This document shows, piece by piece, positions 1-64,000 of a DNA stretch of 64,000 bases. How positions within the stretch are numbered: position 1 is the first letter of the stretch; every line of letters starts with the position of its first letter. The stretch lies in contig CAZFEF010000001.1 in assembly GCA_964517555.1 (NCBI GenBank), positions 56,598 to 120,597 on the forward strand, written 5' to 3'. The position numbers were made by a program, and so were the translations under genes. This stretch comes from an uncultured Gammaproteobacteria bacterium. Lineage in GTDB: Bacteria; Patescibacteriota; Patescibacteriia; Patescibacteriales; UBA12465. The notes under the pieces are model-generated. The model was given only the letters and a program-made list of their open reading frames with translations. It was not told the DNA's origin and searched no databases.

Positions 1-1
1 G

Positions 2-121
2 ATAATTTCTCCTAGTAGCCATGATTTAAATTCCGTAGCTAATTTGGCCTTATTATCCCATACAATTCCCTATGAAGTTTTAGTGCGTATTCAAGCTAAT
101 ATTCACCGTGAGATAACGTAA
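2..121 (+). CDS. 3' end of an unidentified upstream gene (partial, start lies before the window)
   Basis: Open frame from the window edge to TAA at 119-121 (…IQANIHREIT*). Too short to assign a function. Confidence 0.3.
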   Translation: MISPSSHDLNSVANLALLSHTIPYEVLVRIQANIHREIT

Positions 122-134
122 TAAAAATAGAATT

Positions 135-1043
135 ATGTCAAGAAGGGGAGGGCAGTCACATCATAATAGGGTAAGGAAGGACTATTCGCGGCGACAGCTG
201 GAAAACCCCTTCTATCGCCAAAATAAAGCCAACCAGGACCATTCTCGTCGACTGGGTAAGATTGTTATCTATTTGATTATATTGTTTTTGGTTGTTGCTA
301 TTTGGTTCTTTCTGGCTTCGCCAGTGTTTAATTTGAAGCAGATAAAAGTCATTGGTGCCAACCGAGTGAATTCGGCCGAGATCGAACAAGCCATTTGGAG
401 CCAGGCTGATAGTCGAGTTTTGGGTGTTTTTTCCCAGCATAATTTTTGGCTGTTTAAAAGAGAACTGGCCGCTGAAGCTATTCAAGAACGCTATCATCTA
501 GCCAGTATCAGCGTCCATCGGCGATTATTCCATACATTAGAGGTTAAGATTCAGGAGCGTGATTATGTTTTTATTTGGCAAGAAGACGGCCGACGTTATT
601 ATCTAGATGCCGGCGGCAATATAGTTGATGAGATTTATACTACGCCAGAGCTAACGATTATTAGCCTAGAGGCCTCCAGTACCGCTTCTAGTACCGCGCC
701 TTTGCCATCTCCGTCTAGTGATTATCCTTTAATTGATAATCAAAGCGGGACTAAGATTCAAAATGATCAGGTTGACGTCAGTACTGAATATCTTAACTGC
801 GCTCTAAAGCTTTATCAGGACCTAAGAGCCTATGATCAAAGTCTATTTGATTTCTTTATTATTGATCAGGAGTATGATACCTTCAAACTGCGGTTAAAAA
901 ATGGGGTTTTGGTCTATTTTAATCCTCAAGAGGACTGCGATAAACAAATTCGTAATTTAATGGTATTATTAAAGGGTGAGTATCGAGATAAGATTAGACA
1001 GAAAATTGACCTCCGTTACGGCGATAAGATTTTTTATGAATAA
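135..1043 (+). CDS. ftsQ: FtsQ/DivIB-like cell-division protein
   Basis: N-terminal basic region, one TM helix (IVIYLIILFLVVAIWFFLA), then a POTRA-like segment (FNLKQIKVIGANRVNSAEIEQAIW). The layout is typical of FtsQ/DivIB. Confidence 0.55.
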   Translation: MSRRGGQSHHNRVRKDYSRRQLENPFYRQNKANQDHSRRLGKIVIYLIILFLVVAIWFFLASPVFNLKQIKVIGANRVNSAEIEQAIWSQADSRVLGVFSQHNFWLFKRELAAEAIQERYHLASISVHRRLFHTLEVKIQERDYVFIWQEDGRRYYLDAGGNIVDEIYTTPELTIISLEASSTASSTAPLPSPSSDYPLIDNQSGTKIQNDQVDVSTEYLNCALKLYQDLRAYDQSLFDFFIIDQEYDTFKLRLKNGVLVYFNPQEDCDKQIRNLMVLLKGEYRDKIRQKIDLRYGDKIFYE

Positions 1044-1351
1044 TTAATTATAGCTTAAAAGATATGAACAGTGAAAAATTATTTAAATTTGTTTTCGGGT
1101 TAGCAGTTTTTATTTTTTGTTTAGTGGTAGTTGGCATCTTTTTAATTCTTATTAAGATTATTCTGCTATTTACGCCTGAAGTCCATTTAATGGGTTTAAC
1201 CATGATTCAATAGCCCTTGAGCCTAAACCCCCTATATAAGGTGTATTAATATACATTATGCGAAGTATATGATAGGGGTAAATCGTCAGCTTTTTATTCT
1301 CCCCCAATACAAAAGGACTCTGATTTGAGTCCTTTGTTGTAGGGGGATTCC

Positions 1352-1654
1352 CTAAGATATTTGCCGCAGTTTATTTTTTATCGTCTGCAGCTCCAGTAAG
1401 CCCAGTGGTTTTACTCTAGCCCTCTGGAGAATGCTTTTGATTTCTTCGCAAACCATGGAAGTCCCTGCCCTTTTTTCCGAGATTTTCCCCAGGGCATCAA
1501 ACATACCTCGCCAGTCAACCAGGTCAATGTGGGTTGTTTTCATTTGGCCCGATGAATCACTGGTTGTTATTTTCATGGTTTTTTCGTCAAATACCTCCAT
1601 GAAGGTTATTTCGTTTATTAATTTGCTTACATATTCTGCAATATTATGTCTCAT
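1352..1654 (-). CDS. hypothetical protein (100 aa)
   Basis: Clean 100-aa ORF. The overlapping + strand ORF 1431..1685 looks less protein-like. No recognizable motif. Confidence 0.35.
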   Translation of the reverse strand: MRHNIAEYVSKLINEITFMEVFDEKTMKITTSDSSGQMKTTHIDLVDWRGMFDALGKISEKRAGTSMVCEEIKSILQRARVKPLGLLELQTIKNKLRQIS

Positions 1655-1788
1655 TGCTTGTTCCTCCCGTCATTTCTTAGTGTAAATGATACGTTAATTA
1701 TTGGCTTTTTATATTAACATACTAGCATAAATATGTCAATACCTGGTATTTTCTGGGGGTTTATTGATATTTTTGCTATAATAGGAAT

Positions 1789-2745
1789 ATGGCTAATCAA
1801 AAACCGATAATTAAATATCTAGTTGATTTCTTGGACTATTGTGAAATCGAGAAAGGGCTTTCGGTTAAAACCCAAGAGAACTATAGTCGTTTTTTGAATA
1901 AGTTTTTTAAATGGTTAGTTAGCAGCCAGCTCTCTTCCCTGCTGCCCCAAGATTTGACCGAGGATCATATCTGGAAGTATCGAATCTTTCTTTCTCGTTT
2001 TGTTGATCCAGTGAATAAGAAACTATTAAAAAAAAGCACACAGAACTATTACCTAATTGCCCTTCGCAGCCTACTGGAGTTTTTTGTGGAAAAAAATATC
2101 GCTTCCCTGCCGCCGTCTAAAGTTAAGTTAGCCAAGGATCGATCTGAAAGGGAGATAAAGTTCTTAAAACTGGATCAGCTGAAAAAATTATTAGCCGCTC
2201 CTCAAGGTGATAGTTTGGCCGCGTGGCGCGATCGGGCTATTTTAGAAACCTTTTTTTCCACTGGTTTTCGTGTCTCCGAATTAGCTAAATTGAATCGGGA
2301 AAATCTGCGTTTTCGGGAAAATACAGTTGATTTTGAACTAACTATCGTTGGCAAAGGATCTAAGGTCAGAACTGTCTATTTTTCTGAGCGAGCCGTTAAA
2401 ACTCTTAAAACCTATTTGGCCAAGCGTGACGATTTAGATCCAGCCGCCTTCGTTAATTATCGCCCTGGAGCTAGCAAAAGTGATAACGATCGTCGTTTGA
2501 GCGTCAAAAGCATCGAATCAGTGGTCAAGAAGTATGTTAAGATCGCCGGTTTGCCGGTTAACGCTACTCCACATACCTTACGCCATTCTTTTGCCACCGA
2601 TCTCTTGTCCCAGGGAGTGGACTTGCGTCTGGTCCAAGAGTTTTTGGGACATAAGAATATTGCCACCACTCAAATCTATACCCATGTCACTAACAAGCAA
2701 TTACGGGATATTCACCAGAAGGTGCATTCGCAACATGATTTTTAA
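1789..2745 (+). CDS. xerC: tyrosine site-specific recombinase XerC/XerD family
   Basis: C-terminal catalytic signature HTLRHSFATDLLSQGVDLRLVQEFLGHKNIATTQIYTHV (R…HxxR…Y). N-terminal SAM-like core-binding domain. AGGA RBS 4 nt upstream of the ATG. Confidence 0.85.
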   Translation: MANQKPIIKYLVDFLDYCEIEKGLSVKTQENYSRFLNKFFKWLVSSQLSSLLPQDLTEDHIWKYRIFLSRFVDPVNKKLLKKSTQNYYLIALRSLLEFFVEKNIASLPPSKVKLAKDRSEREIKFLKLDQLKKLLAAPQGDSLAAWRDRAILETFFSTGFRVSELAKLNRENLRFRENTVDFELTIVGKGSKVRTVYFSERAVKTLKTYLAKRDDLDPAAFVNYRPGASKSDNDRRLSVKSIESVVKKYVKIAGLPVNATPHTLRHSFATDLLSQGVDLRLVQEFLGHKNIATTQIYTHVTNKQLRDIHQKVHSQHDF

Positions 2746-2805
2746 TTAGGGTATACAAAAATAAAAGAACCGAAGTAATTCGATTCTTTTATTATCTAAA
2801 TTAGA

Positions 2806-4032
2806 TTATGGTAGATAGTCTAAGGGGTTAACCGGCAGACCATTGGAGCGGACTTCAAAGTGGAGATGTGGCCCAGTACAAAACGGTCCTGATCCGGGTG
2901 AGCCCGGGATACCGCCGGTTCGACCAATGGTTTGTCCTTGGACCACGTAGTCATCGGCTTTAACATTGACACTAGAGACGTGACCATAGACAGTGGATAG
3001 GCCGTTGGCGTGTACGATCATAATATAGGCGTAGCTTTTGGAGCCATCAAACTTTACTCGAGCCACATAACCATCGGCGGCGGCTTTTAATACCGAACCT
3101 TGACCAGCCCTGATGTCGACGCCGGAGTGCTCACCAATAGAGCGGCGATAAGGATATTCTGGATCATGGAAAGTGGCGGAAATATAGTTTTTGGTTACTG
3201 GCCAGATAAAGCCATCATAGGTTAGCTTATTGCCATTTTTTAGCTTAGCCAGCTTATCGCGCATGGTTTTCTCCATATTAGAGATATCGGCCTCGGCTTG
3301 CTGTTGTTCTCTTTTGGCTTGCTGCAACATTAATTGATATTGTTTTTCTGACTGTCTAGTTTCCTGTAGGACGTAGTTCTTGTTTTGCTGTTCACCCTCT
3401 AAGGCTAATCTTTGTTCGTCTAAAACCGCCTTTAATTTATTCAACTCAGCTTGCTTCTCGGACATTATTTTCTGATCAGCTTCCAATTTGGCCTTGATTT
3501 GCTCCAGCTCCTCAACGCTGCTTAGTATCTCTTCATTGGTATTTTGCAAGTATTTTAATTGATTGATGAAGTCAGACAAAGAATCGTTGAGGAGCAAAAC
3601 TTCTAGAGTAGAAATTTGGTCCTGCTTGTACATCAATTTTAAAAGACTGGCGATTTTTTCCTTATTCTGACTAATAGCCTCATCCTTGCTCTGGATATCG
3701 ATGGTTATTTTTTTTATCTCCAAATTAGTCTTGTCAATCTCTAGCTCAGTGGATTCAATTTCTAAATTAGCTTTTTCCAAGCGATCAGTGATAATGCTTA
3801 GTTCATTATTTAGAGTGTTCCGCTCCTGTTGTTTTTGGTTAATAGCTTCTAAATATTTAGCTTGCTTGTCTTGGATTTCTCCGATTCTTTGTTTCTGGGA
3901 AGATATCTTGTCGTTTAATGATTTGATCTGTTCGTTGATCTCCTCCTCGTATCCGCCCCAAGCAAAATTAGCCTGGTTGAGAGCCAGTCCGGAAACAATG
4001 ATTAAGACGATAATTTTGAGATATTTAGGCAT
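2806..4032 (-). CDS. M23/LytM-family metallopeptidase with long N-terminal coiled coil (EnvC-like)
   Basis: Signal/TM at the N-terminus, about 250 aa of heptad-rich coiled coil, then C-terminal M23 motifs (HSGVDIRAGQGSVLKAAADGYV … HLHFEV). Confidence 0.8.
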   Translation of the reverse strand: MPKYLKIIVLIIVSGLALNQANFAWGGYEEEINEQIKSLNDKISSQKQRIGEIQDKQAKYLEAINQKQQERNTLNNELSIITDRLEKANLEIESTELEIDKTNLEIKKITIDIQSKDEAISQNKEKIASLLKLMYKQDQISTLEVLLLNDSLSDFINQLKYLQNTNEEILSSVEELEQIKAKLEADQKIMSEKQAELNKLKAVLDEQRLALEGEQQNKNYVLQETRQSEKQYQLMLQQAKREQQQAEADISNMEKTMRDKLAKLKNGNKLTYDGFIWPVTKNYISATFHDPEYPYRRSIGEHSGVDIRAGQGSVLKAAADGYVARVKFDGSKSYAYIMIVHANGLSTVYGHVSSVNVKADDYVVQGQTIGRTGGIPGSPGSGPFCTGPHLHFEVRSNGLPVNPLDYLP

Positions 4033-4071
4033 ATAAAATACTATAACATATTTTATATATTTTGTAAAATA

Positions 4072-5616
4072 TTATTTATTAATAGCCAATTTAATGCGCT
4101 TGATAGACTCTTCCCTACCTAAGGCCCAGGCGATTTCTGCTGGCCCCGGACTATTTTTTTGTCCGCTTAAAGCTATTCTTAGTGGCCAGAGATATTCTCC
4201 GGTGGGTAACCCTTCCCTTTTTGTCCTTTCCATAATTTCCTCTTCCAAATTGTCTCTGTTCCAATCAGTCTCCGGTATTTTCTCTAAGAGATCAGCAAAA
4301 TATTGTAGATGATTTTTGGCTTCATCCATGGTCATATTTTTCCAGATGAGCAATTCTCGATCATACTCCGGTTCATCCACGAAAAGAAAATGGCTCAACC
4401 CCGGTATTTCCATTAATGTTTTAAGCCTTTCTTGGGAGAGACTAATGATTTTCTCTAATTGTCCCCAGGTAATTTTCTGGCCATTTAAGCGATTAGTATA
4501 ACTCTTGACCATGGAGCGTTTAGGAAAAAATATTTTCCAAAATGATCCGCATTTTTCTTTGATGATTTTGGTTTCTATCAAATACGGCAGACAGAGCTTG
4601 GTTAGTTCGGTGATATTCTTTTGTCGCAGATAATAGCCGTTAAAATAATTAAGCTTATCCAAATCAAAGACTGCTGGCGATGCGCCCAGCCCTTTAATGG
4701 TAAAGATTTTTTTTAATTCCTCCAAATTAAAGAGCTCGTCATTTTTTTCAGTTTCTGGTCGCCAACCGAGTAGAGCGCAGAAGTTTATCAAAGCTTCGGG
4801 CAGGTAGCCTTTTTTTTGATAATCTTCCACAAACACATCCCCCTGACGTTTGCTTAATTTGCCGCCGGTTTTATTTAGGATTAAAGGGAAATGAATAAAT
4901 TTTGGCGGAGTCCAACCAAAGGCCTGATAGAGTAAGATGTTCTTAGGGAACGAAGGTAGCCATTCATCGCCACGGGTGACATGAGAAATGGCCATTAAAT
5001 GATCATCGACTACGCTGGCGAATTGATAAGTTGGGATGCCGTCGGATTTTATTAGAACGTGATCTTCGAGATCGGTGGCGGCAAATTTAATCTCCCCACG
5101 TAATTCATCATGGACTAAAACCTCGCCCTCTAAAGGCATTTTTTGCCTAATAACATAAGGATCGTGGTTATCGAGGTGCTCTTTAATTTCTGCTTCACTT
5201 AAATCACGACAACGACGATCGTAGCGGGGCGCCTGCTGATTTTTCTGTTGTTCCTGACGCATAGCCTCTAACCTAGTGGCCGAGCAAAAACAACGATAGG
5301 CTTTATTGTCTGCTAATAGCTTTTCACAGTGCTCCTGGTAGATTTTTAATCTCTGAGTTTGGATATAAGGACCATATTCCCCGCCCTGTTGCGGCCCCTC
5401 GTCGAAATTTATTCCGGCCCAACTGGTTACTTGCAGCAGTTTCTCTACCGCCCCCTTGGTTTCTCTTTTTTGATCGGTGTCTTCGATTCTTAAAATAAAT
5501 TTTCCTCCCTGGCTACAGGCGATGAGGTAACCAAAAAGAGCCGTACGTAGATTGCCGACGTGCAAGAATCCAGTGGGTGAAGGAGCGAAACGCAAGCGAA
5601 CGTTTTTATCATTCAT
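4072..5616 (-). CDS. gltX: glutamyl-tRNA synthetase
   Basis: Class I HIGH motif (PSPTGFLHVGN) at the N-terminus and KMSKS-type motif (KLSKRQG), with GluRS-like overall length and order. Confidence 0.85.
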   Translation of the reverse strand: MNDKNVRLRFAPSPTGFLHVGNLRTALFGYLIACSQGGKFILRIEDTDQKRETKGAVEKLLQVTSWAGINFDEGPQQGGEYGPYIQTQRLKIYQEHCEKLLADNKAYRCFCSATRLEAMRQEQQKNQQAPRYDRRCRDLSEAEIKEHLDNHDPYVIRQKMPLEGEVLVHDELRGEIKFAATDLEDHVLIKSDGIPTYQFASVVDDHLMAISHVTRGDEWLPSFPKNILLYQAFGWTPPKFIHFPLILNKTGGKLSKRQGDVFVEDYQKKGYLPEALINFCALLGWRPETEKNDELFNLEELKKIFTIKGLGASPAVFDLDKLNYFNGYYLRQKNITELTKLCLPYLIETKIIKEKCGSFWKIFFPKRSMVKSYTNRLNGQKITWGQLEKIISLSQERLKTLMEIPGLSHFLFVDEPEYDRELLIWKNMTMDEAKNHLQYFADLLEKIPETDWNRDNLEEEIMERTKREGLPTGEYLWPLRIALSGQKNSPGPAEIAWALGREESIKRIKLAINK

Positions 5617-5620
5617 ATAA

Positions 5621-6790
5621 TTAGATAATTTCTTTTAACTTGTTTAAGAATATTTCAGCTGAAGGTCGGCGAAGTGGATGAATGAAGTCTAAGGCTTCTT
5701 CTAAATTAATCCAGCGATAGGCTGAGTGGTCCCAAAAATTTATTTTTATATCTTGATCTTGGCCTTCAAATTCAGCGATTACTAGGGCTTGCTTTTGCCC
5801 CTTATAGCCGGTATGTCGTTGGTTGGGAAACTTTCCCATCTCAGAATCAAATTGATAGCGATAAAGGAAGTCATAGACGGCCATCACTTTGAACTTATTA
5901 TTTCCGATCTCTTCTGTCATTTCTTTAATACCAGCAGTTTTGATATCTAATCCATCGGTTCCTCCTTGGGGAAATTGCCAGTGTCCAGGGTTTAAGGTTC
6001 TCTCCACCATCAGTACCTGATAGTTGTCGGCTTTTCGGCGATAAAGCACGCAGGCAACGTTAGGACGATATTTTAGAGGTTGAATAAAACGAGATTTGAT
6101 AACTTCTAGCGGGAAGATTATAAAAGCTCGATAAATTCTTTTAAAGCGTCGCGGCTGCTTAATCAACCGCCAGAGCCATTCAAAACCAATAGAGCGTATT
6201 GGTCGAGGGGCGCGTTTGGCTTTTTTAGTCAAAAAATCTAAGGCCCCACCGATGCCAATGGCCACCTTTAGCCCTGGTATCTTTTGATAATTATGGAAGA
6301 TAAATTTTTCTTGATATGGTGCGCCTAGGGCTACTAGAATAATATCTGCTGTCGGTAATTTTTCCGTTTCTTCTTTGCGTCCTATTTCTTTGATAATAAA
6401 ATTAAGTCGAGGATATTTTTGTCGAATTATTTTTTCGATATCGGCCGCTCGAGATAATCCCTGACTCCAGGGTAGAAAAAGCACTGTTTTGTTTTTGTTT
6501 TCAGCCAGCTTTAATATCGGATTAACTAGGTCTGCTCCGGTGACTCGAGGCAGGCGACGGCCATAGAGCCAGGCGGCGAATTTTAAACCGATGCCATCGG
6601 CCAAGGATAGATCCGCTCGATTTAATATATAGAACAATTCTTCATCGTGGTTTCTAGTGGCTTCTAAAAGTATCTCTGGATTGGGAGTAACCAGAAAATG
6701 GGGCTTGGCTTCTTCTAGCCAAACCTCAATTTTTTGCATTACTTCCTTTTGATTACAACCCGAAAGGGTGATGCCGAAAAGGTTAACCAT
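5621..6790 (-). CDS. WecB/TagA/CpsF-family glycosyltransferase fused to a C-terminal Nudix hydrolase domain
   Basis: N-terminal about 250 aa carries WecB/TagA hallmarks (LGAPYQEKFIF, GIGGALDF). C-terminal about 130 aa is Nudix-like (VLMVERT…PGHWQFPQGG…IKEMTEEIG). Confidence 0.6.
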   Translation of the reverse strand: MVNLFGITLSGCNQKEVMQKIEVWLEEAKPHFLVTPNPEILLEATRNHDEELFYILNRADLSLADGIGLKFAAWLYGRRLPRVTGADLVNPILKLAENKNKTVLFLPWSQGLSRAADIEKIIRQKYPRLNFIIKEIGRKEETEKLPTADIILVALGAPYQEKFIFHNYQKIPGLKVAIGIGGALDFLTKKAKRAPRPIRSIGFEWLWRLIKQPRRFKRIYRAFIIFPLEVIKSRFIQPLKYRPNVACVLYRRKADNYQVLMVERTLNPGHWQFPQGGTDGLDIKTAGIKEMTEEIGNNKFKVMAVYDFLYRYQFDSEMGKFPNQRHTGYKGQKQALVIAEFEGQDQDIKINFWDHSAYRWINLEEALDFIHPLRRPSAEIFLNKLKEII

Positions 6791-6909
6791 ATAGCTTAAT
6801 TATATAATACCGACAGGTTTTGGCAACTGGTATAACTATTTCCCTGTCTTGGCAAATTATGTTATAATAAAAGCAGCTAATTGACTTAATTATTAAGCCA
6901 AGAATTATT

Positions 6910-7872
6910 ATGCCTCAGTACAAAAAAATATCAGATCACATTTCCCAAATTGTCATCAATAATCCTAAAAACAAAGGTAGTCTAAAGTGGGTTAACATTA
7001 GTAATGCTGGTAAAAAGGAGCTTGATTATCTAAAGAAGAATTTTGATTTCAATTTAGCCCATTTGAAGGCCTCGATCTCTACAGTTTTTTCTCAACGACC
7101 GATGATTTCCGAAGAGAAAGGTTATTTTTTTATGATTTTGCATTTTCCGATTTATCATAATGGTTTAGTGATGGCTGCGGAAATTGATTTTTTTATCAGT
7201 CATGGCTATTTAATTACTGTTCACAATCGCAACATACCGGCGCTCAATATCTTTTTTGAAAGATGTAAAACCGATGCCTCTTCCCTCTTGGTTTATAACT
7301 GGGAGTCATCCATTATTTTGCTTTATGAAATTTTAGAGAGATTGATCAATGATTGCTACGTCTTAATCGATCGCAACAGTGTGGGCATCGCCAGGGTTGA
7401 AGATTTAATTTTTTCCCGTCGTCAAAAAGAGGCTGTTACCCTAACTCTTAATTTACGTCGCAATATCATTAATCTGCGCAAGATATTGCAGAATCATCAA
7501 GATATATTAGGTCGTCTGACTTTGGTTAAAAGCAGCTTAGTTCCTCAGGCTCATATTCGCAAACACTATGACAAACTAGTTGAACATTCCAAAAAAATCT
7601 GGACTACCTTAGACAATCAAAAAGAAATGATTGAAGTTTTAAATAATACAAATGAGTCGTTGTTAAATGATCAGATGACTAACATTATGAAGACTTTAAC
7701 AATTTTTTCGGTGATCGTTTTCCCTTTAACATTATTAGCGGCTATATTTGGCATGAACGCTAAATATATGCCTTTTGTAGAACATCCTTATGGTTTTTGG
7801 GTGATTATCGTTATTATGCTTATTTGTTCGGCGGGGATGTTGGTTTTTTTTCGAAGAAAGCACTGGGTATAG
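6910..7872 (+). CDS. corA: CorA-family Mg2+/Co2+ transporter
   Basis: C-terminal two-TM region with the diagnostic GMN motif (AAIFGMNAKYMPF) after a soluble N-terminal domain. Confidence 0.85.
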   Translation: MPQYKKISDHISQIVINNPKNKGSLKWVNISNAGKKELDYLKKNFDFNLAHLKASISTVFSQRPMISEEKGYFFMILHFPIYHNGLVMAAEIDFFISHGYLITVHNRNIPALNIFFERCKTDASSLLVYNWESSIILLYEILERLINDCYVLIDRNSVGIARVEDLIFSRRQKEAVTLTLNLRRNIINLRKILQNHQDILGRLTLVKSSLVPQAHIRKHYDKLVEHSKKIWTTLDNQKEMIEVLNNTNESLLNDQMTNIMKTLTIFSVIVFPLTLLAAIFGMNAKYMPFVEHPYGFWVIIVIMLICSAGMLVFFRRKHWV

Positions 7873-7935
7873 TTTTTTTATTTAGATAGATAAAATAGTC
7901 CAGAAAATGGGCTATTTTTTGTTTTCTAATTTATA

Positions 7936-7964
7936 TTGACATAAACGATTAAACGTGATATACT
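7936..7964 (+). promoter_or_regulatory. sigma70-like promoter (TTGACA-17-TGaTATACT) upstream of the GT4 gene
   Basis: TTGACA at 7936-7941, 17-nt spacer, extended -10 TGaTATACT at 7956-7964, 20 nt upstream of the ATG at 7984. Confidence 0.5.
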
Positions 7965-7983
7965 ATGGAGTTAGTAAAACTAT

Positions 7984-9093
7984 ATGAAAATTGCTTTAAT
8001 TGGACAAAAAGGTATCCCCTTAAACCATGGCGGCGGCGTGGAAAAACACGTTGAGAACTTAGCCGTTAGATTAGTGGAATTAGGCCATGAGGTTTTGGTG
8101 TATACTCGTCATAACTATACTGACAAGAGACTGAAAGAATACAAAGGCGTAAAGATTATCAGTCTGCCCAGTATTAATTCTAAAAACTTGGATGCTATCA
8201 CCCATACTTTTTTGGCTTGTATTGATGTTATTTTCCGTAAGGTAGATGTGGTTCACTTCCATTCGATTGGGCCTTCTTCTCTGCTGTGGCTAGTGCGTTT
8301 GTTTAGACCCAAGACTCCGGTCTTGGCCACTTTTCACAGTCAATGTTATTTCAACGAGAAATGGGGACGCTTCGCCAAATGGTATTTGCGTTTAGGTGAA
8401 TTTATGGCTTGTCGAGTGGCTACTCAGTTGATTGTCGTTTCTAAGTCTTTAGAGAATTATGTTGGCAAAAAATACAACAATCCTCGCATGGTTTATATCC
8501 CTAATGGTGTAAATACCCCTGATATCCTTGAGGCTCAAGAGATTAGGACTCGTTGGGGCTTGGAAAAAAATAGTTATATCTTAAACTTGGGGCGCTTGGT
8601 AAAAAACAAAGGAATTGAATATCTAATTTCCGCTTTTAAGAAAACCCAAACTGACAAGAAGCTAGTTATTACCGGGGATGGTCCGATTTTGGAAGAATTG
8701 AAAACCTTAGCTGGCGATGATCGTCGTATTATTTTTACCGGTAGCCACACTGGCCAAGTTTTTGGTGAATTATTCTCTAACGCTTTATTGTTTGTCCAGC
8801 CTTCCGAATCAGAAGGTCTGTCTATTTCTCTATTGGAAGCTATGTCCTATGGTCTTCCCTGTTTGGTTAGTGATATTCCGGCTAACGTTGAGGTGGTGGA
8901 AAATTCAGCTTTGATTTTTAAAAGCCAGGACGAAAATGACTTATTGGCCAAATTAAATTTGGCTTTAGATAATCCGGAACTCTTACAGAGAAACCGAGAA
9001 CAAATGCTGACTTTGGTCAAGCAAAAGTACTATTGGCCTGACCTGGTCGACCAAATTGTCTCGGTCTATCAAAAATCTACTAAAAAAGCTTAA
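7984..9093 (+). CDS. GT4-family (GT-B) glycosyltransferase
   Basis: C-terminal EX7E-type motif region (SESEGLSISLLEAMSYGLPCLVSD) and N-terminal GT-B fold signature. Confidence 0.8.
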   Translation: MKIALIGQKGIPLNHGGGVEKHVENLAVRLVELGHEVLVYTRHNYTDKRLKEYKGVKIISLPSINSKNLDAITHTFLACIDVIFRKVDVVHFHSIGPSSLLWLVRLFRPKTPVLATFHSQCYFNEKWGRFAKWYLRLGEFMACRVATQLIVVSKSLENYVGKKYNNPRMVYIPNGVNTPDILEAQEIRTRWGLEKNSYILNLGRLVKNKGIEYLISAFKKTQTDKKLVITGDGPILEELKTLAGDDRRIIFTGSHTGQVFGELFSNALLFVQPSESEGLSISLLEAMSYGLPCLVSDIPANVEVVENSALIFKSQDENDLLAKLNLALDNPELLQRNREQMLTLVKQKYYWPDLVDQIVSVYQKSTKKA

Positions 9094-9262
9094 AATACGG
9101 GGATTACTTCTAGCACTTGACATAATTACTAAAATTATATAAAGTGTTGAGTCAGATAATCCCCCGCTTTAGTTTTTAGCTTATATTGCCTGAATATTAA
9201 AGCGGGAGATTGTCTCTTCGGTCTTTTACAATTCACAGTATATTAACCAAATCCTTTCAACA

Positions 9263-10429
9263 ATGAGAAAATTCCTTTTAGCTTTGTTTGTCGCAGTTGT
9301 AGCTTTAAGCTCCTGCAAAAAAGAAACGACCGATGCCTATACGGGCGACGATCAGAATCAGAATTCGACGGCCTACCAGATCAGCTACAGTTTCGGAGGA
9401 AAACAGACGACCGGACTGGTTTCGAACGGCGATACCCTGTATTGCCCGATCGGAAAAGTGCTTTTTGAGTTGATTCCGACGGCCAATGCTGACTGGACCT
9501 TCTATACGAGTTCCTGGTCCATGCTTTCGACTGCCGCCAGTATCAATGAGGCCGCTTATACCTTTTCGACTTTGGGGTGGTACTACCTGACAGTAGTGAA
9601 TCCCGCGCTAGGGATCAATATTACGGTAGTGATCAATGTCAACAACGGCGTACAACCGGTAACCCCGCAAAGCGTTCGTTATGTCGGTGCCTGGTACAAC
9701 CAGAATACCAACGAAATGAATTATGTGTTCCGCGGTCCCAAAGTGTTTCTGTCGGCCACTCAATTCTTTCAGGTTGGTGACGCCTGGAACAACGGCTTTG
9801 CCGAAGTTTTTTCTGGCATGCACATGGTTGGTGCTGATAGCGTTGATGTGGAAATTGCGTTTTCGGCAACCACCGCCCCGTCGCTTAAGAAATTCTGTTA
9901 TGGAGCCACTGTTCTTGGTACGAATACCTGGGTTTCCGGTTGCGATGGTTTATGGCATACCGGCCTTTCTGGACCCGGCAATGACCTCTGGTGGTTCTAC
10001 CCGTCATACGGAACGGCAGTTCCGCACGGAGGTAATACAGCCACAGTGCCTGGAAGTATTCCTGACAACAACGGATCGGTGAATCCGGATATCGCCCCCA
10101 TGACGATTTCCGGGACTAACCTGCGAATTTACTGTTTTATTCCTCCGTTGTCGTATAATGCCCTGATCGGCGCAGGCGCTTATAACCCGCAGTTCCATTA
10201 TAAATCAGCTCCTCATTACGATCCTTTCCCTGTAGGAGCTTGGACTACGGCCACCTTTACGCCTACCAGCACGAACAAAAGCTATTATTATGCTGATCTT
10301 ACCATGCCGGCCAATACCACGATCTGGTTTGAGTGGAGCCAGGCCCTAACCTTCATTCCGATGGTTAACCAAGAAAGCTTATCCGATTCTTGGGATATCA
10401 TTAACAATTGTTGCAAGGTTAGCAACTAA
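9263..10429 (+). CDS. secreted lipoprotein of unknown function (Bacteroidetes-style signal/lipobox)
   Basis: MRKFLLALFVAVVALSSCKKETTD: signal peptide, Cys lipobox, then K/E-rich residues. The gene is clearly more GC-rich than its surroundings, so spurious ORFs overlap it on both strands. No SD sequence upstream. Confidence 0.6.
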   Translation: MRKFLLALFVAVVALSSCKKETTDAYTGDDQNQNSTAYQISYSFGGKQTTGLVSNGDTLYCPIGKVLFELIPTANADWTFYTSSWSMLSTAASINEAAYTFSTLGWYYLTVVNPALGINITVVINVNNGVQPVTPQSVRYVGAWYNQNTNEMNYVFRGPKVFLSATQFFQVGDAWNNGFAEVFSGMHMVGADSVDVEIAFSATTAPSLKKFCYGATVLGTNTWVSGCDGLWHTGLSGPGNDLWWFYPSYGTAVPHGGNTATVPGSIPDNNGSVNPDIAPMTISGTNLRIYCFIPPLSYNALIGAGAYNPQFHYKSAPHYDPFPVGAWTTATFTPTSTNKSYYYADLTMPANTTIWFEWSQALTFIPMVNQESLSDSWDIINNCCKVSN

Positions 10430-10450
10430 GATTCAGTCAAAAAAACTAAA

Positions 10451-10478
10451 AAAGCCCTGAAAAACACAGGGCTTTTTG
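10451..10478 (+). terminator. rho-independent terminator after lipoprotein gene 1
   Basis: GCCCTG-aaaaaca-CAGGGC followed by TTTTT. Confidence 0.6.
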
Positions 10479-10493
10479 ATATCCTTAGCTATC

Positions 10494-10522
10494 TTGACAT
10501 ATTTTTATTTATATGCTATAAT
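10494..10522 (+). promoter_or_regulatory. consensus sigma70 promoter (TTGACA-17-TATAAT)
   Basis: Perfect -35 TTGACA (10494-10499), 17-nt spacer, perfect -10 TATAAT (10517-10522). Located upstream of lipoprotein gene 2. Confidence 0.6.
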
Positions 10523-10651
10523 TGGCCTATAAAGTTCTTTGACCCTATTCCTCTAAATTTGACTGTCAGCTAAGTATTTAAGTTTTGAATATTTGGCCGA
10601 CAGTCAAATAAAAATTATAAACAAACAATATAATAATTGGAGGAACATATC

Positions 10652-11215
10652 ATGAGAAATTTCGTTTTTTTACTGGCAATTTTCGCCTTGCTGTTTAGTT
10701 CATGCAAAAAGGAATACATTGAACCTTATGGCAATGGCGTGGACACCGTTTACGTTAATGGCGGGAACAACAACAATAACAATAACCCGCCCACCGGCTG
10801 GCATTACGCTGCTACGACCCCCACAATGACCGGGAATGAGTTTGCCTGGAACCTTTCCAATTCTTCCCTGGATCCCACCGGGAAAGAGATTTTCGTAGTA
10901 TGGATTTCCAATTCGGGAGCCATCAACTACAACAAATTATTGGACGGCGTTTCGGGAGTTTTTTCCGGCGGCAGTATCAACAGCGGCACCATTAGGATGA
11001 CATTGAGCCCGAGCTATGGAAAACTGAAGTTCAACTTCGCAGTCAATTCCGGGCCACCGTCGAACAAATGGTTCTGGTTTATAGCCCAGGGCCCATTGGT
11101 TCAGCTTCCTTGCCAGCACACATCAGGCGGACTCTGTTTTGACGACGGCGTCAACAACCTGTTCTCTACCCTCTACTCGGGTGGAAACTGGGTCGCTGGA
11201 GACCCCTGTCCATGA
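10652..11215 (+). CDS. secreted lipoprotein of unknown function (second of a pair), with an Asn7 run
   Basis: GGAGGA RBS 7 nt upstream of the ATG at 10652 (the ORF-track start at 10637 is probably too long). MRNFVFLLAIFALLFSSCKKEY lipoprotein signal. GC-rich like its neighbour. Confidence 0.6.
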   Translation: MRNFVFLLAIFALLFSSCKKEYIEPYGNGVDTVYVNGGNNNNNNNPPTGWHYAATTPTMTGNEFAWNLSNSSLDPTGKEIFVVWISNSGAINYNKLLDGVSGVFSGGSINSGTIRMTLSPSYGKLKFNFAVNSGPPSNKWFWFIAQGPLVQLPCQHTSGGLCFDDGVNNLFSTLYSGGNWVAGDPCP

Positions 11216-11234
11216 TCAGGTCAAAGATCTTTCA

Positions 11235-11268
11235 ACAAAAAAGGAACCCCCAAAAGGTTCCTTTTTCA
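11235..11268. terminator. bidirectional rho-independent terminator between convergent genes
   Basis: A-run, AGGAACC-cccaaaa-GGTTCCT, T-run. Sits between the lipoprotein gene (+) and pyrG (-). Confidence 0.6.
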
Positions 11269-11282
11269 TTTGTCTAAATAGA

Positions 11283-12944
11283 TTATTTTTTCTTTCCCTT
11301 TAATTCCTTGCAGACTTTGATGAACTCAACAAATAACGGATGTGGGCTTAAAGGTCGGGAGACATATTCTGGATGAAATTGAGTGCCGATAAAAAAAGGG
11401 TGCTTGGTAATTTCAATCGCTTCTACTATCTGGCCGTCAGGTGAGGCGCCGGCAATGGTTAAGCCATGTTTTTCCATTATTTCTCGGAAGTCATTATTAA
11501 ATTCATAGCGATGACGGTGTCTTTCTGACACTGTTTTTTTGTCGCTGAATTTTTGGTAGGCTTTGGCTAGGTGGGTTTGCGGAACAATCTTGCAGGGCCA
11601 GCCGCCTAAACGAATGGTGCCGCCATAGCCTTTTTCTTTTATTAATTTTTCTTGTCCGGGCATGATATGAATTACTTGGTTTTTAGTGTTTTTGTCTACC
11701 TCTTCTGAATTGGCATCTTTGAGGCCGCAGACATTACGAGAGAACTCAATCACCGCCATTTGCATGCCATAGCAAAGACCGAAGTACGGGACTTTATTTT
11801 CTCGACAATATTTAATAGTTTTTATCTTCCCTTCTGAGCCGCGACTGCCCCAACCTTGAGGGACGATGATGCCGGCTAATTTTTTTAAGACACCAACACC
11901 CTTCTTTTCTATTTCTTCGGTATTAATCCATTCTATTTCTACTTTGGTGTGGTTATGGGCGGCGGCGTGTTTGACGGCTTCAATGACGGAAATATAGGAA
12001 TCGCCTAAGGAAAAATCACCAGTGGCGAAGTATTTGCCAACTATGCCAATTTTAACTTTGTCTTTAGCGGTTTTTAGATTACGTACCATCTTAGCCCACT
12101 CCTGATTATTATGCTTGCCAGGTTTTGGTTTAAGTTTTAAAACTTTCAAGATGTTTTCTCCCAGTTTGTCTCTTTCGAAATTAAGCGGAATATCATAAAT
12201 AGAGTCGGCGTCCGGAGCGGAAATAACGTTTTCTGGTAAGATGTTGCAGTTAATCGCTATTTTCTCGCGGCGAGCCTGGTCAATGTCCACTTCGGAGCGA
12301 GCGATAATAAAGTTGGGCTGGATGCCAGCGCCGTTTAGACTGCGAACTGCATGCTGGGTAGGTTTGGTTTTCATTTCGCCGATTTTATTAGGTAGCGGCA
12401 AATAGGAAACCATAACAAAAGCGACGTCGTCTGGATGATAGAGCTTCATGACTCTAGCAGCCTCTAAAAATAACAGGTTCTCATATTCACCCACTGTACC
12501 GCCAATTTCAATGATCATAATTTCAGCCTTGGTTTTCTCTACGGCTTTTTCAATGCGGTCTCTGATCTCTTGAGGGATATGCGGCACCACTTGAACGCAG
12601 CGGCCTTTATATTCTAAATTTCTTTCTTTGTTGATAACGGTTTGATAGACTCGACCGGTGGTCATGTAGTTTTCTCGGTAGATATTTTTATTCAAAAACC
12701 GCTCGTAGTTACCAATATCCTGGTCAGTTTCATCGCCGTCTTCAGTGACGAATACCTCGCCATGTTCCACGGGGTTCATGGTGCCGGCATCGACATTGAT
12801 ATAGGGGTCCATTTTAATGGCACTGACTTTAAAGCCTTTAGCTTGCAGGATTTCGCCGATCGAAGCCGTGGTAATACCTTTACCAACGCCGCTCATCACT
12901 CCTCCGACGACAAAGATAAACTTAGTGCGGTTTTTTTCCGACAT
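11283..12944 (-). CDS. pyrG: CTP synthase
   Basis: N-terminal synthetase domain motif (FVVGGVMSGVGKGITTASIG) and C-terminal class-I glutamine amidotransferase with GLCYGMQ. Confidence 0.9.
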   Translation of the reverse strand: MSEKNRTKFIFVVGGVMSGVGKGITTASIGEILQAKGFKVSAIKMDPYINVDAGTMNPVEHGEVFVTEDGDETDQDIGNYERFLNKNIYRENYMTTGRVYQTVINKERNLEYKGRCVQVVPHIPQEIRDRIEKAVEKTKAEIMIIEIGGTVGEYENLLFLEAARVMKLYHPDDVAFVMVSYLPLPNKIGEMKTKPTQHAVRSLNGAGIQPNFIIARSEVDIDQARREKIAINCNILPENVISAPDADSIYDIPLNFERDKLGENILKVLKLKPKPGKHNNQEWAKMVRNLKTAKDKVKIGIVGKYFATGDFSLGDSYISVIEAVKHAAAHNHTKVEIEWINTEEIEKKGVGVLKKLAGIIVPQGWGSRGSEGKIKTIKYCRENKVPYFGLCYGMQMAVIEFSRNVCGLKDANSEEVDKNTKNQVIHIMPGQEKLIKEKGYGGTIRLGGWPCKIVPQTHLAKAYQKFSDKKTVSERHRHRYEFNNDFREIMEKHGLTIAGASPDGQIVEAIEITKHPFFIGTQFHPEYVSRPLSPHPLFVEFIKVCKELKGKKK

Positions 12945-12963
12945 AACTTTATATTTAGATGAT

Positions 12964-14196
12964 TTATTTAGCTTTGATTATAGCCACAGCACGGTCAAAT
13001 TGAGGATCACGATCATTCTCCCAGTCTTCAGTGGTTAGTTTCACTTCTTCATTCGGCGTTATCCCCTGTTCATTAATGGATATTCCCTTGGGGGTCAACC
13101 ATTTAGCTACGGTTATTTTAATAGCTGAGCCGTCTTCTAAATCTAACAGAGTCTGAACTGAGCCTTTCCCAAAAGTTTTTTCGCCGATAACTATTCCCTG
13201 ATTATTATCCTTTAGAGCACCGGCTACTATTTCTGAAGCTGAAGCGCTACCTTTGTTTACTAAAACTACAGTTTTAATTCCTCGCAAGCGGGCTCGATTT
13301 TTCCCCAAATATTCATTTTTTTCTGAATCACTGAATTTTTCAATTACAATTGTGCCTTTGTCTATCCACTCGCTGGCCATATCGACAGCAGTATCTAAAT
13401 AGCCGCCAGGATTGTTGCGCAAATCCAAGATGATGCCGGTTGGCTTTTGGGCCACTATTTCCTTAACGGCGTTATCGAACAAACCCTTGGTATCGCTATT
13501 GAAGGCGCTGATTTTAATGACATAAATATTATCAGCCCGTCTTTCGGTAGTGACTGATTTAATCACTATTAGATCGCGTTTGATTACATAATCTTTAGTA
13601 TCGCTTTCTCCGGAGCGGTAGATGTTTAGGGTCACTTCGGTGCCCTTCTTGCCTCTAATTAAGCGGACTGCGGCCTCTACGCTCATATTCAAGGTCGTGG
13701 CGCCGTCTATGGCATAGATTTGATCTCCGGCTTTGATGCCGGCTTTTTGGGCTGGCGTCCCTTCCAAAGGAGCAATGACAGTGATTACTTCATTTCTGAG
13801 TCCAATTTCCGCTCCAATTCCCTCAAAGGAGCCGGAGAGATCGTCTTGAAATTGTTTGTTTTCTTTCGGGTCCAAGAAGCTGGTATAAGGATCACCGACA
13901 GATTCGACCATTCCCCTGAGAGAGCCATAGAAAAGTTCAGACTCATCAATTTTATCCTTATCAACATAATTATCCTTTAGTGATTGCCAAACGCGCCAAT
14001 AAAGGCTGAAATCTACATTCCGCGGCAGACTGATACCATCTTCCCCGCCAGCGTTAGCTAGGGCGCGATTATGTTTTTGGTCATTGACATAAATCCCGGC
14101 AAAAAAAGCCAGGCTAATGATTAATAGAATCAAGAAGCCACCGGCTAAGCGCCAAAGGCGATGTTTCAATTTATTCTTACTGAAAATCATAGACAT
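12964..14196 (-). CDS. ctpA: carboxy-terminal processing peptidase (S41 family) with PDZ domain
   Basis: N-terminal TM anchor, PDZ region, and S41 catalytic region (ILDLRNNPGGYLDTAV … S/K dyad context). Confidence 0.8.
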   Translation of the reverse strand: MSMIFSKNKLKHRLWRLAGGFLILLIISLAFFAGIYVNDQKHNRALANAGGEDGISLPRNVDFSLYWRVWQSLKDNYVDKDKIDESELFYGSLRGMVESVGDPYTSFLDPKENKQFQDDLSGSFEGIGAEIGLRNEVITVIAPLEGTPAQKAGIKAGDQIYAIDGATTLNMSVEAAVRLIRGKKGTEVTLNIYRSGESDTKDYVIKRDLIVIKSVTTERRADNIYVIKISAFNSDTKGLFDNAVKEIVAQKPTGIILDLRNNPGGYLDTAVDMASEWIDKGTIVIEKFSDSEKNEYLGKNRARLRGIKTVVLVNKGSASASEIVAGALKDNNQGIVIGEKTFGKGSVQTLLDLEDGSAIKITVAKWLTPKGISINEQGITPNEEVKLTTEDWENDRDPQFDRAVAIIKAK

Positions 14197-14237
14197 ATTT
14201 ATTTATCCATTTTACTCTTTTATAATTTTTTTGACAA

Positions 14238-14753
14238 TTAGATCAGCGATCTTAAAATTCTTAAAGCCTCTGGAAAGAAGGGACTGATTATACCAACAGC
14301 TTGCAGAAGATAAGGAGCTATTTGAGAGCCGATTAATTGGTCGGCTATGAAGGTATCGATTAAGGTGTAACGCGAGGCCATGTAAATTACCATTCCCAAG
14401 ATCAAGACGCCTTCGACAAAACCAAAGACGGCACCGGCTATTTTGTTTATCCCTTTTATAAACGGAATAATCGAGGCGATGTTAATGGCTTTGTCCAGCA
14501 TGTCAAAGGCCCAGCCGATGATTTTAGTGGCGACGCCCAAAACCAGGATAAAAGCAATTATTTTCCCCAAGTTTTCATTGCCAAAGAACATCCAGTTTAG
14601 CCAATTGTATACTTGTTCATAATAATGACTGGCCACCCAAGCACCGATCAAGATGCCAATTAAATAGCCGACCATTTTAATTAGCCCATGGAAGAGGCCA
14701 TAGAAAGTAAAGCCGGCGATAACAATGATTAAGATGACATCAATTAAAACCAT
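14238..14753 (-). CDS. CvpA-family membrane protein
   Basis: Four-TM small protein with a CvpA-like N-terminus (MVLIDVILIIVIAGFTFYGLFHG…). Confidence 0.5.
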   Translation of the reverse strand: MVLIDVILIIVIAGFTFYGLFHGLIKMVGYLIGILIGAWVASHYYEQVYNWLNWMFFGNENLGKIIAFILVLGVATKIIGWAFDMLDKAINIASIIPFIKGINKIAGAVFGFVEGVLILGMVIYMASRYTLIDTFIADQLIGSQIAPYLLQAVGIISPFFPEALRILRSLI

Positions 14754-14783
14754 ATTGTTTAATTTAATATTAATTTATATAAA

Positions 14784-15215
14784 TTATGGACAAGCGCCAG
14801 CAATTATCCCTTTAGGCTCCGCGCAATTTAATCCCGCGGCCAGGCCACCGGTTTCGTGTCCTAAACAAAATTCCAGAGCATAATTATTGCTATCTATTTG
14901 GCGATAGGAGTAAGTACTACTGGTGCAATTACCGTCAGCGGTTAGGGGGGCGTTGGGGACGGCTGTTAGATAGGTGATGTTGGTAGTTGAACCAATTAAA
15001 GCTTGGCCAGAGGTGACTCCGAGTGGATATTGATTTTCGTCGCGGTGATAGAATTCTAAAGCGTTTTGGATTTGGGCGATATCGCTTAGTCTCTTGCTAT
15101 CTCGGGATTTTTCCCTAATCACTTTGAAAGAAACAGTAGCCGCTCCAGCCACAATGCCAATAATGAGGATGACCGCCAATAGTTCTATTAAAGTGAAGGC
15201 CGGATTTTTTTTCAT
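14784..15215 (-). CDS. type IV pilin / pseudopilin-like protein (prepilin N-terminal methylation motif)
   Basis: MKKNPAFTLIELLAVILIIGIVAGAA: a class III signal peptide (G/FTLIE) followed by a hydrophobic helix. C-terminal Cys pair. Confidence 0.8.
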   Translation of the reverse strand: MKKNPAFTLIELLAVILIIGIVAGAATVSFKVIREKSRDSKRLSDIAQIQNALEFYHRDENQYPLGVTSGQALIGSTTNITYLTAVPNAPLTADGNCTSSTYSYRQIDSNNYALEFCLGHETGGLAAGLNCAEPKGIIAGACP

Positions 15216-15224
15216 AATTTATGA

Positions 15225-16652
15225 TTAATTATCTAAACGTGGGAAAAGCCCTTCTCCCTTAGTGATTGTCGGAGCTAAAAATTGTTGCTGTATTTTTTCG
15301 GCGGTTTGCGGCAGAAATATTTTTAACCAGAAAGCAATATCTAAAATATTTTGAGCCACTATTTCCAGGCAAGCTTTTATCTCCGTTTGGTCTTGCATTT
15401 TCCAGGGAGTTTTTAGGCTGAGATATTCGTCACTGGCTTTCACCTTTTCCCAAATTATTTTCAAAGCATTACCGATGTCATAGATCTCTAGCGCTTTTTT
15501 TATTTCCTCGGAAAATTTTGAGTCACTTTCGTTCACTAGTTTTAGTGATAGATTGTTTTTCTCAATCAAATTAGTTGTGCGGGAGATCAAGTTGCCTAAA
15601 CCGTTAGCTAGGTCAGAATTGTATAAGGCCTTGAATTTGTCTTCAGTAAAATCGCCGTCTTCAAAGGTTGGTATTTCTCTAAGGAGATAATAGCGAAGAG
15701 CATCAGTGCCATATTTTTCTACTAAATTCTTGGGCTCGACTACGTTTCCTAGAGATTTGCTCATTTTTTGGCCGTTAGAGTTGATAAAGCCGAAGATTAA
15801 TACTCCTAAAGAATTGGGTAGTTTGGCTGACAGCAACATTGCTTGCCACATCGCCGTTTGCTGGCGCAAGTTGTCCTTGCCGCAGACTTGTAGTCCGGGC
15901 CAGTACTTATCAAAATTCTGTTTTTCTTCCGGCCAGCCTAGGCTGGAAATATAGTTGGTTAAAGCATCAAACCAGACATACATCACCTGGGTATCATCGC
16001 CAGGAACCGGAACTCCCCAGGGCATTTTGTCTTTGAGCCTGGAAATGGAAAAATCTTGTAATCCAGAAGCTACAAAGTTTCTAATTTCTTTCAAGCGATG
16101 TGGCGGATAGACAAAACCAGGGTTTTGATCATAGAGGGCCAATAGTTCGTCTTGATATTTAGAAAAACGGAAAAAGTAATTTTCCTCTTCGATTATTTCT
16201 AAATCTTTGTCCGGGTGGAGCGGACAGCGGCCATGATCGAGGTCAGAATCGGTTTTTTCTAATTCGCAACCGACGCAATATTTGACGCTGTATGTTTTTT
16301 TGTAGATGTCGCCGTTTTGTTGACAGATTTCCCAGAATTTTTGAGCACTGCTTAGATGATGAGCATCAGTGGTTCGGATAAAATTGTCATAACTGATATT
16401 GAGCAATTCTTTCAGTTCTTTAAAGGTCGTGGCTAGGTTGTCGCAATAAGTTTGGACGTCAACTCCCTCTTCCTGGGAGCGACGATAGATCTTTAGACCA
16501 TGCTCATCAGTACCGGTATTAAAAAATACTTCTTCTCCTAAAAGACGGTGATAACGAGCCAAAACATCAGCCTTGATGATTTCGGCGGCAAAGCCGATAT
16601 GGGGGCTGGAGTTGATATAAGGCAAAGTGGTAGTGATGTAGAATGGTTTCAT
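15225..16652 (-). CDS. metG: methionyl-tRNA synthetase (short form)
   Basis: HIGH-type motif (TTLPYINSSPHIGFA), zinc knuckle CVGCE…C…H, and KMSKS followed by LGNVVEP as in MetRS. Confidence 0.75.
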   Translation of the reverse strand: MKPFYITTTLPYINSSPHIGFAAEIIKADVLARYHRLLGEEVFFNTGTDEHGLKIYRRSQEEGVDVQTYCDNLATTFKELKELLNISYDNFIRTTDAHHLSSAQKFWEICQQNGDIYKKTYSVKYCVGCELEKTDSDLDHGRCPLHPDKDLEIIEEENYFFRFSKYQDELLALYDQNPGFVYPPHRLKEIRNFVASGLQDFSISRLKDKMPWGVPVPGDDTQVMYVWFDALTNYISSLGWPEEKQNFDKYWPGLQVCGKDNLRQQTAMWQAMLLSAKLPNSLGVLIFGFINSNGQKMSKSLGNVVEPKNLVEKYGTDALRYYLLREIPTFEDGDFTEDKFKALYNSDLANGLGNLISRTTNLIEKNNLSLKLVNESDSKFSEEIKKALEIYDIGNALKIIWEKVKASDEYLSLKTPWKMQDQTEIKACLEIVAQNILDIAFWLKIFLPQTAEKIQQQFLAPTITKGEGLFPRLDN

Positions 16653-16655
16653 AAA

Positions 16656-17327
16656 TTATTGGATAATAACGACAAATTCGCCCTTAGTGGCCGACGGATC
16701 TTTCGCTAATTCTTCTAAAATTTCAGTGGCACTGCCGCTGTAACTTTTTTCATGAATCTTGGTTAATTCCTTAAAAAGAATAATCTTTTTTTGAGGCATT
16801 AATTCAGTTACTTCTTGGAGCAGTTTACTGATGCGATAGCGAGATTCATAAAGAATCACTGGCTCTGGTTTCTTGGCGATCATTTTTAACTCGGTCTGTC
16901 TGCCTTTTTTGTGTGGCAGGAAACCCAGGAAAGTGAAATGATTACAATTAATTCCCAATAAGGACAGGGCGGCAGTTAAAGCGGAGGGTCCGGGTATGCA
17001 TTTGATTTTAATTTCTTCCCCCTGATTTCTAACGGCTTCAATCAATTTATTACCTGGGTCAGAAATTCCTGGGGTGCCGGCGTCGCTGACTAAAGCTAGA
17101 TTCTTGCCAGCTTTTAGCCAGCTGATAATTTGCTCAACTTTATTAATCTTAGAATGCTCATGATAGGAAACGGCCGGGGTGTTTATCTGATAATGGTTCA
17201 GTAGCTTGCGGCTGTTTCTGGTATCTTCACACAAAATATAATCAACTTCTTTCAGAGTTTCTAGTGCTCTTAGAGTGATGTCGCCCAAATTACCAATTGG
17301 AGTAGCTACAATGTACAAGGTGGACAT
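16656..17327 (-). CDS. rsmI: 16S rRNA (cytidine1402-2'-O)-methyltransferase RsmI
   Basis: Tetrapyrrole-methylase-fold signature LYIVATPIGNLGDITLRALETLKEVDYILCEDTR. Confidence 0.85.
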   Translation of the reverse strand: MSTLYIVATPIGNLGDITLRALETLKEVDYILCEDTRNSRKLLNHYQINTPAVSYHEHSKINKVEQIISWLKAGKNLALVSDAGTPGISDPGNKLIEAVRNQGEEIKIKCIPGPSALTAALSLLGINCNHFTFLGFLPHKKGRQTELKMIAKKPEPVILYESRYRISKLLQEVTELMPQKKIILFKELTKIHEKSYSGSATEILEELAKDPSATKGEFVVIIQ

Positions 17328-17331
17328 AGGA

Positions 17332-19008
17332 TTAGGCTAAGTCTTCCTTCTTCTCTTTTAGATATTTGGTCCAATCTTCAACGATATTGATGATGATTTT
17401 AAACGGTGCTTCTAGGATGAAGTCGAAAATAAAGATGAAGAAATTTAGCCGGGAGACGTTATCTGACAAAAATTTGCCCATCGCTACTATCGGCATATAG
17501 AAGAAATCAAAGATAAAGCCCAAGATGGTTTCTTTGTCGTCAGTGATGACATATTGCTTGACGTCACGTTTGACCCTAAAGCTAAAGAAACTGACGAAAG
17601 CCAAGAAGAACAGGAAGATGGTGATGCTTACCCAGTTAAAGTTGATATAGTTTAAAAGCTTGATTAAAAAGTATACCGAGATCAAAAAAGCTCCGGCGTA
17701 GATTAGATTAAACAAGGAATTCATCAGATAATTACGTCTAGTAGGACGACGCAAATAGATCGGCTGAGTCTTTTTCAATTCAGAATAGGTAATTTCCTTG
17801 ATACCGTTAATTATTTTTTCAGTATTTTTGGCATTGGGAGTTTTGGTAAAGAGAATCATCAGAAATAGCAATACGGCCGGAAAACTGACATTGATTGCCA
17901 AGGAAAAGGTGTTGACCTGCTCCCCGAAGAATTTAATGGCCGGAATCTCTAAAATGAATACAAAAATCGACTTGGTTAAAAAGATGTAGATGATACTTCT
18001 TAATCCCGAACGCCAAAGTTTGTTCTTGACCTTGCTATATCGCTTCTGACATTTTTCCTTAATTAATGAAAAGAAGGCTTTTTCGTTAGTGGTGGCGTTG
18101 TCATAAACCTTGGCGGCGTTGTCGCTCATGGTTTCTAATAACATAGAATAATAGAGCGAGTAGCGGCGGACGATTTTATCGATTTGTTTCATTAAAGGAT
18201 GGTGCAATTGTCTTTCCACTATTTGGTTTAAACTTTTTAGATTCTTAGCAATTTTAATTAAATCTTCCTCTTGAGCTTCTTCCCAAGAATTATAGAATTT
18301 GAAAGCCAAGAAAGACTGCATCTCCAGGTCTAGCTTCAAGTAACTACGAGAGATGCTCAAGTATATTTGCAAATCTAAATCCTTTTGGTAAGAAAGGTCC
18401 GGTGGTAGTTTTATAATCCGGCTCAAGACACTAAACATGTTGGCGATTACTGCCTGTCGTAAAGGTGTAGAGTTTAGGTTTTCTTCAATTTCAGTGGCCG
18501 CCAAAGAAATGATCCAATTAACCAACTTGTTTCTTTCCTTGCTCTCTTTATTGCCCAGATTATGGGCCGGGTAATTTTCCTTGAAGTAATGACGGAGCTT
18601 GATATACTTGTCGAGTAATATGCCCACTTCCCCAATTTTAGCTTCCGGGATTTTGTTGTTCTCTAAATAACCGGCTTGGATTAACTCGGTTAGCAGGTGT
18701 TTGGATACCTCCTCGCTGTCGTAGTTTTTGAGAGCGCCTTCAATCATTATTTGCCGCTTCAGGATTCTTTTTATGGCGTTTTTACGCAATAAATGATCCT
18801 CATCATAGTCGACGGCGATACGGATTTTTTCGTAAATAAAAGAAAGACGAGAAACTATCTGGGAAACATGAATTCGCGGGATGTCATCATCCTCTAGGCC
18901 TTTGCTAGTTTTTTGTTGTTGACCGTAGGCTAACTGAAAAAGCTTTTTGGTTTCCGGGTTAACCGTGAAAAAAGACTGGCTCTTTTTAATTAAATTAGGG
19001 CTCACCAT
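17332..19008 (-). CDS. hypothetical membrane protein (558 aa; soluble N-terminal half, multi-TM C-terminal half)
   Basis: Long ORF with several hydrophobic helices in the C-terminal third. No recognizable catalytic motif. Confidence 0.5.
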   Translation of the reverse strand: MVSPNLIKKSQSFFTVNPETKKLFQLAYGQQQKTSKGLEDDDIPRIHVSQIVSRLSFIYEKIRIAVDYDEDHLLRKNAIKRILKRQIMIEGALKNYDSEEVSKHLLTELIQAGYLENNKIPEAKIGEVGILLDKYIKLRHYFKENYPAHNLGNKESKERNKLVNWIISLAATEIEENLNSTPLRQAVIANMFSVLSRIIKLPPDLSYQKDLDLQIYLSISRSYLKLDLEMQSFLAFKFYNSWEEAQEEDLIKIAKNLKSLNQIVERQLHHPLMKQIDKIVRRYSLYYSMLLETMSDNAAKVYDNATTNEKAFFSLIKEKCQKRYSKVKNKLWRSGLRSIIYIFLTKSIFVFILEIPAIKFFGEQVNTFSLAINVSFPAVLLFLMILFTKTPNAKNTEKIINGIKEITYSELKKTQPIYLRRPTRRNYLMNSLFNLIYAGAFLISVYFLIKLLNYINFNWVSITIFLFFLAFVSFFSFRVKRDVKQYVITDDKETILGFIFDFFYMPIVAMGKFLSDNVSRLNFFIFIFDFILEAPFKIIINIVEDWTKYLKEKKEDLA

Positions 19009-19071
19009 ATAGGGCTTGATTTTGATAAATTATACCTTTATTTTAGCGGTTTTCTTTTCAAAAAGCAAACC

Positions 19072-19100
19072 TTGACACTGTCGGCCCTATCGGGTATTAT
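19072..19100 (+). promoter_or_regulatory. sigma70-like promoter (TTGACA-17-TATTAT) for the secE-nusG-rplK-rplA operon
   Basis: TTGACA at 19072-19077, 17-nt spacer, TATTAT at 19095-19100, immediately upstream of secE. Confidence 0.55.
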
Positions 19101-19115
19101 ATAAGCAGAAAACAA

Positions 19116-19346
19116 ATGGCCGACGGGGCCGTTTTTAAATACTTAAATCAGAGCAATAATATGAGTAAAATTAGTAATTATTTGAAAGAATCAGTAATTG
19201 AAATGAAAAAAGTTACTTGGCCTACCAAGAAACAGACTTATCACTACACTTTGCTGGTCATTGGTATCAGCTTGGCGGTGGCTTTGTTTTTGGGCGCCTT
19301 GGATTTTATTTTTAATGGTATTTTAACCTGGGTTGTTACCCGGTAA
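19116..19346 (+). CDS. secE: preprotein translocase subunit SecE
   Basis: Single C-terminal TM with the conserved KKVTWPTKKQT motif. The classic secE-nusG-rplK-rplA order follows. The true start may be the internal ATG at 19161. Confidence 0.8.
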   Translation: MADGAVFKYLNQSNNMSKISNYLKESVIEMKKVTWPTKKQTYHYTLLVIGISLAVALFLGALDFIFNGILTWVVTR

Positions 19347-19375
19347 TTAATAGTTCTTAATCTAAAGCCAAATTT

Positions 19376-19921
19376 ATGGCCAAACAAACTTTGAATCAAG
19401 GACGTCGTTGGTATGTGCTTCACACCTATTCCGGCTATGAAGAGAATGTAGCTAGGAATTTAAAGCAAAGAGTGGAGACCTTGGATATGGGCAACCAGAT
19501 CTTTAATGTTTTGGTGCCGATTGAAAAGAAAACTAAGATTAAAAATGGTAAACGTAAGTTGGTGGAGGAGAAGATCTTCCCTGGCTATGTTTTGGTGGAA
19601 ATGGAAGTAACTGACGAGTCTTGGTATGTAGTCCGCAATACGCCTAACGTTACCGGCTTTATCGGTGTTGGCTCAGTACCGACCCCGGTTTCCGAGGAAG
19701 AAATAAAATCCCTAAAGAAAAGAATGGGCGAAGAAGATCCGAAATTTAAGATCGATGTCACTGTGGGAGATTTGGTGCGGATTACCGAAGGTCCCTTCAA
19801 GAACCTGGAAGGAAAAGTGGTGGCCGTTGACGAGGCTAAGGGTAAGATCAAGGTCAACGTCTCCATGTTCGGCCGTGAGACTCCGGTAGAATTAGATTTT
19901 TTGCAAATCAAGAAAGTATAA
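19376..19921 (+). CDS. nusG: transcription termination/antitermination factor NusG
   Basis: NGN domain (WYVLHTYSGYEENV) and C-terminal KOW motif (GDLVRITEGPFKNLEGKVV). Confidence 0.9.
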   Translation: MAKQTLNQGRRWYVLHTYSGYEENVARNLKQRVETLDMGNQIFNVLVPIEKKTKIKNGKRKLVEEKIFPGYVLVEMEVTDESWYVVRNTPNVTGFIGVGSVPTPVSEEEIKSLKKRMGEEDPKFKIDVTVGDLVRITEGPFKNLEGKVVAVDEAKGKIKVNVSMFGRETPVELDFLQIKKV

Positions 19922-19984
19922 TTAATCAGTGCTTTCGGCGACGGAAATTATTCCGTCCTTGCTTCTCCGAAAGACAATTATCAT

Positions 19985-20407
19985 ATGGCTAAGAAAATAA
20001 AAACGATTATCAAATTACAGATAGTCGGCGGTCAGGCCAATCCGGCGCCGCCAGTCGGCCCTGCCTTGGGTCAACACGGTTTGAATATCCAAGAATTTTG
20101 TCAAAGATTCAATGAGGCTACCAAAGACAAGATGGGTGATGTCGTACCGGTGGAAATCAGCGTCTATGAAGATCGGAGCTATGATTTCATCACCAAGACT
20201 CCCCCAGCCTCAGAATTGATTAAGAAATATGCTAAGGTGAAGAAGGGTTCTGGCAAACCTTTAACCGAGAAAGTGGGCACTTTAACTAAGGACCAACTTC
20301 GAGAGATTGCCCAGATAAAGATGCCTGACCTAAACGCTAATGACATTGAAGCGGCTATGAAGATTATTGCCGGTACTGCTCGACAGATGGGCGTTGAGAT
20401 TAAATAA
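19985..20407 (+). CDS. rplK: 50S ribosomal protein L11
   Basis: [39 protein letters not shown] is a near-universal L11 N-terminus. Confidence 0.95.
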
Positions 20408-20463
20408 TTAATTGGTTTGTGGGACGGGCGGACTTTTCTGCCCGGATCGCACCACGAAAAAAT

Positions 20464-21144
20464 ATGGCAAAGAAAGAAGTAAAAAAGAAGGAAGTTTTTT
20501 CCTTCGATCAAAGCAAGAGCTATAGCATCGCTGAGGCTATCGATCTAGCTAAACAGGCTAATCGGGCTAAATTTGATGCTTCGGTTGAGGTTCATTTTCG
20601 CTTAGGCATTGATCCTAAAAAAGGTGATCAGCAAGTACGTGGAGCTGTCAGTTTGCCTCACGGTACTGGCAAAACTATTAAAGTAGCGGCTTTTGTTAGT
20701 CCGGCCAAGGAAAAAGAGGTTAAAGCGGCTGGGGCTGATTATGTTGGCGGCGAAGAATTGATCGCTGAAATCAAGAAGACCGAAAAAACCGATTTTCAAG
20801 TAGCGGTGGCTGAGCCGGATATGATGAAAAGCCTAGCTCAGATCGCTAAAATCTTGGGTACTAGAGGTTTAATGCCCTCTCCTAAGAATGATACTGTCTC
20901 CCCTAACCCGGCTAAAGCCGTAGAGGAATTAAAAAAAGGCAAGATCAGTTTTAAAAACGACGATACCAGTAATGTTCATATGGTAATTGGTAAGATCAGT
21001 TTTGACAATCAGAAGTTAGTTGATAACTTCAATGTTATTCTCGAAACTGTTCGTCGGGGCAAGCCCAGTTCTTCTAAGGGTGTTTTTATCAAGAATGTCA
21101 GTCTGAGCTCTTCTATGGGCCCTGGAATCAAAATCGCCATTTAA
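20464..21144 (+). CDS. rplA: 50S ribosomal protein L1
   Basis: L1 family motifs (FDASVEVHFRLGIDPKKGDQQVRGAVSLPHGTGK). An ATG at 20464 gives the typical MAKKE start. The ORF-track GTG start at 20419 would include the leader hairpin. Confidence 0.9.
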   Translation: MAKKEVKKKEVFSFDQSKSYSIAEAIDLAKQANRAKFDASVEVHFRLGIDPKKGDQQVRGAVSLPHGTGKTIKVAAFVSPAKEKEVKAAGADYVGGEELIAEIKKTEKTDFQVAVAEPDMMKSLAQIAKILGTRGLMPSPKNDTVSPNPAKAVEELKKGKISFKNDDTSNVHMVIGKISFDNQKLVDNFNVILETVRRGKPSSSKGVFIKNVSLSSSMGPGIKIAI

Positions 21145-21155
21145 GTTTATTATAC

Positions 21156-21188
21156 AAAAGAGAGCCCTAATTAGGGCTCTCTTTTGGT
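21156..21188. terminator. bidirectional rho-independent terminator (rplA / uppP convergent)
   Basis: AAGAGAGCCC-taatta-GGGCTCTCTT flanked by an A-run and a T-run. Confidence 0.65.
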
Positions 21189-21196
21189 TTAAGAGA

Positions 21197-21973
21197 TTAT
21201 AGCAACCACCAAAGAAATAACAGACCGATAACTAAACGATATAATCCGAAAGGCTGGAAATTATATTTTTGAATGTATTTTATAAACGACCTGACCGCCA
21301 ACCAGGCGACCACTAAGGCGGTTAAAAAACCAATCGCTAGGAGTTGAAACTCTGGTCCGGACAGAGATAGGCCGCTACGGAATAAATCATAGCCGCTAGC
21401 CGCTACCATGGTCGGTACGGCCAAGAGAAAGGAAAACTCCACTATCGCCCGACGACTAATGCCTAGGGCCAAGCCACCGATAATCGTGGCCGCTGCTCGA
21501 GATACCCCGGGGACAACGGCTAGCGATTGGCATAGGCCGATTATCAGACATTGGACATAGCTGATGTCTTCAATGCCGCCGCTGGATGATTTATTCGATT
21601 CTTTTTTCTTTTGGAAATATTCAAAGATGATCAAAATCAAACCGCCGATAATTAGAGACCAGACGATGATTAATCTATTCTCGAAAAACACATCCTTGAT
21701 TATCTGATACATTCCATAACCCACAATTGCCGTAGGCAAGAAGGCGATGGCTAATTTTTTGATGTTTTTCCAGATAAATATCTTGCGAATATACAAACCG
21801 AAAACCGCCAAGATTGCCCCTAGCTGGATAACTATTTCGAATGTTTTGGTAAAGTTAGAGCTGGGGATTTTTAAAAGATCGCCCACTAAAATCAAATGGG
21901 CGGTCGAAGAAATTGGCAGGAATTCAGTCAGCCCCTCAACTATTCCTAAAATTATCGCCTGGAAAGCATTCAT
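21197..21973 (-). CDS. uppP: undecaprenyl-diphosphate phosphatase
   Basis: BacA/UppP N-terminus (ILGIVEGLTEFLPISSTAHLIL) and multi-TM architecture. Confidence 0.85.
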   Translation of the reverse strand: MNAFQAIILGIVEGLTEFLPISSTAHLILVGDLLKIPSSNFTKTFEIVIQLGAILAVFGLYIRKIFIWKNIKKLAIAFLPTAIVGYGMYQIIKDVFFENRLIIVWSLIIGGLILIIFEYFQKKKESNKSSSGGIEDISYVQCLIIGLCQSLAVVPGVSRAAATIIGGLALGISRRAIVEFSFLLAVPTMVAASGYDLFRSGLSLSGPEFQLLAIGFLTALVVAWLAVRSFIKYIQKYNFQPFGLYRLVIGLLFLWWLL

Positions 21974-21977
21974 AGTT

Positions 21978-22310
21978 TTATTTTACTAAATATTGAGCCA
22001 TGGTTTCTACTACCTTGGCATCATGTTTTTTGATGTTATTAAACATAACTGTGGCATCTTGGCCGCAACCAGTTAGGATGGCATCTCCTGCTGGGTGTTG
22101 AGGAATGTAATCGGTAAAGTTATAAACTTGGCCAGCAATAGTCATCCAGCAATCGGCGGCGGTTTTGTGTTGGCTAACTTGAGAGATCAGGTCGCCAGCC
22201 TTGTTGGTGTTGTCGGCGGTGCTGGTTTGGTTTTGAGTGTTAGTTTGACCGCAAGCGCTTAAGCTGAAAAGCAAAGCTCCGGCCAATGTGAGTAAGGCTA
22301 TTTTTTTCAT
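21978..22310 (-). CDS. cytochrome b5-like heme-binding domain lipoprotein
   Basis: Lipoprotein signal (LFSLSAC), then HKTAADCWMTIAGQVYNFTDYIPQHPAGDAILTGCGQDATVMF, which matches the cyt-b5 heme-binding signature (HPGG-like HPAGD). Confidence 0.65.
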   Translation of the reverse strand: MKKIALLTLAGALLFSLSACGQTNTQNQTSTADNTNKAGDLISQVSQHKTAADCWMTIAGQVYNFTDYIPQHPAGDAILTGCGQDATVMFNNIKKHDAKVVETMAQYLVK

Positions 22311-22371
22311 AGATTTGTATTATTTTTTAACGATTTTATTATATCATCTTCCGTTTTTTCTGGCTAGAAAT

Positions 22372-22406
22372 TAAAAAATCCTCGGTGGTTCTGAGGATTT
22401 TTTTGG
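22372..22406. terminator. rho-independent terminator
   Basis: AAATCCTC-ggtggttct-GAGGATTT followed by a T-run, downstream of the minus-strand gene ending at 22409. Confidence 0.55.
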
Positions 22407-22408
22407 AG

Positions 22409-22909
22409 TCAAGCTCCGTTGGTTATGACCCGAGTCAGGCTGGCGATCTTTATCACCTGCTGAGCAATGTCAAACTTTTCCAGGAAGATGATTTCCTTTA
22501 AAGGATTTTTCCAAGAGAAATCAGTCAGGGCTTTTTCACTGCTCAAGGCGCAAAGCCATTTGTTTGGCGTCGGAATATCATCCAGCTTTTCGAGCACCCC
22601 GGGGCGTTCAAAATTGTTAGCCACCAAGATGATCGGCTGATTCGGCAACGGCAGGATGTCTGGTTGCTGGCTGGTAAGATATTCCGGATTCAGAGACATG
22701 AGCGACAAGATAGCTGTCGCCTTCTTGGCTTCATCCTGGTGTAGTCTGTACGCCATTTTCGGCGGGAAGCCGGTTCCGGATAAATAGAATACACGGAACA
22801 CCCGCAATTCCACTAAGTTCAAAAACAGTTTCCTGGCCAAGGTTTCAGGGTATTTGAGATCGGCCATCTTGCCGGAGATCGGGACGGCTAAAAAAACATC
22901 GCTTTTCAT
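22409..22909 (-). CDS. hypothetical protein (166 aa)
   Basis: ORF only. Confidence 0.4.
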   Translation of the reverse strand: MKSDVFLAVPISGKMADLKYPETLARKLFLNLVELRVFRVFYLSGTGFPPKMAYRLHQDEAKKATAILSLMSLNPEYLTSQQPDILPLPNQPIILVANNFERPGVLEKLDDIPTPNKWLCALSSEKALTDFSWKNPLKEIIFLEKFDIAQQVIKIASLTRVITNGA

Positions 22910-22952
22910 GGTTCTTAGTTTTAAAACAACAATATTTTAGTTTAGTATTCGC

Positions 22953-23630
22953 TTAGATTTTTGTCAATTTGTTCCTGGCGAGAATAAAGCCCAGATTCTT
23001 GTCAAAACGTGAAGGGAATATTTGTACGCTAAACCCCAATGTCCGCAATTTCTCTTCTAGTTCTTGGTAGTGGCGGTCAGGTATTTGGTGATATTCCAAC
23101 ACTATGTTTCTAACCTTAGCCAGATCAATCTTTCGCCAATTATCCAATAGTTCATATTCCCCACCCTCAATATCCATTTTTAGCACATCAATCTCCCCTG
23201 TCTTTTCAATTAAACTAGAAAGCGAGATAGCTGATATTTTTATTGTCTCCGCCGAATCAGAAAACAAAAGTGAATGGTTAATAGAATCAGGGGCGATAAA
23301 CAGTTCTCTGGGGCCGTCATCTCGATCTAGGGCTTGAGCCAAAATTTTTATCCCCGGAAAATTATTCATCTTAATAGTTTCCTTTAACTTAGAAAAATTA
23401 TCCGGTTCCGGTTCCAACGCATAGACCTTTGCCAAAGGGTTTAACAATGAAACATAGGTGCTAAACACGCCCAGATGAGCGCCAACGTCAACTATGGTTT
23501 TGGCCTTAGCAATTAATTCTTCGGCTGCTCGATATTCTCGCCAAAAGAAAATCTCGCGGATAACGCTTTTATCCGCTTCATCCCTATCGGGAAATCTTAT
23601 TTCCTTATGGAGGAATTTTACTGTAGTCAT
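22953..23630 (-). CDS. FkbM-family SAM-dependent methyltransferase
   Basis: VDVGAHLGVFSTY…ALEPEPDNF motif I region typical of the FkbM family. Confidence 0.7.
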   Translation of the reverse strand: MTTVKFLHKEIRFPDRDEADKSVIREIFFWREYRAAEELIAKAKTIVDVGAHLGVFSTYVSLLNPLAKVYALEPEPDNFSKLKETIKMNNFPGIKILAQALDRDDGPRELFIAPDSINHSLLFSDSAETIKISAISLSSLIEKTGEIDVLKMDIEGGEYELLDNWRKIDLAKVRNIVLEYHQIPDRHYQELEEKLRTLGFSVQIFPSRFDKNLGFILARNKLTKI

Positions 23631-23727
23631 ATGGTTTTATTGTATCATAATGATTAATATGGGGCCAAATCTGTAAAAACAAAAAAGCGGACCCCGCCAG
23701 GTTCGCTTTTAAATTTGACTATTATGA

Positions 23728-24495
23728 TTATCTTAGAGTCCAACCACCATCAATGGTGATAATTTGCCCAGTAACATAACTGGCTTTATCTGAGGCTAAA
23801 TATAATACTCCTTGGGCAATGTCATCGGCTGAACCCATACGTCCCAAAGGAATAGCGGCTACGGTTTGTTTCTTGGCATCATCATTTAATCCCTGACTGG
23901 CACCGGGAGTTTCAGTGGCTCCAGGAGCGATAGCGTTAACCGTTATCTGTTGAGGGGCTAGCTCTAAAGCCAAGGCTCTAGTGAAACTATTAATCCCACC
24001 CTTAGAAGTGCAATAGTGGACTAGACCGGAGAAAGCCACGGAGCCGGCAATGGAGGAGATATTGATGATCCTAGCGCCGGGCTTCATGATTTTAATAGCG
24101 GCCTGCGAAGTGAAAAAGACACTCTTTAAATTGACGTTGATTACTTTGTCCCAATCAGCTTCGCTCATATTAACAAAAGGCACAAAAGGAAAGATTCCAG
24201 CGTTGTTGACTAAAATATCTAAGCCACCGAACTTAGCGACGGTTTGTTCAATCAAGGCTTCAACCTCCGTTTTCTGAGAGACATCGCACTTTACCGCCAA
24301 GGCCTTGCCGCCCAATCCTTCAATCTCGGTCACTACTTTTTGGCAATCTTCTAGGTTTAAATCACTGATTACTACCCGAGCTCCTTCCTTAGCTAGGGCC
24401 AAAGTAATAGCCTTCCCTATTCCCTGACGAGCGCCGGTAATCAGCGCTATTTTATTTTCCAATAACATAATTTTATTGATTAATTGTAATATCAA
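23728..24495 (-). CDS. SDR-family oxidoreductase (3-oxoacyl-ACP reductase-like)
   Basis: TGARQGIGKA Rossmann motif, NNAG, and catalytic YxxxK (YCTSK). Confidence 0.8.
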   Translation of the reverse strand: MILQLINKIMLLENKIALITGARQGIGKAITLALAKEGARVVISDLNLEDCQKVVTEIEGLGGKALAVKCDVSQKTEVEALIEQTVAKFGGLDILVNNAGIFPFVPFVNMSEADWDKVINVNLKSVFFTSQAAIKIMKPGARIINISSIAGSVAFSGLVHYCTSKGGINSFTRALALELAPQQITVNAIAPGATETPGASQGLNDDAKKQTVAAIPLGRMGSADDIAQGVLYLASDKASYVTGQIITIDGGWTLR

Positions 24496-24549
24496 GGCCT
24501 CGTTATTTTAACAAATTATAGGCTAAATAACAAATCAAAAAGCCCCCGT

Positions 24550-25362
24550 TTATTCCGGCGGCTTTTGACGATTTTTTTGAGCTTCAGATAGCAATTCTTC
24601 GTTGGTATACTTCTGTCTTTCAATGGCGGTAAATTCATCTATCAAATTCCCTCCTCCGGCTGGACGAATCATTCGTACCCAGCCAAAGCTTTTACTCAAC
24701 CCCCTCTGATGGTCAAATGGGTTTTCGCGGGTATATTGAATGATGGAACAATTCGGTACCCTACCCCAGTCTGCTGGCGTGGTTAAGAAGTCGTTGGTTT
24801 TTTGCAAAGACATTCTTTCCAGGATGATGCAGAAACTGCGCATGACGTGACCGTGACAGACTATAATTACATTTTGGCCATCACATTCTCGGGCTAAAGT
24901 ATCTAAAACGATCTTAATCCTTTGGCAGACATCAGCAATGCTCTCTCCTTGGGGCGGCCGGAATAGAAATGGTTGGGAGTTATAGAATTTCTGCTGATCA
25001 CTATAATCCCTATCCCGTTTGCTCGGGGGAATAACGTTGAATAAGCCACCATCGCGTTCCCGCAGATTGAAGTCGATCATCCATTGGGCCTCAGGCAGAT
25101 TCAGGTAAGCCGCAGTTTGCATAGCTCTGACATTATTTGAAACTAGCATCCGATCAAAGCGAATCAATTGATTATCCCTAAACCAGTTGCCAGCCTTTTT
25201 GGCTTGTTCTACCCCTAATGGGGTCATCTCATATTGGGATTCATGTAAACCGAGAAATTCATCAGAAAAGAATGACTCATCGGCGGTTTCTTCGTATTTT
25301 TTTCTAACTAAATTTCCCTCAGACTGTCCGTGTCTGGTCAGGAATAAATTTTTGGGCATGGC
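24550..25362 (-). CDS. histidine phosphatase (phosphoglycerate-mutase-like) family protein
   Basis: LFLTRHGQSEGN catalytic RHG motif. The likely start is MAMPKN at 25362 rather than the ORF-track start at 25422. Confidence 0.7.
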   Translation of the reverse strand, partial: AMPKNLFLTRHGQSEGNLVRKKYEETADESFFSDEFLGLHESQYEMTPLGVEQAKKAGNWFRDNQLIRFDRMLVSNNVRAMQTAAYLNLPEAQWMIDFNLRERDGGLFNVIPPSKRDRDYSDQQKFYNSQPFLFRPPQGESIADVCQRIKIVLDTLARECDGQNVIIVCHGHVMRSFCIILERMSLQKTNDFLTTPADWGRVPNCSIIQYTRENPFDHQRGLSKSFGWVRMIRPAGGGNLIDEFTAIERQKYTNEELLSEAQKNRQKPPE

Positions 25363-25462
25363 CATAATATAGATGTTTTTGGTGAATTTAAAGGTACTTG
25401 AGAATAGAAAAATATAACACAACTACTTTTGTTTGTAAACTAGTTTTTGCACACTAAATCGT

Positions 25463-25491
25463 TTGACAAGCGATTTTTTTGGTAGTAATCT
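25463..25491 (+). promoter_or_regulatory. sigma70-like promoter (TTGACA-17-TAATCT) upstream of the H+-PPase gene
   Basis: TTGACA at 25463-25468, 17-nt spacer, TAATCT. Confidence 0.4.
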
Positions 25492-25540
25492 GGACTACTG
25501 TCCTTTAAAAAACACATGTTTAACCAAATAAATAAGAAAG

Positions 25541-27937
25541 ATGAAGAAAAAAGTTTTGTTTTTGGCGGTATCAATTCTGATGCCGATGTTATCAATGGCT
25601 TCGGAGGCGGATTTGAAGATGCCGGCGGCCATCAAAGAGCAGGGGTTGCTTTACCTGGGGTTTGTTATTTGCGCCTTGGGGTTACTTTTTGGCTGGTATC
25701 AATTCCGGCGATTGAAGCTTCTGCCGGCTCATCGTTCCATGCTGGACGTAGCCGAGGTTATCTACAAGACCTGCAAAGCCTATTTATGGCAGCAGGGTAA
25801 GTTTCTGATCAGGTTGTTTCTGTTTATTGGCACGGTCATTGCGGTCTATTTCGGTTTTCTGACTGAGGTGTCGGCTGGGTTCGGTGGAGTTCTGTTAATT
25901 CTACTTTGGACTATCATCGGTATTCTGGGATCATATGGAGTGGCGGCTTTTGGCATTCGAACTAATACCCTGGCCAATAGTCGCATGGCTTTCGCCTCTC
26001 TCAAGAGGCGGCCCTTTGAACTCCTGAAAATTCCTTTAAATGCCGGCATGAGCATCGGCGTGATTTTGATCTGCGTTGAACTAATTATGATGCTCATTAT
26101 CCTCTTGCTTATGCCCGGACATTTGGCTGGAGCCTGCTTTATCGGCTTCGCCATTGGTGAATCGCTTGGAGCTTCGGCTTTGAGAATCGCTGGCGGTATT
26201 TTCACGAAGATCGCCGACATCGGTTCCGACTTGATGAAAGTGATATTTAAGATCGGAGAGGATGATCCCCGTAATCCGGGAGTGATCGCCGACTGTGCCG
26301 GGGATAATGCCGGTGACAGTGTCGGGCCGACCGCTGATGGTTTCGAAACCTATGGGGTTACTGGCGTAGCCTTAATCTCTTTCATCCTCTTGGCCGTTAC
26401 TGGTGGCGAAGCTGTCCAGACCAATCTTTTGGTTTGGATTTTCGCTATGAGGATCTTGATGATCGTGACTTCGCTGGCAGCTTTCTGGATCAATGGTGCC
26501 ATTAGTCGTCGCCGATATGCCAAGAAGGACGAGATTGATTTTGAGAAACCGTTGACCAGTTTGGTATGGATCACTTCCCTGCTATCTATTGCAGTTACTT
26601 TCGGCATCAGCTATTTGTTGATACCGGAAATTGCCGGCAACACTTACGCCTGGTTAGTGCTTTCGATAATCATCAGTTGTGGCACTCTGGGTGCCGCCTT
26701 GATTCCGGAAGTTACTAAGATCTTTACCAGTCCTAAGTCTGGCCACGTCCAGGAAGTAGTTAAGTCCGGCAAGGAAGGTGGATCATCGCTGGTGATCCTG
26801 TCCGGTTTTGTGGCCGGCAACTTCAGCGCCTTCTGGCAAGGATTGATCTTTTTGCTTCTGATGTTTATCGCCTATGTCGCCAGCAGTTTTGGATTGTCCG
26901 AATTCATGATCTACCCATCAATTTTTGCTTTTGGCCTGGTGGCCTTTGGTATGTTGGGAATGGGTCCGGTGACTATTGCGGTGGACAGCTACGGGCCGGT
27001 AACGGATAATGCACAGTCGATCTATGAGTTGTCTCTCATTGAAACCATACCTGGGATTGATCAGGAAATAAAAAGCGATTTCGGTTTTGCTCCTGACTGG
27101 GAAAAATCCAAAGAGTATCTGGAGGCTAACGACGGAGCTGGAAATACCTTTAAGGCCACAGCCAAGCCGGTATTAATCGGCACGGCAGTAGTTGGGGCCA
27201 CTACCATGATTTTTTCTCTGATCTTGATCGTTAAAAATGTCATGGGGGTCGCTCCGGAGACAATACTGAATATCCTAAACCCCTACAGCATTATGGGATT
27301 GCTCGCGGCCGGCATGGTTATCTACTGGTTCACTGGCTCCACCACTCAAGCTGTTTCTACCGGCGCCTATCGGGCAGTCAAATACATCAAGGAAAATATC
27401 AACTTGGATATGAACGCTCCTAAGGTGGCTGATGCCAAAAAATCAGTTGAGGTGGTGCAAATTTGTACCAAGTATGCCCAGAAAGGGATGTTCAATATCT
27501 TCATCGGCGTTTTCTTCTTTGCCCTGGCTTTTGCCTGTTTCTCCAGTCCGAGTAATATCGGCGGCACTAACGCCATTTCTTTCTTTATCTACTACCTCAT
27601 CGGCATCGCGGTCTTCGGACTCTTCCAGGCCATATTCATGGCCAACGCCGGCGGCTGTTGGGACAATGCCAAGAAGGTGGTGGAGGTGGATCTCAAACAG
27701 AAAGGCACTCCGTTGCATGACGCTTGCGTAGTGGGTGATACCGTCGGGGATCCTTTCAAGGACACCTCATCGGTGGCCCTGAACCCGGTGATTAAATTTA
27801 CCACCTTGTTCGGGCTGTTGGCTATGGAAATTGCCATCAGTGACAGCTTCAGCACTATTGCTCCTTTCGTCGGCTTGGTCTTCTTGGGCGTTGCTTTGTT
27901 TTTCGCCCGGAGATCATTCTATGGAATGAGGATCTAA
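25541..27937 (+). CDS. hppA: membrane-bound ion-translocating pyrophosphatase (H+/Na+-PPase)
   Basis: Conserved motifs GGIFTKIADIGSDL, DCAGDNAGDSVGPTADGFETYG and VGDTVGDPFKDTS. About 16 TM helices. Confidence 0.9.
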   Translation: MKKKVLFLAVSILMPMLSMASEADLKMPAAIKEQGLLYLGFVICALGLLFGWYQFRRLKLLPAHRSMLDVAEVIYKTCKAYLWQQGKFLIRLFLFIGTVIAVYFGFLTEVSAGFGGVLLILLWTIIGILGSYGVAAFGIRTNTLANSRMAFASLKRRPFELLKIPLNAGMSIGVILICVELIMMLIILLLMPGHLAGACFIGFAIGESLGASALRIAGGIFTKIADIGSDLMKVIFKIGEDDPRNPGVIADCAGDNAGDSVGPTADGFETYGVTGVALISFILLAVTGGEAVQTNLLVWIFAMRILMIVTSLAAFWINGAISRRRYAKKDEIDFEKPLTSLVWITSLLSIAVTFGISYLLIPEIAGNTYAWLVLSIIISCGTLGAALIPEVTKIFTSPKSGHVQEVVKSGKEGGSSLVILSGFVAGNFSAFWQGLIFLLLMFIAYVASSFGLSEFMIYPSIFAFGLVAFGMLGMGPVTIAVDSYGPVTDNAQSIYELSLIETIPGIDQEIKSDFGFAPDWEKSKEYLEANDGAGNTFKATAKPVLIGTAVVGATTMIFSLILIVKNVMGVAPETILNILNPYSIMGLLAAGMVIYWFTGSTTQAVSTGAYRAVKYIKENINLDMNAPKVADAKKSVEVVQICTKYAQKGMFNIFIGVFFFALAFACFSSPSNIGGTNAISFFIYYLIGIAVFGLFQAIFMANAGGCWDNAKKVVEVDLKQKGTPLHDACVVGDTVGDPFKDTSSVALNPVIKFTTLFGLLAMEIAISDSFSTIAPFVGLVFLGVALFFARRSFYGMRI

Positions 27938-27952
27938 AAAATATGACCAATC

Positions 27953-27980
27953 AAAAAGAGGAATCACTTCCTCTTTTTTA
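27953..27980. terminator. bidirectional rho-independent terminator
   Basis: AAAGAGGAA-tcac-TTCCTCTTT followed by TTT. Sits between convergent genes. Confidence 0.65.
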
Positions 27981-27984
27981 ATAT

Positions 27985-28557
27985 CTAATACTGCTTTTTG
28001 GCAATTACTTTTTCCGGCTCCTCCTGACCTAAACCATTAATTGATTCGGAGACATCGAATAATATCACTAAAGCCTTAGTTTTAATGTTTAGATACCTCA
28101 TCACTGGATGAAAGAGATATCTCGGTTTAACTGGATTGGCGAGTTGGTAGGCGATGATTTGCTTAACTCGCTTGAGGTCATTATCCAAAACTAAAACATA
28201 CAACTTCTTGTCCTTAACGTAACGAATAATAATTCGGTATGCTGGATTCCCTAGGCAGGAATCTGAACTTAGCCGAACCATTTCCAGTGATAAGGATTGG
28301 TTGATGTTCCAGGTCTGGCGGTGGTAGAATTTCGTGACTCCGCAGGAATCAACCCTGTCCGGGCTGGTTTTGGCAATAGCCTGCAATACCTCTTGATTCT
28401 CTGGGCTAAGATAGAGAAAGACCTCTATATGTCCCCGGCTACACTTTTCTTGGCTCCAGCGCAGTCCGTTGTCATTAGGGGCTTTCTGGGGCTCTGGTTG
28501 GCCGTATAAGGCCGGTATAAGCCCAAACATGACGATTGATACTATCAACTTCTTCAT
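27985..28557 (-). CDS. hypothetical secreted protein (190 aa)
   Basis: N-terminal signal peptide (MKKLIVSIVMFGLIPALYGQ). No other motif. Confidence 0.45.
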   Translation of the reverse strand: MKKLIVSIVMFGLIPALYGQPEPQKAPNDNGLRWSQEKCSRGHIEVFLYLSPENQEVLQAIAKTSPDRVDSCGVTKFYHRQTWNINQSLSLEMVRLSSDSCLGNPAYRIIIRYVKDKKLYVLVLDNDLKRVKQIIAYQLANPVKPRYLFHPVMRYLNIKTKALVILFDVSESINGLGQEEPEKVIAKKQY

Positions 28558-28615
28558 CAGTCAGATTTTTAATGTTCCTGCTATTTAATCATTATTTGTT
28601 AATATTGTCAATACT

Positions 28616-28644
28616 AAAAACAAGCGGATAGCCGCTTGTTTTTA
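28616..28644. terminator. rho-independent terminator
   Basis: A-run, CAAGCGG-atag-CCGCTTG, T-run. Confidence 0.6.
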
Positions 28645-28662
28645 AGGTGAAAATTATAAGAG

Positions 28663-29682
28663 TTAGTTATAGTATTTATCAATCACACAAGCGCTGATAT
28701 CATCACCGGTTAGACTGATAGCTACCTCCTCTAAGCATCCCTGCTGGAACATCTCTTCTCTGATCTCGTTGGCAAAATAATCATCGCGACCAGCAATGCT
28801 CAATCCTAGATGTAGGGCAATTTCTTTCTTTTTATCAATCTCTCCGGAGTCGATAAGTTTCATTAAATATTTTTCTCTAATTTCTTCCGCTTCAGGCGAA
28901 TCGTCTAATACTAATGAGTCTAGCTTGATATTCATATCCCCCCTGCCTTTGGTGAATTCGGTCCGAATCTTTTCGCTGACCGCATCATATTGTCCCATGG
29001 AACTGATGAGCAAAGAATTGAAAAAATTACGCTGATCTCGGAAGGATACGTTATTTAAACACTTCAATTTTTCTTCTCGAGCTTTAGCCCCCCAAACACC
29101 GGTGAGACTGATGATGTAATCCTGAAACTGACCACCATTTTCTAAAAGTTTTTTACGCATTTCCCAAGCCTCTGGAGAATTTAATCCAATCAAACTCCAA
29201 AAAAGATTTTTCACTAAAGTCGGGCTGTTTTTATACCGATCATCTTTGCCCCCTAATTCTTGGTATAATTTTTCTCGCATCTTAAAAGACTCTGGATCAT
29301 CTAGGCCGCGCAAACTCAAACTAACGCTGTTTAGATCTACGCCGACGCTGATAGCTTTTTCTCTCATCTGCCAGGCGTCTTCGTCATCTAAGCCAGCCAA
29401 ACCTTTAATCACGTCATTACGGATAGCTCGAGCTCTATCCGGTCCCATCTCGGCAGTTGAGTCCCAAATATCTTGACGCAAATTCCAAGCTTCTAAGGAA
29501 TCAGAAAAAGCTAGGCAACTAGCGATAGTTCCCCGCCCCACTCCTTTTTGTCGCAGCTCTTTGAGGCGCTTAATTCGCTCCGACTCATTTAAAACTTCCT
29601 TAGACTCAACTTCGGTCTGGGTTTCAGCTCCGGAAATGTTCTCGGGATAATTATTTTTTTCTAAATTATTAGGGAAAGACAT
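28663..29682 (-). CDS. hypothetical protein with degenerate tandem alpha-helical repeats
   Basis: About 7 repeats with recurring (S/D)PEAWxMR(E/K)K(L/A) cores: EAWNLRQDIW, DAWQMREKAI, ESFKMREKLY, EAWEMRKKLL, EAEEIREKYL. Confidence 0.45.
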   Translation of the reverse strand: MSFPNNLEKNNYPENISGAETQTEVESKEVLNESERIKRLKELRQKGVGRGTIASCLAFSDSLEAWNLRQDIWDSTAEMGPDRARAIRNDVIKGLAGLDDEDAWQMREKAISVGVDLNSVSLSLRGLDDPESFKMREKLYQELGGKDDRYKNSPTLVKNLFWSLIGLNSPEAWEMRKKLLENGGQFQDYIISLTGVWGAKAREEKLKCLNNVSFRDQRNFFNSLLISSMGQYDAVSEKIRTEFTKGRGDMNIKLDSLVLDDSPEAEEIREKYLMKLIDSGEIDKKKEIALHLGLSIAGRDDYFANEIREEMFQQGCLEEVAISLTGDDISACVIDKYYN

Positions 29683-29766
29683 AATAGTATGATTAGTGAT
29701 TTAATATTTCAATTATAGTATAAAAACATGTTTTTGTCAAAGAAAAAACCACTAGATATTTATGAG

Positions 29767-30879
29767 TTAATTATTCTTTTTAAACTTCATCGAGGCCAAA
29801 AAAGTAGCGATGGGCATGGACAAGATTACCCCGACACTGCCCACTAAAGTCCTAACTATTTCCGTGCTAACTATTTCCGTGTTAAGCAACCGGCTAAAGG
29901 TCAGGCCAGAATTTTGATTGAGGATGAATAATAATAACAAGGGTAAGGCGGCACCGGCATAGGTCAGGAATAAAGTGTTGATGATTGCGCCCAGGTGAGT
30001 GTTTCCGATTTTATAGGCTAAGCTAAATACTTTTTTGGGGGGTAGCTTAGGGTTGGCGACTTTAATCTGTTCTACCGCCTCTATTTGGCCGATGATAATA
30101 TCATCTAAGACACCGATAGCGCCAATAATGAACCCGGCTAAAAGCAAGCCCTGAAAATTGATTTCAACATTTCCTGTTCCGATTAAAAAAGTCGTTTCTT
30201 CCTGAACCAATCCAGATAGTTTGGTTAATTTAGTAAAGATAATAGATAGAACCAGGGTTACAAATAGAGAAATCAGAACAGACAATATGGCTAGATGCGA
30301 CTTTCTCCTAAACCCTTCAGTGGTATAGATTATAATCCCTAGAATGATCAAACCACCGAATAAACTGATCAAAAATGGATCGCGACCGTTTAATATTTGT
30401 GGCAGGATAAATTTAATAATGATGACAAAGCTCAAAATCAAACTAATTAAAGCTTTAAATCCTTTAAGCCTTCCCACTAGCAAGACCGTTAAGACGAAAA
30501 TGGCAAATAAGAGATAAAGATAATTAGTCCTGACAAAATCAATTACATAAAAAGTCGTCTGTCCTTCACTGTCCGTATTACTATCAACCAAAACCTTATC
30601 TCCGGCTTGATAGAATCCGGCGTTAGCTACTTCGATTTCTGATATGCCATTATATATCACCTCTTTCCCCTTCCAATCACCTTCAAGGCCAGAGAGTTTT
30701 AAGTCCTGTTGTTTGAAGGTTGATCCGTCTTCTCTAGTTTTTTCTTCTACCCGGATAACTTCTACTACTCTGGCTTTAAAGACGCTAGTCTTTTCAGGAT
30801 TGTTATCAGCCCGAAGTGAGAATGGAAATAGCAGAAGGGCCAAAAGTAATAAGGCAAATATTTTTTTATAGCGGCTCAT
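29767..30879 (-). CDS. YibE/F-like membrane protein
   Basis: Signal/TM, soluble N-terminal domain, then about 6 TM helices. The architecture resembles the YibE/F family. Confidence 0.45.
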   Translation of the reverse strand: MSRYKKIFALLLLALLLFPFSLRADNNPEKTSVFKARVVEVIRVEEKTREDGSTFKQQDLKLSGLEGDWKGKEVIYNGISEIEVANAGFYQAGDKVLVDSNTDSEGQTTFYVIDFVRTNYLYLLFAIFVLTVLLVGRLKGFKALISLILSFVIIIKFILPQILNGRDPFLISLFGGLIILGIIIYTTEGFRRKSHLAILSVLISLFVTLVLSIIFTKLTKLSGLVQEETTFLIGTGNVEINFQGLLLAGFIIGAIGVLDDIIIGQIEAVEQIKVANPKLPPKKVFSLAYKIGNTHLGAIINTLFLTYAGAALPLLLLFILNQNSGLTFSRLLNTEIVSTEIVRTLVGSVGVILSMPIATFLASMKFKKNN

Positions 30880-30882
30880 AAA

Positions 30883-31512
30883 TTATTTATTACTCCCAAC
30901 AAACCGATCCAAATAAAGACTCATCTTCTCACTAATATTCCGATGCTTATCTTTTTTGTATTGATCATATAACTCTCTCCAGGTAAAAAGAGAGTGGAGC
31001 TCTATTCCTGATTTTTTTAAATTATCCTTAGCCGATTTTTCAATATCTAAAACCGTAATGATGTCAGTCACTTTCAATCCTTTAGCCCTTAGCTTTTTAG
31101 CGAAATCAAGAACTGTATCAGCGGTCACCGTGGCATCTTCAATGATTAGAACCTTATCCCCTTTGCGATAAACTCCTAATAATTCGCCGGCGGTACTGTA
31201 ATTTTTAGGACCCTCTTTTCTAATAGCCAGGCTGGGAAATTTTAAAATACTAGCTAGGCCGTAGCTAAAAGGTAATCCGCCATAAGGGGCGCTGATGATT
31301 CTGTCAAAAGTTATCTTTTGGTCTTTAATTAATTTAAGAGCGAATCGATTAACCCTGGTTAGTAATTCGGGATAAGAAATAAATTTAGAGGTGTCTAAAA
31401 ATATAGGGGTGCGGCTACCATTTTTTAGTGGGATCCATTGGCTCTCATCGGGGGATGAGGCAACTTTAAACAACCCCAGATTGATTATATCTTTTAACAA
31501 TTGAGTCTTCAT
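30883..31512 (-). CDS. pyrE: type I phosphoribosyltransferase (orotate PRTase-like)
   Basis: PRPP-binding motif VLIIEDATVTADTV, plus YGGLPFSYGLAS. Confidence 0.55.
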   Translation of the reverse strand: MKTQLLKDIINLGLFKVASSPDESQWIPLKNGSRTPIFLDTSKFISYPELLTRVNRFALKLIKDQKITFDRIISAPYGGLPFSYGLASILKFPSLAIRKEGPKNYSTAGELLGVYRKGDKVLIIEDATVTADTVLDFAKKLRAKGLKVTDIITVLDIEKSAKDNLKKSGIELHSLFTWRELYDQYKKDKHRNISEKMSLYLDRFVGSNK

Positions 31513-31515
31513 ATT

Positions 31516-32088
31516 TTATTTAGATAAGATTATAATATCGAGCAATTCCGGGAAATGGTCGGTTTTCATGTGCGACAAACAAAAATGACCATGATTTGTA
31601 AAACGGTGGATAGAAATTTCAGGGATGCTTAGTTGTATTATTTTCACTGATTCCAAAATGTCATCTTTGTCATCTTCGGAGAATAATAAATGGATTTCCC
31701 CTACCCGATCATTAAGGGTCGAATCAAGGCTAAAATCAAAAAAGTCAGAACTCTTTTTTCTTTGAGGATCAAGCCAGGGGGCCACTAGCACCAATTTATT
31801 CACTTTAACTTTATTTTCCGTTAGCCACCGCAATAAAAATCCACCTCCACAACTATGACCAACTAAAATTGTTTTCTCATTAACCTCGAACCTTTCTAGC
31901 TCCTTGGCCCATTCTTCGTATACCGGATTATAAGCCTCAGGCATTTCCGGGGCTTGGGTTAAGATATTTTTGATCAATAGTTGCTTTTGAAGCCACGGAA
32001 GCCAATGGCTATTGGATAAAGAAGGATACTTATCGTCGAAATATTCTTCTCGGCTACAACTTCCATGAATGATAATAGCGTTTTTCAT
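31516..32088 (-). CDS. alpha/beta-hydrolase-fold serine hydrolase (YdeN/RBBP9-like)
   Basis: GHSCGG nucleophile elbow (GxSxG), and a downstream His in NHGHF. Confidence 0.5.
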   Translation of the reverse strand: MKNAIIIHGSCSREEYFDDKYPSLSNSHWLPWLQKQLLIKNILTQAPEMPEAYNPVYEEWAKELERFEVNEKTILVGHSCGGGFLLRWLTENKVKVNKLVLVAPWLDPQRKKSSDFFDFSLDSTLNDRVGEIHLLFSEDDKDDILESVKIIQLSIPEISIHRFTNHGHFCLSHMKTDHFPELLDIIILSK

Positions 32089-32107
32089 ATATTCTTTATT
32101 TTATGCT

Positions 32108-33976
32108 TTATTTAGGAGAAAAAAACAGAGAACCCATGATGCTGACGTTTCGATATTCAATAATATCACCGGATACGATCCTTTCTCCGGATATTTTTTC
32201 AATTGATAATCCAAAAGCCATGTCTTCATTCTTCGCTTCAATTATAATATGCTTGATGTCCTCTGGGCGGTATTTATATTTTTCTAGCGTCTGGGAAATA
32301 AAATCAGCGAAATCATAGCCGATGACGTCTTCCCTGTTTTTTTGAACGGTGAAATAATGTTGGTCACTGGGGATGCGTAGGCCGTACCAATTGCCATCCG
32401 GAAAACTAGCATTGGTTTCCGTGCCACCGACTTTCATGACGTATTTATATTTTTGAGACAATGGCATGTCAGACTCTTCAGAGATTGGTTCTTCGGGTGA
32501 GAGGGCTGATATGGAAAAATTTCCTTCGCTGGATAATTCCGGAATTGCTTGATTAATCAATTCTTCCTCCTCTTTGTTTTCCAGGCCAATTAAATCTTTT
32601 ACTATTTCCGATGGCAAAAGATACGACTTAGAACCATCGTTACTTTTTATCTCCTGACTAAATAATTTTTGTAAATTTGCGGGCCCATGAGCGTTATAGA
32701 GATAAACGACCAGATCGTTGATATTGTCTTTGTCTTCAACGGAGACTGAATCTGGGGCAGGAATTTTAACAATCTTTCCTTCGGATACGGCTTGATATTT
32801 ATCCAATATACTTATCAAACGATTACTTTGACATTGGCGAGCGACATTGAAAATGCTCCAAGGACCAAAGGAAAAAAGAATCATTACCAAACAAAGGGTG
32901 ATTGGAACTAGACGAATATCTTGGCGGCGACTGATTAGGAAATAAATACCGGCGACTAAGAGCCAAAGACCCAAAAGTATCAGTAGGTATCGATTCTCAG
33001 TTAAGCTATAATCAGAAATGCGAAGCCACAGGGCGACAAAGAACATAATTACTTGCGGTATAAGGGCGGCAAAAAATATTTTTCTAAATATTCTAATCCA
33101 ACGGAATTGTTCTTGCCAGGCATAAAGGACCATATAAATAACTATGCCAAACAAGGAAAATCCGGAAATCATATATACCAACGTGCCCTTAGGCCATTCC
33201 CCGACAATCAATACTTTAACGGTATAGCTATAAAGTATTAGAAAATATATGGTTAAAAGTGGCAACAATACGTATTGGGTAAATATTTTTATCTGCTTAG
33301 GATAACCTTTGTTCTCGGCGGCTTCGATCGGATCCTTAGGCAGGCGAGACAAAAAGAATATTGATGAAAATAGAGTCGAGACTAAAACTCCTGCGACCAA
33401 AATTATCTTATCTATATCAGTATCAAACAAGTAGTTAATTGAAGCCCAAATAATTACTAAGCCAATGTTGATCACCGCACAGTAAAGAGCGGTTAGAAGG
33501 GCCGAGACAACCATCTTTTTGACATGTTGCCAAAAGACGTTGATAATATTTTTCCGCCAAAACAATAAACCAACAAAAGTTAGAGATAAGGTGGCGCTTA
33601 GTGACCAGAGAACGAGTCGTAGATCCTCTTTTTCAATTGAATGCCCCGGATTATCAATTAAAAAATTAAGGCGCGAAAAAACGATAAAGATGAAAATGGC
33701 TACCAGTAAATCTAGCCCACGTTTATATTTGTTGGGCCAGGATTTGGACTCACCAAAAAAAGTAGAAGCGATAAAGAGCACTTCAGCCAAAGCCAGGATT
33801 GTGAAGGCGTGGATTAACTTTATAAAAGGAACGACAGCTTCTGATTCAAAATCCAGATTATTAAGAATCAAATAAATATAAATAAAAGCCATGCCAGTCG
33901 CCGCTAAGATGGCCGAGGGAAAGCGGAAAAGGACTTCTTTGATCTTAACTAATGTCTTTTTTAAGTTTTGATTCAT
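32108..33976 (-). CDS. hypothetical polytopic membrane protein (622 aa) with C-terminal soluble domain
   Basis: About 11 hydrophobic helices in the N-terminal 400 aa. No motif recognized. Confidence 0.45.
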   Translation of the reverse strand: MNQNLKKTLVKIKEVLFRFPSAILAATGMAFIYIYLILNNLDFESEAVVPFIKLIHAFTILALAEVLFIASTFFGESKSWPNKYKRGLDLLVAIFIFIVFSRLNFLIDNPGHSIEKEDLRLVLWSLSATLSLTFVGLLFWRKNIINVFWQHVKKMVVSALLTALYCAVINIGLVIIWASINYLFDTDIDKIILVAGVLVSTLFSSIFFLSRLPKDPIEAAENKGYPKQIKIFTQYVLLPLLTIYFLILYSYTVKVLIVGEWPKGTLVYMISGFSLFGIVIYMVLYAWQEQFRWIRIFRKIFFAALIPQVIMFFVALWLRISDYSLTENRYLLILLGLWLLVAGIYFLISRRQDIRLVPITLCLVMILFSFGPWSIFNVARQCQSNRLISILDKYQAVSEGKIVKIPAPDSVSVEDKDNINDLVVYLYNAHGPANLQKLFSQEIKSNDGSKSYLLPSEIVKDLIGLENKEEEELINQAIPELSSEGNFSISALSPEEPISEESDMPLSQKYKYVMKVGGTETNASFPDGNWYGLRIPSDQHYFTVQKNREDVIGYDFADFISQTLEKYKYRPEDIKHIIIEAKNEDMAFGLSIEKISGERIVSGDIIEYRNVSIMGSLFFSPK

Positions 33977-34274
33977 ATTATTAAAATGATAATTTAAGCG
34001 GTTTTTAAATTATAGCATTATTTCATCAAATTTTATAGAACAGAAAATTAAAACTCTGAAGCCGTTCAGCTCCAGGGTTTTGGCAATTTTTTGCCTCCAT
34101 TCTATTCGTTAAAGAATTTTTGATGGAGTTTTTCGCCGAGATCTTCCATTCGAAGAAGGCTCTCGGGCAACAAAGACTAGATAATATTGGCTGGTCGACA
34201 GATTTAATAATTTAGGGTATGATTAGTTCAATAAAACAGTTCTTATTAAAATCTAACGTAAAAACCCACATAGA

Positions 34275-35765
34275 ATGAATGTCCTATTGATTTATCCCAA
34301 ATTCCCAGATACGTTTTGGAGCTTTAAACACGTCATGAAGTATGTGAACAAAAAAGCCTCCTTTCCGCCTCTGGGATTACTAACCGTGGCGGCCATGCTG
34401 CCGCGAGAATGGAACCTAAAGTTAGTTGATGTTAACGTCAGCGAACTTACCGATTCAGATTTGGATTGGGCCGAGATGATTATGGTTAGCGGCATGTTGA
34501 TTCAGCGAGTCGGTGCCGAAGAAGTAATAGTTCGAGCTAAAGCTAAAGGAAAGAAGGTTGTCGTTGGCGGACCGTTGTTCGCTAACCTGGTAGATGATTT
34601 CCTGGCTTTAGGAGTTGATCATTTTGTTTTGGGAGAAGCTGAAAATACTTTAGCTCCATTCCTCAATGATTTGTCAGCCAACCAGGCTCAAACCATCTAC
34701 CAACCAGATGCCGGTCGTTGGCCAAGCATGACCAAAGTGCCTAAGCCATTGTGGCATTTAATCGATTTTAATCATTATGCCACGATTCCGGTCCAGTTTT
34801 GTCGAGGTTGTCCATTCAATTGTGAATTCTGCGACATCCGGGCTACCTATGGCCCACCTCGAAACAAAGCCAACGAGCAGTTTATTGCTGAACTCCAGTC
34901 CCTCTATGACGCCAACTACCGAGGAGTGATCTTCGTAGTTGATGACAACCTGATCGGCAACAAAGCCAAGGTCAAATCCATGTTGCGAGCACTGATTGAA
35001 TGGCAAAAAGAACATCGCTATCCATTTCGCTTCCTAACCCAAGCCGATATCAATCTGGCCGTGGATGACGAGCTCTTAGATCTGATGGTGGCTGCCAATT
35101 TCTACAAAGTTTTCTTAGGATTGGAATCTCCTCATTTGGCCAGCCTAGAAAGATGCGACAAGGACCCAAACCTAAAGGTTGATATGTCAGAGGCGATCAA
35201 GAAAATTCATCGCCACGGTATCTTGGTTATGGGCGGCTTCATTGTCGGTATCGACGGTGACCCCAACAACATTTTCGACCAGCTACTGAAATTTATCCGT
35301 CAAAATGGAGTGGTCATCTCAATGATCGGCCTGATGATAGTTATACCCGGAACCAGATTATATTATCGGCTCAAAGCCGAGAATCGGTTGCTGAATGCCA
35401 GCGATGGTGATAATACCAATATCCAATTAAACTTCGTCCCTAAGATGGAGCCCAAAAAATTGATCTCCGGCTACAAGAGGTTGGTAACCTCAGCCTATTC
35501 AACTCGGGAATACTACCGACGAATCCACATCATGCTCAATAATTATCGCCCCCAATCTAAGGGCGGGAGAATAAAGCTCATGGATATTAGAGCTTTTCTG
35601 ATGAGCGTTTTCCTGATTGGTCTTTCCTCTACTGGAATCTATTACTGGACTTTGATCCTTCGAGTATTGTTCACCGGCCAATTTAAATCTTTGGGCATGG
35701 CCATTGAACTAGCCATAGATGGACAACACTTCAAACGGGTAGCTAAACAATTGCGAAAAGCATAA
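34275..35765 (+). CDS. B12-binding-domain radical SAM protein
   Basis: N-terminal cobalamin-binding-like domain, then the CRGCPFNCEFCD (CxxxCxxC) radical SAM cluster motif. Confidence 0.75.
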   Translation: MNVLLIYPKFPDTFWSFKHVMKYVNKKASFPPLGLLTVAAMLPREWNLKLVDVNVSELTDSDLDWAEMIMVSGMLIQRVGAEEVIVRAKAKGKKVVVGGPLFANLVDDFLALGVDHFVLGEAENTLAPFLNDLSANQAQTIYQPDAGRWPSMTKVPKPLWHLIDFNHYATIPVQFCRGCPFNCEFCDIRATYGPPRNKANEQFIAELQSLYDANYRGVIFVVDDNLIGNKAKVKSMLRALIEWQKEHRYPFRFLTQADINLAVDDELLDLMVAANFYKVFLGLESPHLASLERCDKDPNLKVDMSEAIKKIHRHGILVMGGFIVGIDGDPNNIFDQLLKFIRQNGVVISMIGLMIVIPGTRLYYRLKAENRLLNASDGDNTNIQLNFVPKMEPKKLISGYKRLVTSAYSTREYYRRIHIMLNNYRPQSKGGRIKLMDIRAFLMSVFLIGLSSTGIYYWTLILRVLFTGQFKSLGMAIELAIDGQHFKRVAKQLRKA

Positions 35766-35839
35766 ATCGCAACCCCAAAAACCGCCGACAATGTCCTGCG
35801 GTTTTTTAAATTTTAATATTATTAACGTTTTAAATGTCA

Positions 35840-36742
35840 CTAGTCACTTTTTCCTATTAATCTCCTGGGATTTTTTATCAACATAATTTTAATTTCGTTT
35901 TCATTAATACCTTCTTTTTTTAATAGCTTAACAAATTGTTTCAAGGCTTCGCTTGGCGTAAGGCTAAAAATTTGCCCCACGTCAGAGGACAAAATACAAT
36001 TAGCCGCGCCGACAAATTTTATTTGCTCAACTATTTTCTTAATTGATATCTTGTCAATCGAATACATAGAAAAACAGTGCTCAACCAGGGCTCCTAGTTT
36101 TGTCAGTTTTTTCTGAATATCAATAGGCATATCGATTTTTTGATATATCGGGTGAGTGATGATAATTTTTTTGAGTCCGATCTTATTGACGGCAAATTTT
36201 ACCAGGGATTGTGATTCTTGCCAAGAAATATGGCCAGTCGCCAAAATAGCATCCGATTTTTTGATCTCGACTAACACTTCTTTCACCTCTCGACTTATTT
36301 TCATCTTCTCATCAAAGATCTTCAATCCCTTGATAAATTTTGTCGGACGAAATTTAAATTGCTTTCTGGTTTCAACATCAATCCATTCACCTGGAATCTC
36401 AAATTTTTGATTTTTCAAAATATTTTCCGAGTGAATTGTAGGAAACCAAACAATAATTGGATTGGCTGATATCTCCGCTAAACACCTGACGGCGGCAGCA
36501 TTAAATCCACCAACGTAGTGGTTTAGGGTTATAGAGCTGATAACCAATGGGCACCCGGGTTTTATGGCGCTTCTCTTAGTATCACCAATAATTGGGAAAA
36601 AGTGATTTTTTACCCCCACACCGCCCAGCTTATTTGCCTCTTCTTTTAATAATTCGGGTAAAATAAATTTACGCGGAATTATTTCTGGTCCGACGTGAAC
36701 ATGTAAATCAATCGCTTTTTTTATGATTTTATTATAATCCAT
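35840..36742 (-). CDS. putative metal-dependent hydrolase (amidohydrolase/TIM-barrel-like)
   Basis: N-terminal DLHVHVGPE motif typical of metal-binding HxH in the amidohydrolase-like superfamily. Otherwise unassigned. Confidence 0.35.
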   Translation of the reverse strand: MDYNKIIKKAIDLHVHVGPEIIPRKFILPELLKEEANKLGGVGVKNHFFPIIGDTKRSAIKPGCPLVISSITLNHYVGGFNAAAVRCLAEISANPIIVWFPTIHSENILKNQKFEIPGEWIDVETRKQFKFRPTKFIKGLKIFDEKMKISREVKEVLVEIKKSDAILATGHISWQESQSLVKFAVNKIGLKKIIITHPIYQKIDMPIDIQKKLTKLGALVEHCFSMYSIDKISIKKIVEQIKFVGAANCILSSDVGQIFSLTPSEALKQFVKLLKKEGINENEIKIMLIKNPRRLIGKSD

Positions 36743-36816
36743 ACTTTTTATATTTAAATTAATATTAGTTTTAAGATGGGGATATCAAACAAATTTGCTC
36801 GATATCCCCTTAAAAG

Positions 36817-37506
36817 TTATAACCAAGGGGCATGAAGATCGCTTGGCAAGAGATAAAGACGAGGAAGATTATAATCAACTACATCATCTTTATGTCTAGC
36901 GACACAGGAAATTTTAATCGGCCTGAATTCTTCTTCAACTAACATGGCCTCAGCTAATCTTTCCGTTAGATAATCAACGGGGTTTCCGCCCTTACCCATC
37001 GCTTTAGCCGTTTGACCTGCTCGAGATAACAAATCACGACTAACAAAAGAGGTGAAATTCTCCCTAACCTTTTGCCGATAAACTTCGGCTTGTTGATCAA
37101 ATTCAGACCAAAGCCTAAACTCAACATTCGGCATCATTTCCTTTAGCCCTTCTGCTAAGTTAGCAAAATATTGGCAGACCAACACTTCGGATAATCCATT
37201 TATCCTTGTGCCGTACAAATCTGCTCCAAGGAAGATCCAACGAAATTTTTTGTCAGGCATTCTTTCTTGCCAATCATCAAGCAGTATAGTCAAAAAATCA
37301 ATAACCTTAATTTCCTTGTCTCCCGGGAAAATCTCCGCCCCGCGATGACCCCAATTGTACCTGGGACCCCAAGGAGTAAACAACGTAATTTTTTCCTGAC
37401 GCAGACGCGGTAGAACCCCGTCTTCATAGCGGACCGCTCTGGCCGTTCTTTTTTCTGGATAAAAAACAGTATTAAACCATTTAATTCCCTCATTTTGTTC
37501 TTTCAT
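36817..37506 (-). CDS. hypothetical protein (229 aa)
   Basis: ORF only. Confidence 0.4.
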   Translation of the reverse strand: MKEQNEGIKWFNTVFYPEKRTARAVRYEDGVLPRLRQEKITLFTPWGPRYNWGHRGAEIFPGDKEIKVIDFLTILLDDWQERMPDKKFRWIFLGADLYGTRINGLSEVLVCQYFANLAEGLKEMMPNVEFRLWSEFDQQAEVYRQKVRENFTSFVSRDLLSRAGQTAKAMGKGGNPVDYLTERLAEAMLVEEEFRPIKISCVARHKDDVVDYNLPRLYLLPSDLHAPWL

Positions 37507-37614
37507 TTTTCAATTTCCTTTTGGTTATTATTAAGTTGCGCCCTTTTTAGATAATAAAAAACCCTTCTAAAAAGGGGTCGCTCGTGATTTAAAAAAAACA
37601 CAATCAGCCCCTTT

Positions 37615-37917
37615 TTACAAGGAATGATTGTGATGATGAAGCTTGCTGATCGCTAAACGATAACCGCCGGAACCATTATTTAACCAAGAGGCTACGCGGC
37701 TAACTGTGGTGGTGCTAGTTTTTAGTTTGGCTGCTATCTCGCGATAAGGAATTTTATCATTAACCAACTGGGCTATTTCCCAACGATCAGCCATTTCTTT
37801 TATTTCCTCAATAGTACATAGATCACGGAAAAAACATTCAGCCTCTTTAACTGAATTTAGGTTTAAAATAGCCGAAAATAAGCTATTTGTTTTTTGATTA
37901 AATTTAAATTGATTCAT
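37615..37917 (-). CDS. TrpR-like YerC/YecD-family DNA-binding protein
   Basis: About 100 aa. The REIAAKLKTSTTTVSRVASWLNNGSGGY helix-turn-helix segment is typical of the YerC/YecD family. Confidence 0.6.
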   Translation of the reverse strand: MNQFKFNQKTNSLFSAILNLNSVKEAECFFRDLCTIEEIKEMADRWEIAQLVNDKIPYREIAAKLKTSTTTVSRVASWLNNGSGGYRLAISKLHHHNHSL

Positions 37918-38002
37918 ATATTCTGTATTACTGTATTATTATGATAACACACAAAAATATTATGTCAAGTGAAGAATAACGCAAACTAAAATACACCCGT
38001 TC

Positions 38003-38046
38003 AAACAAAAATGAGCCGAAAGGCTCATTTTTGTGTATATGCTCGC
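38003..38046. repeat. copy 1 of a ~44-bp hairpin repeat (AAAAATGAGCC-gaaa-GGCTCATTTTTGTGTATATGCTCGC)
   Basis: Near-identical to copy 2 at 38808-38849. A-run, hairpin, T-run. TGTGTATAT resembles an extended -10. Confidence 0.6.
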
Positions 38047-38114
38047 TTGGAGGGGCTGCTTTCGAGCTTTATTTGCAGAAACATTATAAAAAATGATAAC
38101 ATATAAAAAAGTTA

Positions 38115-38747
38115 TTGAATCTTATTAATATGACAACCGCGCTACAAATAATTGCCTCTATCTTGCCAATAGCCGTTTGCATAACCTATTTAAGACAAGT
38201 GTCCAGAGGAGAATCAACACCCAATCCTAGTACCTGGGTTATTTGGTTTATAGTAACAGGCATTAATACAGTGACCTATTTCCAGGTTGTAAATAGTGAT
38301 TATTTCAAAACCTCAATTGTATTTACGGTTTTCCTCTCTATGGGCGCGACTATGGCCTATTCTTTTTTTAAAGGAAAATTTGCAAAGCTAGCGAAGCTTG
38401 ATATGTCCATACTAACTTTATCTATAATTATTGGAATATTTTGGTGGATAACCAAAAATGCTGATATTGCTAGCTTGCTATTACAAATAATAATTTTTAC
38501 CTCCTACCTACCAACAGCCGTTGGTCTAATAAAAAATCGTCTGAAAGAAAAACATTTACCTTGGACATTAATTGTAATAGCCTATATCCTCCAAACTATT
38601 TCATTGTTAATGAATTATGATGGCAATTTATATCAGTTATTTTTACCGACTATTAATGGCATTATTGGCAATGGATTAATTTTAACAATAATTTTATATA
38701 AAGAAGTAAAAACGGGCAAATGGATTCGAACCAATTTGACCCAATAA
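38115..38747 (+). CDS. hypothetical polytopic membrane protein (210 aa)
   Basis: Six hydrophobic helices. Its last about 9 codons fall inside direct repeat A. Confidence 0.5.
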   Translation: MNLINMTTALQIIASILPIAVCITYLRQVSRGESTPNPSTWVIWFIVTGINTVTYFQVVNSDYFKTSIVFTVFLSMGATMAYSFFKGKFAKLAKLDMSILTLSIIIGIFWWITKNADIASLLLQIIIFTSYLPTAVGLIKNRLKEKHLPWTLIVIAYILQTISLLMNYDGNLYQLFLPTINGIIGNGLILTIILYKEVKTGKWIRTNLTQ

Positions 38748-38797
38748 AAATGACCTACTCGCTAAAATAATAAAACCAAGGCCAAAATTTTCGAATC
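38722..38797. repeat. direct repeat A (~76 bp, ~80% identical to 62457-62532), candidate island boundary
   Basis: ggattcgaac[c/t]aattt[g/a]acccaataaaaatg… is shared with the region overlapping the 3' end of the serine recombinase gene. In copy A it encodes …WIRTNLTQ*. In copy B it would encode GIRTNLTQ*. Confidence 0.55.
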
Positions 38798-38807
38798 ATA
38801 TACCATA

Positions 38808-38849
38808 ACAAAAATGAGCCTTTCAGCTCATTTTTGTATATATGCTCGC
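38808..38849. repeat. copy 2 of the ~44-bp hairpin repeat / bidirectional terminator
   Basis: AAAAATGAGC-ctttca-GCTCATTTTTGTATATATGCTCGC. Sits between convergent genes (38115..38747 + and 38908..39834 -). Confidence 0.6.
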
Positions 38850-38907
38850 GCATAAGGATTATTTCCGAACTTTTAAATGCTTAAATATTAGGGATATTAG
38901 AAAATTA

Positions 38908-39834
38908 TTATCTATTAACTAAAAATTCCGTTAAAACAAAAATTATGTAAAAAACAAATAATAGGAAAGCCTCTTTTCGGCTTAATATTCGGTCTGACTT
39001 CATAAAATAAAATAAAAGAAAAATTGCTAGAAACATGAATAGCCCAGTAATATAGATAATGCGTAAATTAAAGGCAAAGGGACTAATTAGAGCCATTATA
39101 CCAACTACGATAGTGGCGTCAGCAACAACTGTTCCCAGAATATCACCTAGGGCCAAATTATCATGATGATGTTTCGCGGCTTTAATTGAAAAAAATAATT
39201 CCGGCAGAGTCGTCCCTAGACCGACCACCAACATGCCAATCAATATTGGGCTAACATTTAAACCCCGTGCAAAATCAACTCCATATTTTACGGTAAAATG
39301 AGAACCCAATAAAAGACCGGTCATACTAAATAATAGGAATACTAAATTTTTGATATTAAATTTTTCCCGATCAATCTTGGCAACATAAATATTCTTTTTT
39401 AAAACTAAGTAGTAAAACAATAACCCAACTAAAATTAATATTATTCCGTCCAATCTAGAATAATAGCCATTTAGACCAAGTATAATTGGAATAGCCATTG
39501 CTCCGATATGTAAAAATCTATTTTTAATAAGCTGACTTTCTATTCTTAATTTTCTGCCAGATAAAAATACTACCAAAGCAAAAACTAGGGTTAGATCGGC
39601 AATATTCGAACCAAATAATGTACCTAGCCCAAAAGAAGGAATTTTTTCAATAGCCGAAGTAATTGAAATAAATGTTTCTGGTAAAATAGAAATGACAGCC
39701 ACGACCGCAAAACCAATAATATATTTGGGTAAATTAAAACTTTCCGCTAAATGGATTGAATAGCGAATGGCAAAATTTGCACTTTTAATTACCACAAATA
39801 ATGAAATTAATAAAAAAATAAATGACAAAGCCAT
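38908..39834 (-). CDS. CaCA-family cation/Ca2+ exchanger (YrbG-like)
   Basis: Two alpha-repeat signatures (ISILPETFISI and GTTLPELFFSI) in a roughly 10-TM protein. Confidence 0.75.
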   Translation of the reverse strand: MALSFIFLLISLFVVIKSANFAIRYSIHLAESFNLPKYIIGFAVVAVISILPETFISITSAIEKIPSFGLGTLFGSNIADLTLVFALVVFLSGRKLRIESQLIKNRFLHIGAMAIPIILGLNGYYSRLDGIILILVGLLFYYLVLKKNIYVAKIDREKFNIKNLVFLLFSMTGLLLGSHFTVKYGVDFARGLNVSPILIGMLVVGLGTTLPELFFSIKAAKHHHDNLALGDILGTVVADATIVVGIMALISPFAFNLRIIYITGLFMFLAIFLLFYFMKSDRILSRKEAFLLFVFYIIFVLTEFLVNR

Positions 39835-40011
39835 ATTACTTAAAAAATATTAAATTATACAAAAATTATAGCATATTTTACACTTTAAAACCCCGTGTAG
39901 GAATAGAACCCATTTTCACAAGGCTTCTTGGAAGCTTTCATGGGTTTTAGCAGGTGTGTGGGTCAGGGCAAAATGAGACAAATGAGACACTATAAAAAGG
40001 GTTTTCAAGTC

Positions 40012-41268
40012 TCATTTATTACAATTAAGGCCAATAACGGAAATATATTGATCGTTTGAATATATCTTTTCAACACTTGACAAAATAGAAGAAAAATCAT
40101 CATAACTAATATTCTCATCATTATTGAAAATTACAAAGATTCCGTAGCCAGAATCCGTTCCTTGAATGTACTGAATCAACTTCTTCCTATAATTTGACCT
40201 ATTTTTAAATCCTGACAACTCGGTATTAGTAGTGAGCTTTAATTCAATTAATATTGAACCTACAAAGCCATAAGAAACTAAAAAATCGGTTCGCTTATTA
40301 TCCAATAATTGAGTTTCTCTTCTGATGCTAATTTCTTCTTTTCTGAGCCCACCTTTTAATAAGCAATTTTCGATCTGACTATTAATCGTTTTTTGTATAA
40401 GATCCTCCTGTTTTCTGCCTGCCTCAATAATAAATCTATACGCACCCTCACTTTCAACCCATTGCCTCAAATCAGTTTCGAATATTTTTTTTACAAATTC
40501 AAATAAATCTCTTTTTGTAGCTATATCTAAATACATCATACCCTTAAGCTGATTATACTTTTTTATACAATCGGCAATATTTTTTGGTTTACCCAAATAC
40601 TCAATATATTCTTGCTTTAAATTTTGGAATTTATACCTAAGCCAATTAACTCCTGGCTTCTTGGAATTATTAATAATAAATTTTTCCAAGTCTCTAAGAT
40701 AACTATACGTATTATGCTCCTTTAAATTTTTATAATACTGAATTACAATTTCCCAGAGATAACTCGAATACGAATAATAAGGCTTGCCCTTTGAATATAT
40801 AACTAAAGAGTCTTTTAATAAATCCAAAAATAATTTCTTGATATCGCATTTTAATACCCAGACCGTTCTTTGATTATTTTTGGAAACCTGATTGGCAAAT
40901 TCTGCTAAACGATAAACAGCCCGATGAGTACCTTTATCTAAGCGGCACGAATAGGAATCAGAGATAAATTGTTTATCAAAATATTGATAGATTTCCCGGT
41001 AAAGCAAATGGTGGAGCAATCTGTCTCGGACTGTCGCTTTATGAATATTTCTCGGTTTGGGATCGGAAATATTAAAGGCTTGGTAGTTGCTATGTTTGTA
41101 GGTCTTGTTTTTTAAATCATGGTGGAGGCTAATGATATTATCCATTAATCTGCCTTGAAACAGTATTACGTCATTACGTTTTCTTTTACCCGTCAAAAAC
41201 TCCTCCCAAGCTAGAAGTAAGTTGGCAGTGGTAATAATATCTTCGTATTTTTTAATAAATTTCTTCAT
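40012..41268 (-). CDS. DGR-type reverse transcriptase homolog, N-terminal RT motifs 1-3 only, fused to an unrelated ~230-aa C-terminal region
   Basis: LLLAWEEF…GKRKRNDVILFQ…PKPRNIHKATVRDRLLHHLLY…FISDSYSCRLDKGTHRAV…VLKCDIKKLF matches the DGR RT finger/palm motifs 1-3. No motif 4 (GxPxG) or YxDD catalytic box follows. Confidence 0.6.
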   Translation of the reverse strand: MKKFIKKYEDIITTANLLLAWEEFLTGKRKRNDVILFQGRLMDNIISLHHDLKNKTYKHSNYQAFNISDPKPRNIHKATVRDRLLHHLLYREIYQYFDKQFISDSYSCRLDKGTHRAVYRLAEFANQVSKNNQRTVWVLKCDIKKLFLDLLKDSLVIYSKGKPYYSYSSYLWEIVIQYYKNLKEHNTYSYLRDLEKFIINNSKKPGVNWLRYKFQNLKQEYIEYLGKPKNIADCIKKYNQLKGMMYLDIATKRDLFEFVKKIFETDLRQWVESEGAYRFIIEAGRKQEDLIQKTINSQIENCLLKGGLRKEEISIRRETQLLDNKRTDFLVSYGFVGSILIELKLTTNTELSGFKNRSNYRKKLIQYIQGTDSGYGIFVIFNNDENISYDDFSSILSSVEKIYSNDQYISVIGLNCNK

Positions 41269-41274
41269 AAAAAT

Positions 41275-41643
41275 ATGAGTACAATTCTTCGCCCACCGGT
41301 CGTGCTCGTTAAAGCTAAGGAGACCTACGCGATTTGGTTCAAAGTTTTGGCTGACTTTCCTAAAGCTTATCGCTATAACCTGGGTGGCAAGATTGAAAAC
41401 TCTTTTTTATCAATTTTAGAAAATATTTTTATCACTGCTTATCTTTCTGGAGAAAAGAAACAAGCGCAGCTATGCTTGGTAATTACCAAACTTGATGGTC
41501 TAAAATTTTTTCTGCAGCTGGCCTGGGAAAATAAATGCCTTTCTAATAATAAATATTCTTGTCTTTCTGAGCAGTTAGAAGAAATTGGTCGGATGCTGGG
41601 TGGTTGGAGAAAAGGTTTAGAAATGAAAACTCCCGCCAAATGA
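41275..41643 (+). CDS. avd: Avd-like four-helix-bundle protein (DGR accessory variability determinant / 23S-IVS protein family)
   Basis: About 120 aa. YAIWFKVLADFPKAYRYNLGGKIENSFLSILENI matches the four-helix-bundle (Avd) family. It sits between the template repeat and the RT gene but on the opposite strand. Confidence 0.6.
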   Translation: MSTILRPPVVLVKAKETYAIWFKVLADFPKAYRYNLGGKIENSFLSILENIFITAYLSGEKKQAQLCLVITKLDGLKFFLQLAWENKCLSNNKYSCLSEQLEEIGRMLGGWRKGLEMKTPAK

Positions 41644-41659
41644 ACGGGAGAATATCAAT

Positions 41660-41768
41660 AATTGCGGGAGAAAACCTGGTTGCCATCGTTCCACTCGTTA
41701 GGATTCTCAACCGAGTTCGCCTTGACGTTCCAGCCATCGTCATTCCAGTTCACGTTCACAGCACGGAG
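41660..41768 (-). repeat. DGR template repeat (TR), 109 bp
   Basis: Matches the variable repeat at 42127-42235 except for 18 positions that are all A on the minus strand in the TR, plus one synonymous C/T difference. In the target-gene frame the variable positions are AAC/AAT/GAC/GAG codons (LRAVNVNWNDDGWNVKANSVENPNEWNDGNQVFSRN). Confidence 0.85.
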
Positions 41769-42103
41769 GCATCGATTATGTACTGAAAACCGTCTAGATC
41801 ACCGTCCTTCGGCTTAATGCCCCGGGATTGTATATTATTCGGGACCTGAAAGTCCACCAGTTTTCAGTACCAATTATTGAAGTTTTTGAAGAAGTCTCTC
41901 CTACTCTCGCGCTAGGCTTGCCCGACGCGACTCCGAGGCTAAGAATTCTGAAATCATGGCGAAATAGCCGTAACCGTTTCGCGATTCTTGGTTTCATATC
42001 AATGTATCATAAATAAGCGGAAATAAAAAGACCCTCGGACTGTTTCAGTTTTCAAGAAGAAAAAAGAAAGAGTCAAAGGGTCATAGATTCAAAGGTACAA
42101 GGG

Positions 42104-42796
42104 TTAAACGGTCTTAGTGACCGAGGAATTGCGGGAGAAAACCTGGCTGCCACCGAACCACCCGAGAGGACTCCCAACCGAGAGCGCCTCGACGTACCAG
42201 CCACCGCCATCCCAGTCCACAGTCACAGCACGGAGTGTACCAGTGATGTCACGGATATAGAAGATATTGGCGTAACCGTTATTAAGCAGCTCGCTTTTTT
42301 CTCCGTTTGCCTGACGCTCCATCATGGCATACATTTCTGATAAAGTGGTTTCGGATTTTTCCTGGCCACCAAGTTCGGAAATGATAGGGCCATCAACCGA
42401 TCCCCGGTTTAGCTTGCGTCCGTAAACTGTACTGCCGGCAAAGGGTTCTTCGGTTTTCTCTGTAAACCAGGCTTTGAAATTATCACCTACATAGGAAATC
42501 TTGACCTTAGCCTTCTTGCCCGTGTCAACCACAAATTTATCTTTAGCGACAAATTTTTCGGTGGTGGCAGAGAGAGTAACAGTTGAAATCACTTCGCTCA
42601 AGATAGCAGGGGCTGGTGGAACATCAGTCTTAGAGCGGTTAGTGATTGCCTGAATAAACAGGTCAATTCCCTCTCCGGCGTTTTGAATGAGCCACTGGGC
42701 GTCATCATTTGATAATTTTTCGAATCTGTCCTGGAATTCTACCATTCTCCCAGCGATCATGTGCTTCTGTTTTGTTGTTGCCATTTTGGCCTCCAA
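42104..42796 (-). CDS. DGR target (variable) protein, 230 aa, C-terminal VR
   Basis: The VR lies in the last about 40 codons (…LRAVTVDWDGGGWYVEALSVGSPLGWFGGSQVFSRNSSVTKTV*). No signal peptide is evident. Confidence 0.7.
   Translation of the reverse strand: MEAKMATTKQKHMIAGRMVEFQDRFEKLSNDDAQWLIQNAGEGIDLFIQAITNRSKTDVPPAPAILSEVISTVTLSATTEKFVAKDKFVVDTGKKAKVKISYVGDNFKAWFTEKTEEPFAGSTVYGRKLNRGSVDGPIISELGGQEKSETTLSEMYAMMERQANGEKSELLNNGYANIFYIRDITGTLRAVTVDWDGGGWYVEALSVGSPLGWFGGSQVFSRNSSVTKTV
42127..42235 (-). repeat. DGR variable repeat (VR) at the 3' end of the target gene
   Basis: See the TR entry. The substitutions relative to the TR are adenine-specific. Confidence 0.85.
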
Positions 42797-42935
42797 TTTT
42801 TACAGGTTTTAAAAGAATTTTCTGCGCTTCACCCAGCAGAATTTGGGCATTATTCTTTATTAAATTAATGTATAATTATATCACGTAATTAGACTTATGT
42901 CAAGCCGAAATAAAAATAAACCGTGGGCAGAATAA

Positions 42936-43298
42936 TTACCTACAACGCCTCTTCTTCTTAATAAAATCAAGAGTCAAATTTATCTCTTCTATTATTCTTG
43001 GGTTTTCATTCACCCAACAATTTTTAAGACCAATTAGAATCCTCTCGGAAACTTCATAATATCTTCTAAAATTTCTAAGTTCAAAAACAATAGCTATTTG
43101 TCTGTCTAGTTTTTTGTCTTGTCTACCAGACTCAATATCAACTAAATCTTCTACTAACTTGTGGTATATTTGAAAATTCCTATTTTTACGATAATCTCCA
43201 AATTTTATAATCGACCAAGCTATAACAAAGATACTCACTAGTATGCCCAGAGCTCCTGTATAATCATTTAAAAATGCGAAAATTTTGATAAACCACAT
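42936..43298 (-). CDS. hypothetical membrane protein (120 aa)
   Basis: N-terminal TM helix. ORF only. Confidence 0.35.
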   Translation of the reverse strand: MWFIKIFAFLNDYTGALGILVSIFVIAWSIIKFGDYRKNRNFQIYHKLVEDLVDIESGRQDKKLDRQIAIVFELRNFRRYYEVSERILIGLKNCWVNENPRIIEEINLTLDFIKKKRRCR

Positions 43299-43548
43299 AG
43301 TTTTTTATAATTAAAGTCCACTAAGATCGCCCTGATTTTTATAAATATGAATTGCCCCAATACTAATCATCTTGACGATCTGAGACAAAATCGCCAGAAC
43401 AAGCGATCTTCAGGTATGTGGGTCATAAAAAGACGTTTTTCATCAACGCACGCCATAGTCACGATAATTGGAACTGAGATGAGGAAGAATAATGATGTAT
43501 TTGTAACAACAATTTAATACTACCCCAGTGTCGCTCACTATATATCTT

Positions 43549-43770
43549 TTATGCTTTATCTTCAGGAAATAACTCGTAATATCCTGTCGGATTGTTCTCT
43601 CGCAAAAACTTTTTGAAAGATTTCACCTCTTTTTCAGTAAGGGGCTTATTATTTTCAGGGTCATTATTATCCTCCCAGCCATAGTCTTTTACAATCTCTC
43701 GCTTACTCAACCTAGGATCATTCTTCCAGGACCTTAAAATGGAATTAGCTTTTTGAATTTCCACAAACAT
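43549..43770 (-). CDS. hypothetical protein (73 aa)
   Basis: ORF only. Confidence 0.3.
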   Translation of the reverse strand: MFVEIQKANSILRSWKNDPRLSKREIVKDYGWEDNNDPENNKPLTEKEVKSFKKFLRENNPTGYYELFPEDKA

Positions 43771-43899
43771 ATATTTTTGTTTATTAGTTTTAATTTACCG
43801 ACCCACCGCCGGGGTTGACCCCCTGCCACACACCACCGACGATCGCGTGGTAGCAGTTTCGTATGGGAGAAAATATTTTTCAATTTGACAGGAGAATTT

Positions 43900-44241
43900 T
43901 TAAAATTTTATTGGCTCTTTCTTTTTCCCTTTATTTTCTATAATGCTCCGCCAATCTTTTACCCCTTCTACAAACAATAATGATAAACTAATGAAAAGAA
44001 TCAAATAACCAAAATTGCCGGCAATACGATCCTCTTCGGGACCCAATAACATATTTAATCCAATCGGGATTAATACAAGGCCAAAAAAGCCGAACCAACC
44101 TCGACAACCAAGTATAAGTGGTAATAATGGCAATATTAAAATAATTTTAAAAATTTCTATTAAATCTTTTTTAAACTTCATATTTCGCGTAGGATTTATC
44201 TGGGTCGAGGAAACAAAAAAGGTCTCCCGACACAGCGACAA
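43900..44241 (-). CDS. hypothetical small membrane protein (113 aa)
   Basis: Two to three hydrophobic helices. Confidence 0.35.
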   Translation of the reverse strand: MSLCRETFFVSSTQINPTRNMKFKKDLIEIFKIILILPLLPLILGCRGWFGFFGLVLIPIGLNMLLGPEEDRIAGNFGYLILFISLSLLFVEGVKDWRSIIENKGKKKEPIKF

Positions 44242-44420
44242 ACCCTTTCGGATCTGTCTCGCCCTCTTTCGAGAGCAAACCTACGCGAATAAGTGCTGGT
44301 CAGAAGACCATCTTTATTCGCGTAGGATTTTTTTACCATACCTGTCGGTAACCGACAGGGTTAGGTATTGTTTTTTATATAATAACCTTTTTACATCATT
44401 TTGAAAAGGTAAAAGCTAAA

Positions 44421-45338
44421 TTATGTTTTATTAAATAATTTATCAGCAATATCTATAATCTCAATCTTTTTAGCAACTCCATTAATCCACCTTTCCGGTA
44501 TTCCGTCGATTCCATAATAAGCACCGGCTAATTGTCCGTATATTGCAGCTGTAGTATCAGCATCGTCTCCCAAGTTTACGGCTTTTAGCACGCCCTCTTC
44601 AAAAGTCTCCGAATTATAAAACGCCCACAAAGCGGCTTCAAGCGATTTAACCACATAGCCCGACCCCTGAATAAAAGGCGGCTGCTGATTTTTATACGAT
44701 CCGAGAGCTACGGTTTCTGTCTCTTTAACTAATTTATTTTCAATCCAAAAATCTTTTATAGGGCAAAAAAGTGGTTGCAACAACTCCTCTTTAGTCGCTC
44801 CGTTTAATGCTCCAATAATAAGCCCGGAGTAATATTTACAAGCATCAGCACATAATTGTGATTCGTGAGTTACTCTAGAACTTAATTCTGCATATTTAAT
44901 CGCTTCAAAAACATTGTCTCTAAAATACAGTGGGATTGGGGCTATGCGCATCAAGCTACCATTACCATCAGAATTTCTAGAAGAAGTAGTTACATAAGGA
45001 TTTTCTCCGTTGTAAGCTACTAGAGCCCTTAAAACTGTCTGGCCAACGCCGAATGATCTGCCAGTGCTAGAGCAATAACCGGTTTCAAGCCATTTTTTAT
45101 ATTTATCAGCTTGATCCTTGGGGTCAAAACCCATACTCTCAATTAAACTATTAGCGAGACACAAAGCCATCGCTGTATCATCAGACCAACACCCCGATGG
45201 GAGGCGATTAGAATCTTCAAAATCATTAACGGGTTTAAAACTTCCTATAGATTTGAATTCTACTGGGACTCCAAGAGCATCGCCTATTGCCAAGCCAATC
45301 AATGATCCGCGATATTTTTTCAACAATTCACTATTCAT
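44421..45338 (-). CDS. ADP-ribosylglycohydrolase family protein (DraG/ARH-like)
   Basis: N-terminal GSLIGLAIGDALGVPVEF and C-terminal LGDDADTTAAIYGQLAGAYYG are diagnostic of the ADP-ribosylglycohydrolase fold. Confidence 0.8.
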   Translation of the reverse strand: MNSELLKKYRGSLIGLAIGDALGVPVEFKSIGSFKPVNDFEDSNRLPSGCWSDDTAMALCLANSLIESMGFDPKDQADKYKKWLETGYCSSTGRSFGVGQTVLRALVAYNGENPYVTTSSRNSDGNGSLMRIAPIPLYFRDNVFEAIKYAELSSRVTHESQLCADACKYYSGLIIGALNGATKEELLQPLFCPIKDFWIENKLVKETETVALGSYKNQQPPFIQGSGYVVKSLEAALWAFYNSETFEEGVLKAVNLGDDADTTAAIYGQLAGAYYGIDGIPERWINGVAKKIEIIDIADKLFNKT

Positions 45339-45353
45339 TATTCGATAAATTAT

Positions 45354-45599
45354 TTATTTCTTAACATCAAGTCCATAAAATAATCCGGCAGCCTTATCGC
45401 CAAATTTTTCGTAAGCAATATCATCGAGCCCGCTCCTTAGCCCTCCAAATGACTCCTCAACGGTCCGCCACCTCTTTAATAGTTCGGTTTTGGGTAATTT
45501 AGAGCTCAAATATGTAAATAGTTCATTAAGGCTTCTTCTGGTATCTTTTGCCTTAGAACCAATTTCCCTGCAATCTTGTAAAGTAAAAATGTCGTTCAT
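45354..45599 (-). CDS. hypothetical protein (81 aa), immediately upstream of the ARH gene
   Basis: ORF only. A 15-bp gap to the ARH gene suggests an operon. Confidence 0.35.
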   Translation of the reverse strand: MNDIFTLQDCREIGSKAKDTRRSLNELFTYLSSKLPKTELLKRWRTVEESFGGLRSGLDDIAYEKFGDKAAGLFYGLDVKK

Positions 45600-45872
45600 A
45601 GATTTAATAGTTAATATTTATAGATTATGGGCCATTTTGCTGAGTCCATCTCTATATATTTTAACTGAAAAATCATCGATTAGCCAGAGCAATTTATGGT
45701 TTGTTTATTTTCGATTCAACCTTATCTAAAGGGTTCTGCCCAACAGCTAATTTAACTAAATTAACCAGATTTAAACCTTTTTCAATGGCCTCGGATTTAC
45801 TTATTTTCTTATGAAATCTTTTCTCATAAAGCGCCTGAAACTCTAATATTTCCTCATCGGTAAAATACATAT

Positions 45873-47375
45873 TTATAGATTATTAAACATTTTGTCCAAA
45901 CCATCCTTCAAAACCATCGTCGCTTTGCAATCGTCTTCATTGTAAATCTTAATTCTCTCCAATGTCTTTTCGTCTCCGGTTTCTAAATAATCGTTATACC
46001 ACTGAATCGATAATGCTCCTGATGGGGTCTCATCTCGCCACTTAAACCCTAAATAAACAGCCAGCTCTTTTATGGAATAACTTGGTAGCGGCCAGTCTGT
46101 GTGCTTTAAAACTACCTGATATAAATCAACTGTATTTTCCTGTTCAAAAAATTGTAATACTTCCTCGGCCGAAATGACATCCGGGTATTGTTTCTGCAAT
46201 TTTTTATAGGTAGTTTTTTCGTGAGGTGAATAGTAATAAACCGAATAATCATTCTCAGGCAAAGTTTTAATATACTTCCAAAAATTGGCCCAAGCTTCTT
46301 TTTCTCCGTCCGGCGTATTATCTTTAGCCGTAAAATCTATAAAACGTTCACCCTTAGGGCTGCGCTCATAAACTCCGTGCAGATAAACAAATTCCTGAGT
46401 CGGGTCATCTTCAATGTCAAAAAATAATTCATAATTAGTTTTAGGTAATTTAATTTTTTTATAAGCTACTGGGGCTTTAATATTTAATAGGACATTTGCT
46501 CTCTTAATAATTTTAATTAGAGTATCAGGCCCAACTCCTTTTAAAAATTTCTTATCCTTCTTTTTTTTCTCAGTAATATATTCTAAATCAATTCCTAATA
46601 TATCCTCAATTTTATAAATTCCCAATTCTTGGTTGATGATATCCCTCTTGCTACGACCAACATAAAACAATCCAGTTAAATCATTGTTTTCAAAAACCCA
46701 TTTTTTGCAACTACTATACCAGGGGCAGAGTTTACATTGACCAAAATAAGCGGGTAAATTCTGAGCCTTATTTTGTAAAAGTAAATCAACATTATTTTTT
46801 ACTGTCTTATAATAATCCCAGACAGTTGTTTTTTCCCTTTGATTTAATAATTCATTTAAGTTATAAACCGCTTCCTCTTTATGGACGTCTAAAATAATCC
46901 CTTTATTTTTATGCTCAAATCCCAATATCTCCAGAAGTTCAACATAAAAAGCCAATTGGACGGCATAATGCTTTTTCATTTTCCCGCCCTCTCCACTTTC
47001 CTCATCGACTCCAGCAAAGCCCATACCAGATTTTATCTCTATCGGGATATAAGTTCCATCAGGCTCCAATCTTAATAAATCAGGAATCCCTAAAAGATTC
47101 TCATACTGCAAAACCCCTTGATAAATCAAAGGGGTTTTATTATTTAAAGCTTCTAAGGTTTTTTTCGCTCGTTCTTCGTAGTTACCGTCACTTAAATCTA
47201 AAGTATTGCCAAGACCTTTCACCACATCTTTTTCAAACTGAACTCCTCGGTCCCAAAGCATCTGCACAAAAGGATTGATCTCTTTTATTTTTTCTTCCTG
47301 CGGACCATAAGCGTCTCGCCACACACGGTGCGGACATTGAGTATAATCATAAAGCTTTGATCCGGTAATTTTCAT
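45873..47375 (-). CDS. RecB/Cas4-like PD-(D/E)XK nuclease (TM0106-type) with C-terminal RNase-H-like region
   Basis: N-terminal YDYTQCPHRVW…, EIK, and a Cys cluster (CKLCPWYSSCKK) as in Cas4/RecB-family nucleases. The start overlaps the upstream GmrSD-like gene. Confidence 0.55.
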   Translation of the reverse strand: MKITGSKLYDYTQCPHRVWRDAYGPQEEKIKEINPFVQMLWDRGVQFEKDVVKGLGNTLDLSDGNYEERAKKTLEALNNKTPLIYQGVLQYENLLGIPDLLRLEPDGTYIPIEIKSGMGFAGVDEESGEGGKMKKHYAVQLAFYVELLEILGFEHKNKGIILDVHKEEAVYNLNELLNQREKTTVWDYYKTVKNNVDLLLQNKAQNLPAYFGQCKLCPWYSSCKKWVFENNDLTGLFYVGRSKRDIINQELGIYKIEDILGIDLEYITEKKKKDKKFLKGVGPDTLIKIIKRANVLLNIKAPVAYKKIKLPKTNYELFFDIEDDPTQEFVYLHGVYERSPKGERFIDFTAKDNTPDGEKEAWANFWKYIKTLPENDYSVYYYSPHEKTTYKKLQKQYPDVISAEEVLQFFEQENTVDLYQVVLKHTDWPLPSYSIKELAVYLGFKWRDETPSGALSIQWYNDYLETGDEKTLERIKIYNEDDCKATMVLKDGLDKMFNNL

Positions 47376-47380
47376 AAATA

Positions 47381-49084
47381 TTAATCAAACTTTTTCATAA
47401 AAATATTTATTGCGTCAGCGATAGCCTTTCTTCTATAGACAAGGAAGTCTATATATTTATCTAATTCCCACAAATCCTTATTTGTCGGTATTAATTGCGA
47501 AGTTAATGCATCTTCACCACGTTTTTCAACAACCTCTTTCTCGAGATATTTTATAGGCTCTTTATTAGTAATCTGTCTATTAGTTTTACCACCAATAAAA
47601 GCCATATTAGATATCTCATTGACTTCTTTTTGATCATACATAGCCTTAATTAAAGACTTTGGAAAAATATGGTGATATTGAATAGTGTGCGCCCTTCCAA
47701 CGTGACTATCGGCCAATTTTAAACCAGTCCACCAATCCTTAGCCTCATTCTGTCGCAAAACAAAATATAGCATTGAAAATAAAGGACTTCTGATTCCTTT
47801 AAATGCTAAGTCGTCTGAATCAACAACAAATTTTTTAACGTGCAAATGTAATTGATTAATTAATTCATCTAATCCCTTCTCTTTAAACAGAATAGATAAG
47901 TCAGCATCCAATATAGACTCAGATGAACCCATACTGTAGTGTCCTCTCATATGAGCCAAATAAAACCACTTTAACATTTTCTTCTCATCCTCTGGGCTTA
48001 ATTTATAATCATTTAGAGCTGAATAAAGTGCGATTGGCACTAATAAAAATGGAGAGGAAAGAAATCTAAGACTATCAATGCCGGCATTATTTCTGATAAA
48101 ATTTATAGCAAATTCTAAGCTACCAGTTGCGGTCTTCCACGATTCTTCCAATTTTTGTTTACTTAACTTCCCAACAGTTTTAAATTTACTTTGATGAGTC
48201 GCAAATATTGTTAACATACGAACTGGCAAACCAGTTTCAACAATATAATCCTCATCGCCATCAAACTGACCGGCAAAATTTTCTATAAGATCCATAAAAC
48301 CCTTCCACTTAGAAGTGATTTGGGCTAAGGCCAAATCAGAGCCTCTTAATTTAATGCCCAAGGAGTTAACTCTAACGAAAATTTCGGTAACCTCTTCATA
48401 TGACATTCTTTTTTCTAAAACCTGCATAACATATTGATAGTCTGATATTTTTTTAACTTTTTGTAATCTTTCGGAATATTTATCCCACTTCTCATCATCT
48501 GAATTTATACCAATAGATTTTAATATCTGGTTTTCGGTTTTCTTAAAAATATCAGAAACCAAAACCCAAACTGGATCGTTTTGCAAGGAGCGGCTCGCTA
48601 CTACGAATGTTCTCTTTTTCATATCCTGTTGAATATCCCTCTCTGCGCTCTCTTCATCCTCAACTTCCTCAATATCTGCATTAAAATCGCTCTCATCATC
48701 AACTAAAAGTTCTACTGGTGGGCCATCTGGATGTTCTAAGTTAAAAAGAATATCAATCGGTCTTCTGCGTCCCCTAACCTTAACTGGTTCTCCAGTTAAA
48801 ATAGCTGATAATGAAGTAACTCTTTGTTGTCCATCTAATAATAAGAGCTTCTGTGACGTCGTAGGACTTTTAGTAGCTTCAACCGCCAAACCTCTATCTT
48901 GGATATCTTCATCTGTCTCCCAAACCAAAATTGTTCCAGATGGATATCCTCGATACAGAGAATCTAATAAATCGCGGACTCTAGTAGCTGGCCATACATA
49001 GCGACGCTGCATTTCCGGCAACGTTAATTCATTTCTTAAAACCTTGTCGACTAATTCACGGACTGTTATATCTGTTTTTGGCAT
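47381..49084 (-). CDS. GmrSD-like DUF262 (ParB-like) + DUF1524 (HNH-like) putative type IV restriction enzyme
   Basis: N-terminal ELTLPEMQRRYVW…SGTILVW…LLDGQQRVTS (DUF262 signature). C-terminal HTIQYHHIFPKS…NMAFIGGKTN (DUF1524 His-Me finger). Confidence 0.75.
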   Translation of the reverse strand: MPKTDITVRELVDKVLRNELTLPEMQRRYVWPATRVRDLLDSLYRGYPSGTILVWETDEDIQDRGLAVEATKSPTTSQKLLLLDGQQRVTSLSAILTGEPVKVRGRRRPIDILFNLEHPDGPPVELLVDDESDFNADIEEVEDEESAERDIQQDMKKRTFVVASRSLQNDPVWVLVSDIFKKTENQILKSIGINSDDEKWDKYSERLQKVKKISDYQYVMQVLEKRMSYEEVTEIFVRVNSLGIKLRGSDLALAQITSKWKGFMDLIENFAGQFDGDEDYIVETGLPVRMLTIFATHQSKFKTVGKLSKQKLEESWKTATGSLEFAINFIRNNAGIDSLRFLSSPFLLVPIALYSALNDYKLSPEDEKKMLKWFYLAHMRGHYSMGSSESILDADLSILFKEKGLDELINQLHLHVKKFVVDSDDLAFKGIRSPLFSMLYFVLRQNEAKDWWTGLKLADSHVGRAHTIQYHHIFPKSLIKAMYDQKEVNEISNMAFIGGKTNRQITNKEPIKYLEKEVVEKRGEDALTSQLIPTNKDLWELDKYIDFLVYRRKAIADAINIFMKKFD

Positions 49085-49103
49085 ATAATATTTAAATTAA
49101 TAA

Positions 49104-49298
49104 TTATTTAATTAAATAAGCTATAAAAATAAAAATAGAAAAAATAATAAACCAAATAATAACTTTGCTAATTTTTTTAGCTATTCCATCTTTTACGTGC
49201 CCACCGACTGACTTCCAAAAATTTTTTGAAGAAATTATAGAGATGCCCCATATTACAAGTAAAACTATTACGATTGAAATTAATATTTGTTTTAACAT
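49104..49298 (-). CDS. small TM protein (64 aa)
   Basis: Two hydrophobic helices. Embedded in the defence operon. Confidence 0.35.
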   Translation of the reverse strand: MLKQILISIVIVLLVIWGISIISSKNFWKSVGGHVKDGIAKKISKVIIWFIIFSIFIFIAYLIK

Positions 49299-49303
49299 AA
49301 TTT

Positions 49304-50035
49304 TTAATTATTGTCTTTCTTACCAAAATTTAAAGTGGTAATATTTAAATATTGATATAAAAAATCTTCAGTCTTCTCAAGTATTTCATTGGTCGCCCCT
49401 TCAATTTGTGGAAAGTTTCTAGTTGAAGTTTCAATCCAAAATATCTTACCTTTTTCGAAAGACTCGTCCCGCTGCTTTTCAAAAGAATCTATTGCATATT
49501 GTGTTAATTGGCCCCTGATTGGATTGGTCTCCAACAGCATAGTCTCCGCCATCTCCATATTAATAACGTTAGTATCCACAAATCTATCATTCCCGTGCCT
49601 ATGAGTCCCACGGTGGGTGGACACACCCTTAAAAACTTTGAATATTTGATCGTTTACAAATTTTAATGCTTTAGAAACTTCTTCTTTATTTTTTGCAATC
49701 CGTTTTAAGTCATTCTTAAGACAGCCAATATAATTGGTGAGTTTATTTTTTAATGTCTCAACATCTTCAAGGTATGCGTGAATATGATGCTCTAATGCCT
49801 CACGATTTTTTATATTTTTCGATAAGGGATAAAACTCTAAAAAATATACTTCATATCTAGATATTTTATTAAGAAACCATTTTATGGAGCTAATTATTCT
49901 AAAATATTTATCAACCGAATCTTTCTCAAAATCTTTACTAAATATAATTTTATTTTTATAGTCGGCCTCAAAAAATTCTGGATGAGAATAACTGAGCAAG
50001 TCGTTTAAAATTTTATCAATCTCTTTATTACCCAT
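49304..50035 (-). CDS. hypothetical protein (243 aa), possible HEPN/Abi-like
   Basis: Contains an Rx4H-like stretch (THRGTHRHGND). Sits directly downstream of hsdR. Assignment is weak. Confidence 0.35.
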   Translation of the reverse strand: MGNKEIDKILNDLLSYSHPEFFEADYKNKIIFSKDFEKDSVDKYFRIISSIKWFLNKISRYEVYFLEFYPLSKNIKNREALEHHIHAYLEDVETLKNKLTNYIGCLKNDLKRIAKNKEEVSKALKFVNDQIFKVFKGVSTHRGTHRHGNDRFVDTNVINMEMAETMLLETNPIRGQLTQYAIDSFEKQRDESFEKGKIFWIETSTRNFPQIEGATNEILEKTEDFLYQYLNITTLNFGKKDNN

Positions 50036-50083
50036 AACTATTTATTACAAAACTTATTAATTACCTTTCTCATTTTCGACAGT

Positions 50084-53047
50084 CTATTCTTCTCTTAACG
50101 CCAGAACCTTATCAACTACAAATCGCAACATTTTCTTTTCAATATATTCGTTTAACTCTTTATTGTTTGCGAGAGTTTCGTAAAGTTTTTTATCGGTATC
50201 ATATTTATCAAAAACTTTATTTTCAAACGGTTTATGAAACCATCTACCGACCGCCTGCATAGAACTGTTGTTATAAACAACGTTTTGAGCTTCTTCATCA
50301 CTCACCAACTCTTCGCCAATAGAATTAAGGGTTTTTTGTTGATCCTCTCCAAAATCTAAACCCCAGTGCTTATTAACATCACCAATTATCTGTGAAATAA
50401 GATCCTCTGTTTCTTCAAAAGGAACCCCGGGAACTATCTCGTCCTGGTGGACATCGCCAGTTTCCGGTGAAAGAGTAATACTTGATTGAAGTTTGCGAAC
50501 TACACGCACCGAATCCATATCAACATATTTTAAAATTTCGATAAGCGGCTTCTTAGGATCCTTAGGCATTTTTTTCAGAAGATATTTCAATAAAAGATAT
50601 AGCTTCTCGTGAGAGACCTCTGAATAGCCAACAACCTGAGCGAGATATGGATAGCGCTTTGTGTAAACATTGCCAATCGAAAGGAATTCTCCATACTTAT
50701 CCTCAACTATTACATCGCCATTACTTTTGTGAGGTAACTCGGCAATAATTTGTTTGGCAATTTTATCCAAAAAGGCGTTAGCATTTTGATGTATCTCTTC
50801 AGCATTTGGATCAATCAAGGCAACAAAACCATCAAGCACTTCATCACTAAAATTATAAACAGCGAAAAGCGCTTGCCGCAAATCATTAAGCGCATTTATA
50901 TCCGTCCCCTCAGAAATTATTGTGCTGGTATAATAAGGTTCAAATGCTTGTTTAATATCATCCACCTCATTTACAAAATCAAGAACATATACCTGGTCTT
51001 TATCTCGTGCGGTCCGATTTAGACGAGAAAGGGTTTGAACTGCCTGCACGCCAGACAAATGCTTATCTACATACATCGCACATAAAAATGGTTCATCGAA
51101 TCCAGTTTGATATTTTTCGGCTACGATTAAAAAACGATACTCAGCTTTTTTAAATTCTTTGGCAGTATTATCTTCAGGAATTCCTTCGTTAATAGAGGTT
51201 TCAGTATATGACACGCCATCTATCTCGATTGAATCAGTAAATGCCGCCAATGTTTTATGAGTATAATTATGCTCGCGCAAATAATGATCTAAAGCTAACT
51301 TATATCTAACAGCAGCTTCTCGTGACGAGGTCACAATCATTGCTTTAGATTCTCCCCGCAATAAGTCCTTAACCGTCTTCTCAAAATGTGCCATAATTAC
51401 TTCTATTTTCTGGTTTAAAGTAGTTTCGTGAAAATTGACGTGCCGCAAGATAGCAGACAATGCCCGTGCGCGCGGAACAGTCGGATCTTCGGCTGCTTTT
51501 TTCAAAAGTTTAAAATAAGTTTTATAGGTAGTATAATTTGATAGGACATCAAGAATAAATTTCTCTTCAGTCGCCTGCTTCATAGAATATAAACTGAAAG
51601 GTTGGAAGGAACCATCTGGTTGTTTTTCGCCAAATCGTTCTAAGGTTTCGTGCCTAGGTGTTGCTGTAAAAGCAAAATAACTTATATTACTTGGCTGTTG
51701 ACGACTTTCTACTTGTTGGACAAGCCAATTTTCAACATCTTCTACGCCAAGTCGATCCTGCACTGCTCGCGTAAGTTCACCTGACTGAGAAGAGTGTGCT
51801 TCATCTACAATGAGTGCAAACTTTTTTGCAGAGAGTTTATTAACCAACCCATTTACAAACGGAAATTTATGAATGGTGGAAGTAATTATCTGCGCATCAC
51901 CCTCAAGTGCATCTTTTAAACGCACGCCGTCTTCGCCGGCCGGGACAAATATTCCCGACACCGGTGATAATGCTCGAATAATTTCTCGCAACATTTTATC
52001 TAATACACGACGATCAGTTAAAACAATTACTGCGTCATACACTCTTTCATTTTTTTCATCAAAAAGATTAATTAAGCGATGCGCTAACCAGGCGATAGTT
52101 AAACTTTTACCACTGCCAGCGCTATGTTGAATAAGATAGTTCTTCCCAGCATTATGTTCTTGCGAAGCTAAAAGTAAATCTAAGACAGTCCGCCATTGCT
52201 GGTAACGTGGGAAGAGTTGAATTGGTTGTTTATATTCCCTGCCTAAACGATCCTCACGAACTTCATCATAGGCGTGAACAAAAAACTGCAATAAATCAGC
52301 TAATGAATCTGGCGCCCAAAGATTTTCCCAAATATAGTGGGTTTTGTGCTTACCTTCTATGGGCGGATTACCAGCGCCTAATTCAAATCCTTTGTTGAAT
52401 GGCAAGAAAAAAGTGCGCTCGTTTTTTAACTCAGTAGTAACAAAAGCCTCGCTTGTATCCATAGCAAAATGCGCCACGCAACGCTTGAATGCAAAAAGTT
52501 TTTCACGGGGATCACGATCATTTTGATATTGGCGAATGGCGTGATAAACGTTTTGACCGGTTAACTCATTCTTCAATTCGGCAGTAATAACTGGGATACC
52601 ATTTATAAAAAGCACAGCATCGATAGATTGCTCCGTTGTTTGTGAAAATTTTACTTGGCGAGTAATAGAAAAAATATTTTCATTATACACTCGCTCAACA
52701 TCTTGATTTTCAGCATTTACAGGACGGAAATAAATAAGATCAAATTTAACAGGCCCATCTTCAACCCCCTTGCGCAAGCAATCTATAATTCCACGTCTAC
52801 CAATTTCCTCATCAATCCGACGAACTAATCGTGACTCAAAATCATCGCCAGATATTTTTTGAAGCTTAGAAAGTTTTTCACCCTGAGTGGCACTCAAAAA
52901 TTCAAAGAGAAGTTCTGCATCAAAAGTAGTTATCTTATCATAGTCCTTCTCGGCATTTCGCTTACGAAAACCGTGCAGGCGGGCAAGCTCTTTTTCAATA
53001 TGTTTTTCAAATTCAATCTCTTTCAAATTTTGATGAATGTTTGGCAT
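50084..53047 (-). CDS. hsdR: type I restriction enzyme R subunit
   Basis: N-terminal PD-(D/E)XK region (FINGIPVITAELK) and SF2 helicase motifs, including LIVDEAHSSQSG. Confidence 0.9.
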   Translation of the reverse strand: MPNIHQNLKEIEFEKHIEKELARLHGFRKRNAEKDYDKITTFDAELLFEFLSATQGEKLSKLQKISGDDFESRLVRRIDEEIGRRGIIDCLRKGVEDGPVKFDLIYFRPVNAENQDVERVYNENIFSITRQVKFSQTTEQSIDAVLFINGIPVITAELKNELTGQNVYHAIRQYQNDRDPREKLFAFKRCVAHFAMDTSEAFVTTELKNERTFFLPFNKGFELGAGNPPIEGKHKTHYIWENLWAPDSLADLLQFFVHAYDEVREDRLGREYKQPIQLFPRYQQWRTVLDLLLASQEHNAGKNYLIQHSAGSGKSLTIAWLAHRLINLFDEKNERVYDAVIVLTDRRVLDKMLREIIRALSPVSGIFVPAGEDGVRLKDALEGDAQIITSTIHKFPFVNGLVNKLSAKKFALIVDEAHSSQSGELTRAVQDRLGVEDVENWLVQQVESRQQPSNISYFAFTATPRHETLERFGEKQPDGSFQPFSLYSMKQATEEKFILDVLSNYTTYKTYFKLLKKAAEDPTVPRARALSAILRHVNFHETTLNQKIEVIMAHFEKTVKDLLRGESKAMIVTSSREAAVRYKLALDHYLREHNYTHKTLAAFTDSIEIDGVSYTETSINEGIPEDNTAKEFKKAEYRFLIVAEKYQTGFDEPFLCAMYVDKHLSGVQAVQTLSRLNRTARDKDQVYVLDFVNEVDDIKQAFEPYYTSTIISEGTDINALNDLRQALFAVYNFSDEVLDGFVALIDPNAEEIHQNANAFLDKIAKQIIAELPHKSNGDVIVEDKYGEFLSIGNVYTKRYPYLAQVVGYSEVSHEKLYLLLKYLLKKMPKDPKKPLIEILKYVDMDSVRVVRKLQSSITLSPETGDVHQDEIVPGVPFEETEDLISQIIGDVNKHWGLDFGEDQQKTLNSIGEELVSDEEAQNVVYNNSSMQAVGRWFHKPFENKVFDKYDTDKKLYETLANNKELNEYIEKKMLRFVVDKVLALREE

Positions 53048-53051
53048 AATT

Positions 53052-54311
53052 TTATATTTTAATTTTACCCGTCACCGCAGAATAGATAAGCGACGAGCGA
53101 TATTCTTTTAGTTGATTAGTCTGTGAATTAATAAGTATAATGGCTTTATCTATTTTATCCGTCTCTACATCTAAATAGCCTGAAATCAATTCTTGCTCCT
53201 GTATGCCTGGAACTTGCACAGAGAGAGAAAGTAGATCCCACTGATTAAGAGTTGATCGCACGCCCATTCCCAAAAAATTAAAAATACCCTGTAAATATAA
53301 CGAATAGTATGCCCAATAAAAATATTTGGATATTAACTTTGAATTAGGAACTATACGCAAATAAGCTGAACTCATAATTCCTTTTTCAGGCACTATGCCG
53401 ACACGACTTGTTTGACGATTTTCAAGATCTATTAATTTAAACACTAAATCATCTTTATAAAAAATTTGATAACTTGCATAATCGGCTGGGACTAAACTTC
53501 TAGCCTCGTAGTCCTCCTTATTAATAACACCCCTGAGAGTTAAAGCTAAAATATGATCGCATTGATATTTATCATTAAGTTCTTTTTTATATCTAAATAT
53601 AAATTTTCCTCGACGCATCTCCCATTTACTAGGAATACCGCCCACCCAATCAACATTAGAAGATTTCATTTCAACTTTTGAATCGAGACCCCTGGTAACA
53701 GCACTAATAATAATCGCGGCACGTTTTTCACGCAATAAATCAACCATTTTTTCTTTCTTTGCAATCAACTCGTCAATAATTCTTGTTTTCTTATCTAGAA
53801 AATCAGCGATTTGCTGTTGGCTCTCAATGGGAGGGACAAGAATCGGAAAATTTAAAAGAATCTCGTCTTTTAATACCCAACGATGGTCAACTGAAACACC
53901 TTGGCCAAAAGGAAAAAATATCTCATTTAAATAATGCCATTGAAAAAAATATTTATAGTATTTTAAAAATAAAACTGCCTTTTCTTTTTTACGAATCGTA
54001 GTATACGCCAAACTAATAACACCATCAAAAATAGAGAGATCTACCGCTCCAGTGCGAAGATCCATAGGATTAAAAACTATATCGTCTTTTCTGATACGAG
54101 TATAACTTTCATAAGTCTCTGCTATTTGACCTTCATTATTAGATATATCTCTAATTTTAATCCCCTTTTGAGTCAAGGAGAGCACTGGAAGATCTTCGCC
54201 TGAATTTTTTTCTTTAGATATTTCAAATAAATTTTTAATACGAAGCAGCTCCCAATTTTTAGGAGTATTGTTTAACCAACTAATTTTAGATAAATTTACA
54301 ATATCTTTCAT
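53052..54311 (-). CDS. hsdS: type I restriction-modification specificity subunit
   Basis: Two target-recognition domains separated by conserved helical spacer regions. Overlaps the hsdM stop codon. Confidence 0.8.
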   Translation of the reverse strand: MKDIVNLSKISWLNNTPKNWELLRIKNLFEISKEKNSGEDLPVLSLTQKGIKIRDISNNEGQIAETYESYTRIRKDDIVFNPMDLRTGAVDLSIFDGVISLAYTTIRKKEKAVLFLKYYKYFFQWHYLNEIFFPFGQGVSVDHRWVLKDEILLNFPILVPPIESQQQIADFLDKKTRIIDELIAKKEKMVDLLREKRAAIIISAVTRGLDSKVEMKSSNVDWVGGIPSKWEMRRGKFIFRYKKELNDKYQCDHILALTLRGVINKEDYEARSLVPADYASYQIFYKDDLVFKLIDLENRQTSRVGIVPEKGIMSSAYLRIVPNSKLISKYFYWAYYSLYLQGIFNFLGMGVRSTLNQWDLLSLSVQVPGIQEQELISGYLDVETDKIDKAIILINSQTNQLKEYRSSLIYSAVTGKIKI

Positions 54312-56347
54312 AATTTTTTAAGATTAGAAAGAATTTCTTCCTCTATTTTTTTAATATCTATCTCTATTTCATCGAATTTACGCGGTTCTCGGTATTCATA
54401 GAAAAATCTCGTGAAAGGAATTTCATAACCAATAACACCAACACCTTGGTCTTTTCCGTCACAAACACTTTCATCTACCCAAGCATCTGGTGCATAAGGT
54501 TTTACTTCTTTTTCAAAGTATTTGTTTATATCCATCCCCCACGGCACACGTTCATAATCCTTAAGCTCGTTATCGGCCTCTTGTTTTCCATTCTCATCCA
54601 AACAAATCTCGCCCTCTTCATCGCGCTCACCAATTTGCTGCCAAACAATTTTAGCAATTCTTTTAGTAGTTTTAAGATTTCTTTTTTTGAGTTCACTTTC
54701 TAATTTTTCTAAAAAATCAACCCGTGAAATAATTATTTCCCCTTGTATGCTTTCCAGTATTTCATAAATAGCGGCGCGAAGCTCCTGCCATAATTTATTT
54801 TCCTCATCGCCTTTTTCACCTTTTTTCTTACTCGGCACGTCATTTAAGAAATCCTTATGATTTTTCAACCGTTCTAAAGTTTTACTATTGATTTCAAATT
54901 TAAGACGAAGCGGGCGCTGAATCGTAATCTGCCGATAAGCAAAATCGGTTGTGTTAAATATTTTTACCTGTTCAGTATTTTTATTTTCAATATAATGCTC
55001 TAAAATTTCCTGCGCATTTTCATCAGTTATTTCATAGCGCTTCTCTCCAAGATTTTTTCGCAGCTGTGTGCGAATATTACGTGCATCAACTAGCATCACT
55101 TTGTTTTTTCGATCAACAGGTTTTTGTGTTGAAAATATCCAAATATACGTAGAGATTCCGGTATTAAAAAATAATTTTTCAGGAAGAGCAACAATCGCAT
55201 CTAATAAATCATTTTCTAAAATCCAGCGACGTATTTCACTCTCACCACTGCCGGCATCACCGGTAAAGAGTGGTGAACCATTAAAAATAACAGCTGCTTC
55301 ACCTCCACCTTCTTCTTTTGTTTTTAATTTAGAAATAATATGTTGCATAAACAAAAACTGCGCATCGGAAATCCTAGGTAACCCAGCGCCAAATCTGCCA
55401 GAGAATCCTCGTTCTGCCTCACTCGCAACTGCAGTTTTATCCTTTTCCCAACTCACCCCAAAAGGAGGATTGGAAAGAACGTAGTCAAACCTCTGCCCTT
55501 GATGTTGATCGTTAGACAGCGTGCTTGCCTTGGTGTGCTCCTTGTCACCGCCCTTAATTGAGTCAATATCCTCGCCCTTAAGCAGCATATCTGCCTTACA
55601 GACCGCGTAAGTAGTTGAATTAAGCTCTTGGCCATAAAGAAAAATCTTAGCATCCTTGTTAAAGTGAGTCTGAATATAGTCCTTACTTACGGTGAGCATT
55701 CCACCAGTGCCGCAAGCTGGATCATAAATCTCTTTAATCGCGCCCGGTTTAGCTAACTCCTTCTCTTTACCAGTAAAAAGCAAGGATGTCATAAGACGCA
55801 CCACGTCGCGTGGAGTATAGTGCTCTCCGGCTGTTTCATTAGATTGTTCAGCAAAGCGACGAATAAGATCTTCAAAGGCAAGGCCGATAATATGGTTTTC
55901 TACTTGGTCAGGATGAAGATTTATTTTATTAAACTCTTTTAGCGCAAGATAAAGCAATTCTGACTCGTGCAATTTATCTAAAATCCTATCAAATTCAAAT
56001 TTAGCAAAAATTTCTTTAACATTATCGGAAAAACCATCGATATATTTGCGTAAATTAGGCGCGGCTTGCGTCGGCGCTTCTAAAAGCTTTTTGAAAGTAT
56101 AGGGTGAAGTATTATAAAAATTATATCCGGTTGTGCGATAAAGAATGTTGAGATTTTTAACGCGACCATCGAGCTCATTAAACCGCTCCAGGGTTTTTTG
56201 TTTTGTTGGTTCAAGGGCGTCGTCCAATCTCTTAAGGACAGTCAGGGGCAAAATAACATCCTGATAATCTTGAGCCTTAAAAGTGCCTTGCAGATGGTTC
56301 GCAATATTCCAAATCGTATTAGATATTTCTCGATAATTTGTTAACAT
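54308..56347 (-). CDS. hsdM: type I restriction-modification N6-adenine DNA methyltransferase subunit
   Basis: Motif I (IYDPACGTGGML) and motif IV (LSNPPFGVSW). Confidence 0.9.
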   Translation of the reverse strand: MLTNYREISNTIWNIANHLQGTFKAQDYQDVILPLTVLKRLDDALEPTKQKTLERFNELDGRVKNLNILYRTTGYNFYNTSPYTFKKLLEAPTQAAPNLRKYIDGFSDNVKEIFAKFEFDRILDKLHESELLYLALKEFNKINLHPDQVENHIIGLAFEDLIRRFAEQSNETAGEHYTPRDVVRLMTSLLFTGKEKELAKPGAIKEIYDPACGTGGMLTVSKDYIQTHFNKDAKIFLYGQELNSTTYAVCKADMLLKGEDIDSIKGGDKEHTKASTLSNDQHQGQRFDYVLSNPPFGVSWEKDKTAVASEAERGFSGRFGAGLPRISDAQFLFMQHIISKLKTKEEGGGEAAVIFNGSPLFTGDAGSGESEIRRWILENDLLDAIVALPEKLFFNTGISTYIWIFSTQKPVDRKNKVMLVDARNIRTQLRKNLGEKRYEITDENAQEILEHYIENKNTEQVKIFNTTDFAYRQITIQRPLRLKFEINSKTLERLKNHKDFLNDVPSKKKGEKGDEENKLWQELRAAIYEILESIQGEIIISRVDFLEKLESELKKRNLKTTKRIAKIVWQQIGERDEEGEICLDENGKQEADNELKDYERVPWGMDINKYFEKEVKPYAPDAWVDESVCDGKDQGVGVIGYEIPFTRFFYEYREPRKFDEIEIDIKKIEEEILSNLKKL

Positions 56348-56515
56348 TTTTTTATTTCATTAAATAATTATAAATAATAGTCGAATAATCCATAAAACTA
56401 CTAAAAAACTAAAAAATAAGGTAGTTTTTCTACATAAATGCTTGATTTTTTAGCTATTCCAGGCTAACATCAGTATATAATATTAGTATTAAAATTACAA
56501 TTAATATCCAATTAT

Positions 56516-57250
56516 ATGGCGAATTTTGATCTTCAAGAGAAGATCCGGTCAGTGATTGACCTTATTAGACTAAAATTAGCTAACCTAGACGAGAATGATC
56601 TTAATAAAGACGAGATTTTCTTAGGTTTTGCCGCCGGAGATTTAACTGATTGTGGTCTTAGCCAATCTAATTTATATAAAGTCTTAAATTACTTAAAGAA
56701 AGCTGAAATTATAAAAAATATTGAAGTTAACGACACGGAAAAAATTGAAGCCCCGAACAATGATAATCCAGAACACTGGCGCCAATTATATAAAAAACTG
56801 TACCCCGCCATATATTATATAAAAATAGACAAGAATTTTAATGAGCTCTCCAAAATATATCTTAATAATCCAAAAAAATTGCTGTTAAACAATCCGGAAT
56901 TAAAAACTAGTATAAACAGTCTAACAATTGTTGCACCCAAACCCATCTCCCAATATTGTAGTTTTAAATTAATTATAAATTCAAATTATAATAAACCCAT
57001 AAAAGTTAGCCGAAAAACAAAATCTTGGAATTTTCTTTTTAACGTGGCAGAAAAAAAGCCGATGGAATCTGAGGCAAATAAAAGCTATTCCGATTATATA
57101 AACGGTAGCAGAAACTTAATAGTGCAAAAAGGATATCAACAAACCAAAATATTGGCGACTGAGAGTCGGTATGTTGTGCCGAATATTGAGATAAAAATAA
57201 TAACTGAAAAAGCTTACAAGATTCATCTTAATAAACAAGGCAAAGCTTAA
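56516..57250 (+). CDS. hypothetical protein (244 aa)
   Basis: ORF only. First gene of a + strand module that ends with the serine recombinase. Confidence 0.4.
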   Translation: MANFDLQEKIRSVIDLIRLKLANLDENDLNKDEIFLGFAAGDLTDCGLSQSNLYKVLNYLKKAEIIKNIEVNDTEKIEAPNNDNPEHWRQLYKKLYPAIYYIKIDKNFNELSKIYLNNPKKLLLNNPELKTSINSLTIVAPKPISQYCSFKLIINSNYNKPIKVSRKTKSWNFLFNVAEKKPMESEANKSYSDYINGSRNLIVQKGYQQTKILATESRYVVPNIEIKIITEKAYKIHLNKQGKA

Positions 57251-57416
57251 AAAAACTTAAAAAGTTGATAAGTATAATTAACCGCTAAATTAGCGGTTTT
57301 TTTATATGGAATTAATAAATTTTCAGCATTATTACAACTAGCATTCCTTGCAATAATAAAATGAGAAATTTCTTAAGGCCAATGCATTGGTAATCTAAAA
57401 AATTAAATTAAAATTT

Positions 57417-57692
57417 ATGATTATCAACAAATTCGAAACAAACCGAGACGAAAATCGGACAGAGCTTTTTATTACTCAAGATTTAAATTTAGCCACCTGT
57501 CTAATATCACTAGACTACGAACTGCGAAGTATAGACAAAACTAACCCGCAAAAAAATCAATTTTTATTTCAACGCTACCCAGGCCTTGAAATAGCTATTG
57601 AACATTATTGGAACGACAACTTAAAAATTAATGCCCGAACCCTTTTTGATAACCAGCGATTATTAAAAAACCGGATCTATGCGGCTGAATAA
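57417..57692 (+). CDS. hypothetical protein (91 aa)
   Basis: ORF only. Confidence 0.35.
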   Translation: MIINKFETNRDENRTELFITQDLNLATCLISLDYELRSIDKTNPQKNQFLFQRYPGLEIAIEHYWNDNLKINARTLFDNQRLLKNRIYAAE

Positions 57693-57851
57693 TATGATCA
57701 GCGAAGAGGAATTAATTAAGTTTCAAGAGTTGTATAAAAACCGCTTTAATAAAGAAATATCTCGCAACAAGGCTTTAGAGTCTGGACTAAAACTTATTAG
57801 TTTGCTCCAAGCAATTCTAAAACCAATTAATAAAAATAAAAATTAAATCAT

Positions 57852-60035
57852 ATGAACCAAGACTTAATTAGTATTAAAGATTACTTAAATCAAAAAGGTA
57901 TAAAATATACTGAGGCCAATGGTGAATTAATTACCGACTGTGTTTTCTGTGAAAAACCAAAGCACTTATACTTTAATGTTTCTACTAGCCAATACGACTG
58001 CAAGGTCTGTGGCCAACAAGGCAATATCATAACTTTAGCCAAACACTTTGGTGATGAAATAAAGAGTCTAAAGTCAGGATATCAAAACAAACCTGTAGTA
58101 AAAAAAGGGAGGGTTAAAATTGATTCTAGCTCAGTTGAAAGATATCACAATCAATTACCAGACCGAATCAGGAATTATCTTAACCAGAGAGGCATAACAG
58201 ATGATCTTATAAGCCAATACAAGCTCGGCTATGGCAAGTTTTATGGTAAACCCTGGATAATTATACCCATAAAAGATGAGTATGGAGAATATTCCTTCCT
58301 AAAATTAAGGAAAGACCCCTCGGATGAAACCAGTCCTGACAAATATAAATTCTATCCGATCGGAAGCGAGGCAGAACTATTTAATCAAGAAGCGCTCGAT
58401 AGTAATGATATGATTGTTATCTGCGAAGGAGAATTTGATTGTTTAATACTACAATCCTATGGCATCCCCGCAATTACTTCCACGGCCGGAGCTAACACTT
58501 TTAAAAAAGAATGGTTTGAAATTTTAAAACCGATCAAAAAAATATATATATGTTTTGACAGGGACGACGCCGGCGAAAGGGGGTCTCTAAAGTTAGTTGG
58601 GATGTTAGAAGAAAATATGATCGGTGAAGATGTCTATAAAATTGATTTGCCGAACAGAATGCTTGATGGCAAAGATATAACAGATTATTTTACTAAACAC
58701 GATGGTAATGTTGATGAATTTTTTAATTCAGCTGAGAGAGTTGGGGGCAGAGTTAAAATCGATACTTCAAAATTTTCTCCACTATCATCAACCGATCTCA
58801 CAGAGATTCTTGGCCTGACAATTAAAAAGGACGAGGAGAATAAATTAGTTACCTTCCTGTGCGAACTATGTGCCTATACTGAAAACTCTCAGTTTAATAT
58901 TAGCTTCAATGCCCCATCTTCAACTGGTAAAAGTTATATCCCGACTGAAATAGCGAGGCTATTCCCAGAAATTGACGTGAAGGAGATTGGCTACTGCTCC
59001 CCTACTGCATTTTTTCACGATGTTGGGGTCATAAATAAAGATAGGGGCGGATATGAAGTGGATTTATCGAGAAAAATAATGATATTTTTAGACCAACCAC
59101 ATATGATGCTTTTAGAAAGACTGAGGCCCCTTTTATCACACGATAAAAAAGAAATGACAATAAAAATAACCGACAAAGCTCAAAAGGGTGGACTCAAAAC
59201 TAAGACTATTTTTCTTAAAGGTTTCCCGGCAGTTATCTTTTGCAGCGCTGGATTAGTAATTGACGAACAAGAAGGAACTAGATTTCTACTTCTTTCTCCT
59301 GAGACCAATCAAGAAAAAATTCACGGCGGTATTTCAGAAAAAATTAATAAAGAGTGTGATAATCAAAAATACAAGGAGTGGCTAGAGGGAAACCCCGGGC
59401 GAATACTTTTACGTGAAAGAATACTGGCAATCAGGAATGAAATGGTTGACGATATTAAAATAAGTTCACCAGAAAGCATTAAAAAAATATTCTTGGACAA
59501 TAAAACACTCCTTAAGCCACGACATCAGCGAGATATCGGTCGATTAATATCAATAATAAAGGCCTTTGCCCTTCTTAATCTATGGTTTAGGGACCGAGAA
59601 GGCAACAATATAATAGCCAACGAAGATGATATAAAAGAGGCTATGAAAATATGGGGAAAAATTTCTGAAAGCCAAGAATATAATTTACCACCATACGTCT
59701 ATGATCTCTACAAAGAGGTAATTCTTCCTGCCTATCGAAATAAAAACACGGACGAACACGGGTTCCCAAATGGATTCGAGGAAGGGTTAACTAAACAAGA
59801 TATATTTAATTGGCACTTTAAGGTCTACGGTCGAAACCTGGAAGATTTTAAATTAAGGATGCACATAATTCCTATGCTGGAAACGGCCGGCCTGATATCT
59901 CAAGAACCAGATCAAAAAGATAAAAGAAGAATACTGACTTTTCCCACTGCCCCGCTCATCGCAGAGAGCCTGGATAATATAGTGAATGATACTGGGGAGG
60001 AAAATAACAACTCTCAAGTCCAAAAAACTAGCTAA
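57852..60035 (+). CDS. phage/plasmid-type DNA primase (Cys4 zinc ribbon + TOPRIM) fused to a P-loop NTPase domain
   Basis: CVFCEKPKH…CKVCGQ zinc ribbon. TOPRIM (ICEGEFD; CFDRDDAGERG). C-terminal Walker A (APSSTGKSY) and Walker B (MIFLDQ). Confidence 0.75.
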   Translation: MNQDLISIKDYLNQKGIKYTEANGELITDCVFCEKPKHLYFNVSTSQYDCKVCGQQGNIITLAKHFGDEIKSLKSGYQNKPVVKKGRVKIDSSSVERYHNQLPDRIRNYLNQRGITDDLISQYKLGYGKFYGKPWIIIPIKDEYGEYSFLKLRKDPSDETSPDKYKFYPIGSEAELFNQEALDSNDMIVICEGEFDCLILQSYGIPAITSTAGANTFKKEWFEILKPIKKIYICFDRDDAGERGSLKLVGMLEENMIGEDVYKIDLPNRMLDGKDITDYFTKHDGNVDEFFNSAERVGGRVKIDTSKFSPLSSTDLTEILGLTIKKDEENKLVTFLCELCAYTENSQFNISFNAPSSTGKSYIPTEIARLFPEIDVKEIGYCSPTAFFHDVGVINKDRGGYEVDLSRKIMIFLDQPHMMLLERLRPLLSHDKKEMTIKITDKAQKGGLKTKTIFLKGFPAVIFCSAGLVIDEQEGTRFLLLSPETNQEKIHGGISEKINKECDNQKYKEWLEGNPGRILLRERILAIRNEMVDDIKISSPESIKKIFLDNKTLLKPRHQRDIGRLISIIKAFALLNLWFRDREGNNIIANEDDIKEAMKIWGKISESQEYNLPPYVYDLYKEVILPAYRNKNTDEHGFPNGFEEGLTKQDIFNWHFKVYGRNLEDFKLRMHIIPMLETAGLISQEPDQKDKRRILTFPTAPLIAESLDNIVNDTGEENNNSQVQKTS

Positions 60036-60064
60036 TTATTTCGGTAGTTTTAAAGCAAAAATAT

Positions 60065-60658
60065 ATGATTAAAATGATTAAAACGATCAAAGAAGACTGT
60101 AAAGATTTCAGCGTCTACGACCTTAAACGTTGGGGACTTATACAATATGGATATTGCCGCGGGTCAATTCTGTGGCCCAAAGGCCAAAACCTCGAAGGAG
60201 ACAAGGTAAACTATGTCCTTGATCTAAAAAACCAATATTTAAAATTAAGCTATAAAGTCAAAAAAGAATTTTCAAGGGAATGGAAAATGATTGAATATAC
60301 GATTCCCCTAATCAAGACTGCTTGTCACTATGGCGATGAAAGATGGTGGTTCGCGTGCCCATTAAGTAGAAATGGCCAATATCGCACGCACAGAGTGGCT
60401 AAGTTATATTTACCTCCCAATTCTGACTATTTTGCTTGTCGCCATTGTCTAAATTTATCCTACAAAAGCAGAAACGAGAATTATAAAGGCAGATTTGGAC
60501 ATCTAAGAAGGTTTTTTGACCTTGAGAGGCGGGTTGAGAAACTTCGAAAAAGGGCAAAGATAAAATTCAGGGCCGGAAAGCCAACCCAAAAATACCGCAA
60601 ACTTCTAAATAAAAGCCGTTTACTGCGATATTCGGAGATTATTAACGGTGAACCCTGA
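60065..60658 (+). CDS. hypothetical Cys-rich protein (197 aa)
   Basis: CxxG…WWFACP…CRHC pattern suggests a zinc-binding protein. No assignment. Confidence 0.35.
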   Translation: MIKMIKTIKEDCKDFSVYDLKRWGLIQYGYCRGSILWPKGQNLEGDKVNYVLDLKNQYLKLSYKVKKEFSREWKMIEYTIPLIKTACHYGDERWWFACPLSRNGQYRTHRVAKLYLPPNSDYFACRHCLNLSYKSRNENYKGRFGHLRRFFDLERRVEKLRKRAKIKFRAGKPTQKYRKLLNKSRLLRYSEIINGEP

Positions 60659-60713
60659 AGAGAAAACTGAGCCAAAACACTTGAAAAAACTAGCAGATCT
60701 GATAATATATTAG

Positions 60714-60840
60714 TGCTTACCCAACTAAATAGTTAATACTCGAATTTTTTTAATATTTGCTCCTGAAAGGGATGGTTCTACCAGCAAATATAGCTTTCGA
60801 GTTATATTTAGTTGGGTAAGCTAGGACCATCCCTTTTAGT
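60714..60840. repeat. interleaved inverted repeats (A-B-A'-B') immediately upstream of the serine recombinase gene; candidate recombination site
   Basis: A is gcttacccaactaaatagttaatactcgaa (60714-60743). A' is ttcgagttatatttagttgggtaagc (60796-60821). B is ctgaaagggatggttctaccagc (60762-60784). B' is gctaggaccatcccttttag (60821-60840). Confidence 0.5.
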
Positions 60841-60858
60841 TACTAAAAATTAAATTAT

Positions 60859-62469
60859 ATGAACAAAAATGAACAAAAAATTGAGTATTTTATTTACGCT
60901 CGCAAGTCTTCGGAGAGCGAAGAGCGGCAAGTCCAATCGATAGATGACCAAGTAAACAGACTTAAACAACTGGCCAGTAGCTCTGGTCTAAAAATTAAAA
61001 AGATTTATACGGAGTCAAAAACAGCCAAGCAACCCGGCATTCGTCCTATCTTTGAAGAGATGATGAAAAAAATTGAAGCCGGAGAGGCTAATGGTATTTT
61101 ATGTTGGCAAATAAATCGGCTTTCTCGTAATCCAATCGATAGCGCCAGAATTCAATGGCTCTTGCAACAAGGAAAAATTAAAAATATTCAAACGTTTGAT
61201 AGAACTTATTTGCCAGACGACAACACTCTTTTATACAGCGTTGAAACCGGTATGGCCAATCAATTTATTTTAGATCTGAGCAAAAATGTTAAGAGAGGCG
61301 TTCAGAGTAAATTAGAAAAAGGTTGGCGACCAGGAAATGCTCCCGCTGGTTATAAAAATGAACTTTATGATCACACGATTGAGACTGACGCAGAGAGATT
61401 TAATCTGATCAAAAAAGCCTGGAGCTTACTACTGACCAATGAATATACGGTGCCGAAAATATTGGATAAATTAAATAATGATTGGGGTTTTAGAAGTTTG
61501 AAAAAAAGAAAAAGCGGTAACAAACCATTATCAACCAGTGGTTTATATAGAGTGTTCACTAATGTTTTTTATGCTGGAATTATTGAACATAAAGGCCAGC
61601 AATACCCCGGTAAACATAAGCCAATGATAACACTTGAGGAGTATGATAAAGCCCAGATACTACTAGGTCGAGCCGGAAAGCCTCGTTCTACAAAACATCA
61701 ATTCGCCTATACTGGATTAATAAAATGCGGTCACTGTGATTGCTTGATCACCGCAGAAACTAAAAACAAGATTATTAAAAGCACTAATGAAACCAGAAAA
61801 TATACTTATTACCGCTGCACGAGAAAAAAAACCGACATCAAGTGCAAACAACAACCAATAAGTCTGGGAGAACTAGAGCCGCAAATTATTAAGGAGTTAA
61901 ATGAGCTAACGATTCTCCCAGAGTTTAGAGACTGGGCGCTAAATAATATTAAAGCATCTAATGATGCTGAAATTGAGGATCGAACAAAAATTTATGAAAT
62001 GCAGCATCGCAGTATTGCTGAAAAACAAACCCAGTTAGATAACTTAACCAAAATGCGTTATCGCGGATTAATTAATGACGATGAATTTCTGAAAGAAAAA
62101 TCTGAATTACAAAATGAGATTATAAGATTAAGAGATAATCTTCGAGGCACAGAACAAAGAACTGACACCTGGATCGAGCTAACAGAAAGAGCCTTTAAGT
62201 TTGCTGCGACCGCCAAAGAAGCCTTCGAAAATGGTAGTCTGGAAACAAAAAGAGAAATAGTTAGAACTCTGGGGTCAAAGTTCACTTTATTGGATAAAAA
62301 GCTTTATTTTGAGCCAGAATGCTGGATTCAGAAGATGAAAGATGCTGCCAAAGAAATAAACACTGATTCCACAAGGTTAGAACTACAGAAAATCCTTGCA
62401 AACAAAGGAAAAACAGGCGATTTCTCGCCTGCTCTTCCACGATTGCACAGGCGAAGGGATTCGAACTAA
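60859..62469 (+). CDS. large serine recombinase (phage-integrase type)
   Basis: N-terminal resolvase domain (YARKSSESEERQVQSIDDQ with the catalytic Ser region), a recombinase domain, and a C-terminal zinc ribbon (CGHCDC…YYRC) and coiled coil. Confidence 0.85.
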   Translation: MNKNEQKIEYFIYARKSSESEERQVQSIDDQVNRLKQLASSSGLKIKKIYTESKTAKQPGIRPIFEEMMKKIEAGEANGILCWQINRLSRNPIDSARIQWLLQQGKIKNIQTFDRTYLPDDNTLLYSVETGMANQFILDLSKNVKRGVQSKLEKGWRPGNAPAGYKNELYDHTIETDAERFNLIKKAWSLLLTNEYTVPKILDKLNNDWGFRSLKKRKSGNKPLSTSGLYRVFTNVFYAGIIEHKGQQYPGKHKPMITLEEYDKAQILLGRAGKPRSTKHQFAYTGLIKCGHCDCLITAETKNKIIKSTNETRKYTYYRCTRKKTDIKCKQQPISLGELEPQIIKELNELTILPEFRDWALNNIKASNDAEIEDRTKIYEMQHRSIAEKQTQLDNLTKMRYRGLINDDEFLKEKSELQNEIIRLRDNLRGTEQRTDTWIELTERAFKFAATAKEAFENGSLETKREIVRTLGSKFTLLDKKLYFEPECWIQKMKDAAKEINTDSTRLELQKILANKGKTGDFSPALPRLHRRRDSN

Positions 62470-62532
62470 TTTAACCCAATAAAAATGGACTGTTTGCTAA
62501 AAATATAAAATTATAGCCAAAATTTCCGAACC
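62457..62532. repeat. direct repeat B (partner of 38722-38797)
   Basis: About 80% identity over about 76 bp. It contains a degenerate copy of the 3' end of the 38115..38747 membrane-protein gene. Confidence 0.55.
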
Positions 62533-62593
62533 GGTAATTTTTGGCTCATATTACAGAAAAGCAGACACTTTCGCGACTGCTTATCCTGATTTG

Positions 62594-62664
62594 CTCGGGG
62601 ACAAGGATTCGAACCTCGATTAACAGGGCCAGAACCTGTTGTCCTGCCATTAGACGATCCCCGA
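62594..62664 (-). tRNA. tRNA-Gln (anticodon CUG)
   Basis: Reverse complement: TCGGGGA-TC-GTCT-AATGGCA-GGAC-A-ACAGG-TTCTGGC-CCTGT-TAAT-CGAGG-TTCGAAT-CCTTG-TCCCCGA-G. This gives a 7-bp acceptor stem, D arm, anticodon arm with U33-CUG, TΨC loop TTCGAAT and G73 discriminator. CCA is not encoded. Confidence 0.8.
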
Positions 62665-62705
62665 ATATGTAATTATATTAACAGAATAAAGATAATTGTC
62701 AAAAA

Positions 62706-63998
62706 CTATTCTGATTTCGGTTTCATGAGCGGAAATATCTGACATTCTCTAGCTGGCTTGTTCATCAAAAAGCTAAAGACTCTCTCACTCATACCGAAAC
62801 CACAGGTTGGAGGCATGCCATATTCCAAAGCTTCAACAAAATCATGGTCGTGCATCTGAGCTTCTTCATCGCCAGCCTCTCTTAATTTTTGTTGTTCCAA
62901 GAAACGCTTCTCTTGATCCACTGGATCATTGAGCTCGCTATAGCCATTGCCCAATTCGGAGCCAGCGATGATCACCTGGAATCTTTGGGCTAATTCTGGA
63001 TTTTTAGTATCTCTTTTGGCTAGCGGTGAAACGGTAATTGGTACGCCCACCAGAAACCCCGGACCAGCGATTTGTTTGCGACAATATTTCCAGAGATTAT
63101 CGATCGCTCGGGTAATATTGAATCCGTTTTCATCATATTTGACTCCTAGTTCATCTAATTTAACCTTAATCTCATCAATATTGGCTTCTAAAATATCAAC
63201 TCCGGTATACTTTTTCACTGTCTGGCGATAGTCATATATTTCCCATTTCTGGCCAAGGTCAACGGAAAAATCTTTGATTTGGAACTGGAGAGTACCAAAA
63301 GCTTCCTGAGCAATATATTTGTACAGCTCCTCCACCAGTTTCATACCATCTTGATAGTCGGCATAGGCCCAATAGAATTCCATTTGGGTGTAATCCTGCA
63401 AATGTTCGGCATCCATGCCTTCGTTACGGAATTGGCGGCCAATCTCAAAGGTTTTAGGAAAACCAGCTACCATCAATTTCTTCTGCCACAATTCTCCCAT
63501 TGAAATTCGCAAATAGACACCCATATCTAGGGCGTTATGGAAAGTGACGAAAGGTTTGGCATCAGCTCCGCCGGTAGTAGTTTCTAAAACCGGGGTCTCG
63601 ACTTCTAAAAAGCCGCGATTCAACAAAAAACTACGAGTGGCGTTCCAAAAACGGGAGCGCTTCTCAATCATTTCATAGACCTCGGGGTTAAACATGATGT
63701 CCAAATATCTTTTGCGCAATCTTTCTTCTTCATCGGTTAAGCCATGCCATTTTTCCGGCAAGGGACGCAAGGACTTGGAAAGCAATTGCCAATCCTCAAC
63801 CATTAGGCTTGGCTCACCTTTGTGGGTATTGAAGCAATGGGCCTTGATGGCGATAAAATCCCCCGTATCAGCTAGTTTGACAAAGCGTTTATACAAATCA
63901 TCACCAATGTCTTTCTTGGATAGGGCTATCTGAAATAAATCTTTGCCATCTTGCAAGTGAGCGAAGGTCAAATTGCCGTGGGATCTAACATTCCGCAA
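62706..63998 (-). CDS. lysS: lysyl-tRNA synthetase (class II), N-terminus extends beyond the window
   Basis: Class IIb motifs (FRNEGMDAEHLQDYTQMEFYWAY; GMPPTCGFGMSERVF). The ORF is open to the window edge, so the start is not in this window. Confidence 0.8.
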   Translation of the reverse strand: MRNVRSHGNLTFAHLQDGKDLFQIALSKKDIGDDLYKRFVKLADTGDFIAIKAHCFNTHKGEPSLMVEDWQLLSKSLRPLPEKWHGLTDEEERLRKRYLDIMFNPEVYEMIEKRSRFWNATRSFLLNRGFLEVETPVLETTTGGADAKPFVTFHNALDMGVYLRISMGELWQKKLMVAGFPKTFEIGRQFRNEGMDAEHLQDYTQMEFYWAYADYQDGMKLVEELYKYIAQEAFGTLQFQIKDFSVDLGQKWEIYDYRQTVKKYTGVDILEANIDEIKVKLDELGVKYDENGFNITRAIDNLWKYCRKQIAGPGFLVGVPITVSPLAKRDTKNPELAQRFQVIIAGSELGNGYSELNDPVDQEKRFLEQQKLREAGDEEAQMHDHDFVEALEYGMPPTCGFGMSERVFSFLMNKPARECQIFPLMKPKSE

Positions 63999-64000
63999 TC

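Follow-up and report, generated by a model that had tools for sequence, protein, structure and literature searches.

Polymorphic surface lipoproteins have been described in several bacteria. For instance, ospC and other host-interacting lipoprotein loci of Borrelia are polymorphic, and their diversity has been ascribed to frequency-dependent selection (PMC11389397). In the lpl tandem lipoprotein cluster of Staphylococcus aureus, the units differ in their coding parts but have conserved intergenic and regulatory DNA (PMC2568036). Variable surface lipoproteins are also known in Mycoplasma, where they are called Vsp, Vlp or vlhA (e.g., PMC11261720). In the Bacteroidetes, lipoproteins can carry an export signal (LES) that consists of C-X-K-(D/E)2-X after the +1 Cys, with an overall negative charge (PMC5080379). 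Patescibacteria have been proposed to lack an outer membrane (PMC12102498).

The window analysed in this work, that is, the whole stretch of 64,000 nucleotides, belongs, as far as its sequence indicates, to the Patescibacteria/Candidatus Falkowbacteria-like genome of a tiny bacterium of the candidate phyla radiation (CPR); the names given to the PyrG relatives of this host are Falkowbacteria or Patescibacteria. CPR/Patescibacteria presumably lead a life attached to other cells and, to our knowledge, almost nothing is known about the surface molecules that mediate recognition in these bacteria. Two genes, called here LipoA and LipoB, are located between a GT4 glycosyltransferase gene and pyrG, the latter being convergent with LipoB (Table 1). 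This region is probably a native, lineage-conserved slot for variable surface lipoproteins whose content is swapped by recombination. A literature search found no published description of a GT4-pyrG lipoprotein locus in CPR bacteria; the "hypervariable gene" of Gracilibacteria (PMC6851277) was rejected as a precedent, being a different, repeat-based phenomenon.

Table 1. Coordinates of the features of the lipoprotein region and of the DGR, as positions of the window.
Feature	Position	Strand	Remarks
LipoA promoter	9117..9145	+	TTGACA-17-TAAAGT; 10/12 consensus matches; sister strain ~99% identical
LipoA leader hairpin	9154..9215	+	MFE -32.9 kcal/mol, z -6.1; no SD downstream
Variable segment 1 (LipoA)	about 9217-10490	+	from sister-strain alignment
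LipoA CDS	9263..10429	+	388 aa; lipobox LSS before C; Cys18 at 9314-9316
LipoA intrinsic terminator hairpin	10449..10477	.	T-runs flank both sides; z -4.1; differs in sister strain
LipoB promoter	10494..10522	+	TTGACA-17-TATAAT and extended -10 TG; 12/12 consensus matches
Conserved box AAAGTTCTTT	10531..10540	+	about the LipoB transcription start; from upstream alignments
LipoB leader RNA motif	10548..10613	+	anti-SD UUCCUC 10548-10553; 23-pair hairpin 10558-10608
LipoB Shine-Dalgarno GGAGGAA	10639..10645	+	pairs with the anti-SD in the MFE fold and so closes the hairpin
Variable segment 2 (LipoB)	10649-11215	+	from sister-strain alignment
LipoB CDS	10652..11215	+	187 aa; lipobox FSS before C; Cys18 at 10703-10705; Asn7 linker
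Bidirectional terminator	11238..11266	.	common to LipoB and convergent pyrG; sister strain identical
DGR	40012-42796		TR 41660-41768 matches VR 42127-42235 only; A-specific differences

Both genes proposed in an earlier note on this DNA are real and are read from the plus strand. LipoB starts at the ATG at 10652, which sits 8 nt past GGAGG (10639-10643), and a start at the TTG at 10637 was rejected. The reported lack of a Shine-Dalgarno (SD) sequence before the first gene was confirmed, there being no G in the 20 nt that precede the LipoA ATG, and so was the Asn7 homopolymer of the second gene, at 10766-10786. LipoA and LipoB are monocistronic, each with its own strong sigma-70 promoter, structured 5' leader, type-II (lipoprotein) signal peptide and terminator. 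The same note assigned TTGACA-17-TATAAT promoters to both genes; this is correct for LipoB (12/12) but not for LipoA, in which the second hexamer is TAAAGT (10/12). A promoter of the TTGACA/(TG)TATAAT type precedes the last gene of the slot in 5 of 7 aligned upstream regions. Outside the clade of the window, namely in L009 and L013, the hairpin of the LipoA leader is not preserved. The cell-envelope genes GT4 and WecG neighbour the lipoprotein genes, and no transporter gene adjoins them. No mobility genes, tRNA, integrase or flanking repeats are present at the borders of the slot.

The N-termini of both proteins are of the lipoprotein type (MRKFLLALFVAVVALSS and MRNFVFLLAIFALLFSS, each followed by CKKE). 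A positively charged n-region precedes an uncharged hydrophobic h-region within the expected 7-22 residues (MRK-FLLALFVAVVA and MRN-FVFLLAIFALL). The lipobox, defined as [LVI][ASTVI][GAS]C with the Cys at about position 15-25, reads L-S-S-C18 in LipoA and F-S-S-C18 in LipoB, the Phe at -3 of the latter being non-canonical. The signal peptides are kept in all homologues, and the lipobox Cys is invariant in the alignments of both families. The description of these N-termini as Bacteroidetes-style holds with respect to their lipoprotein nature but not with respect to the LES, since none of the nine family members checked has the (D/E)2 of C-X-K-(D/E)2. After the Cys, LipoA and LipoB contain Lys at +3, Glu at +4 and Thr or Tyr at +5, with a net charge of +1 over positions +2 to +6. 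Read from these residues, the Bacteroidetes likeness (Lys at +3, Glu at +4) is a superficial resemblance only. A further lipobox protein (LSA-CGQT), with a Cyt-b5 domain, is encoded in the window at 21978-22310.

The mature part of LipoA is predicted to be all-beta and is rich in T/S/G/N/A/W, and LipoB is predicted to contain a beta-rich domain, with conserved Cys154, Cys162 and Cys186. AlphaFold2 models obtained on alignments of 2-3 sequences were all-beta and, with pLDDT values of 43 and 47, too poor to use. Domain and family searches of both proteins (Pfam, NCBIfam, PHROGs and PADLOC) gave no match above cut-off, the sole family match being a sub-threshold one to the PG1828 lipoprotein family that involves only the signal peptide (E 0.04-0.08). 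Profile searches against PDB sequences yielded chance-level matches alone (E >0.04), and neither protein matched an SBP domain. LipoA and LipoB were rejected as paralogues, their likeness being confined to the signal peptides. The products would be lipidated at the Cys and anchored to the outside of the cell's single membrane, with their Asn/Thr/Ser/Gly/Trp-rich all-beta domains probably exposed at the cell surface. We infer a role as adhesin or phage target for these proteins.

Homologues of LipoA and LipoB are extremely rare. Protein searches among 5.8 billion and 1.84 billion sequences found none outside a narrow Falkowbacteria-like lineage, and the four matches among 1.84 billion representatives, none of them from Bacteroidetes, are all in a GT4-lipoproteins-PyrG slot. 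The gene order CorA-GT4-[1-3 lipoprotein genes]-pyrG occurs in ten related loci (L001, L002/3, L004/6/10, L007/8, L009, L012, L013, L014, L015 and L016), and relatives whose PyrG is 78-98% identical have homologues of these genes in the slot. As a remote homology, hhalign relates L013-382 to LipoA with a probability of 97.9 (E 5e-13) and L013-193 to LipoB with a probability of 96.7 (E 3e-10). A scan of genome and metagenome contigs with the LipoB profile gained more copies of the L004-type locus and nothing else. Since related lipoprotein genes fill the slot in ten related genomes, the term insert, used in the earlier note, is not appropriate; an origin in Bacteroidetes is not supported either, in view of the lack of homologues outside the Falkowbacteria-like lineage and of the missing LES motif. 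An independent Logan assembly (L005, from SRR8925755) is 100% identical to positions 7872-11775 (3,904 bp), spanning GT4-LipoA-LipoB-pyrG. The joins being reproduced at 100% in an independent assembly, the region is not a chimera, and the suspicion of a contaminating or chimeric segment can be discarded. A second allele pair occurs in two samples.

The GC content of LipoA (0.490) and LipoB (0.493) is raised with respect to the window (0.389) and to the core CDS (0.419), and their GC3 values are 0.55 and 0.61. About half of this excess is accounted for by amino-acid composition: the excess of +0.073 in LipoA results from +0.043 due to amino-acid composition and +0.030 due to synonymous choice, and that of +0.076 in LipoB from +0.027 and +0.049, respectively. 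Native genes show synonymous excesses as high as +0.058 (22409-22909) and +0.042 (H+-PPase); therefore, LipoA and LipoB lie near the top of the range of native genes and not beyond it. The genes are GC-rich against the backbone, as had been claimed. Spurious overlapping ORFs, which had been considered unique to this region, are not so: LipoA has 4.28 per kb, the H+-PPase gene 4.17 and the GT4 gene 3.6. Codon usage, compared with that of six related backbones, did not discriminate among possible donors. The compositional argument for horizontal acquisition is weak. The raised GC would reflect an unusual amino-acid composition together with a modest GC3 bias, which may stem from frequent recombination or from import from GC-richer relatives. 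As a methodological point, a local GC rise plus lipoprotein-like N-termini is no evidence for cross-phylum transfer.

Comparison with a sister strain (two allele sets from one species-level population) shows where the slot varies. The flanking proteins are 93-100% identical, whereas LipoA and LipoB share only 37% and 63% identity. The DNA is 92-100% identical up to about 9216, where the border between conserved and variable sequence (~9216/9217) coincides with the 3' foot of the LipoA leader hairpin. Identity then falls to ~40-55% across LipoA, returns to ~99% at 10494-10648, drops to ~65% over the LipoB CDS and is again ~99% from the stop codon on. The breakpoints are sharp and lie at the edges of conserved regulatory DNA, promoters and leaders being ~99% identical. 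Divergent alleles behind unchanged promoters and leaders are expected of a surface molecule under pressure to vary. According to Nei-Gojobori estimates, the flanks have a dS of 0-0.25 (0.70 for WecG/CorA) and a dN of <=0.03, whereas dS and dN are 3.1 and 0.72 for LipoA, and saturated and 0.32 for LipoB.

The relationships among alleles do not follow those among genomes. The window and its sister S2 share 99% identity in GT4 and 37% in LipoA, but the window and L001 share 64% in GT4 and 48% in LipoA. The identity matrices show the LipoB alleles as a star of 57-63% identity, independent of PyrG or GT4 distance. The saturated dS of alleles set within flanks of 92-100% identity, together with these discordant relationships, indicates that related strains or species have exchanged the coding segments. 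The coding segments of the slot are interchangeable. Horizontal acquisition of surface proteins, as formerly proposed, is thus retained as allele exchange among related strains and species, but not as a cross-phylum insert. The contigs of four assemblies stop at the LipoA/LipoB junction, which hints indirectly at the coexistence of alleles within one population. Within the window, tblastn found no silent copy or paralogue of either gene, and a blastn search with 9094-11282 as query gave no match elsewhere in the window and no DGR template for them.

The LipoB leader contains a hairpin with a stability of -37 to -41 kcal/mol in which 15 of the 23 pairs show compensatory changes (RNAalifold). 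In the leader alignment 93.4% of cells are paired, a value not attained in any of 500 shuffles, slid controls reaching 31-54%. The covariance model CM R1 finds the motif once at each locus, also in L014 and L016, on which it was not trained. The anti-SD:SD pairing is present in 5 of 6 leaders and the paired sequences covary. A G-U of the hairpin is invariant or nearly so (6/6 and 7/8 sequences) and the motif scores better on the sense strand by 20+ bits, both of which are expected of RNA. Rfam 15 has no family for this leader, the best overlapping match being Ysr35, which scores 13 bits where the gathering score is 428. The same leader precedes L009-207, yet this protein shows no detectable homology to LipoB. 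The translation of LipoB would be gated, the long covarying hairpin placing the anti-SD beside the SD and sequestering the ribosome-binding site. Release of the SD would need a factor or processing, for instance by RNase III cutting the ~30-bp duplex; because the hairpin is very stable, this route to freeing the SD is speculative. With its covariation and its predicted sequestration of the SD, the leader is a candidate for a new cis-regulatory RNA, and we know of very few RNA elements described for Patescibacteria.

Different explanations can be put forward for these observations. A recent two-gene island from Bacteroidetes, in which GC-rich foreign DNA coding for LES lipoproteins was inserted in an AT-rich backbone, would fit the GC of 0.49 against 0.39-0.42, the slightly Bacteroidetes-like C-K-K-E N-termini, the weak PG1828 match (signal peptide only, under cut-off) and the lack of an SD in LipoA. 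However, no Bacteroidetes or other outside homologue was found, homologous genes occupy the same slot of relatives, native promoters and a native leader are conserved, and the LES, with its net negative charge, is missing in a host lineage proposed to be devoid of an outer membrane. The synonymous GC excess does not exceed the native maximum and mobility genes, tRNA and flanking repeats are absent, so that this reading retains almost no probability and is refuted for practical purposes. The same negligible probability corresponds to an assembly artefact, i.e., a chimeric join or contaminating fragment set between GT4 and pyrG. The local GC shift and the contigs of several relatives that stop beside LipoA/LipoB could be cited in its favour, but strain heterogeneity explains these contig ends better, the gene order is identical in L001 and L012-L016, and the independent assembly of SRR8925755 agrees at every position. 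Hyper-evolution in place since the strain split, by positive selection, targeted hypermutation or the DGR of the window and with no import, is very unlikely, although dN is high, surface proteins are often fast-evolving and a working DGR (RT, bAvd and TR/VR with A-specific mismatches) lies 30 kb off. Synonymous sites are saturated too (dS >3) next to non-coding leaders and terminators ~99% identical, the whole CDS and not a C-terminal VR is divergent, neither LipoA nor LipoB has a TR-like copy, and LipoA of the window is closer to the allele of a distant genome than to that of the sister strain. The DGR was rejected as the source of LipoA/LipoB variation, its TR matching only its own VR.

LipoA and LipoB might also be ordinary housekeeping lipoproteins, devoted for instance to solute binding or envelope maintenance, that diverge through weak constraint rather than through selection for diversity and are included in a region-wide recombination mosaic. 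The flank dS is indeed a mosaic, from 0 to 0.70, so recombination is general in the region, and the genes alongside (GT4 and WecG) belong to the cell envelope. This explanation is nevertheless unlikely: neither an SBP nor any other domain was matched and no transporter adjoins the genes, dN reaches 0.32-0.72 against <=0.03 in the most divergent flank, the number of genes in the slot ranges from 1 to 3, and expression signals are strongly conserved while the CDS turns over, as L009-207 illustrates. Finally, a site-specific system has been considered in which the conserved hairpins would serve, as DNA, as attC-like sites or recombinase sites for integron-style exchange. Imperfect palindromes are found upstream of both genes, the LipoA breakpoint is at the foot of its hairpin, and the window contains a tyrosine recombinase gene at 1789-2745. 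However, this recombinase, which we take to be of the housekeeping XerC/D type, is ~6.4 kb off, and its neighbourhood of M23 peptidase and Phage_integrase-family genes recurs in L015. The LipoB breakpoint lies 40 nt past the hairpin, downstream of the SD, and this hairpin has the conserved G-U and the sense-strand score expected of RNA. The conserved core triplets of attC sites are AAC/GTT, and they are absent here. Exchange of this type is therefore scarcely probable.

A native surface-lipoprotein slot with recombining alleles is the explanation that probably applies. Homologous recombination, with the conserved promoter/leader and the flanking genes as anchors, would replace whole alleles, and frequency-dependent selection would keep them diverse, the selector being phages or the partner or host cells of the presumed episymbiont. 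More tentatively, and with considerable doubt, the GT4-pyrG slot could be a fixed, strongly promoted site devoted to expressing surface-lipoprotein cassettes that can replace each other, into which a library of very old population alleles is recombined. In such a site the novel leader RNA would gate translation, for instance only upon partner contact, and the allele carried would set which host cell or phage engages the bacterium; if true, this would be a population-level, DGR-independent system of antigenic or host-range variation in CPR. The recombining slot provides a concrete, testable candidate for host/phage specificity. Its alleles can serve as a marker for strain-level population structure, and their turnover explains the recurrent assembly breaks in related MAGs.

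With respect to known systems, LipoA and LipoB share with Bacteroidetes LES lipoproteins a Lys and an acidic residue after the lipobox Cys, but they read C-K-K-E-T and C-K-K-E-Y with a net charge of +1, would have no outer membrane to cross and show no homology. Leaders that sequester the SD include the RNA thermometers ROSE and fourU and RNase III-activated leaders such as that of E. coli adhE. As in these, an upstream CU-rich anti-SD pairs with the SD in the LipoB leader, and therefore translation would need the structure to be opened. Unlike thermometers, the LipoB leader (~-40 kcal/mol) is far too stable and has a 23-bp covarying hairpin as a clamp; it constitutes a new sequence family, so far from one gene slot of Falkowbacteria-like genomes. 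CPR DGRs and the slot have a similar apparent purpose, the diversification of a surface or binding protein. However, what a DGR changes is a short C-terminal VR, rewritten from a TR in an A-specific manner, whereas LipoA and LipoB differ over their full length, by all types of substitution and without a TR. In contrast to integron cassettes, which have an IntI integrase next to them and an attC with R''/R' core sites at their 3' end, no integrase adjoins the slot, and its hairpins precede the genes, each standing after the promoter and before the start codon, with arms that vary save for a TTT..AAA foot. Nor does the region resemble a genomic island, since its composition is within the native range and none of the ten related loci has an empty slot.

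The variable lipoproteins of other bacteria are nearer in kind. By analogy with the Vsp/Vlp/vlhA proteins of Mycoplasma, LipoA and LipoB may be abundant, membrane-anchored lipoproteins that form the variable face of a wall-less or monoderm bacterium with a small genome. In Mycoplasma the variation arises within a genome (multigene families, phase switching and repeats), whereas that of LipoA and LipoB occurs between strains, and no gene family, silent cassettes or switch elements for them were found in the window. The lpl genes of S. aureus are tandem paralogues of one family, DUF576. The slot is similar to lpl in having adjacent lipoprotein genes and in that the unit of conservation and evolution is not the ORF; unlike lpl, LipoA and LipoB are unrelated past the signal peptide and have no paralogues in the window. 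Borrelia ospC belongs to a vector-borne pathogen and has no sequence or detectable fold relation with LipoA or LipoB, which come from an uncultured CPR host and are two adjoining genes swapped separately. Both cases, however, involve single-copy lipoprotein genes at a fixed locus whose alleles recombine and are far more divergent than their flanks. As in ospC, the divergence of the slot alleles is far above that of the flanks, with sharp borders, and the genealogy of the alleles is discordant with that of the genomes.

The two GC-richer lipoprotein-type genes of the window, LipoA and LipoB, occupy a lineage-conserved slot, between a GT4 glycosyltransferase gene and pyrG, that holds native genes of this class. 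Every relative shows the same arrangement at this site, CorA-GT4-(lipoprotein genes)-pyrG (convergent)-S41 peptidase, and relatives of the adjacent CTP synthase (PyrG) are annotated as Candidatus Falkowbacteria or Patescibacteria. In all farther Falkowbacteria-like genomes examined from the pyrG side (PyrG 78-84% identical) the slot contains one (loci L012, L014 and L015), two (L009) or three (L013 and L016) lipoprotein genes, whose N-termini are of the same style (...SSA/CEKE, ...TS/CKKYE, ...SS/CSKE). In profile comparison, L013 has distant homologues of both LipoA (probability 97.9, E 5e-13) and LipoB (probability 96.7, E 3e-10), and L012 a weak match; the 207-aa gene of L009 gives no profile match beyond the signal peptide. 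Since relatives hold lipoprotein genes at the same GT4-pyrG site, the region is not the two-gene insert proposed in an earlier note made from the sequence alone.

Both ORFs are real genes and constitute separate transcription units, with long leaders that fold far above shuffled sequence (z -6.1 for LipoA, -7.7 for LipoB). The TTGACA-17-TATAAT promoter previously ascribed to both is perfect in LipoB and modified in LipoA. The best LipoB start is ATG 10652, placed 8 nt after GGAGG (10639-10643), TTG 10637 being disfavoured. As already noticed, LipoB has an Asn7 run and LipoA lacks a Shine-Dalgarno (SD) sequence (none in 9243-9262). The LipoA genes of L001, which also has a leader hairpin, and L013 likewise lack an SD, and that of L009 has GGAG. 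Both N-termini are type-II signal peptides (LipoA ...ALSS/CKKE, LipoB ...LFSS/CKKE), the only relation between the two proteins, and LipoA and LipoB are two of the three lipobox ORFs in the window. The third encodes a cytochrome b5-like domain, and its residues +2 to +4 are unlike the CKKE style of the slot genes.

Coordinates of the features in the window
Feature	Position	Strand	Details
LipoA promoter	9117-9145	+	TTGACA-17-TAAAGT
LipoA leader hairpin	9154-9215		G+C-rich
LipoA CDS	9263-10429	+	388 aa
LipoA hairpin terminator	10449-10477
LipoB promoter	10494-10522	+	TTGACA-17-TATAAT with TG extension
AAAGTTCTTT box	10531-10540		at predicted transcription start
LipoB anti-SD	10548-10553		UUCCUC
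LipoB leader hairpin	10558-10608		~51 nt
SD side of the pairing	10639-10645		GGAGGAA
LipoB CDS	10652-11215	+	187 aa
Asn7 run	10766-10786		in LipoB
LipoB hairpin terminator	11238-11266
Pilin-like gene	14784-15215		143 aa, N_methyl motif
Third lipobox ORF	21978-22310	-	110 aa, ...LSA/CGQTN
166-aa ORF	22409-22909
H+-pyrophosphatase gene	25541-27937
Secreted ORF	27985-28557		190 aa
AT-rich island	~38-62.5 kb		GC 0.30-0.37
Complete DGR	40012-42796
DGR RT-like ORF	40012-41268	-	TIGR04416 1e-11, no Pfam hit
DGR bAvd gene	41275-41643	+
DGR TR	41660-41768
DGR VR	42127-42235		in 3' end of GC-rich ORF 42104-42796 (-)
ADP-ribosylglycohydrolase	44421-45338
Cas4/RNase H-like	45873-47375
GmrSD	47381-49084
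Type I R-M HsdR/S/M	50084-56347
Toprim primase-like	57852-60035
Large serine recombinase	60859-62469

The earlier note read the region as an acquisition of Bacteroidetes-style lipoproteins or as a contaminating or chimeric segment, and neither reading is supported, although part of the underlying observation is confirmed. Over 7872-11775 the window is matched at 100% identity by L005, a Logan assembly made independently from SRR8925755, and this removes the chimera or contamination reading at the assembly level. Both proteins carry lipoprotein signal peptides and, as in the published Bacteroidetes lipoprotein export signal (LES), C-X-K-(D/E)2-X with negative net charge (PMC5080379), LipoA (C-K-K-E-T-T-D) and LipoB (C-K-K-E-Y-I-E) have K at +3 and an acidic residue at +4. 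However, the second acidic residue is missing, the net charge is +1, and none of the nine family members checked fits the LES, a signal that would have no job in a lineage proposed to be without an outer membrane (PMC12102498). In a set of 5.8 billion clustered proteins LipoA has one relative and LipoB two. When 1.84 billion representatives were searched in full with a HMMER profile, four LipoA-type proteins in all came up, and there is no Bacteroidota homologue among the matches from either set. Searches of Pfam, NCBIfam, PHROGs, PADLOC and PDB sequences gave no match for either protein, and too little sequence depth was available for a usable structure model.

Base composition, the other argument for foreign DNA, is a real but modest signal. 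GC is 0.490 in LipoA and 0.493 in LipoB, versus 0.389 in the whole window and 0.419 in core genes, with GC3 of 0.55 and 0.61. When each protein was recoded with backbone codon usage, the excess was partitioned into +0.043 from amino-acid composition and +0.030 from synonymous choice in LipoA, and +0.027 and +0.049 in LipoB; the proteins are enriched in T, S, G, N, A, P and W and depleted in K, E, I, R and L. Clearly native genes show a similar or higher synonymous excess (the 166-aa ORF, +0.058; the H+-pyrophosphatase gene, +0.042), and the overlapping alternative-frame ORFs, formerly thought special to this region, are equally dense in the H+-pyrophosphatase and GT4 genes. Therefore, the compositional shift alone is no pointer to foreign DNA. 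GC3 is raised in all four alleles of the window species (0.55-0.68) and in L001 and L004, and is not raised in the slot genes of L012-L016; possible causes are GC-biased gene conversion at a recombination hot spot, import from GC-richer relatives, or an expression-linked bias. GC3 or synonymous GC excess is also raised in the H+-pyrophosphatase gene, the 166-aa ORF and the secreted ORF; as two of these three encode membrane or secreted proteins, the 166-aa ORF being uncharacterised, there is a hint of a codon bias specific to this class. What truly stands out in the window is the AT-rich island, which looks like real foreign DNA and contains the DGR and the genes listed after it in the table.

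Comparison with one sister strain (contigs L007 and L002 of sample SRR21848549, reproduced in SRR21848552), on which the allele contrast rests, shows replacement of whole coding sequences with conservation of their expression signals. The neighbourhood is the same and flanking proteins are 93-100% identical (GT4 99.2%, PyrG 97.8%, S41 98.8%; MetRS, NusG and L11 100%), versus 37% for LipoA and 63% for LipoB. The boundaries are sharp: DNA identity is ~99% across the LipoA promoter and its leader hairpin, to ~9216, the breakpoint coinciding precisely with the hairpin's 3' foot, drops to ~40-55% across LipoA and its terminator, returns to ~99% at 10494-10648 (LipoB promoter and leader), falls to ~65% over exactly the LipoB CDS and is again ~99% from the stop codon on. 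By the Nei-Gojobori method, most flanking genes have dS of 0-0.25 (0.70 in WecG and CorA) and dN of at most 0.03, versus dS 3.1 and dN 0.72 in LipoA and saturated dS and dN 0.32 in LipoB. Saturated synonymous sites beside nearly unchanged non-coding DNA mean that the alleles are old, were imported or maintained through recombination, and did not arise by recent point mutation. Allele genealogies also disagree with those of the flanking genes, since the window LipoA is 48% identical to that of L001 (GT4 64%) versus 37% to the sister strain (GT4 99%), and the clade's four LipoB alleles all stand 57-63% apart regardless of PyrG or GT4 distance.

Assemblies repeatedly break at the LipoA/LipoB junction: contigs from five independent ones (L002, L003, L004, L006 and L010) start 175-270 nt upstream of LipoB, L007 and L008 end ~110 nt past LipoA, and the L007 end and L002 start do not overlap. 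This is typical assembler behaviour at sites that vary within a sample and indirectly suggests within-sample heterogeneity. Along 4072-20407 the dS versus L007/L002 is mosaic, being 0 in L11 and the pilin gene, 0.006-0.06 in hyp558, NusG, MetRS and CvpA, and 0.10-0.25 in GluRS, S41, GT4, PyrG and the TP methylase gene, which indicates frequent recombination along the whole region and beyond the lipoprotein slot. The same neighbourhood has a second variable surface-protein slot: the pilin-like gene lies between MetRS and CvpA, where L011, L013, L014 and L016 have one to four larger N_methyl proteins (352-591 aa) carrying Laminin_G_3, Calx-beta or Fib_succ_major domains.

Local sources of variation were also considered. 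Neither gene has a paralogue or silent copy within the window. A complete DGR, whose ~20 TR/VR mismatches are all A-specific on the coding strand, lies inside the AT-rich island, 30 kb from the slot, and its TR resembles neither LipoA nor LipoB.

The DNA 5' of the last slot gene (promoter, box and hairpin) is conserved although the coding sequences fall to 21-35% identity or become unrecognisable. RNAalifold, with six and then eight genomes, predicts 23 pairs with compensatory double changes in 15; 93.4% of cells are paired versus 31-54% in slid registers, and none of 500 shuffles reached the observed covariation. One G-U pair occurs in six of six and then seven of eight sequences, and this and further G-U pairs point to a sense-strand RNA rather than a DNA palindrome. 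A covariance model finds one match per locus, always before a LipoB-type gene, including L014 and L016, which were outside its training set, and no further match in the 64-kb window; Rfam 15 contains no match to the motif. In the minimum-energy fold of five of six leaders, an upstream CU-rich stretch pairs with the SD and closes the hairpin, and the two sides of this helix covary between genomes (AUCCUCCU with AGGAGGAU in L001, CCCUU with AAGGG in L009); the L013 leader has neither the stretch nor an SD. LipoB is preceded by a covarying hairpin with SD pairing, and we infer that this leader hides the ribosome-binding site. With a fold of -37 to -41 kcal/mol, it is too stable for an RNA thermometer; our best guess is opening by a protein factor or RNase III-type processing. 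This putative SD-sequestering leader is previously undescribed.

The LipoA and LipoB products would be held by a lipid anchor at the external face of the cell membrane, behind a flexible Asn/Gly/Pro linker, and would form part of the exposed cell surface. Alleles may be exchanged through homologous recombination, for which the conserved promoters, leaders and flanking genes would serve as anchors, and phages or partner cells could keep them diverse through frequency-dependent selection. The locus is moderately interesting for the biology of CPR bacteria as an entry point to cell-surface recognition and strain structure. As judged from sequence comparison, it is probably a recombining, polymorphic surface-lipoprotein locus, a lineage-restricted new case of an already known type of system.

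Follow-up and report, generated by a model that had tools for sequence, protein, structure and literature searches.

A probable layered, tRNA-Gln-anchored island formed by elements with a large serine recombinase in a Patescibacteria genome

The segment from ~37.9 to 62.6 kb of the window (the whole 64,000-nucleotide stretch of DNA analyzed here) is best explained, with a probability that we put at roughly 0.6, as an additive island anchored at a tRNA-Gln gene, which would have arisen in its Patescibacteria (CPR) host as non-viral integrative elements of a single family repeatedly integrated and decayed. We favor such a layered, tRNA-anchored island over insertion into a membrane-protein gene, as put forward in the original prediction, because the repeat that brackets the region appears to be a decayed tRNA scar of elements whose recombinase gene ends within a tRNA gene. 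The anchor is an intact tRNA-Gln(CTG) gene (62593–62664, minus strand) called by both ARAGORN and Rfam. Its flank is hypervariable among strains and species: strains differ immediately past the tRNA-Gln, all same-species contigs break at it and a third haplotype is present, and the related species L097 and locus L100 part exactly at the tRNA-Gln 3′ end. Composition deviates from ~36–38 kb through 62.5 kb. GC content is 0.357 at 39876–62516 and 0.308 at 37918–39875 (0.31 for the membrane-gene stretch and 0.31 for the adjoining Na/Ca exchanger), versus 0.410 in the left backbone and 0.429 in the right flank, and the tetranucleotide distance to the backbone approximately doubles from ~36 kb on. 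The GC values agree with the predicted AT-richness relative to the flanks, and both profiles support the assignment of the island as horizontally acquired, compositionally distinct DNA.

A window repeat search recovered the bracketing pair of diverged direct repeats, predicted at 38722–38797 and 62457–62532 with ~80% identity, to within ~10 nt: 38712–38795 and 62447–62530 align over 84 nt without gaps at 80% identity (z ~22; local alignment score 68, compared with 14.8 ± 2.4 for shuffles, 0/500 of which scored as high). The left copy forms the final 12 codons of the membrane-protein ORF (stop at 38745–38747), and the right copy overlaps the stop codon of the serine recombinase (62467–62469) and ends 62 nt before the tRNA-Gln, as anticipated (an overlap with the stop, ~60 bp from the tRNA). 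When gaps are allowed, the repeat lengthens to a colinear unit of ~160 nt (38712–38870 versus 62447–62614) composed of a pseudo-tRNA (U), a terminator hairpin and a tRNA-Gln 3′ fragment, and the two units are similar only up to the T-loop of the intact tRNA-Gln. The membrane gene is itself bracketed by a second repeat, D3 (38004–38070 versus 38807–38873, 75% identity).

The recombinase predicted at the tRNA-proximal end is a complete large serine recombinase (LSR) of 536 aa (60859–62469, plus strand), located 123 nt from the tRNA-Gln, with PF00239, PF07508 and PF13408 above gathering score, assignment to the phrog_95 integrases and matches in the PDB to the integrases of TP901-1 and A118. It has 2,933 homologs and belongs to a large, Patescibacteria-wide family. 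Among 80 fetched loci, which are GTDB species representatives, 67 possess an intact tRNA gene, encoded on the strand opposite the recombinase, whose 3′ portion from the T-loop to the CCA (23 nt) overlaps the 3′ end of the recombinase gene in one fixed register. Measured from the end of the recombinase alignment, the tRNA 3′ end lies exactly 23 nt inward in 65 of the 80 loci and at −21 in two more, and a TGGC...GGATTCGAAC block is kept in six further loci. The target tRNAs span ten identities, in 51/68 cases a recombinase shares its tRNA type with its nearest neighbor (chance expectation 0.19), and a recombinase relative with 36% identity also obeys the overlap rule. In L049, a complete chromosome and the only relative in which both element ends were seen, an 8.3-kb element is flanked by a perfect 23-nt direct repeat identical to the tRNA-Asn 3′ end, its recombinase lying at the tRNA end. 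Given that the recombinase ORF ends antisense in the 3′ end of its target tRNA, the element-borne att core would lie in the last codons of the enzyme itself.

The right repeat copy, U_b (62443–62530, minus strand), is a decayed tRNA-Trp-like unit, and its register relative to the recombinase 3′ end is the canonical one. The last 8 LSR codons are antisense to the U_b 3′ block, and the alignment of the LSR 3′ end and U_b with the recombinase and tRNA-Trp of the five closest relatives is position for position, TTGCACAGGCGAAGGGATTCGAAC of U_b aligning with TGGCAGGCGAGGTAGGAATCGAAC of the tRNA-Trp genes; the window LSR belongs to the tRNA-Trp-targeting clade. From the repeat and alignment evidence, the left copy, U_a (38708–38795, minus strand), is a decayed tRNA-Trp-like unit without a recombinase. 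Its 3′ block ACGGGCAAATGGATTCGAAC is similar to the tRNA-Trp 3′ end of L013 and agrees with the U_b 3′ block at 21/28 positions, and a T-run flanks U_a on the 3′ side of its own strand. Neither copy was called as a tRNA by ARAGORN or Rfam. Because the right copy occupies the target-tRNA position of the recombinase family, we interpret the repeat as a tRNA-derived att fossil, or scar, and not as the 3′ end of the membrane-protein gene.

The membrane protein (38130–38747, plus strand; 205 aa, multi-pass, without a Pfam family) has homologs confined to Patescibacteria, in unrelated gene contexts (31 hits including the query). At the DNA level, homology of the gene to the closest relative breaks off exactly at 38712, where the repeat begins, the left copy supplies the end of its ORF, and the right copy, in a frame other than that of the recombinase, still reads ...IRTNLTQ*; these features could be taken to indicate insertion into the 3′ end of the gene by an element bringing a replacement 3′ end, like SCCmec in rlmH. 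We consider this highly improbable. Among the 31 hits, the C-terminal tail occurs only in the window protein and in the 99%-identical P0021 of the sister strain, and as no homolog outside the species possesses it, we interpret the tail as a fusion of the gene into the scar and not as a replacement 3′ end. Moreover, the start of the repeat fits the tRNA register of the recombinase family exactly, and the repeat unit is found without the gene in an unrelated metagenome contig (L092), where U occurs twice between different genes, and beside the tRNA-Gln in L097; the Na/Ca exchanger next to the membrane gene is also kept by the sister strain. The membrane gene was probably left behind as cargo of an older element, and its last ~12 codons extend into U_a.

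Adjacent to U_a lies D3b (38808–38870, minus strand), a terminator hairpin (38808–38837) followed by a tRNA-Gln 3′-end relic (38843–38870; TGCTCGCGCATAAGGATTATTTCCGAAC). The relic scored 30 against the intact tRNA-Gln, compared with 14 ± 2.9 for shuffles (0/300 as high); the match ends at the T-loop, and no significant similarity of D3b to tRNA-Gln was found right of CGAAC. Decay of the relic amounts to 4 substitutions and a 5-nt insertion. L097 carries tRNA-Gln–hairpin–U and the same distal tRNA-Gln relic without a recombinase, and its relic is 84% identical to 38842–38922, including the same derived 5-nt insertion. Because this insertion is common to L097, the repeat frame of which D3b is part would be older than the strain-variable element described below, the genes of which are all intact, or would be carried by such elements. 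The D3b hairpin is colinear with the terminator hairpin downstream of the intact tRNA-Gln (62560–62581, minus strand; AGCAGACACTTTCGCGACTGCT on the plus strand), in which the changes seen in L093 improve pairing. D3a (38005–38070, minus strand), part of repeat D3 and of inverted repeat I2, combines a terminator hairpin (38005–38034), of the type that follows the tRNA-Gln in L097, with a weak tRNA-3′-fragment-like relic (~38040–38070), and is the most distal island scar, between a Trp-repressor-like gene and the membrane gene; the likeness of D3a alone to tRNA-Gln was not significant.

We also considered whether U could be encoded by the host as a regulatory element or functional RNA accompanying tRNA-Gln, its duplication being unrelated to the recombinase, the island ordinary acquired DNA and the recombinase incidental or inactive. 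U is conserved at 76–88% between genomes, it can be folded as a long hairpin pairing both TTCGAA motifs, and the same T-run ends three recombinase-free copies. However, a compensatory change was seen in only 1/22 predicted pairs (covariation term −0.25 kcal/mol), U gave no Rfam hit, its copies sit between unrelated cargo-type genes, and it stands in a fixed 23-nt register relative to the recombinase ORF, at the att position of the family. We therefore judge this explanation improbable and retain the scar interpretation.

A contig of the sister strain (L010, ~97% identical) joins 39875 directly to 62520. The strain-variable segment thus delimited (39876–62519; 22,644 bp, with a 1-nt junction ambiguity) is absent from L010, a short, low-coverage contig ending 28 nt short of the tRNA-Gln; the left junction is also covered by an independent contig from the same sample, L001. 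The empty site expected from the original prediction was therefore found in part: most of the island is missing from the sister strain, but the join is 39875/62520 and not ~38797/~62533. The left boundary proposed at ~38797 likewise does not hold, as variation between strains starts at 39875/39876 and the Na/Ca exchanger family transporter (38908–39834, minus strand; PF01699) stays on L010; given this retention, we place the exchanger in island DNA outside the strain-variable segment. The right junction (62519|62520) falls within U_b. The left junction (39862–39875, plus strand; AAAATTATAGCATA) forms an imperfect 14-nt direct repeat with 62507–62519 (AAAATTATAGCCA; z = 3.7), and just left of it there is a 17-nt match (16/17) to U_b (AAAAATATTAAATTATA).

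A tRNA-Trp-like 3′ fragment, PsiTrp-L (39887–39912, minus strand; AAAACCCCGTGTAGGAATAGAACCCAT), lies 11 nt inside the left junction and shares 15/16 positions with the T-arm of those tRNA-Trp genes that the closest recombinases target (nine hits to tRNA-Trp). With E ~0.2 per query window-wide, this match is statistically weak alone and becomes meaningful only through its position and orientation. We regard PsiTrp-L as a candidate for the attL core of the intact element. It matches the U_b 3′ block, the other candidate att core, at only 13/28 positions. The sister junction differs from the canonical empty site of a T-loop crossover and is without most of U_b and the 11 nt left of PsiTrp-L; it needs either one 22.6-kb deletion between the imperfect 14-nt repeats, or excision and then a small slippage deletion.

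These junctions bear on a possible, though in our view doubtful, alternative, a single ~23.7-kb composite element (~38731–62466 or 38871–62614) bounded by the long repeat units and targeting a tRNA-type site, the T-loop of U or of the tRNA-Gln, with the Na/Ca exchanger as far-end cargo and the sister strain having undergone an internal 22.6-kb deletion of mobility and defense genes. The colinearity of the units over ~160 nt and the end of their similarity at the tRNA-Gln T-loop are a signature as in L049, U_a and U_b agree better in their 3′ blocks than do PsiTrp-L and U_b, and the position of the sister junction in imperfect 14-nt direct repeats is compatible with deletion. Likewise, the related species has a similar recombinase-less remnant between tRNA-Gln–hairpin–U and the distal relic, and the exchanger and membrane genes are AT-rich like the rest of the island. 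On the other hand, the decay of the relic, with an insertion common to another species, implies an old event, whereas the segment varies between strains and all of its mobility genes are intact; the recombinase is 123 nt from the supposed target tRNA, whereas the two overlap in 67/80 relatives; and the tRNA-Trp-like fragment at 39887–39912 is left unexplained.

The strain-variable segment holds an intact LSR element, consisting of a core module and cargo, and the predicted list of accessory genes was borne out. The conserved core module upstream of the recombinase (56516–60658, plus strand; Pfam and PHROGs) comprises, all on the plus strand, orf244 (56516–57250), which was not found in relatives, and genes for DUF5659 (57417–57692; 51/80 loci by tblastn), a Toprim DNA primase (57852–60035; 33/80) and orf197 (60065–60658; 37/80). 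The last three, where present in relatives, are always upstream of the recombinase on the same strand; only the core module, not the cargo, is shared with relatives. The cargo includes a decayed DGR (40012–42796, minus strand), made up of a truncated reverse transcriptase with an unrelated C-terminus (40012–41268), bAvd (41275–41643, plus strand, opposite to the rest of the DGR), TR (41660–41768) and VR (42127–42235), the latter at the 3′ end of the target gene (42104–42796). A LOOT RNA motif (44237–44367, minus strand; Rfam RF03000, 82.2 bits versus a gathering score of 46.4) adjoins the ADP-ribosylglycohydrolase gene (44421–45338; PF03747). A defense block follows on the minus strand (45873–56347), encoding a Cas4-like PD-(D/E)XK and RNase H-like nuclease (45873–47375), a GmrSD-like/HEC-05 enzyme (47381–49084), an unknown ORF (49304–50035) and type I R-M hsdR (50084–53047), hsdS (53052–54311) and hsdM (54308–56347). 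No packaging genes or excisionase were identified in the window element.

We propose that the island was built by elements with DUF5659, a Toprim primase, a ~200-aa protein and an LSR as their core and with variable cargo. Integration would rebuild the tRNA, and the tRNA 3′ fragment that it displaces would remain at the element's far end; the crossover presumably falls in the T-arm. The intact LSR–primase element, at ~39.9–62.5 kb, would carry the type I R-M system, GmrSD-like enzyme, Cas4-like nuclease, ADP-ribosylglycohydrolase, LOOT RNA and decayed DGR, and would stand beside older scars and leftover cargo. Its recombinase would end in U_b, just downstream of the tRNA-Gln terminator, and not in a working tRNA, and U may be, or may have been, its landing site. 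U_a and U_b would be two fossil copies, each within a unit of U, hairpin and tRNA-Gln 3′ fragment, and U_a, the adjacent tRNA-Gln relic, the membrane-protein gene and the Na/Ca exchanger would be scars and leftover cargo of older units. The order of integration and decay implied here is the one that we infer.

Tycheposons, which form tRNA-proximal additive islands in Prochlorococcus, have tyrosine recombinases in 910/937 elements; the present elements resemble them in site-specific integration at tRNA genes and in combining an integrase and a primase/replication module with variable cargo, and the islands would be alike in that newer elements adjoin the tRNA and older ones are pushed outward, partial tRNAs and degenerate elements pile up, and strain heterogeneity peaks beside the tRNA (Hackl et al., bioRxiv 10.1101/2020.12.28.424599). 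Unlike tycheposons, the elements described here have a large serine recombinase, a CPR host and a recombinase ORF overlapping the tRNA 3′ end in a fixed register, and the present copy sits at a decayed, not a working, tRNA. Like the phage large serine integrases (A118/LI, TP901-1, Bxb1 and phiC31), the window LSR combines a resolvase catalytic domain, a recombinase domain and a zinc ribbon, and is a single integration enzyme at the element edge beside att; it shows low sequence similarity to the solved enzymes (E values of 1e-5 to 1e-7). The known phage-type LSRs use short att sites in protein-coding genes or intergenic DNA with little identity between attP and attB, whereas here the sites are in tRNA genes of ten identities and the 23-nt identity block doubles as the C-terminal coding sequence of the enzyme. 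As with SCCmec and Ccr at rlmH, an LSR-driven island lies at a gene 3′ end between direct repeats with the 3′ end restored, but here the restored gene is a tRNA or its fossil, and the recombinase is at the very end of the island, overlapping the site. SSV-type archaeal integrases are tyrosine recombinases with tRNA targets and attP inside the integrase ORF, and integration splits their int gene. The present family similarly has its att core within the integrase coding sequence and a tRNA gene as target, but only the last 8 codons overlap, and integration does not disrupt the ORF because the overlap block is identical in the tRNA.

The DNA between the two copies of the repeat encodes a Na/Ca exchanger, parts of a diversity-generating retroelement (DGR), an ADP-ribosylglycohydrolase, a Cas4-like PD-(D/E)XK / RNase H-like nuclease, a GmrSD-like protein (PADLOC HEC-05), a type I restriction-modification system, a Toprim primase and a large serine recombinase (LSR; 60859-62469, + strand). 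Pfam, PHROGs and PADLOC searches agree with the accessory genes listed in the original prediction, which had described an AT-rich integrative element inserted into the 3' end of a membrane-protein gene and supplying that gene with a replacement 3' end. The compositional part of the proposal also held: GC content is 0.357 in the main body and 0.308 in the membrane-gene/exchanger stretch, against 0.410 in the left backbone and 0.429 in the right flank, and the tetranucleotide distance to the backbone is approximately doubled from about 36 kb onward. This deviant composition and the presence and absence among strains (the sister strain L010 lacks 39876-62519) are as expected of a tRNA-targeting integrative element or genomic island. 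Searches of the island with Pfam and PHROGs found no capsid, terminase or tail families, and no circle junction was found among contigs. IMG/VR holds a single distant relative of the recombinase, which also abuts a tRNA gene (tRNA-His); given this near-absence, the elements are not recognised as viruses, and a prophage or phage-satellite reading was rejected because structural genes are lacking and IMG/VR contains essentially no recombinase relatives. The source contig, of 159,696 bp, comes from a bacterium of the Patescibacteria (CPR): where homologues of LysRS, the recombinase and the membrane protein are named, nearly all are assigned to CPR lineages (Wolfebacteria, Parcubacteria, Magasanikbacteria, Falkowbacteria), with a few in metagenome bins labelled otherwise.

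The predicted diverged repeat is real. A repeat search of the window and a pairwise view both return an 84-nt gapless direct repeat with 80% identity (38712-38795 and 62447-62530), whose local alignment scores 68 versus 14.8 ± 2.4 for shuffled sequence. The left copy spans the last 12 codons of the membrane ORF, and the right copy overlaps the recombinase stop codon (62467-62469) and ends 62 nt short of tRNA-Gln(CTG) (62593-62664). If gaps are permitted, the match extends colinearly over 38712-38870 and 62447-62614. Its parts, in order, are a decayed unit that we call U (U_a, 38708-38795, and U_b, 62443-62530, both on the - strand), a spacer, a terminator hairpin whose loop is GAAAG, and finally TGCTCGCGCATAAGGATTATTTCCGAAC on the left versus the tRNA-Gln 3' end TGCTCGGGGACAAGGATTCGAAC on the right. 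The left tRNA-Gln fragment, hereafter the relic (38843-38870), scores 30 versus 14 ± 2.9, a value equalled by none of 300 shuffles. To the right of the tRNA-Gln T-loop, similarity between the units is not significant (31 versus 30.9 ± 4.1), and duplication of a whole tRNA-Gln was therefore ruled out. Upstream of the membrane gene, at 38005-38070, is a weaker third copy that has the hairpin and the fragment but no U. Read in the direction of the tRNA, the locus runs from tRNA-Gln through hairpin, U_b, recombinase, cargo and Na/Ca exchanger to the tRNA-Gln relic, hairpin, U_a and membrane gene, and then to a further relic, hairpin and the backbone. The tRNA-derived repeats in the window, candidates for the ends of the intact element, are U_a with U_b, the relic with tRNA-Gln, and PsiTrp-L, a tRNA-Trp-like 3' fragment at 39887-39912 (- strand).

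The recombinase has 536 residues, above the 400 aa that define the large class. Its N-terminal resolvase catalytic domain (PF00239, 61.1 bits against a cut-off of 23.3, residues 11-155) matches that of TP901-1 and has the conserved Arg-x-Ser nucleophile region, with Y13, R15, K16 and S17 invariant across 32 family members; residues 216-419 match the A118 integrase C-terminal domain, and the C-terminal domain and zinc ribbon score above their cut-offs (PF07508, 28.1 bits; PF13408, 35.3 bits). Judged by domain architecture, it is a bona fide large serine recombinase. Searches returned 2,933 homologues at E ≤ 1e-3, the best being 55-64% identical. A scan of one genome per GTDB species gave 363 loci, of which 80 (L011-L090) were analyzed with 10-kb flanks. 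Besides the recombinase (80/80), the recurrent genes encode DUF5659 (51/80), orf197 (37/80) and a primase (33/80), invariably preceding the recombinase gene in the same orientation; weak hsdM matches excepted, none of the cargo in the window recurs in these loci.

What does recur is the position of a tRNA gene. In 65 of the 80 loci ARAGORN calls an antisense tRNA gene, the 3' end of which falls exactly 23 nt before the recombinase alignment ends; the offset is -21 in two further loci and -59 in one. Of the other 12 loci, five lack downstream sequence in which a tRNA could be sought, and six preserve a TGGC...GGATTCGAAC block that leads into a tRNA-like body of unusual form. Within the first ~110 nt past the recombinase, four loci (L033, L039, L041 and L051) preserve the 3' block of a tRNA (TGGCTCC...GGATTCGAAC) and then have a common non-canonical body, ...CCTTACA...GGACTATATCATCA..., that is not called by ARAGORN; these bodies could be intron-containing or otherwise unusual CPR tRNAs. 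The 23-nt rule is also present in L091, a locus beyond the 80. The T-loop GTTCGAATC, read antisense, encodes the conserved ...DSN end of the protein. Ten tRNA identities are overlapped (His, Trp, Gln, Asn, Ser, Ile, Met, Lys, Asp and Glu), and in 51 of 68 cases a recombinase and its nearest neighbour share a tRNA type, against a chance expectation of 0.19. On the complete 886-kb chromosome L049, both ends of an element are visible: a perfect 23-nt direct repeat, consisting of the tRNA-Asn 3' end from T-loop to CCA, bounds 8.3 kb, and immediately within the distal end a weak resemblance to the tRNA persists. This was the sole find when the DNA upstream of the recombinase in the 80 loci was scanned for displaced 3' fragments of a tRNA (≤4 mismatches per 23 nt, within 10 kb). 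By sequence, the repeat of the window ending at the T-loop carries the same signature as the L049 repeat.

Transfer RNA genes are the classic targets of tyrosine integrases; what is notable here is that a very large and tightly conserved family of serine integrases (55-64% identity) seems to do this job across CPR, the codons next to the stop overlapping the tRNA 3' end by a constant 23 nt. We tentatively propose, at odds a little short of even, an undescribed CPR-wide family of primase-bearing elements in which the LSR attB would be the tRNA from T-arm to 3' end and the matching attP core would be the last 8 codons of the LSR itself, antisense to the tRNA. The clades of recombinases follow tRNA identity (Trp, His, Gln, Asn, Ser and others), and targets may switch when a neighbouring tRNA is captured, with fossils such as U, a pseudo-tRNA-Trp, left beside tRNA-Gln as landing pads. 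Public data contain at least 2,900 of these recombinases, and the GTDB species representatives 363 of the loci. Full-text searches of the literature returned no account of elements in CPR that join a serine recombinase to a tRNA, an absence from the collection searched that is not proof of novelty. The family-level rule, rather than the single island, is the part worth pursuing: taken alone, the island is an ordinary one, acquired defence genes with an integrase beside a tRNA. The overlap offers a simple way to delimit islands and mobile elements in the genomes of CPR bacteria, whose mobile DNA has been little mapped, and tRNA-anchored elements explain assembly breaks at these tRNAs. Related serine integrases whose specificity co-varies with tRNA identity are useful for studying, and possibly engineering, att-site recognition, and the proposed family, if real, would provide a natural series of them with 40-50-bp targets that differ and can be predicted.

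The window recombinase groups with tRNA-Trp-associated enzymes, its top five neighbours all being of this type. Aligning the last 60 nt of the recombinase gene plus downstream sequence gave the register: the closest relatives read ...attacacg TGGCAGGCGAGGTAGGAATCGAAC followed by the rest of tRNA-Trp, where the window reads ...cttccacga TTGCACAGGCGAAGGGATTCGAAC followed by TAATTTAACCC... By positional homology, the right copy therefore starts exactly at the acceptor end of the relatives' target tRNA, so that the recombinase, whose stop lies 123 nt from tRNA-Gln, sits over a tRNA-Trp-like fossil in the family register. The unit is ~77-88 nt long. U_b has a decayed body, for which ARAGORN makes no tRNA call and Rfam gives no match even at E = 10; U_a has the same decayed body and a T-run flank, with no recombinase attached, and the acceptor part of its 3' block is identical to that of the tRNA-Trp at L013, one of the 80 loci. 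At permissive thresholds Rfam assigns neither repeat copy to tRNA or to any other credible family, and the idea that the repeat is itself a tRNA gene was rejected in favor of its being tRNA-derived only. Searches of family loci with the junction sequences (blastn) gave nothing useful. Each of four U units (38708-38795, 62443-62530, L092 2620-2715 and L097 13150-13245) has two TTCGAA-type motifs ~60 nt apart that could pair with each other. RNAalifold folds the four copies into a hairpin of 22 pairs with almost no covariation, and there is weak support at most for U acting purely as a host RNA.

The predicted insertion into the membrane gene did not survive these comparisons. The C-terminal tail of the membrane protein occurs in no homologue outside the species; only the query and P0021, the 99%-identical copy of the sister strain, carry it. 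U is found without the membrane gene at L092 and L097, and it starts in the tRNA register of the recombinase family. Such an SCCmec-like insertion into the 3' end of a protein gene was rejected, as the repeat is not a 3' end conserved among homologues of that gene, and in its target the island differs from SCCmec. Translation of the membrane ORF probably begins with the ATG at 38130; this version was matched by an exact-protein look-up, in which the TTG-start version had no match. The homologues have unrelated gene contexts and are thus useless as synteny anchors. The family (38130-38747 and P0002-P0031) consists of multi-pass proteins of ~200 aa confined to Patescibacteria, always in variable contexts, with no Pfam model and with invariant motifs P128/T129/G132/E140/W145 and N176-G177...G180-N181-G182.

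Comparison with other strains bears on the extent of the mobile unit. The Logan contig L010, from the sister strain in another sample (SRR21848549), is 96.9% identical to 38075-39875 and then continues directly into 62503-62564 (92%), the joint reading ...ATTATAACATA|AAATTTCCGAACC..., and the strain-variable DNA is therefore 39876-62519 (22,644 bp). The expected empty site was thus found in part: the sister strain lacks most of the island, but its joint (39875/62520) is not the canonical one, and the strain still has the exchanger, U_a and the relics. The joint falls at imperfect 14-nt direct repeats (AAAATTATAGCATA / AAAATTATAGCCA) beside a 17-nt stretch matching at 16/17; this 17-nt match is all that the left flank of the variable segment shares with the repeat, and a full third copy there was rejected. 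Upstream of the membrane gene (window 38075-38104), the sister strain has a 17-nt tandem duplication (GCAGAAACATTATAAAA x2), at which its two contigs (L003 and L010) break.

Within the species, all four contigs with an identical LysRS end at or just past tRNA-Gln, and L096 (2535-2560) has a third haplotype beyond it, TCGTTGAACAAGCAGGCACGCAAGT. The DNA directly 3' of tRNA-Gln is hypervariable, and all short-read contigs of the species break there (the contig ends of L093-L095). In a related species whose LysRS is 89% identical (L097-L099), tRNA-Gln, hairpin and U (76-78% identical to both window units) are followed by EamA and LysE transporters without a recombinase; about 2.7 kb further, AAAGTTCGGAAATAATCCTTATACGGGAGCA and 50 nt more make up a relic with 84% identity to window 38842-38922, and this has in common with the window relic a 5-nt insertion relative to the live tRNA-Gln. 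Another strain of this species, L100, is 99.99% identical through the tRNA-Gln 3' end and unrelated beyond (13113 onward). The JGI contig L092 has two copies of U among P-loop ATPase, methyltransferase-like and cupin-like genes, one with the same hairpin as U_a (82% over 142 nt). We also observed that the related species (L097 10001-13110 versus window 62593-64000) has two ABC-transporter genes between LysRS and tRNA-Gln and an H+-PPase gene on the other side of LysRS; because of this difference in order, the island coincides with an interspecies synteny breakpoint. Compared with window 62560-62581, L093, from another sample of the species, has two pairing-improving changes in the tRNA-Gln terminator hairpin (AGCAGGCGCGAAAGCGTCTGCT versus AGCAGTCGCGAAAGTGTCTGCT, tRNA strand).

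The frame of relics is old, or is carried by elements of the LSR type, and the 22.6-kb unit inside it is strain-variable with its mobility genes intact; we therefore favor a nested or tandem history of the island, with a probability of roughly 0.6. The frame would be the work of earlier elements, of which the exchanger and the membrane gene would be leftovers. The present element, of the Trp clade, would have its recombinase in canonical register on U, and PsiTrp-L, which lies 11 nt inside the left edge and matches the T-arm of the relatives at 15/16, is its candidate attL. Recombination would occur between an attP across the last codons of the recombinase and the T-arm of the tRNA, the stem of which would give the dyad symmetry used by serine integrases. 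The tRNA would be restored from element sequence, the excised form may be replicated with priming by the Toprim primase, and the target would have changed from tRNA-Trp to the tRNA-Gln neighbourhood via capture or decay. In the main rival, the long repeats would enclose one composite element, within which the sister strain would have suffered an internal deletion; we consider this less likely, while noting that the sister junction does not separate the two histories: most of U_b is missing there too, and under neither model is it the canonical empty site.

The order of parts at the locus is the one expected where a single tRNA receives elements again and again while older ones decay, as described for tycheposon islands, a minority of whose elements have large serine recombinases (bioRxiv 10.1101/2020.12.28.424599). 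In functional architecture the island agrees with the tycheposon type: a tyrosine or, rarely, large serine recombinase with one tRNA as its target, a replication module and cargo, the elements piling up in tandem among partial tRNAs. The island works like such a tRNA-proximal island, but with a serine integrase; because the family is defined on Prochlorococcus and marine elements, we liken the island to a tycheposon and do not call it a member. The locus also illustrates how islands age: recombinases are lost, cargo transporters are kept, and pseudo-tRNA scars persist and fuse into neighbouring ORFs.

Within the cargo, the DGR (40012-42796) looks like a relic. Its template repeat (41660-41768) and variable repeat (42127-42235) differ at 19 positions, 18 of them at a + strand T of the template, corresponding to A on the target strand, and a bAvd accessory gene (58 bits) lies on the strand opposite to both repeats and the reverse transcriptase (RT). 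An adenine-specific repeat pair and Avd are thus present, whereas an intact RT with a YxDD motif is not: the RT-like match in orf418 is confined to residues 1-147 (phrog_1423, E = 3e-42) and is followed by ~270 unrelated residues, Pfam gives no RVT match, and no frame of 39800-43000 contains YxDD. Between small ORFs and the ADP-ribosylglycohydrolase gene lies a LOOT RNA motif (Rfam RF03000, 44237-44367, - strand; 82 bits against a gathering score of 46), which overlaps the mechanically called ORFs at 43900-44241 and 44015-44404, and these may therefore not be genes.

Follow-up and report, generated by a model that had tools for sequence, protein, structure and literature searches.

A patescibacterial DGR reverse transcriptase truncated after motif 3 and fused in frame to the C-terminal domain of a NACHT/DUF8371 protein: a probable chimeric remnant

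The window, i.e. the whole 64-kb stretch of patescibacterial DNA that was analysed, contains an uninterrupted 418-aa ORF on its minus strand that is very probably the chimeric remnant of two genes. In this ORF, microhomology-mediated illegitimate recombination appears to have fused the gene of a clade-typical 331-aa DGR reverse transcriptase (RT), cut at codon ~145, in frame to an unrelated defence-type gene of the NACHT/DUF8371 family (~1334 aa), entered at codon ~1060 (Table 1). The 418-aa product would be devoid of polymerase activity, since the YxDD aspartates and the thumb, which RT enzymology holds to be required, are missing. The death of the RT at this locus is ordinary gene decay, and the fusion remnant inactivates the DGR in cis. 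An earlier note on this DNA, made from the letters and their ORFs, had seen special mechanistic interest in the gene; what is found instead is an ordinary recent fusion remnant.

Table 1. Features of the chimeric ORF, of the surrounding DGR and of the adjoining defence island (positions in the window)
Feature	Position	Strand	Remarks
Chimeric ORF, 418 aa, RT N-terminal half :: NACHT-protein C-terminal domain	40012..41268 (including stop codon)	-	Very probable chimera; uninterrupted; same ORF in Logan contig L001
Unambiguous RT part, codons 1-143, fingers and palm start through motif 3 (...VLKCDI)	40840..41268	-	79% identity to P0002/P0007; includes motif-3 Asp142
Crossover microhomology AAGAAATT, codons K144-K145-L146	40832..40839	-	DNA alignment with L005/L006 NACHT genes and L002 RT gene
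NACHT-gene-derived tail, aa 146-418, DUF8371 (PF28130) region	40012..40831	-	Counterpart in L005 (1334 aa): residues ~1061-1333
Predicted PD-(D/E)xK nuclease-like alpha-beta-beta-beta-alpha-beta core, aa 287-415	40024..40410	-	Family-invariant E288, D328, E342, K344
NACHT gene 3' flank, ~40 nt, brought in with the tail	39971..40011	-	End of L005/L006 homology; 9-nt tandem repeat inside
avd, intact, 122 aa, accessory four-helix-bundle protein	41275..41643	+	Head-to-head with RT start codon
Template repeat (TR)	41660..41768	-	109-nt direct repeat of VR
Variable repeat (VR), 3' end of target gene	42127..42235	-	109 nt; sole VR copy in window
DGR target gene, intact, 230 aa from TTG start (226 aa in Logan call)	42104..42796	-	Homologous target (59% identity) beside intact RT in L017
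ADP-ribosylglycohydrolase	44421-45338		Defence island adjoining DGR
PD-(D/E)XK + RNase-H-like protein, 500 aa	45873-47375		Defence island
GmrSD	47381-49084		Defence island
Type I R-M hsdR	50084-53047		Defence island
Type I R-M hsdS	53052-54311		Defence island
Type I R-M hsdM	54308-56347		Defence island

Over residues 1-147, the ORF can be aligned gap-free with 331-aa DGR RTs from Patescibacteria and Falkowbacteria, at 79% identity to two of them (P0002 and P0007), and all clade-invariant residues are retained in this half. The DGR-RT N-terminal fingers and motifs 1-3 are present (PKPR..., RDRLLHH..., SYSCR..KG.H and LKCDIKK), and the PADLOC RT model scores 64.5 bits across residues 9-155. In the same way, residues 9-155 align to residues 10-151 of the bRT of Bordetella phage BPP-1 (PDB 8ub7; E 1.8e-14), whereas bRT residues ~152-328 are without counterpart in the query. 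The similarity to RTs ends at ...VLKCDIKK(LF), and the RT homology spans ~147 aa and not the ~190 aa first allotted to it. Pfam profiles returned nothing on the ORF even at E <= 1, neither RVT_1 nor, from the local Pfam copy, DUF8371; the RT fragment is too short for an RVT_1 match.

Beyond this point, related RTs go on with FFASIDH..., followed by GLPLGNLTSQ (motif 4), YIRYADDF (motif 5) and the thumb. When full-length RTs were used as queries in tblastn, motif 4, YxDD and thumb were found in none of the six frames of the 64-kb window. A profile HMM of the RT C-terminal half, built from 86 close RTs and run with all filters off on six-frame segments of the window, gave a best E of 0.89 (6.5 bits), which is noise. 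These searches uphold the initial description of an RT that has motifs 1-3 and lacks motif 4, YxDD and thumb, and a complete palm (motifs 1-7 including YxDD) with thumb is absent from the ORF. The closest known systems are the Patescibacteria/CPR DGRs, a grouping named 'DGR clade 2' by Roux et al. 2021 (PMC8144416). The N-terminus of the window RT is 65-79% identical to members of this clade, and a C-terminal VR in the target, adenine-specific TR mismatches and Avd are common to both. On the contrary, every relative has a complete RT of 323-331 aa, whereas the window RT ends after motif 3, without motifs 4-7, YxDD and thumb.

The tail of the ORF, which measures ~272 aa and not 230 aa as had been stated, belongs to another protein family. 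It is 93% identical in amino acids and 89% in nucleotides to the C-terminal ~275 aa (aa 1059-1333) of a 1334-aa ORF recovered in the metagenome scan (L005, 6815..10819), with a blastn match spanning positions 40846..39970 of the window, and it is 86% identical in amino acids to a second homologue (L006). At the N-terminus of the L005 protein lies a P-loop NTPase of the NACHT type (aa 42-196; 30 bits with Pfam NACHT), a domain that is missing from the window ORF as well as from the whole 64-kb window. Compared with the ~1334-aa NACHT + DUF8371 proteins, the ORF thus lacks the NACHT NTPase and the ~1060 residues preceding the tail. The sequence had been described as K/N/Y-rich and without RT similarity. 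The second half of this description stands, but the tail is a real and well-conserved domain and not low-complexity sequence, with 51 invariant columns across nine homologues.

A first protein search gave PF28130 (DUF8371) matches covering the tail alone; the window ORF (P0001) itself carries a precomputed PF28130 annotation and matches P0123 with an E of 9e-148. When 1.84 billion cluster representatives were searched exhaustively with HMMER, 335 family representatives were obtained, mostly of ~1330-1360 aa and matching at their extreme C-terminus, and it is from this search that the extent of the family is taken, a word-indexed protein search with the tail alone having returned 4 matches. Many other family members are 35-58% identical to the tail. 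Its full-length relatives are ~1330-aa NACHT proteins from unrelated contexts and phyla (Nitrospirota, Calditrichaceae, Planctomycetales), and the alignments run end to end (residues 1-1331) in L003, L007, L010, L013 and L019. Five shorter matches (361-455 aa) were inspected by sequence: P0246 has an internal deletion and the others are fragments at contig edges; an RT N-terminus was found in none of the five. P0246 (455 aa) is an independent truncation in which ~150 aa of a NACHT P-loop N-terminus lead straight into the DUF8371 region, with a breakpoint near the same domain boundary as that of the window fusion. In L003, the NACHT/DUF8371 gene (4351-8379) lies amid PIN, Fic and nucleotidyltransferase genes and is called as two ORFs of 851 and 441 aa; tblastn aligns it full length with the 1334-aa L005 protein, and the split is probably due to a frameshift or a stop.

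The tail also matches locally the C-terminal region of the HyoA model (NF058534, positions 1243-1382 of 1430); in NCBIfam, HyoA and EruA are antiphage NACHT proteins. The window ORF reaches 32.7 bits against HyoA and 14.5 bits against EruA (NF058535), and the intact L005 and P0123 proteins reach 33-49 bits. These scores are far under the respective cut-offs of 1200 and 1000, so the NACHT + DUF8371 family is a distant relative and not an equivalog member. PADLOC gave no matches on the tail homologues. In the literature, no papers were found on HyoA/EruA and DUF8371, and the names are not used in a 2026 STAND survey.

Modelled with AlphaFold2 from 11 aligned sequences (mean pLDDT 77.8), the tail displays eight helices and then an alpha-beta-beta-beta-alpha-beta unit. 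In the model and the alignment, the family-invariant D328 is located at the start of beta2 and E342-x-K344 within beta3. The tail is predicted from this model to be made of helical repeats and a PD-(D/E)xK nuclease-like core carrying D...(D/E)xK on beta2/beta3. As modelled, the core may be likened to PD-(D/E)xK restriction-endonuclease-fold effectors such as BamHI, BglII and Can2 and the Cap4-type domains of STAND/Avs proteins. Some residual activity of the tail may be possible, the D...ExK residues being intact. For DUF8371, which forms the C-terminus of a ~1340-aa NACHT family, this provides a first interpretation in structural terms. The earlier note had stated that motifs 4-7 in the C-terminal region would refute its reading and had proposed structure prediction as a check. 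None of these motifs was detected there, and the predicted fold, helical repeats with a PD-(D/E)xK-like core, is not that of a palm or thumb. A diverged RT palm/thumb is ruled out by homology together with the predicted fold.

It had also been proposed that the RT was truncated after motif 3 and fused to its tail by an insertion or deletion, and that related loci could reveal the breakpoint. The truncation and fusion are borne out. The comparison with the L002 RT gene and the L005 and L006 NACHT genes mapped the breakpoint to an 8-nt microhomology and identified the 3' end of a ~1334-aa NACHT/DUF8371 gene as the donor of the tail. On the minus strand, the junction in the window reads ...AAATGCGATATC AAGAAATT ATTTTTGGATTTATTAAAAGAC..., the RT relative reads ...TGCGATATTAGGAGATTTTTTGCGAGC... 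and the NACHT genes read ...GAACGATAT-AAGAA(A/T)TTATTT(C/T)TGGATTTATTAAAAGA...; when the two parents are set against each other, the RT has TGCGATATCAAGAAATT and the NACHT gene CGATAT-AAGAAATTATTTTTGGAT. Past the junction, the continuation of the intact RT type is ...AAGAAATTTTTTGC... (KKFFASIDH). DNA homology to the L002 RT extends over 41757..40828 and NACHT-gene homology begins at 40846 in blastn, which gives an imperfect overlap of 19 nt; the perfect overlap of the two homologies is limited to the 8 nt of AAGAAATT. The tblastn match of the NACHT protein begins at 40839. In parallel, GC content passes from ~0.36 to ~0.29 and GC skew flips its sign at ~40800.

The most economical history would be a microhomology-mediated deletion of ~3.8 kb between neighbouring and co-oriented RT and NACHT genes. 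Such a deletion would take away the last 185 codons of the RT and, on the other side, the first ~1060 of the NACHT gene; the donor part has lost its NACHT NTPase entirely, along with the larger part of its helical middle. Since the join is in the native frame of the donor, the ORF runs on to the donor's own stop codon, and its long open frame would be an accident with one chance in three. Alternatively, the 3' half of the RT could have been replaced by a foreign fragment of ~870 bp. A second breakpoint lies ~40 nt past the stop codon, where the homology to L005/L006 ends (~39971), and it fits a fragment insertion or replacement as well as a deletion.

Among the relatives, none was found with a DGR RT adjoining a NACHT/DUF8371 gene: NACHT genes are missing beside all the RT loci, and RTs from all the NACHT loci; the deletion between neighbours is therefore a step that we infer. 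None of the 23 loci displays flanking synteny with the window. The DGR sits at the edge of a defence island (44421-56347), located immediately upstream, and this neighbourhood makes a NACHT defence gene beside the RT plausible. An inversion rather than a deletion was rejected within the window, which contains no reciprocal NACHT-N::RT-C product. In L002, where the nearest intact RT is found, the gene that follows the RT (497 aa) is unrelated to the tail. Exact-protein look-ups of avd, of a 120-aa neighbour and of the Na/Ca exchanger returned the same sample only. In L023 (SRR21848549), identical TrpR-like, 229-aa and DUF6282 genes were observed; this contig ends at ~38104 of the window, just before the gene of a 210-aa membrane protein, and a strain-variable region may begin at that position.

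The other components of the DGR are preserved. Avd scores 58 bits with Pfam bAvd (cut-off 40) and 72.7 bits with NCBIfam NF033474 (DivGenRetAVD), just below the cut-off of 80. TR and VR display 19 mismatches over 109 nt, 18 of which are at TR adenines (10 A>G, 5 A>T and 3 A>C) and one of which is a synonymous C>T; 18 of the 28 TR adenines are substituted. The final 22 nt of the repeat (CCAGGTTTTCTCCCGCAATT...) are the same in both copies. The lone non-adenine difference is found where AAC in TR (41726-41728) becomes ACT in VR (42193-42195), i.e. an A>C plus the synonymous C>T. This C>T either arose by drift after the most recent homing or is a rare misincorporation at a non-A position.

Along the minus strand, the order is target gene with VR, TR, avd on the opposite strand, and chimeric ORF. 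The start codons of avd and of the RT are 6 nt apart, with RT, TR and target gene on one strand and avd on the other. All seven intact relatives (L002/L012 and L014-L018) share this head-to-head layout, which is thus a conserved architecture of the Patescibacteria DGR clade. With such an arrangement, the TR transcript would need to cross avd in antisense to reach the RT gene, and each promoter would have to sit within the other gene. A hairpin, CTCCCG-N9-CGGGAG followed by a T-run, was observed at ~41625-41652 on the minus strand, directly 3' of TR and overlapping the avd stop codon. It could be a bidirectional terminator or a structural element of the TR RNA.

The fusion appears to be recent, since avd, TR, VR and target gene are intact, TR and VR differ by a single non-adenine change and neither half of the chimera has decayed. 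Substitutions in the tail were counted against L006 as the outgroup: 24 synonymous and 11 non-synonymous ones fall to the window lineage, and 26 and 8 to L005. This relative-rate count shows no non-synonymous excess and no sign of relaxed constraint in the tail; it therefore neither dates the event nor shows decay. The mostly synonymous changes would fit a recent event as well as continued selection on the tail.

With an RT predicted to be inactive, the DGR would be unable to diversify VR in cis, and the target gene's VR is probably frozen as long as no other RT works in trans. If one did, the RT gene would be broken but the DGR still active, its TR RNA and Avd being used by another, intact DGR RT encoded elsewhere in the genome. 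The intact avd, TR, VR and target gene and the small share of non-adenine mismatches between TR and VR (1 of 19) go in this direction, and at least one related Patescibacteria MAG (JBAZHE..., SO_2017_LW3_62; L015 and L018) has two DGR RT + avd loci, on different contigs. However, a recent loss of the RT explains equally well that the other parts are intact, and no second RT lies within the 64-kb window. Activity in trans is considered unlikely. To our knowledge, the use of a foreign TR or Avd by the RT of another DGR has not been demonstrated for the Patescibacteria DGR clade.

A far less probable view is that the chimera is a functional new protein. The RT fingers would then be a module that binds Avd or RNA and delivers an unregulated PD-(D/E)xK nuclease domain, or the protein would be a regulator or accessory factor of the DGR. 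More precisely, a chimera made from the RT promoter could have acquired a function in which the RT-fingers module, bound to Avd or TR RNA, is tethered to a NACHT-free and possibly constitutively active PD-(D/E)xK nuclease domain, and we give this version equally little credence. The ORF is intact, D328/E342/K344 and the family-invariant residues of both halves are kept, and the tail is without excess non-synonymous change. If this were true, an accidental new effector or toxin would have arisen within a defence island.

Several observations stand against it. The fusion is a singleton: its protein cluster has one member, and no other RT-DUF8371 fusion is present among the matches from either protein search (of 5.8 and of 1.84 billion sequences). 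In addition, all seven related DGR loci have normal RTs of 323-331 aa. The singleton status and these normal relatives also speak against the suggestion, made in the earlier note, of an atypical RT-like accessory protein. Moreover, the NACHT module that the whole family carries ahead of the domain is missing, although NTPase-driven oligomerisation normally activates such nuclease effectors. This switch is established knowledge for STAND/NLR-like defence proteins (Avs7: 10.64898/2026.01.04.697583). Finally, a recent accidental in-frame join accounts for every observation.

Taken as a recent fusion remnant, the ORF is of small general importance; it is a clean and datable case of DGR death. It also illustrates how, where a defence island ends, rearrangement through microhomology can yield a chimeric ORF that looks intact. 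Such ORFs are mislabelled by gene callers and domain annotators, the present one being annotated as DUF8371 only. In the same way, DGR surveys that take any RT-like ORF beside a TR/VR pair would wrongly count the present element as complete.

The junction is real in the sequenced DNA; one read set may underlie both assemblies. Run SRR8925755 yielded a Logan contig (k=31) that matches positions 44019..39972 of the window at 100% identity (4048 nt) and has the junction away from its ends. The stretch common to the two parents, at most 8 perfect or 19 imperfect nt, is too short for a de Bruijn assembler to make the join. That the assembler wrongly joined an RT and a NACHT gene present intact in the community can be suspected from the metagenomic origin of the genome and from a graph branch just 3' of the ORF (39972..39999), but it is hardly credible given this separately built contig, a shared stretch shorter than any assembly k-mer and the lack of a graph branch at the junction itself. 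The branch 3' of the ORF corresponds to a 28-nt overlap between two Logan contigs; it takes a little certainty from the connection with the Na/Ca-exchanger gene further downstream and leaves the fusion unaffected. The same 28 nt coincide with a 9-nt tandem repeat that follows the stop codon, present as two copies of TGTCTCATT in the window and as three copies of TGTCCCATT in L006 (~2010-2040).

Follow-up and report, generated by a model that had tools for sequence, protein, structure and literature searches.

A Patescibacteria-type DGR variable protein with a C-terminal, most likely frozen variable region beside a truncated reverse transcriptase

We observed that a gene on the minus strand (42104-42784; 226 aa and a stop codon) of the 64-kb window, by which we mean the whole stretch of DNA that was analysed, very probably encodes a Patescibacteria (CPR)-type DGR variable protein with a VR-encoded C-terminal surface, that its reverse transcriptase (RT) has been lost, and that the VR is most likely frozen as past diversification left it. 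The target belongs to a known class of CPR DGR targets and is ordinary for its lineage. New here are the cut RT with its fusion to a DUF8371 region and a covarying RNA of ~200 nt upstream of the TR, the latter being the most novel item. The added value lies in the size and definition of the protein family, the confident structural model and the dead RT.

The diversification is recorded in a direct repeat of two 109-nt copies on the minus strand. One copy, the VR (42127-42235), forms the 3' end of the target gene and encodes residues 184-220 of 226; the other, the TR (41660-41768), is non-coding, holds 28 adenines and 7 AAC codons, and has the Asn-rich conceptual translation LRAVNVNWNDDGWNVKANSVENPNEWNDGNQVFSRN. 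The copies differ at 19 positions, 18 of which are TR adenines (P = 1.3e-12 by the hypergeometric distribution, for at least 18 of 19 mismatches on adenines). The sole non-adenine difference is a C-to-T change in the third base of an AAC to ACT codon that is also changed at an adenine. All 15 differing codons are non-synonymous, each altering the amino acid, and the TR codons at these sites specify Asn (nine), Asp (three), Glu (two) and Lys (one). The changed residues are 188, 190, 192, 193, 194, 197, 199, 201, 204, 205, 207, 208, 210, 211 and 213 in the 226-aa numbering, and the scaffold between them (W191, G195, W196, V198, A200, P206, W209 and V215-F216-S217-R218) is 87-99% conserved across 120 homologues. 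Mismatches at adenines, together with a coding upper copy and a non-coding lower copy, therefore identify the pair as the VR and TR of a DGR, and the adenine bias rules out a chance or paralogous repeat as the source of their similarity. VR and TR share the 3' end ...CAGGTTTTCTCCCGCAATT and diverge immediately beyond it; a 5-bp stem (CGGTC/GACCG) lies just after the VR. At these candidate IMH/IMH* 3' ends, most relatives carry CGCAAT in the VR versus CGAAAC in the TR. From the aligned copies we conclude that adenine-specific mutagenesis, with the neighbouring Asn-codon-rich TR as template, has rewritten the VR. The earlier note had taken the protein for a DGR variable protein with 15 diversified residues, at Asn, Asp, Glu and Lys codons of the TR, set among invariant W, G and V near the C-terminus; our recount reproduced these numbers exactly and bears out the identification.

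The start of the target gene given by the ORF finder, a TTG at 42796, falls within a Shine-Dalgarno sequence (GGAGG, 42790-42794, minus strand). The gene instead starts with the ATG 42784-42782, 5 nt downstream of this site. Homologues start with MATTKQ, and the length of 226 aa agrees with the homologues and with the database entry. A predicted sigma-70-type promoter (42875-42903, minus strand) lies ~90 nt upstream of the ATG and consists of TTGACA, 17 nt and TATAAT, with a TG before the -10 box, matching the consensus at 12 of 12 positions.

We then considered the target as a member of a protein family. A word-indexed search returned 515 homologues at E<=1e-3, the best with E values down to 1e-106 at 76% identity, and an exhaustive profile search found 3,688 cluster representatives (clustered at 50% identity), of which 971 had E values below 1e-30. 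These representatives are almost all from Patescibacteria, and the invariant scaffold and the hypervariable positions are common to all. The titles of 59 genome loci name nearly exclusively Patescibacteria/CPR lineages or plain 'bacterium', while two (L009 and L012) are labelled 'uncultured Gammaproteobacteria' MAGs; several genomes hold multiple family members. The lineage of the present locus is deduced from these homologues. The scaffold of this uncharacterised family of ~170-250-aa targets reads L-R-A-V-x-V-x-W-x-x-x-G-W-x-V-x-A-x-S-V-x-x-P-x-x-W-x-x-G-x-x-V-F-S-R-N, with 87-100% conservation of its columns and full-length homology to the target. Across 120 homologues, the 15 variable columns have a mean entropy of 2.96 bits and the VR scaffold columns one of 0.56 bits. 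NNC codons can encode 99.5% of the 831 residues at the seven AAC-templated columns; R, D, Y, G and S dominate, and hydrophobic residues make up 22.5%, compared to 37.5% expected from random NNC codons. NNC-encodable residues of such polar-rich composition thus point to a family that was written by DGRs as a whole and selected for polar, surface-type residues.

The conserved unit of the family corresponds to residues ~55-220 and is C-terminal in every profile match. The N-terminal ~50 residues are exchangeable: the P0077/P0120 subfamily has unrelated N-termini instead, and members of 167-180 aa have none. Among the rare architectures, P0130 combines a Sec signal peptide with two tandem domains, P0150 has membrane helices at its N-terminus and P0129 has five tandem domains. 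The target itself had no match in Pfam, NCBIfam or PADLOC. Among 32 family members, no Pfam match to FGE-sulfatase, DUF1566 or Lectin_C was found even at E<=10, and two members matched the Chordopox_A33R family weakly (E 0.016); poxvirus A33R is a C-type-lectin-like protein. A profile search of PDB sequences gave just a chance match to UNC5D (E 2.1).

AlphaFold2 (AF2) produced confident models of both the full-length protein (pLDDT 92.1, pTM 0.71) and the domain alone (pLDDT 94.4, pTM 0.90). DSSP assigns four short helices to an N-terminal module (residues 4-48; 42641-42775, minus strand), which is followed by a low-confidence linker (residues 49-60) and a conserved alpha/beta domain of ~165 residues that includes the VR-encoded part (residues 58-220; 42125-42613, minus strand). 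The predicted strands of this domain span residues 62-71, 96-99, 118-125, 173-178, 184-191, 196-202 and 214-217, and its helices residues 101-107, 131-137, 141-144 and 148-157. Where the earlier note saw ~180 unassigned N-terminal residues, residues ~58-220 make up one domain that takes in the VR-encoded part. The VR encodes the hairpin 184-191/196-202, the loop 203-213 and the last strand, 214-217. Within the hairpin, variable residues 188 and 190 alternate with V187, V189 and W191, and variable residues 197, 199 and 201 with W196, V198 and A200. Such alternation along an antiparallel hairpin would place the variable side chains on one face. Taken with the residue composition, we infer that they may form a one-sided, diversifiable, putative binding surface.

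Foldseek searches with the two confident models (pLDDT 92 and 94) gave no significant match in the PDB or BFVD, and Mtd and TvpA were absent among the 50 matches listed. The top PDB match for both models was the C-type lectin domain of human MCL (3whd; E 0.30-0.36, not significant; TM 0.33-0.37 over 128 columns, rmsd 5 A, 7% identity). The top two BFVD matches were a Ranid herpesvirus C-type lectin (E 0.014) and then UL45, a C-type-lectin-like protein. Canonical C-type lectins, human MCL and the herpesvirus protein, are thereby the best structural neighbours, with a compatible order of helices and strands; the target has no cysteine, so that, unlike them, it cannot form disulphides. Of the earlier proposal, a single exposed face fits the alternating residues; for the CLec fold, the search returned no significant match, and its top matches are weak ones to C-type lectins. 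On the strength of these top matches, a compact and divergent C-type-lectin-like scaffold is plausible.

It is possible, though doubtful, that the VR-bearing domain is instead a distinct scaffold, not a C-type lectin fold, which evolved independently to tolerate DGR variation. Two confident models without a significant Foldseek match in PDB or BFVD (TM at most 0.37), the lack of a profile match in PDB sequences and the lack of a Pfam or NCBIfam family would all fit this proposal, as would the status of the CPR VR classes 'UVR1-6', which were left unassigned with a fold that could not be concluded (Wu et al., PMC5758913). However, a C-type lectin domain ranks first in every search, across two independent libraries, and the element order (beta, beta, alpha, beta, alpha, four beta) is, by our reading, compatible with a C-type lectin domain. 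Moreover, every DGR variable protein solved so far has the C-type lectin fold. Unassigned CPR VR domains are expected to be new variants of this fold (Roux et al., PMC8144416).

Like Mtd (BPP-1), TvpA (Treponema denticola), AvpA (Nanoarchaeota) and TaqVP (Thermus aquaticus), the target has an alpha/beta domain with the VR at its extreme C-terminal end, and its AAC-templated variable residues alternate with a conserved scaffold of aromatic, Gly and hydrophobic residues. Compared with these proteins, the target domain ends in a conserved hydrophobic-F-x-R strand, which presumably resembles their GFR/IGxRG endings. In contrast, sequence similarity to the four proteins is not detectable and structural similarity is not significant. 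The target lacks the trimerisation domain of Mtd and the lipobox of TvpA and LdtA, and is much smaller than Mtd or TaqVP. Its host lineage is that of DGR clade 2 of Roux et al. (PMC8144416) and of UVR1-6 of Wu et al. (2018, PMC5758913). Like the CPR targets in these studies, it is short, carries the VR at its C-terminus, has a TR rich in Asn codons, shows no transmembrane, signal or Pfam domain, and is chromosomal rather than phage-encoded. Unlike the clade-2/UVR targets, the present copy has no RT.

In ~22 loci the cassette follows a conserved order of target with VR, ~470 nt, TR, opposite-strand avd and an RT of ~280-370 aa with YxDD; the TR is Asn-rich in related loci too. In the window, avd (41275-41643, plus strand; 122 aa) is apparently intact and lies on the strand opposite to the target, the TR and the RT. 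Its product matches PF22296 bAvd (E 1.5e-15) and NF033474 DivGenRetAVD (E 2.5e-20, positions 3-104 of 104), the latter at 72.7 bits, under the curated 80-bit cut-off. Since every one of the 20 related loci with an avd shows it in this opposite-strand position, the orientation is normal for the lineage, and inversion or misassembly was dismissed as its cause.

The RT is broken. ORF 40012-41268 is RT-like over its first 147-155 residues only, and alignment to full-length RT relatives (330-331 aa) stops at ...VLKCDIKKLF. This 5' remnant (40828-41268, minus strand; residues 1-147) comprises the N-terminal extension and fingers without YxDD, and matches positions 8-79 of 205 in RVT_1, 3-148 of 263 in the PADLOC RT profile and 28-142 of 353 in TIGR04416. 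The remaining 271 residues (40012-40827, minus strand), fused in frame, come from an unrelated gene and represent DUF8371, which forms the C-terminal region in HyoA-like NACHT antiphage proteins (NF058534 HyoA, positions 1244-1382 of 1430, E 1.5e-8), and PF28130 is precomputed for the ORF. A homologue, P0125, aligns to the exact junction and has a non-RT N-terminus of its own. We therefore conclude that a deletion joined the 5' portion of the RT gene to the 3' portion of a defence gene. The identical RT-DUF8371 junction occurs in an independent Logan assembly. The chimera is not a conserved architecture, as the sole homologue of similar length, P0125, has the non-RT N-terminus. A tblastn search with three intact RTs found no further RT piece in the 64-kb window, which also holds no YxDD ORF of more than 150 aa; a full-length DGR-type RT with YxDD adjacent to the cassette is thus missing.

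With its RT cut to the first 147 residues, the cassette cannot make cDNA by itself, and the VR is most likely frozen unless an RT is provided in trans by another DGR of the genome. We consider it unlikely that the cassette is still being diversified by an intact DGR elsewhere in the genome, acting through the present TR and structured RNA or through a near-identical TR of its own, even though the other parts of the cassette (target, upstream RNA element, TR and avd) are intact. The VR has one non-adenine difference from the TR, as in intact cassettes (0-2). This single mismatch does not point to prolonged decay after the loss of the RT, and would mean either that the loss is recent or that an RT acts in trans. 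Several genomes have multiple family members, and in BMS3Abin15 the TR of locus L010 differs from the VR of L031, on another contig, by 14 adenine and 4 non-adenine mismatches, where unrelated TRs show 15-21 non-adenine mismatches. The pair suggests that a TR can be shared among several targets, including remote ones. On the other hand, neither an RT fragment nor a YxDD ORF was found in the window, a search that covered 64 kb of a 159,696-bp contig, and DGR RTs are thought to work on their cognate RNA (e.g. bioRxiv 10.1101/2023.10.23.563531). Partial cassettes also recur, with a TR but no RT, or a partial RT, in L006/L007/L015, L030, L037 and L044, which argues that decay is common. By an approximate census, ~16 loci have a diversified VR with no TR, avd or RT within at least 3.4 kb (mostly 6-8 kb) downstream, and ~40% of family members have no TR or RT nearby.

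A 335-nt spacer, with ~70% DNA-level conservation in more than 20 loci, separates the target stop codon from the TR. Within it, RNAalifold on 17 loci revealed a conserved structured RNA of ~200 nt (41780-41982, minus strand) with 46 pairs, in which 96.4% of cells are paired, compared to 40-53% in slid controls. Changes on both sides occur in 35 of the 46 pairs. The covariation score of 0.618 compares with at most 0.22 for slid partners and was reached by none of 500 shuffles. A search of 41200-42900 gave no Rfam match at E<=1. The TR is followed after 10 nt by a GC-rich, terminator-like hairpin with a T-run (41621-41650, minus strand), which overlaps the last avd codons on the other strand; the terminator scan gives 8 pairs and then TTTTCATTTC. 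This hairpin is present in 19 of 19 loci listed, with compensatory changes in 4 of 6 pairs in a 15-locus alignment, and it is the only minus-strand terminator-like site from the target gene to just past the TR. The predicted promoter of the target and this lone terminator-like site suggest that target mRNA, structured RNA and TR may be one transcript, and the structured RNA is a candidate for the 5' portion of the DGR RNA.

The cassette shares with the BPP-1 DGR (mtd-avd-TR-Sp-brt) TR/VR adenine mutagenesis, Avd and, in relatives, a group-II-intron-like RT. Unlike in BPP-1, avd is here on the opposite strand, between TR and RT, and the TR is directly followed by the terminator-like hairpin. 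The covarying RNA lies upstream of the TR, whereas BPP-1 has a ~140-nt structured spacer downstream of it (bioRxiv 10.1101/2023.10.23.563531). The RT-10 motif also sits downstream of the TR (PMC5737381). Compared with both, the present RNA element is differently placed.

The earlier note had described a protein of 230 aa with no obvious signal peptide or transmembrane segment. The length had to be corrected to the 226 aa that follow from the ATG at 42784, but the absence of a signal stood. The N-terminus of the target is hydrophilic, inspection of the protein sequence found neither a lipobox nor a cysteine, and Kyte-Doolittle hydropathy over 19 residues peaks at 1.18, at residues 55-73. In AF2, these residues form a confident beta-strand of the main domain. 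As this strand is present in both models, and as the equivalent segment is non-membrane in P0130 and in the domain-only relatives, we regard the target as signal-less. Clade-2 CPR DGR targets typically have no transmembrane or other recognisable domains, and whether they are truly non-membrane was posed as an open question by Roux et al. (2021, PMC8144416). The question of localisation and binding partner is real, yet already posed for this clade (PMC8144416).

A bolder combination, which we hold to be improbable, is a cytoplasmic, non-secreted, DGR-diversified receptor on a non-C-type-lectin scaffold, whose R/D/Y/G/S-rich, antibody-like surface would recognise intracellular ligands (e.g. phage or host-derived) in ultra-small Patescibacteria, and whose DGR would have a permuted RNA architecture, with the ~200-nt structured RNA ahead of the TR, within the target 3' UTR, in place of the downstream spacer known from BPP-1. 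It is very unlikely that the protein is instead membrane-anchored, with residues ~55-73 forming an uncleaved signal-anchor that exposes the variable domain extracellularly. This notion draws on the equivalent segment scoring above 1.6 in 45 of 120 homologues (19-residue Kyte-Doolittle; maximum 2.44), on basic residues just before the hydrophobic segment, and on the rare relatives P0130, with its Sec signal peptide, and P0150, with membrane helices at the N-terminus, in which the domain could work extracellularly. However, the target scores just 1.18 and has Glu, Ser and Thr within the segment, AF2 makes it a domain beta-strand with block-mean pLDDT of 90-97 in two models, and the equivalent segment is clearly no membrane helix in the signal-peptide-bearing P0130 or in domain-only members. 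The chance of a signal-anchor in some relatives is small. The adjacent 120-aa membrane ORF (42936-43298), put forward earlier as a possible partner, was dismissed as a conserved one, since it has no homologue across 65 related loci, where no genes other than avd and RT recur beside the target, and since the full-consensus predicted promoter separates it from the target gene.

We propose the following model for a signal-less target with a frozen VR. Its own strong promoter would drive the target gene, as judged from the consensus sites, and a single transcript would contain the target mRNA, the conserved structured RNA and the TR, ending at the post-TR hairpin. The avd gene is on the other strand, with the RT divergent from it, as in all intact relatives. 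Adenine-specific copying of the TR has rewritten the VR, and thousands of relatives are rewritten at the same positions while the scaffold stays fixed. The product is a three-part protein, composed of an exchangeable helical module, a linker and the 165-residue alpha/beta domain ending in the VR-encoded hairpin, loop and strand. The VR hairpin and loop would give a diversifiable binding surface on a probably C-type-lectin-like scaffold. Finally, the deletion that fused the RT would have frozen the VR, barring an RT in trans.

DGRs are numerous in the ultra-small Patescibacteria, and the ligands and location of their small, signal-less variable proteins are already an open question in the literature. 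This locus provides a handle on that question, namely a large and well-defined family of 3,688 clusters at 50% identity and a confident model of the diversifiable domain, which is compact (165 residues) and has no significant structural neighbour. Rare relatives with signal peptides, membrane anchors or tandem domains hint at extracellular use. The decay of the cassette, in which the RT was lost and the diversified protein kept, bears on counts of 'active' DGRs. In conclusion, if the upstream RNA is part of the DGR RNA, the ribonucleoprotein architecture of the Bordetella phage element would be rearranged in this lineage.

We observed a covarying RNA structure of ~200 nt on the minus strand (41780-41982), which lies on the upstream side of the template repeat (TR) of the diversity-generating retroelement (DGR), at a distance of 12 nt. 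Covariation was strong in an alignment of this RNA element from 17 loci (A6), with compensatory changes at 35 of the 46 pairs, and paired cells amounted to 96.4%, compared to 40-53% for slid controls. The structure had no match in Rfam. Whereas the DGR of Bordetella phage BPP-1 carries its structured spacer RNA downstream of TR, the structure described here is located upstream, and its function may correspond to that of the BPP-1 spacer RNA. On the other side of TR, starting 10 nt past its end, we found a terminator-like GC hairpin followed by a T-run (41621-41650, minus strand), which overlaps the final codons of avd on the opposite strand. A hairpin of this kind was also present behind every TR in the related loci L006-L063, where it is conserved and shows compensatory changes. 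The hairpin suggests that the TR-containing RNA terminates right past TR and that the reverse transcriptase (RT) is transcribed separately.

The RT gene itself is incomplete. Residues 1-147 of the DGR RT are fused in frame to the C-terminal part of a DUF8371 / HyoA-like NACHT antiphage protein, which makes up the last 271 residues of the chimeric ORF (40012-41268, minus strand). Both parent genes are cut short, and a single deletion apparently accounts for this. Direct repeats of 84 nt (38712-38795 and 62447-62530; 80% identical) enclose ~23.7 kb. In this interval lie the DGR remnant, the defence genes, a large serine recombinase and a primase-like gene; positions 57852-62469 belong to the same observation. 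The right-hand copy adjoins a tRNA-Gln gene (62593-62664), and the arrangement resembles the termini of an integrated island. A second pair of direct repeats, of 67 nt and 75% identical (38004-38070 and 38807-38873), flanks a membrane-protein ORF (38115-38747), and each copy contains a terminator-like hairpin (AAAAATGAGCC....GGCTCATTTTT). Adjoining the DGR is a run of defence-type genes (44421-56347), encoding an ADP-ribosylglycohydrolase (44421-45338), a Cas4-like PD-(D/E)xK and RNase H-like nuclease (45873-47375), a GmrSD/HEC-05-like protein (47381-49084) and type I restriction-modification subunits R (50084-53047), S (53052-54311) and M (54308-56347).

Directly past the target stop codon (42040-42103, minus strand), repeats of short GACCCTTTG / CTTTGA-type motifs lie within ~60 nt downstream of the variable repeat (VR). 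They occupy the equivalent position in many related loci, are common to cassette-linked and orphan family members, and could function in target recognition or as a spacer. At the AAC-templated columns of the family protein alignment A3 (residues 188, 190, 197, 201, 207, 210 and 213), Arg, Asp and Tyr were over-represented, and Thr (0.6%), Ala (1.0%) and Pro (0.4%) fell far below the expected 6.25% each. Judged from this near-absence in the aligned sequences, adenine-to-cytosine change at codon position 2 would be either rare or selected against.

Three homologues have an unusual domain architecture: P0129 (926 aa) carries five VR-type domains in tandem, P0130 a Sec signal peptide followed by two tandem VR-type domains, and P0150 N-terminal membrane helices followed by one. 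Several genomes hold two or three family members on separate contigs and just one cassette, among them Bacterium BMS3Abin15 (L010, L031 and L054) and Paceibacterota SO_2017_LW1_33 (L022 and L063). At non-adenine positions, the L010 TR matches the L031 VR far better than unrelated TRs do, a sequence fit that hints at diversification in trans.
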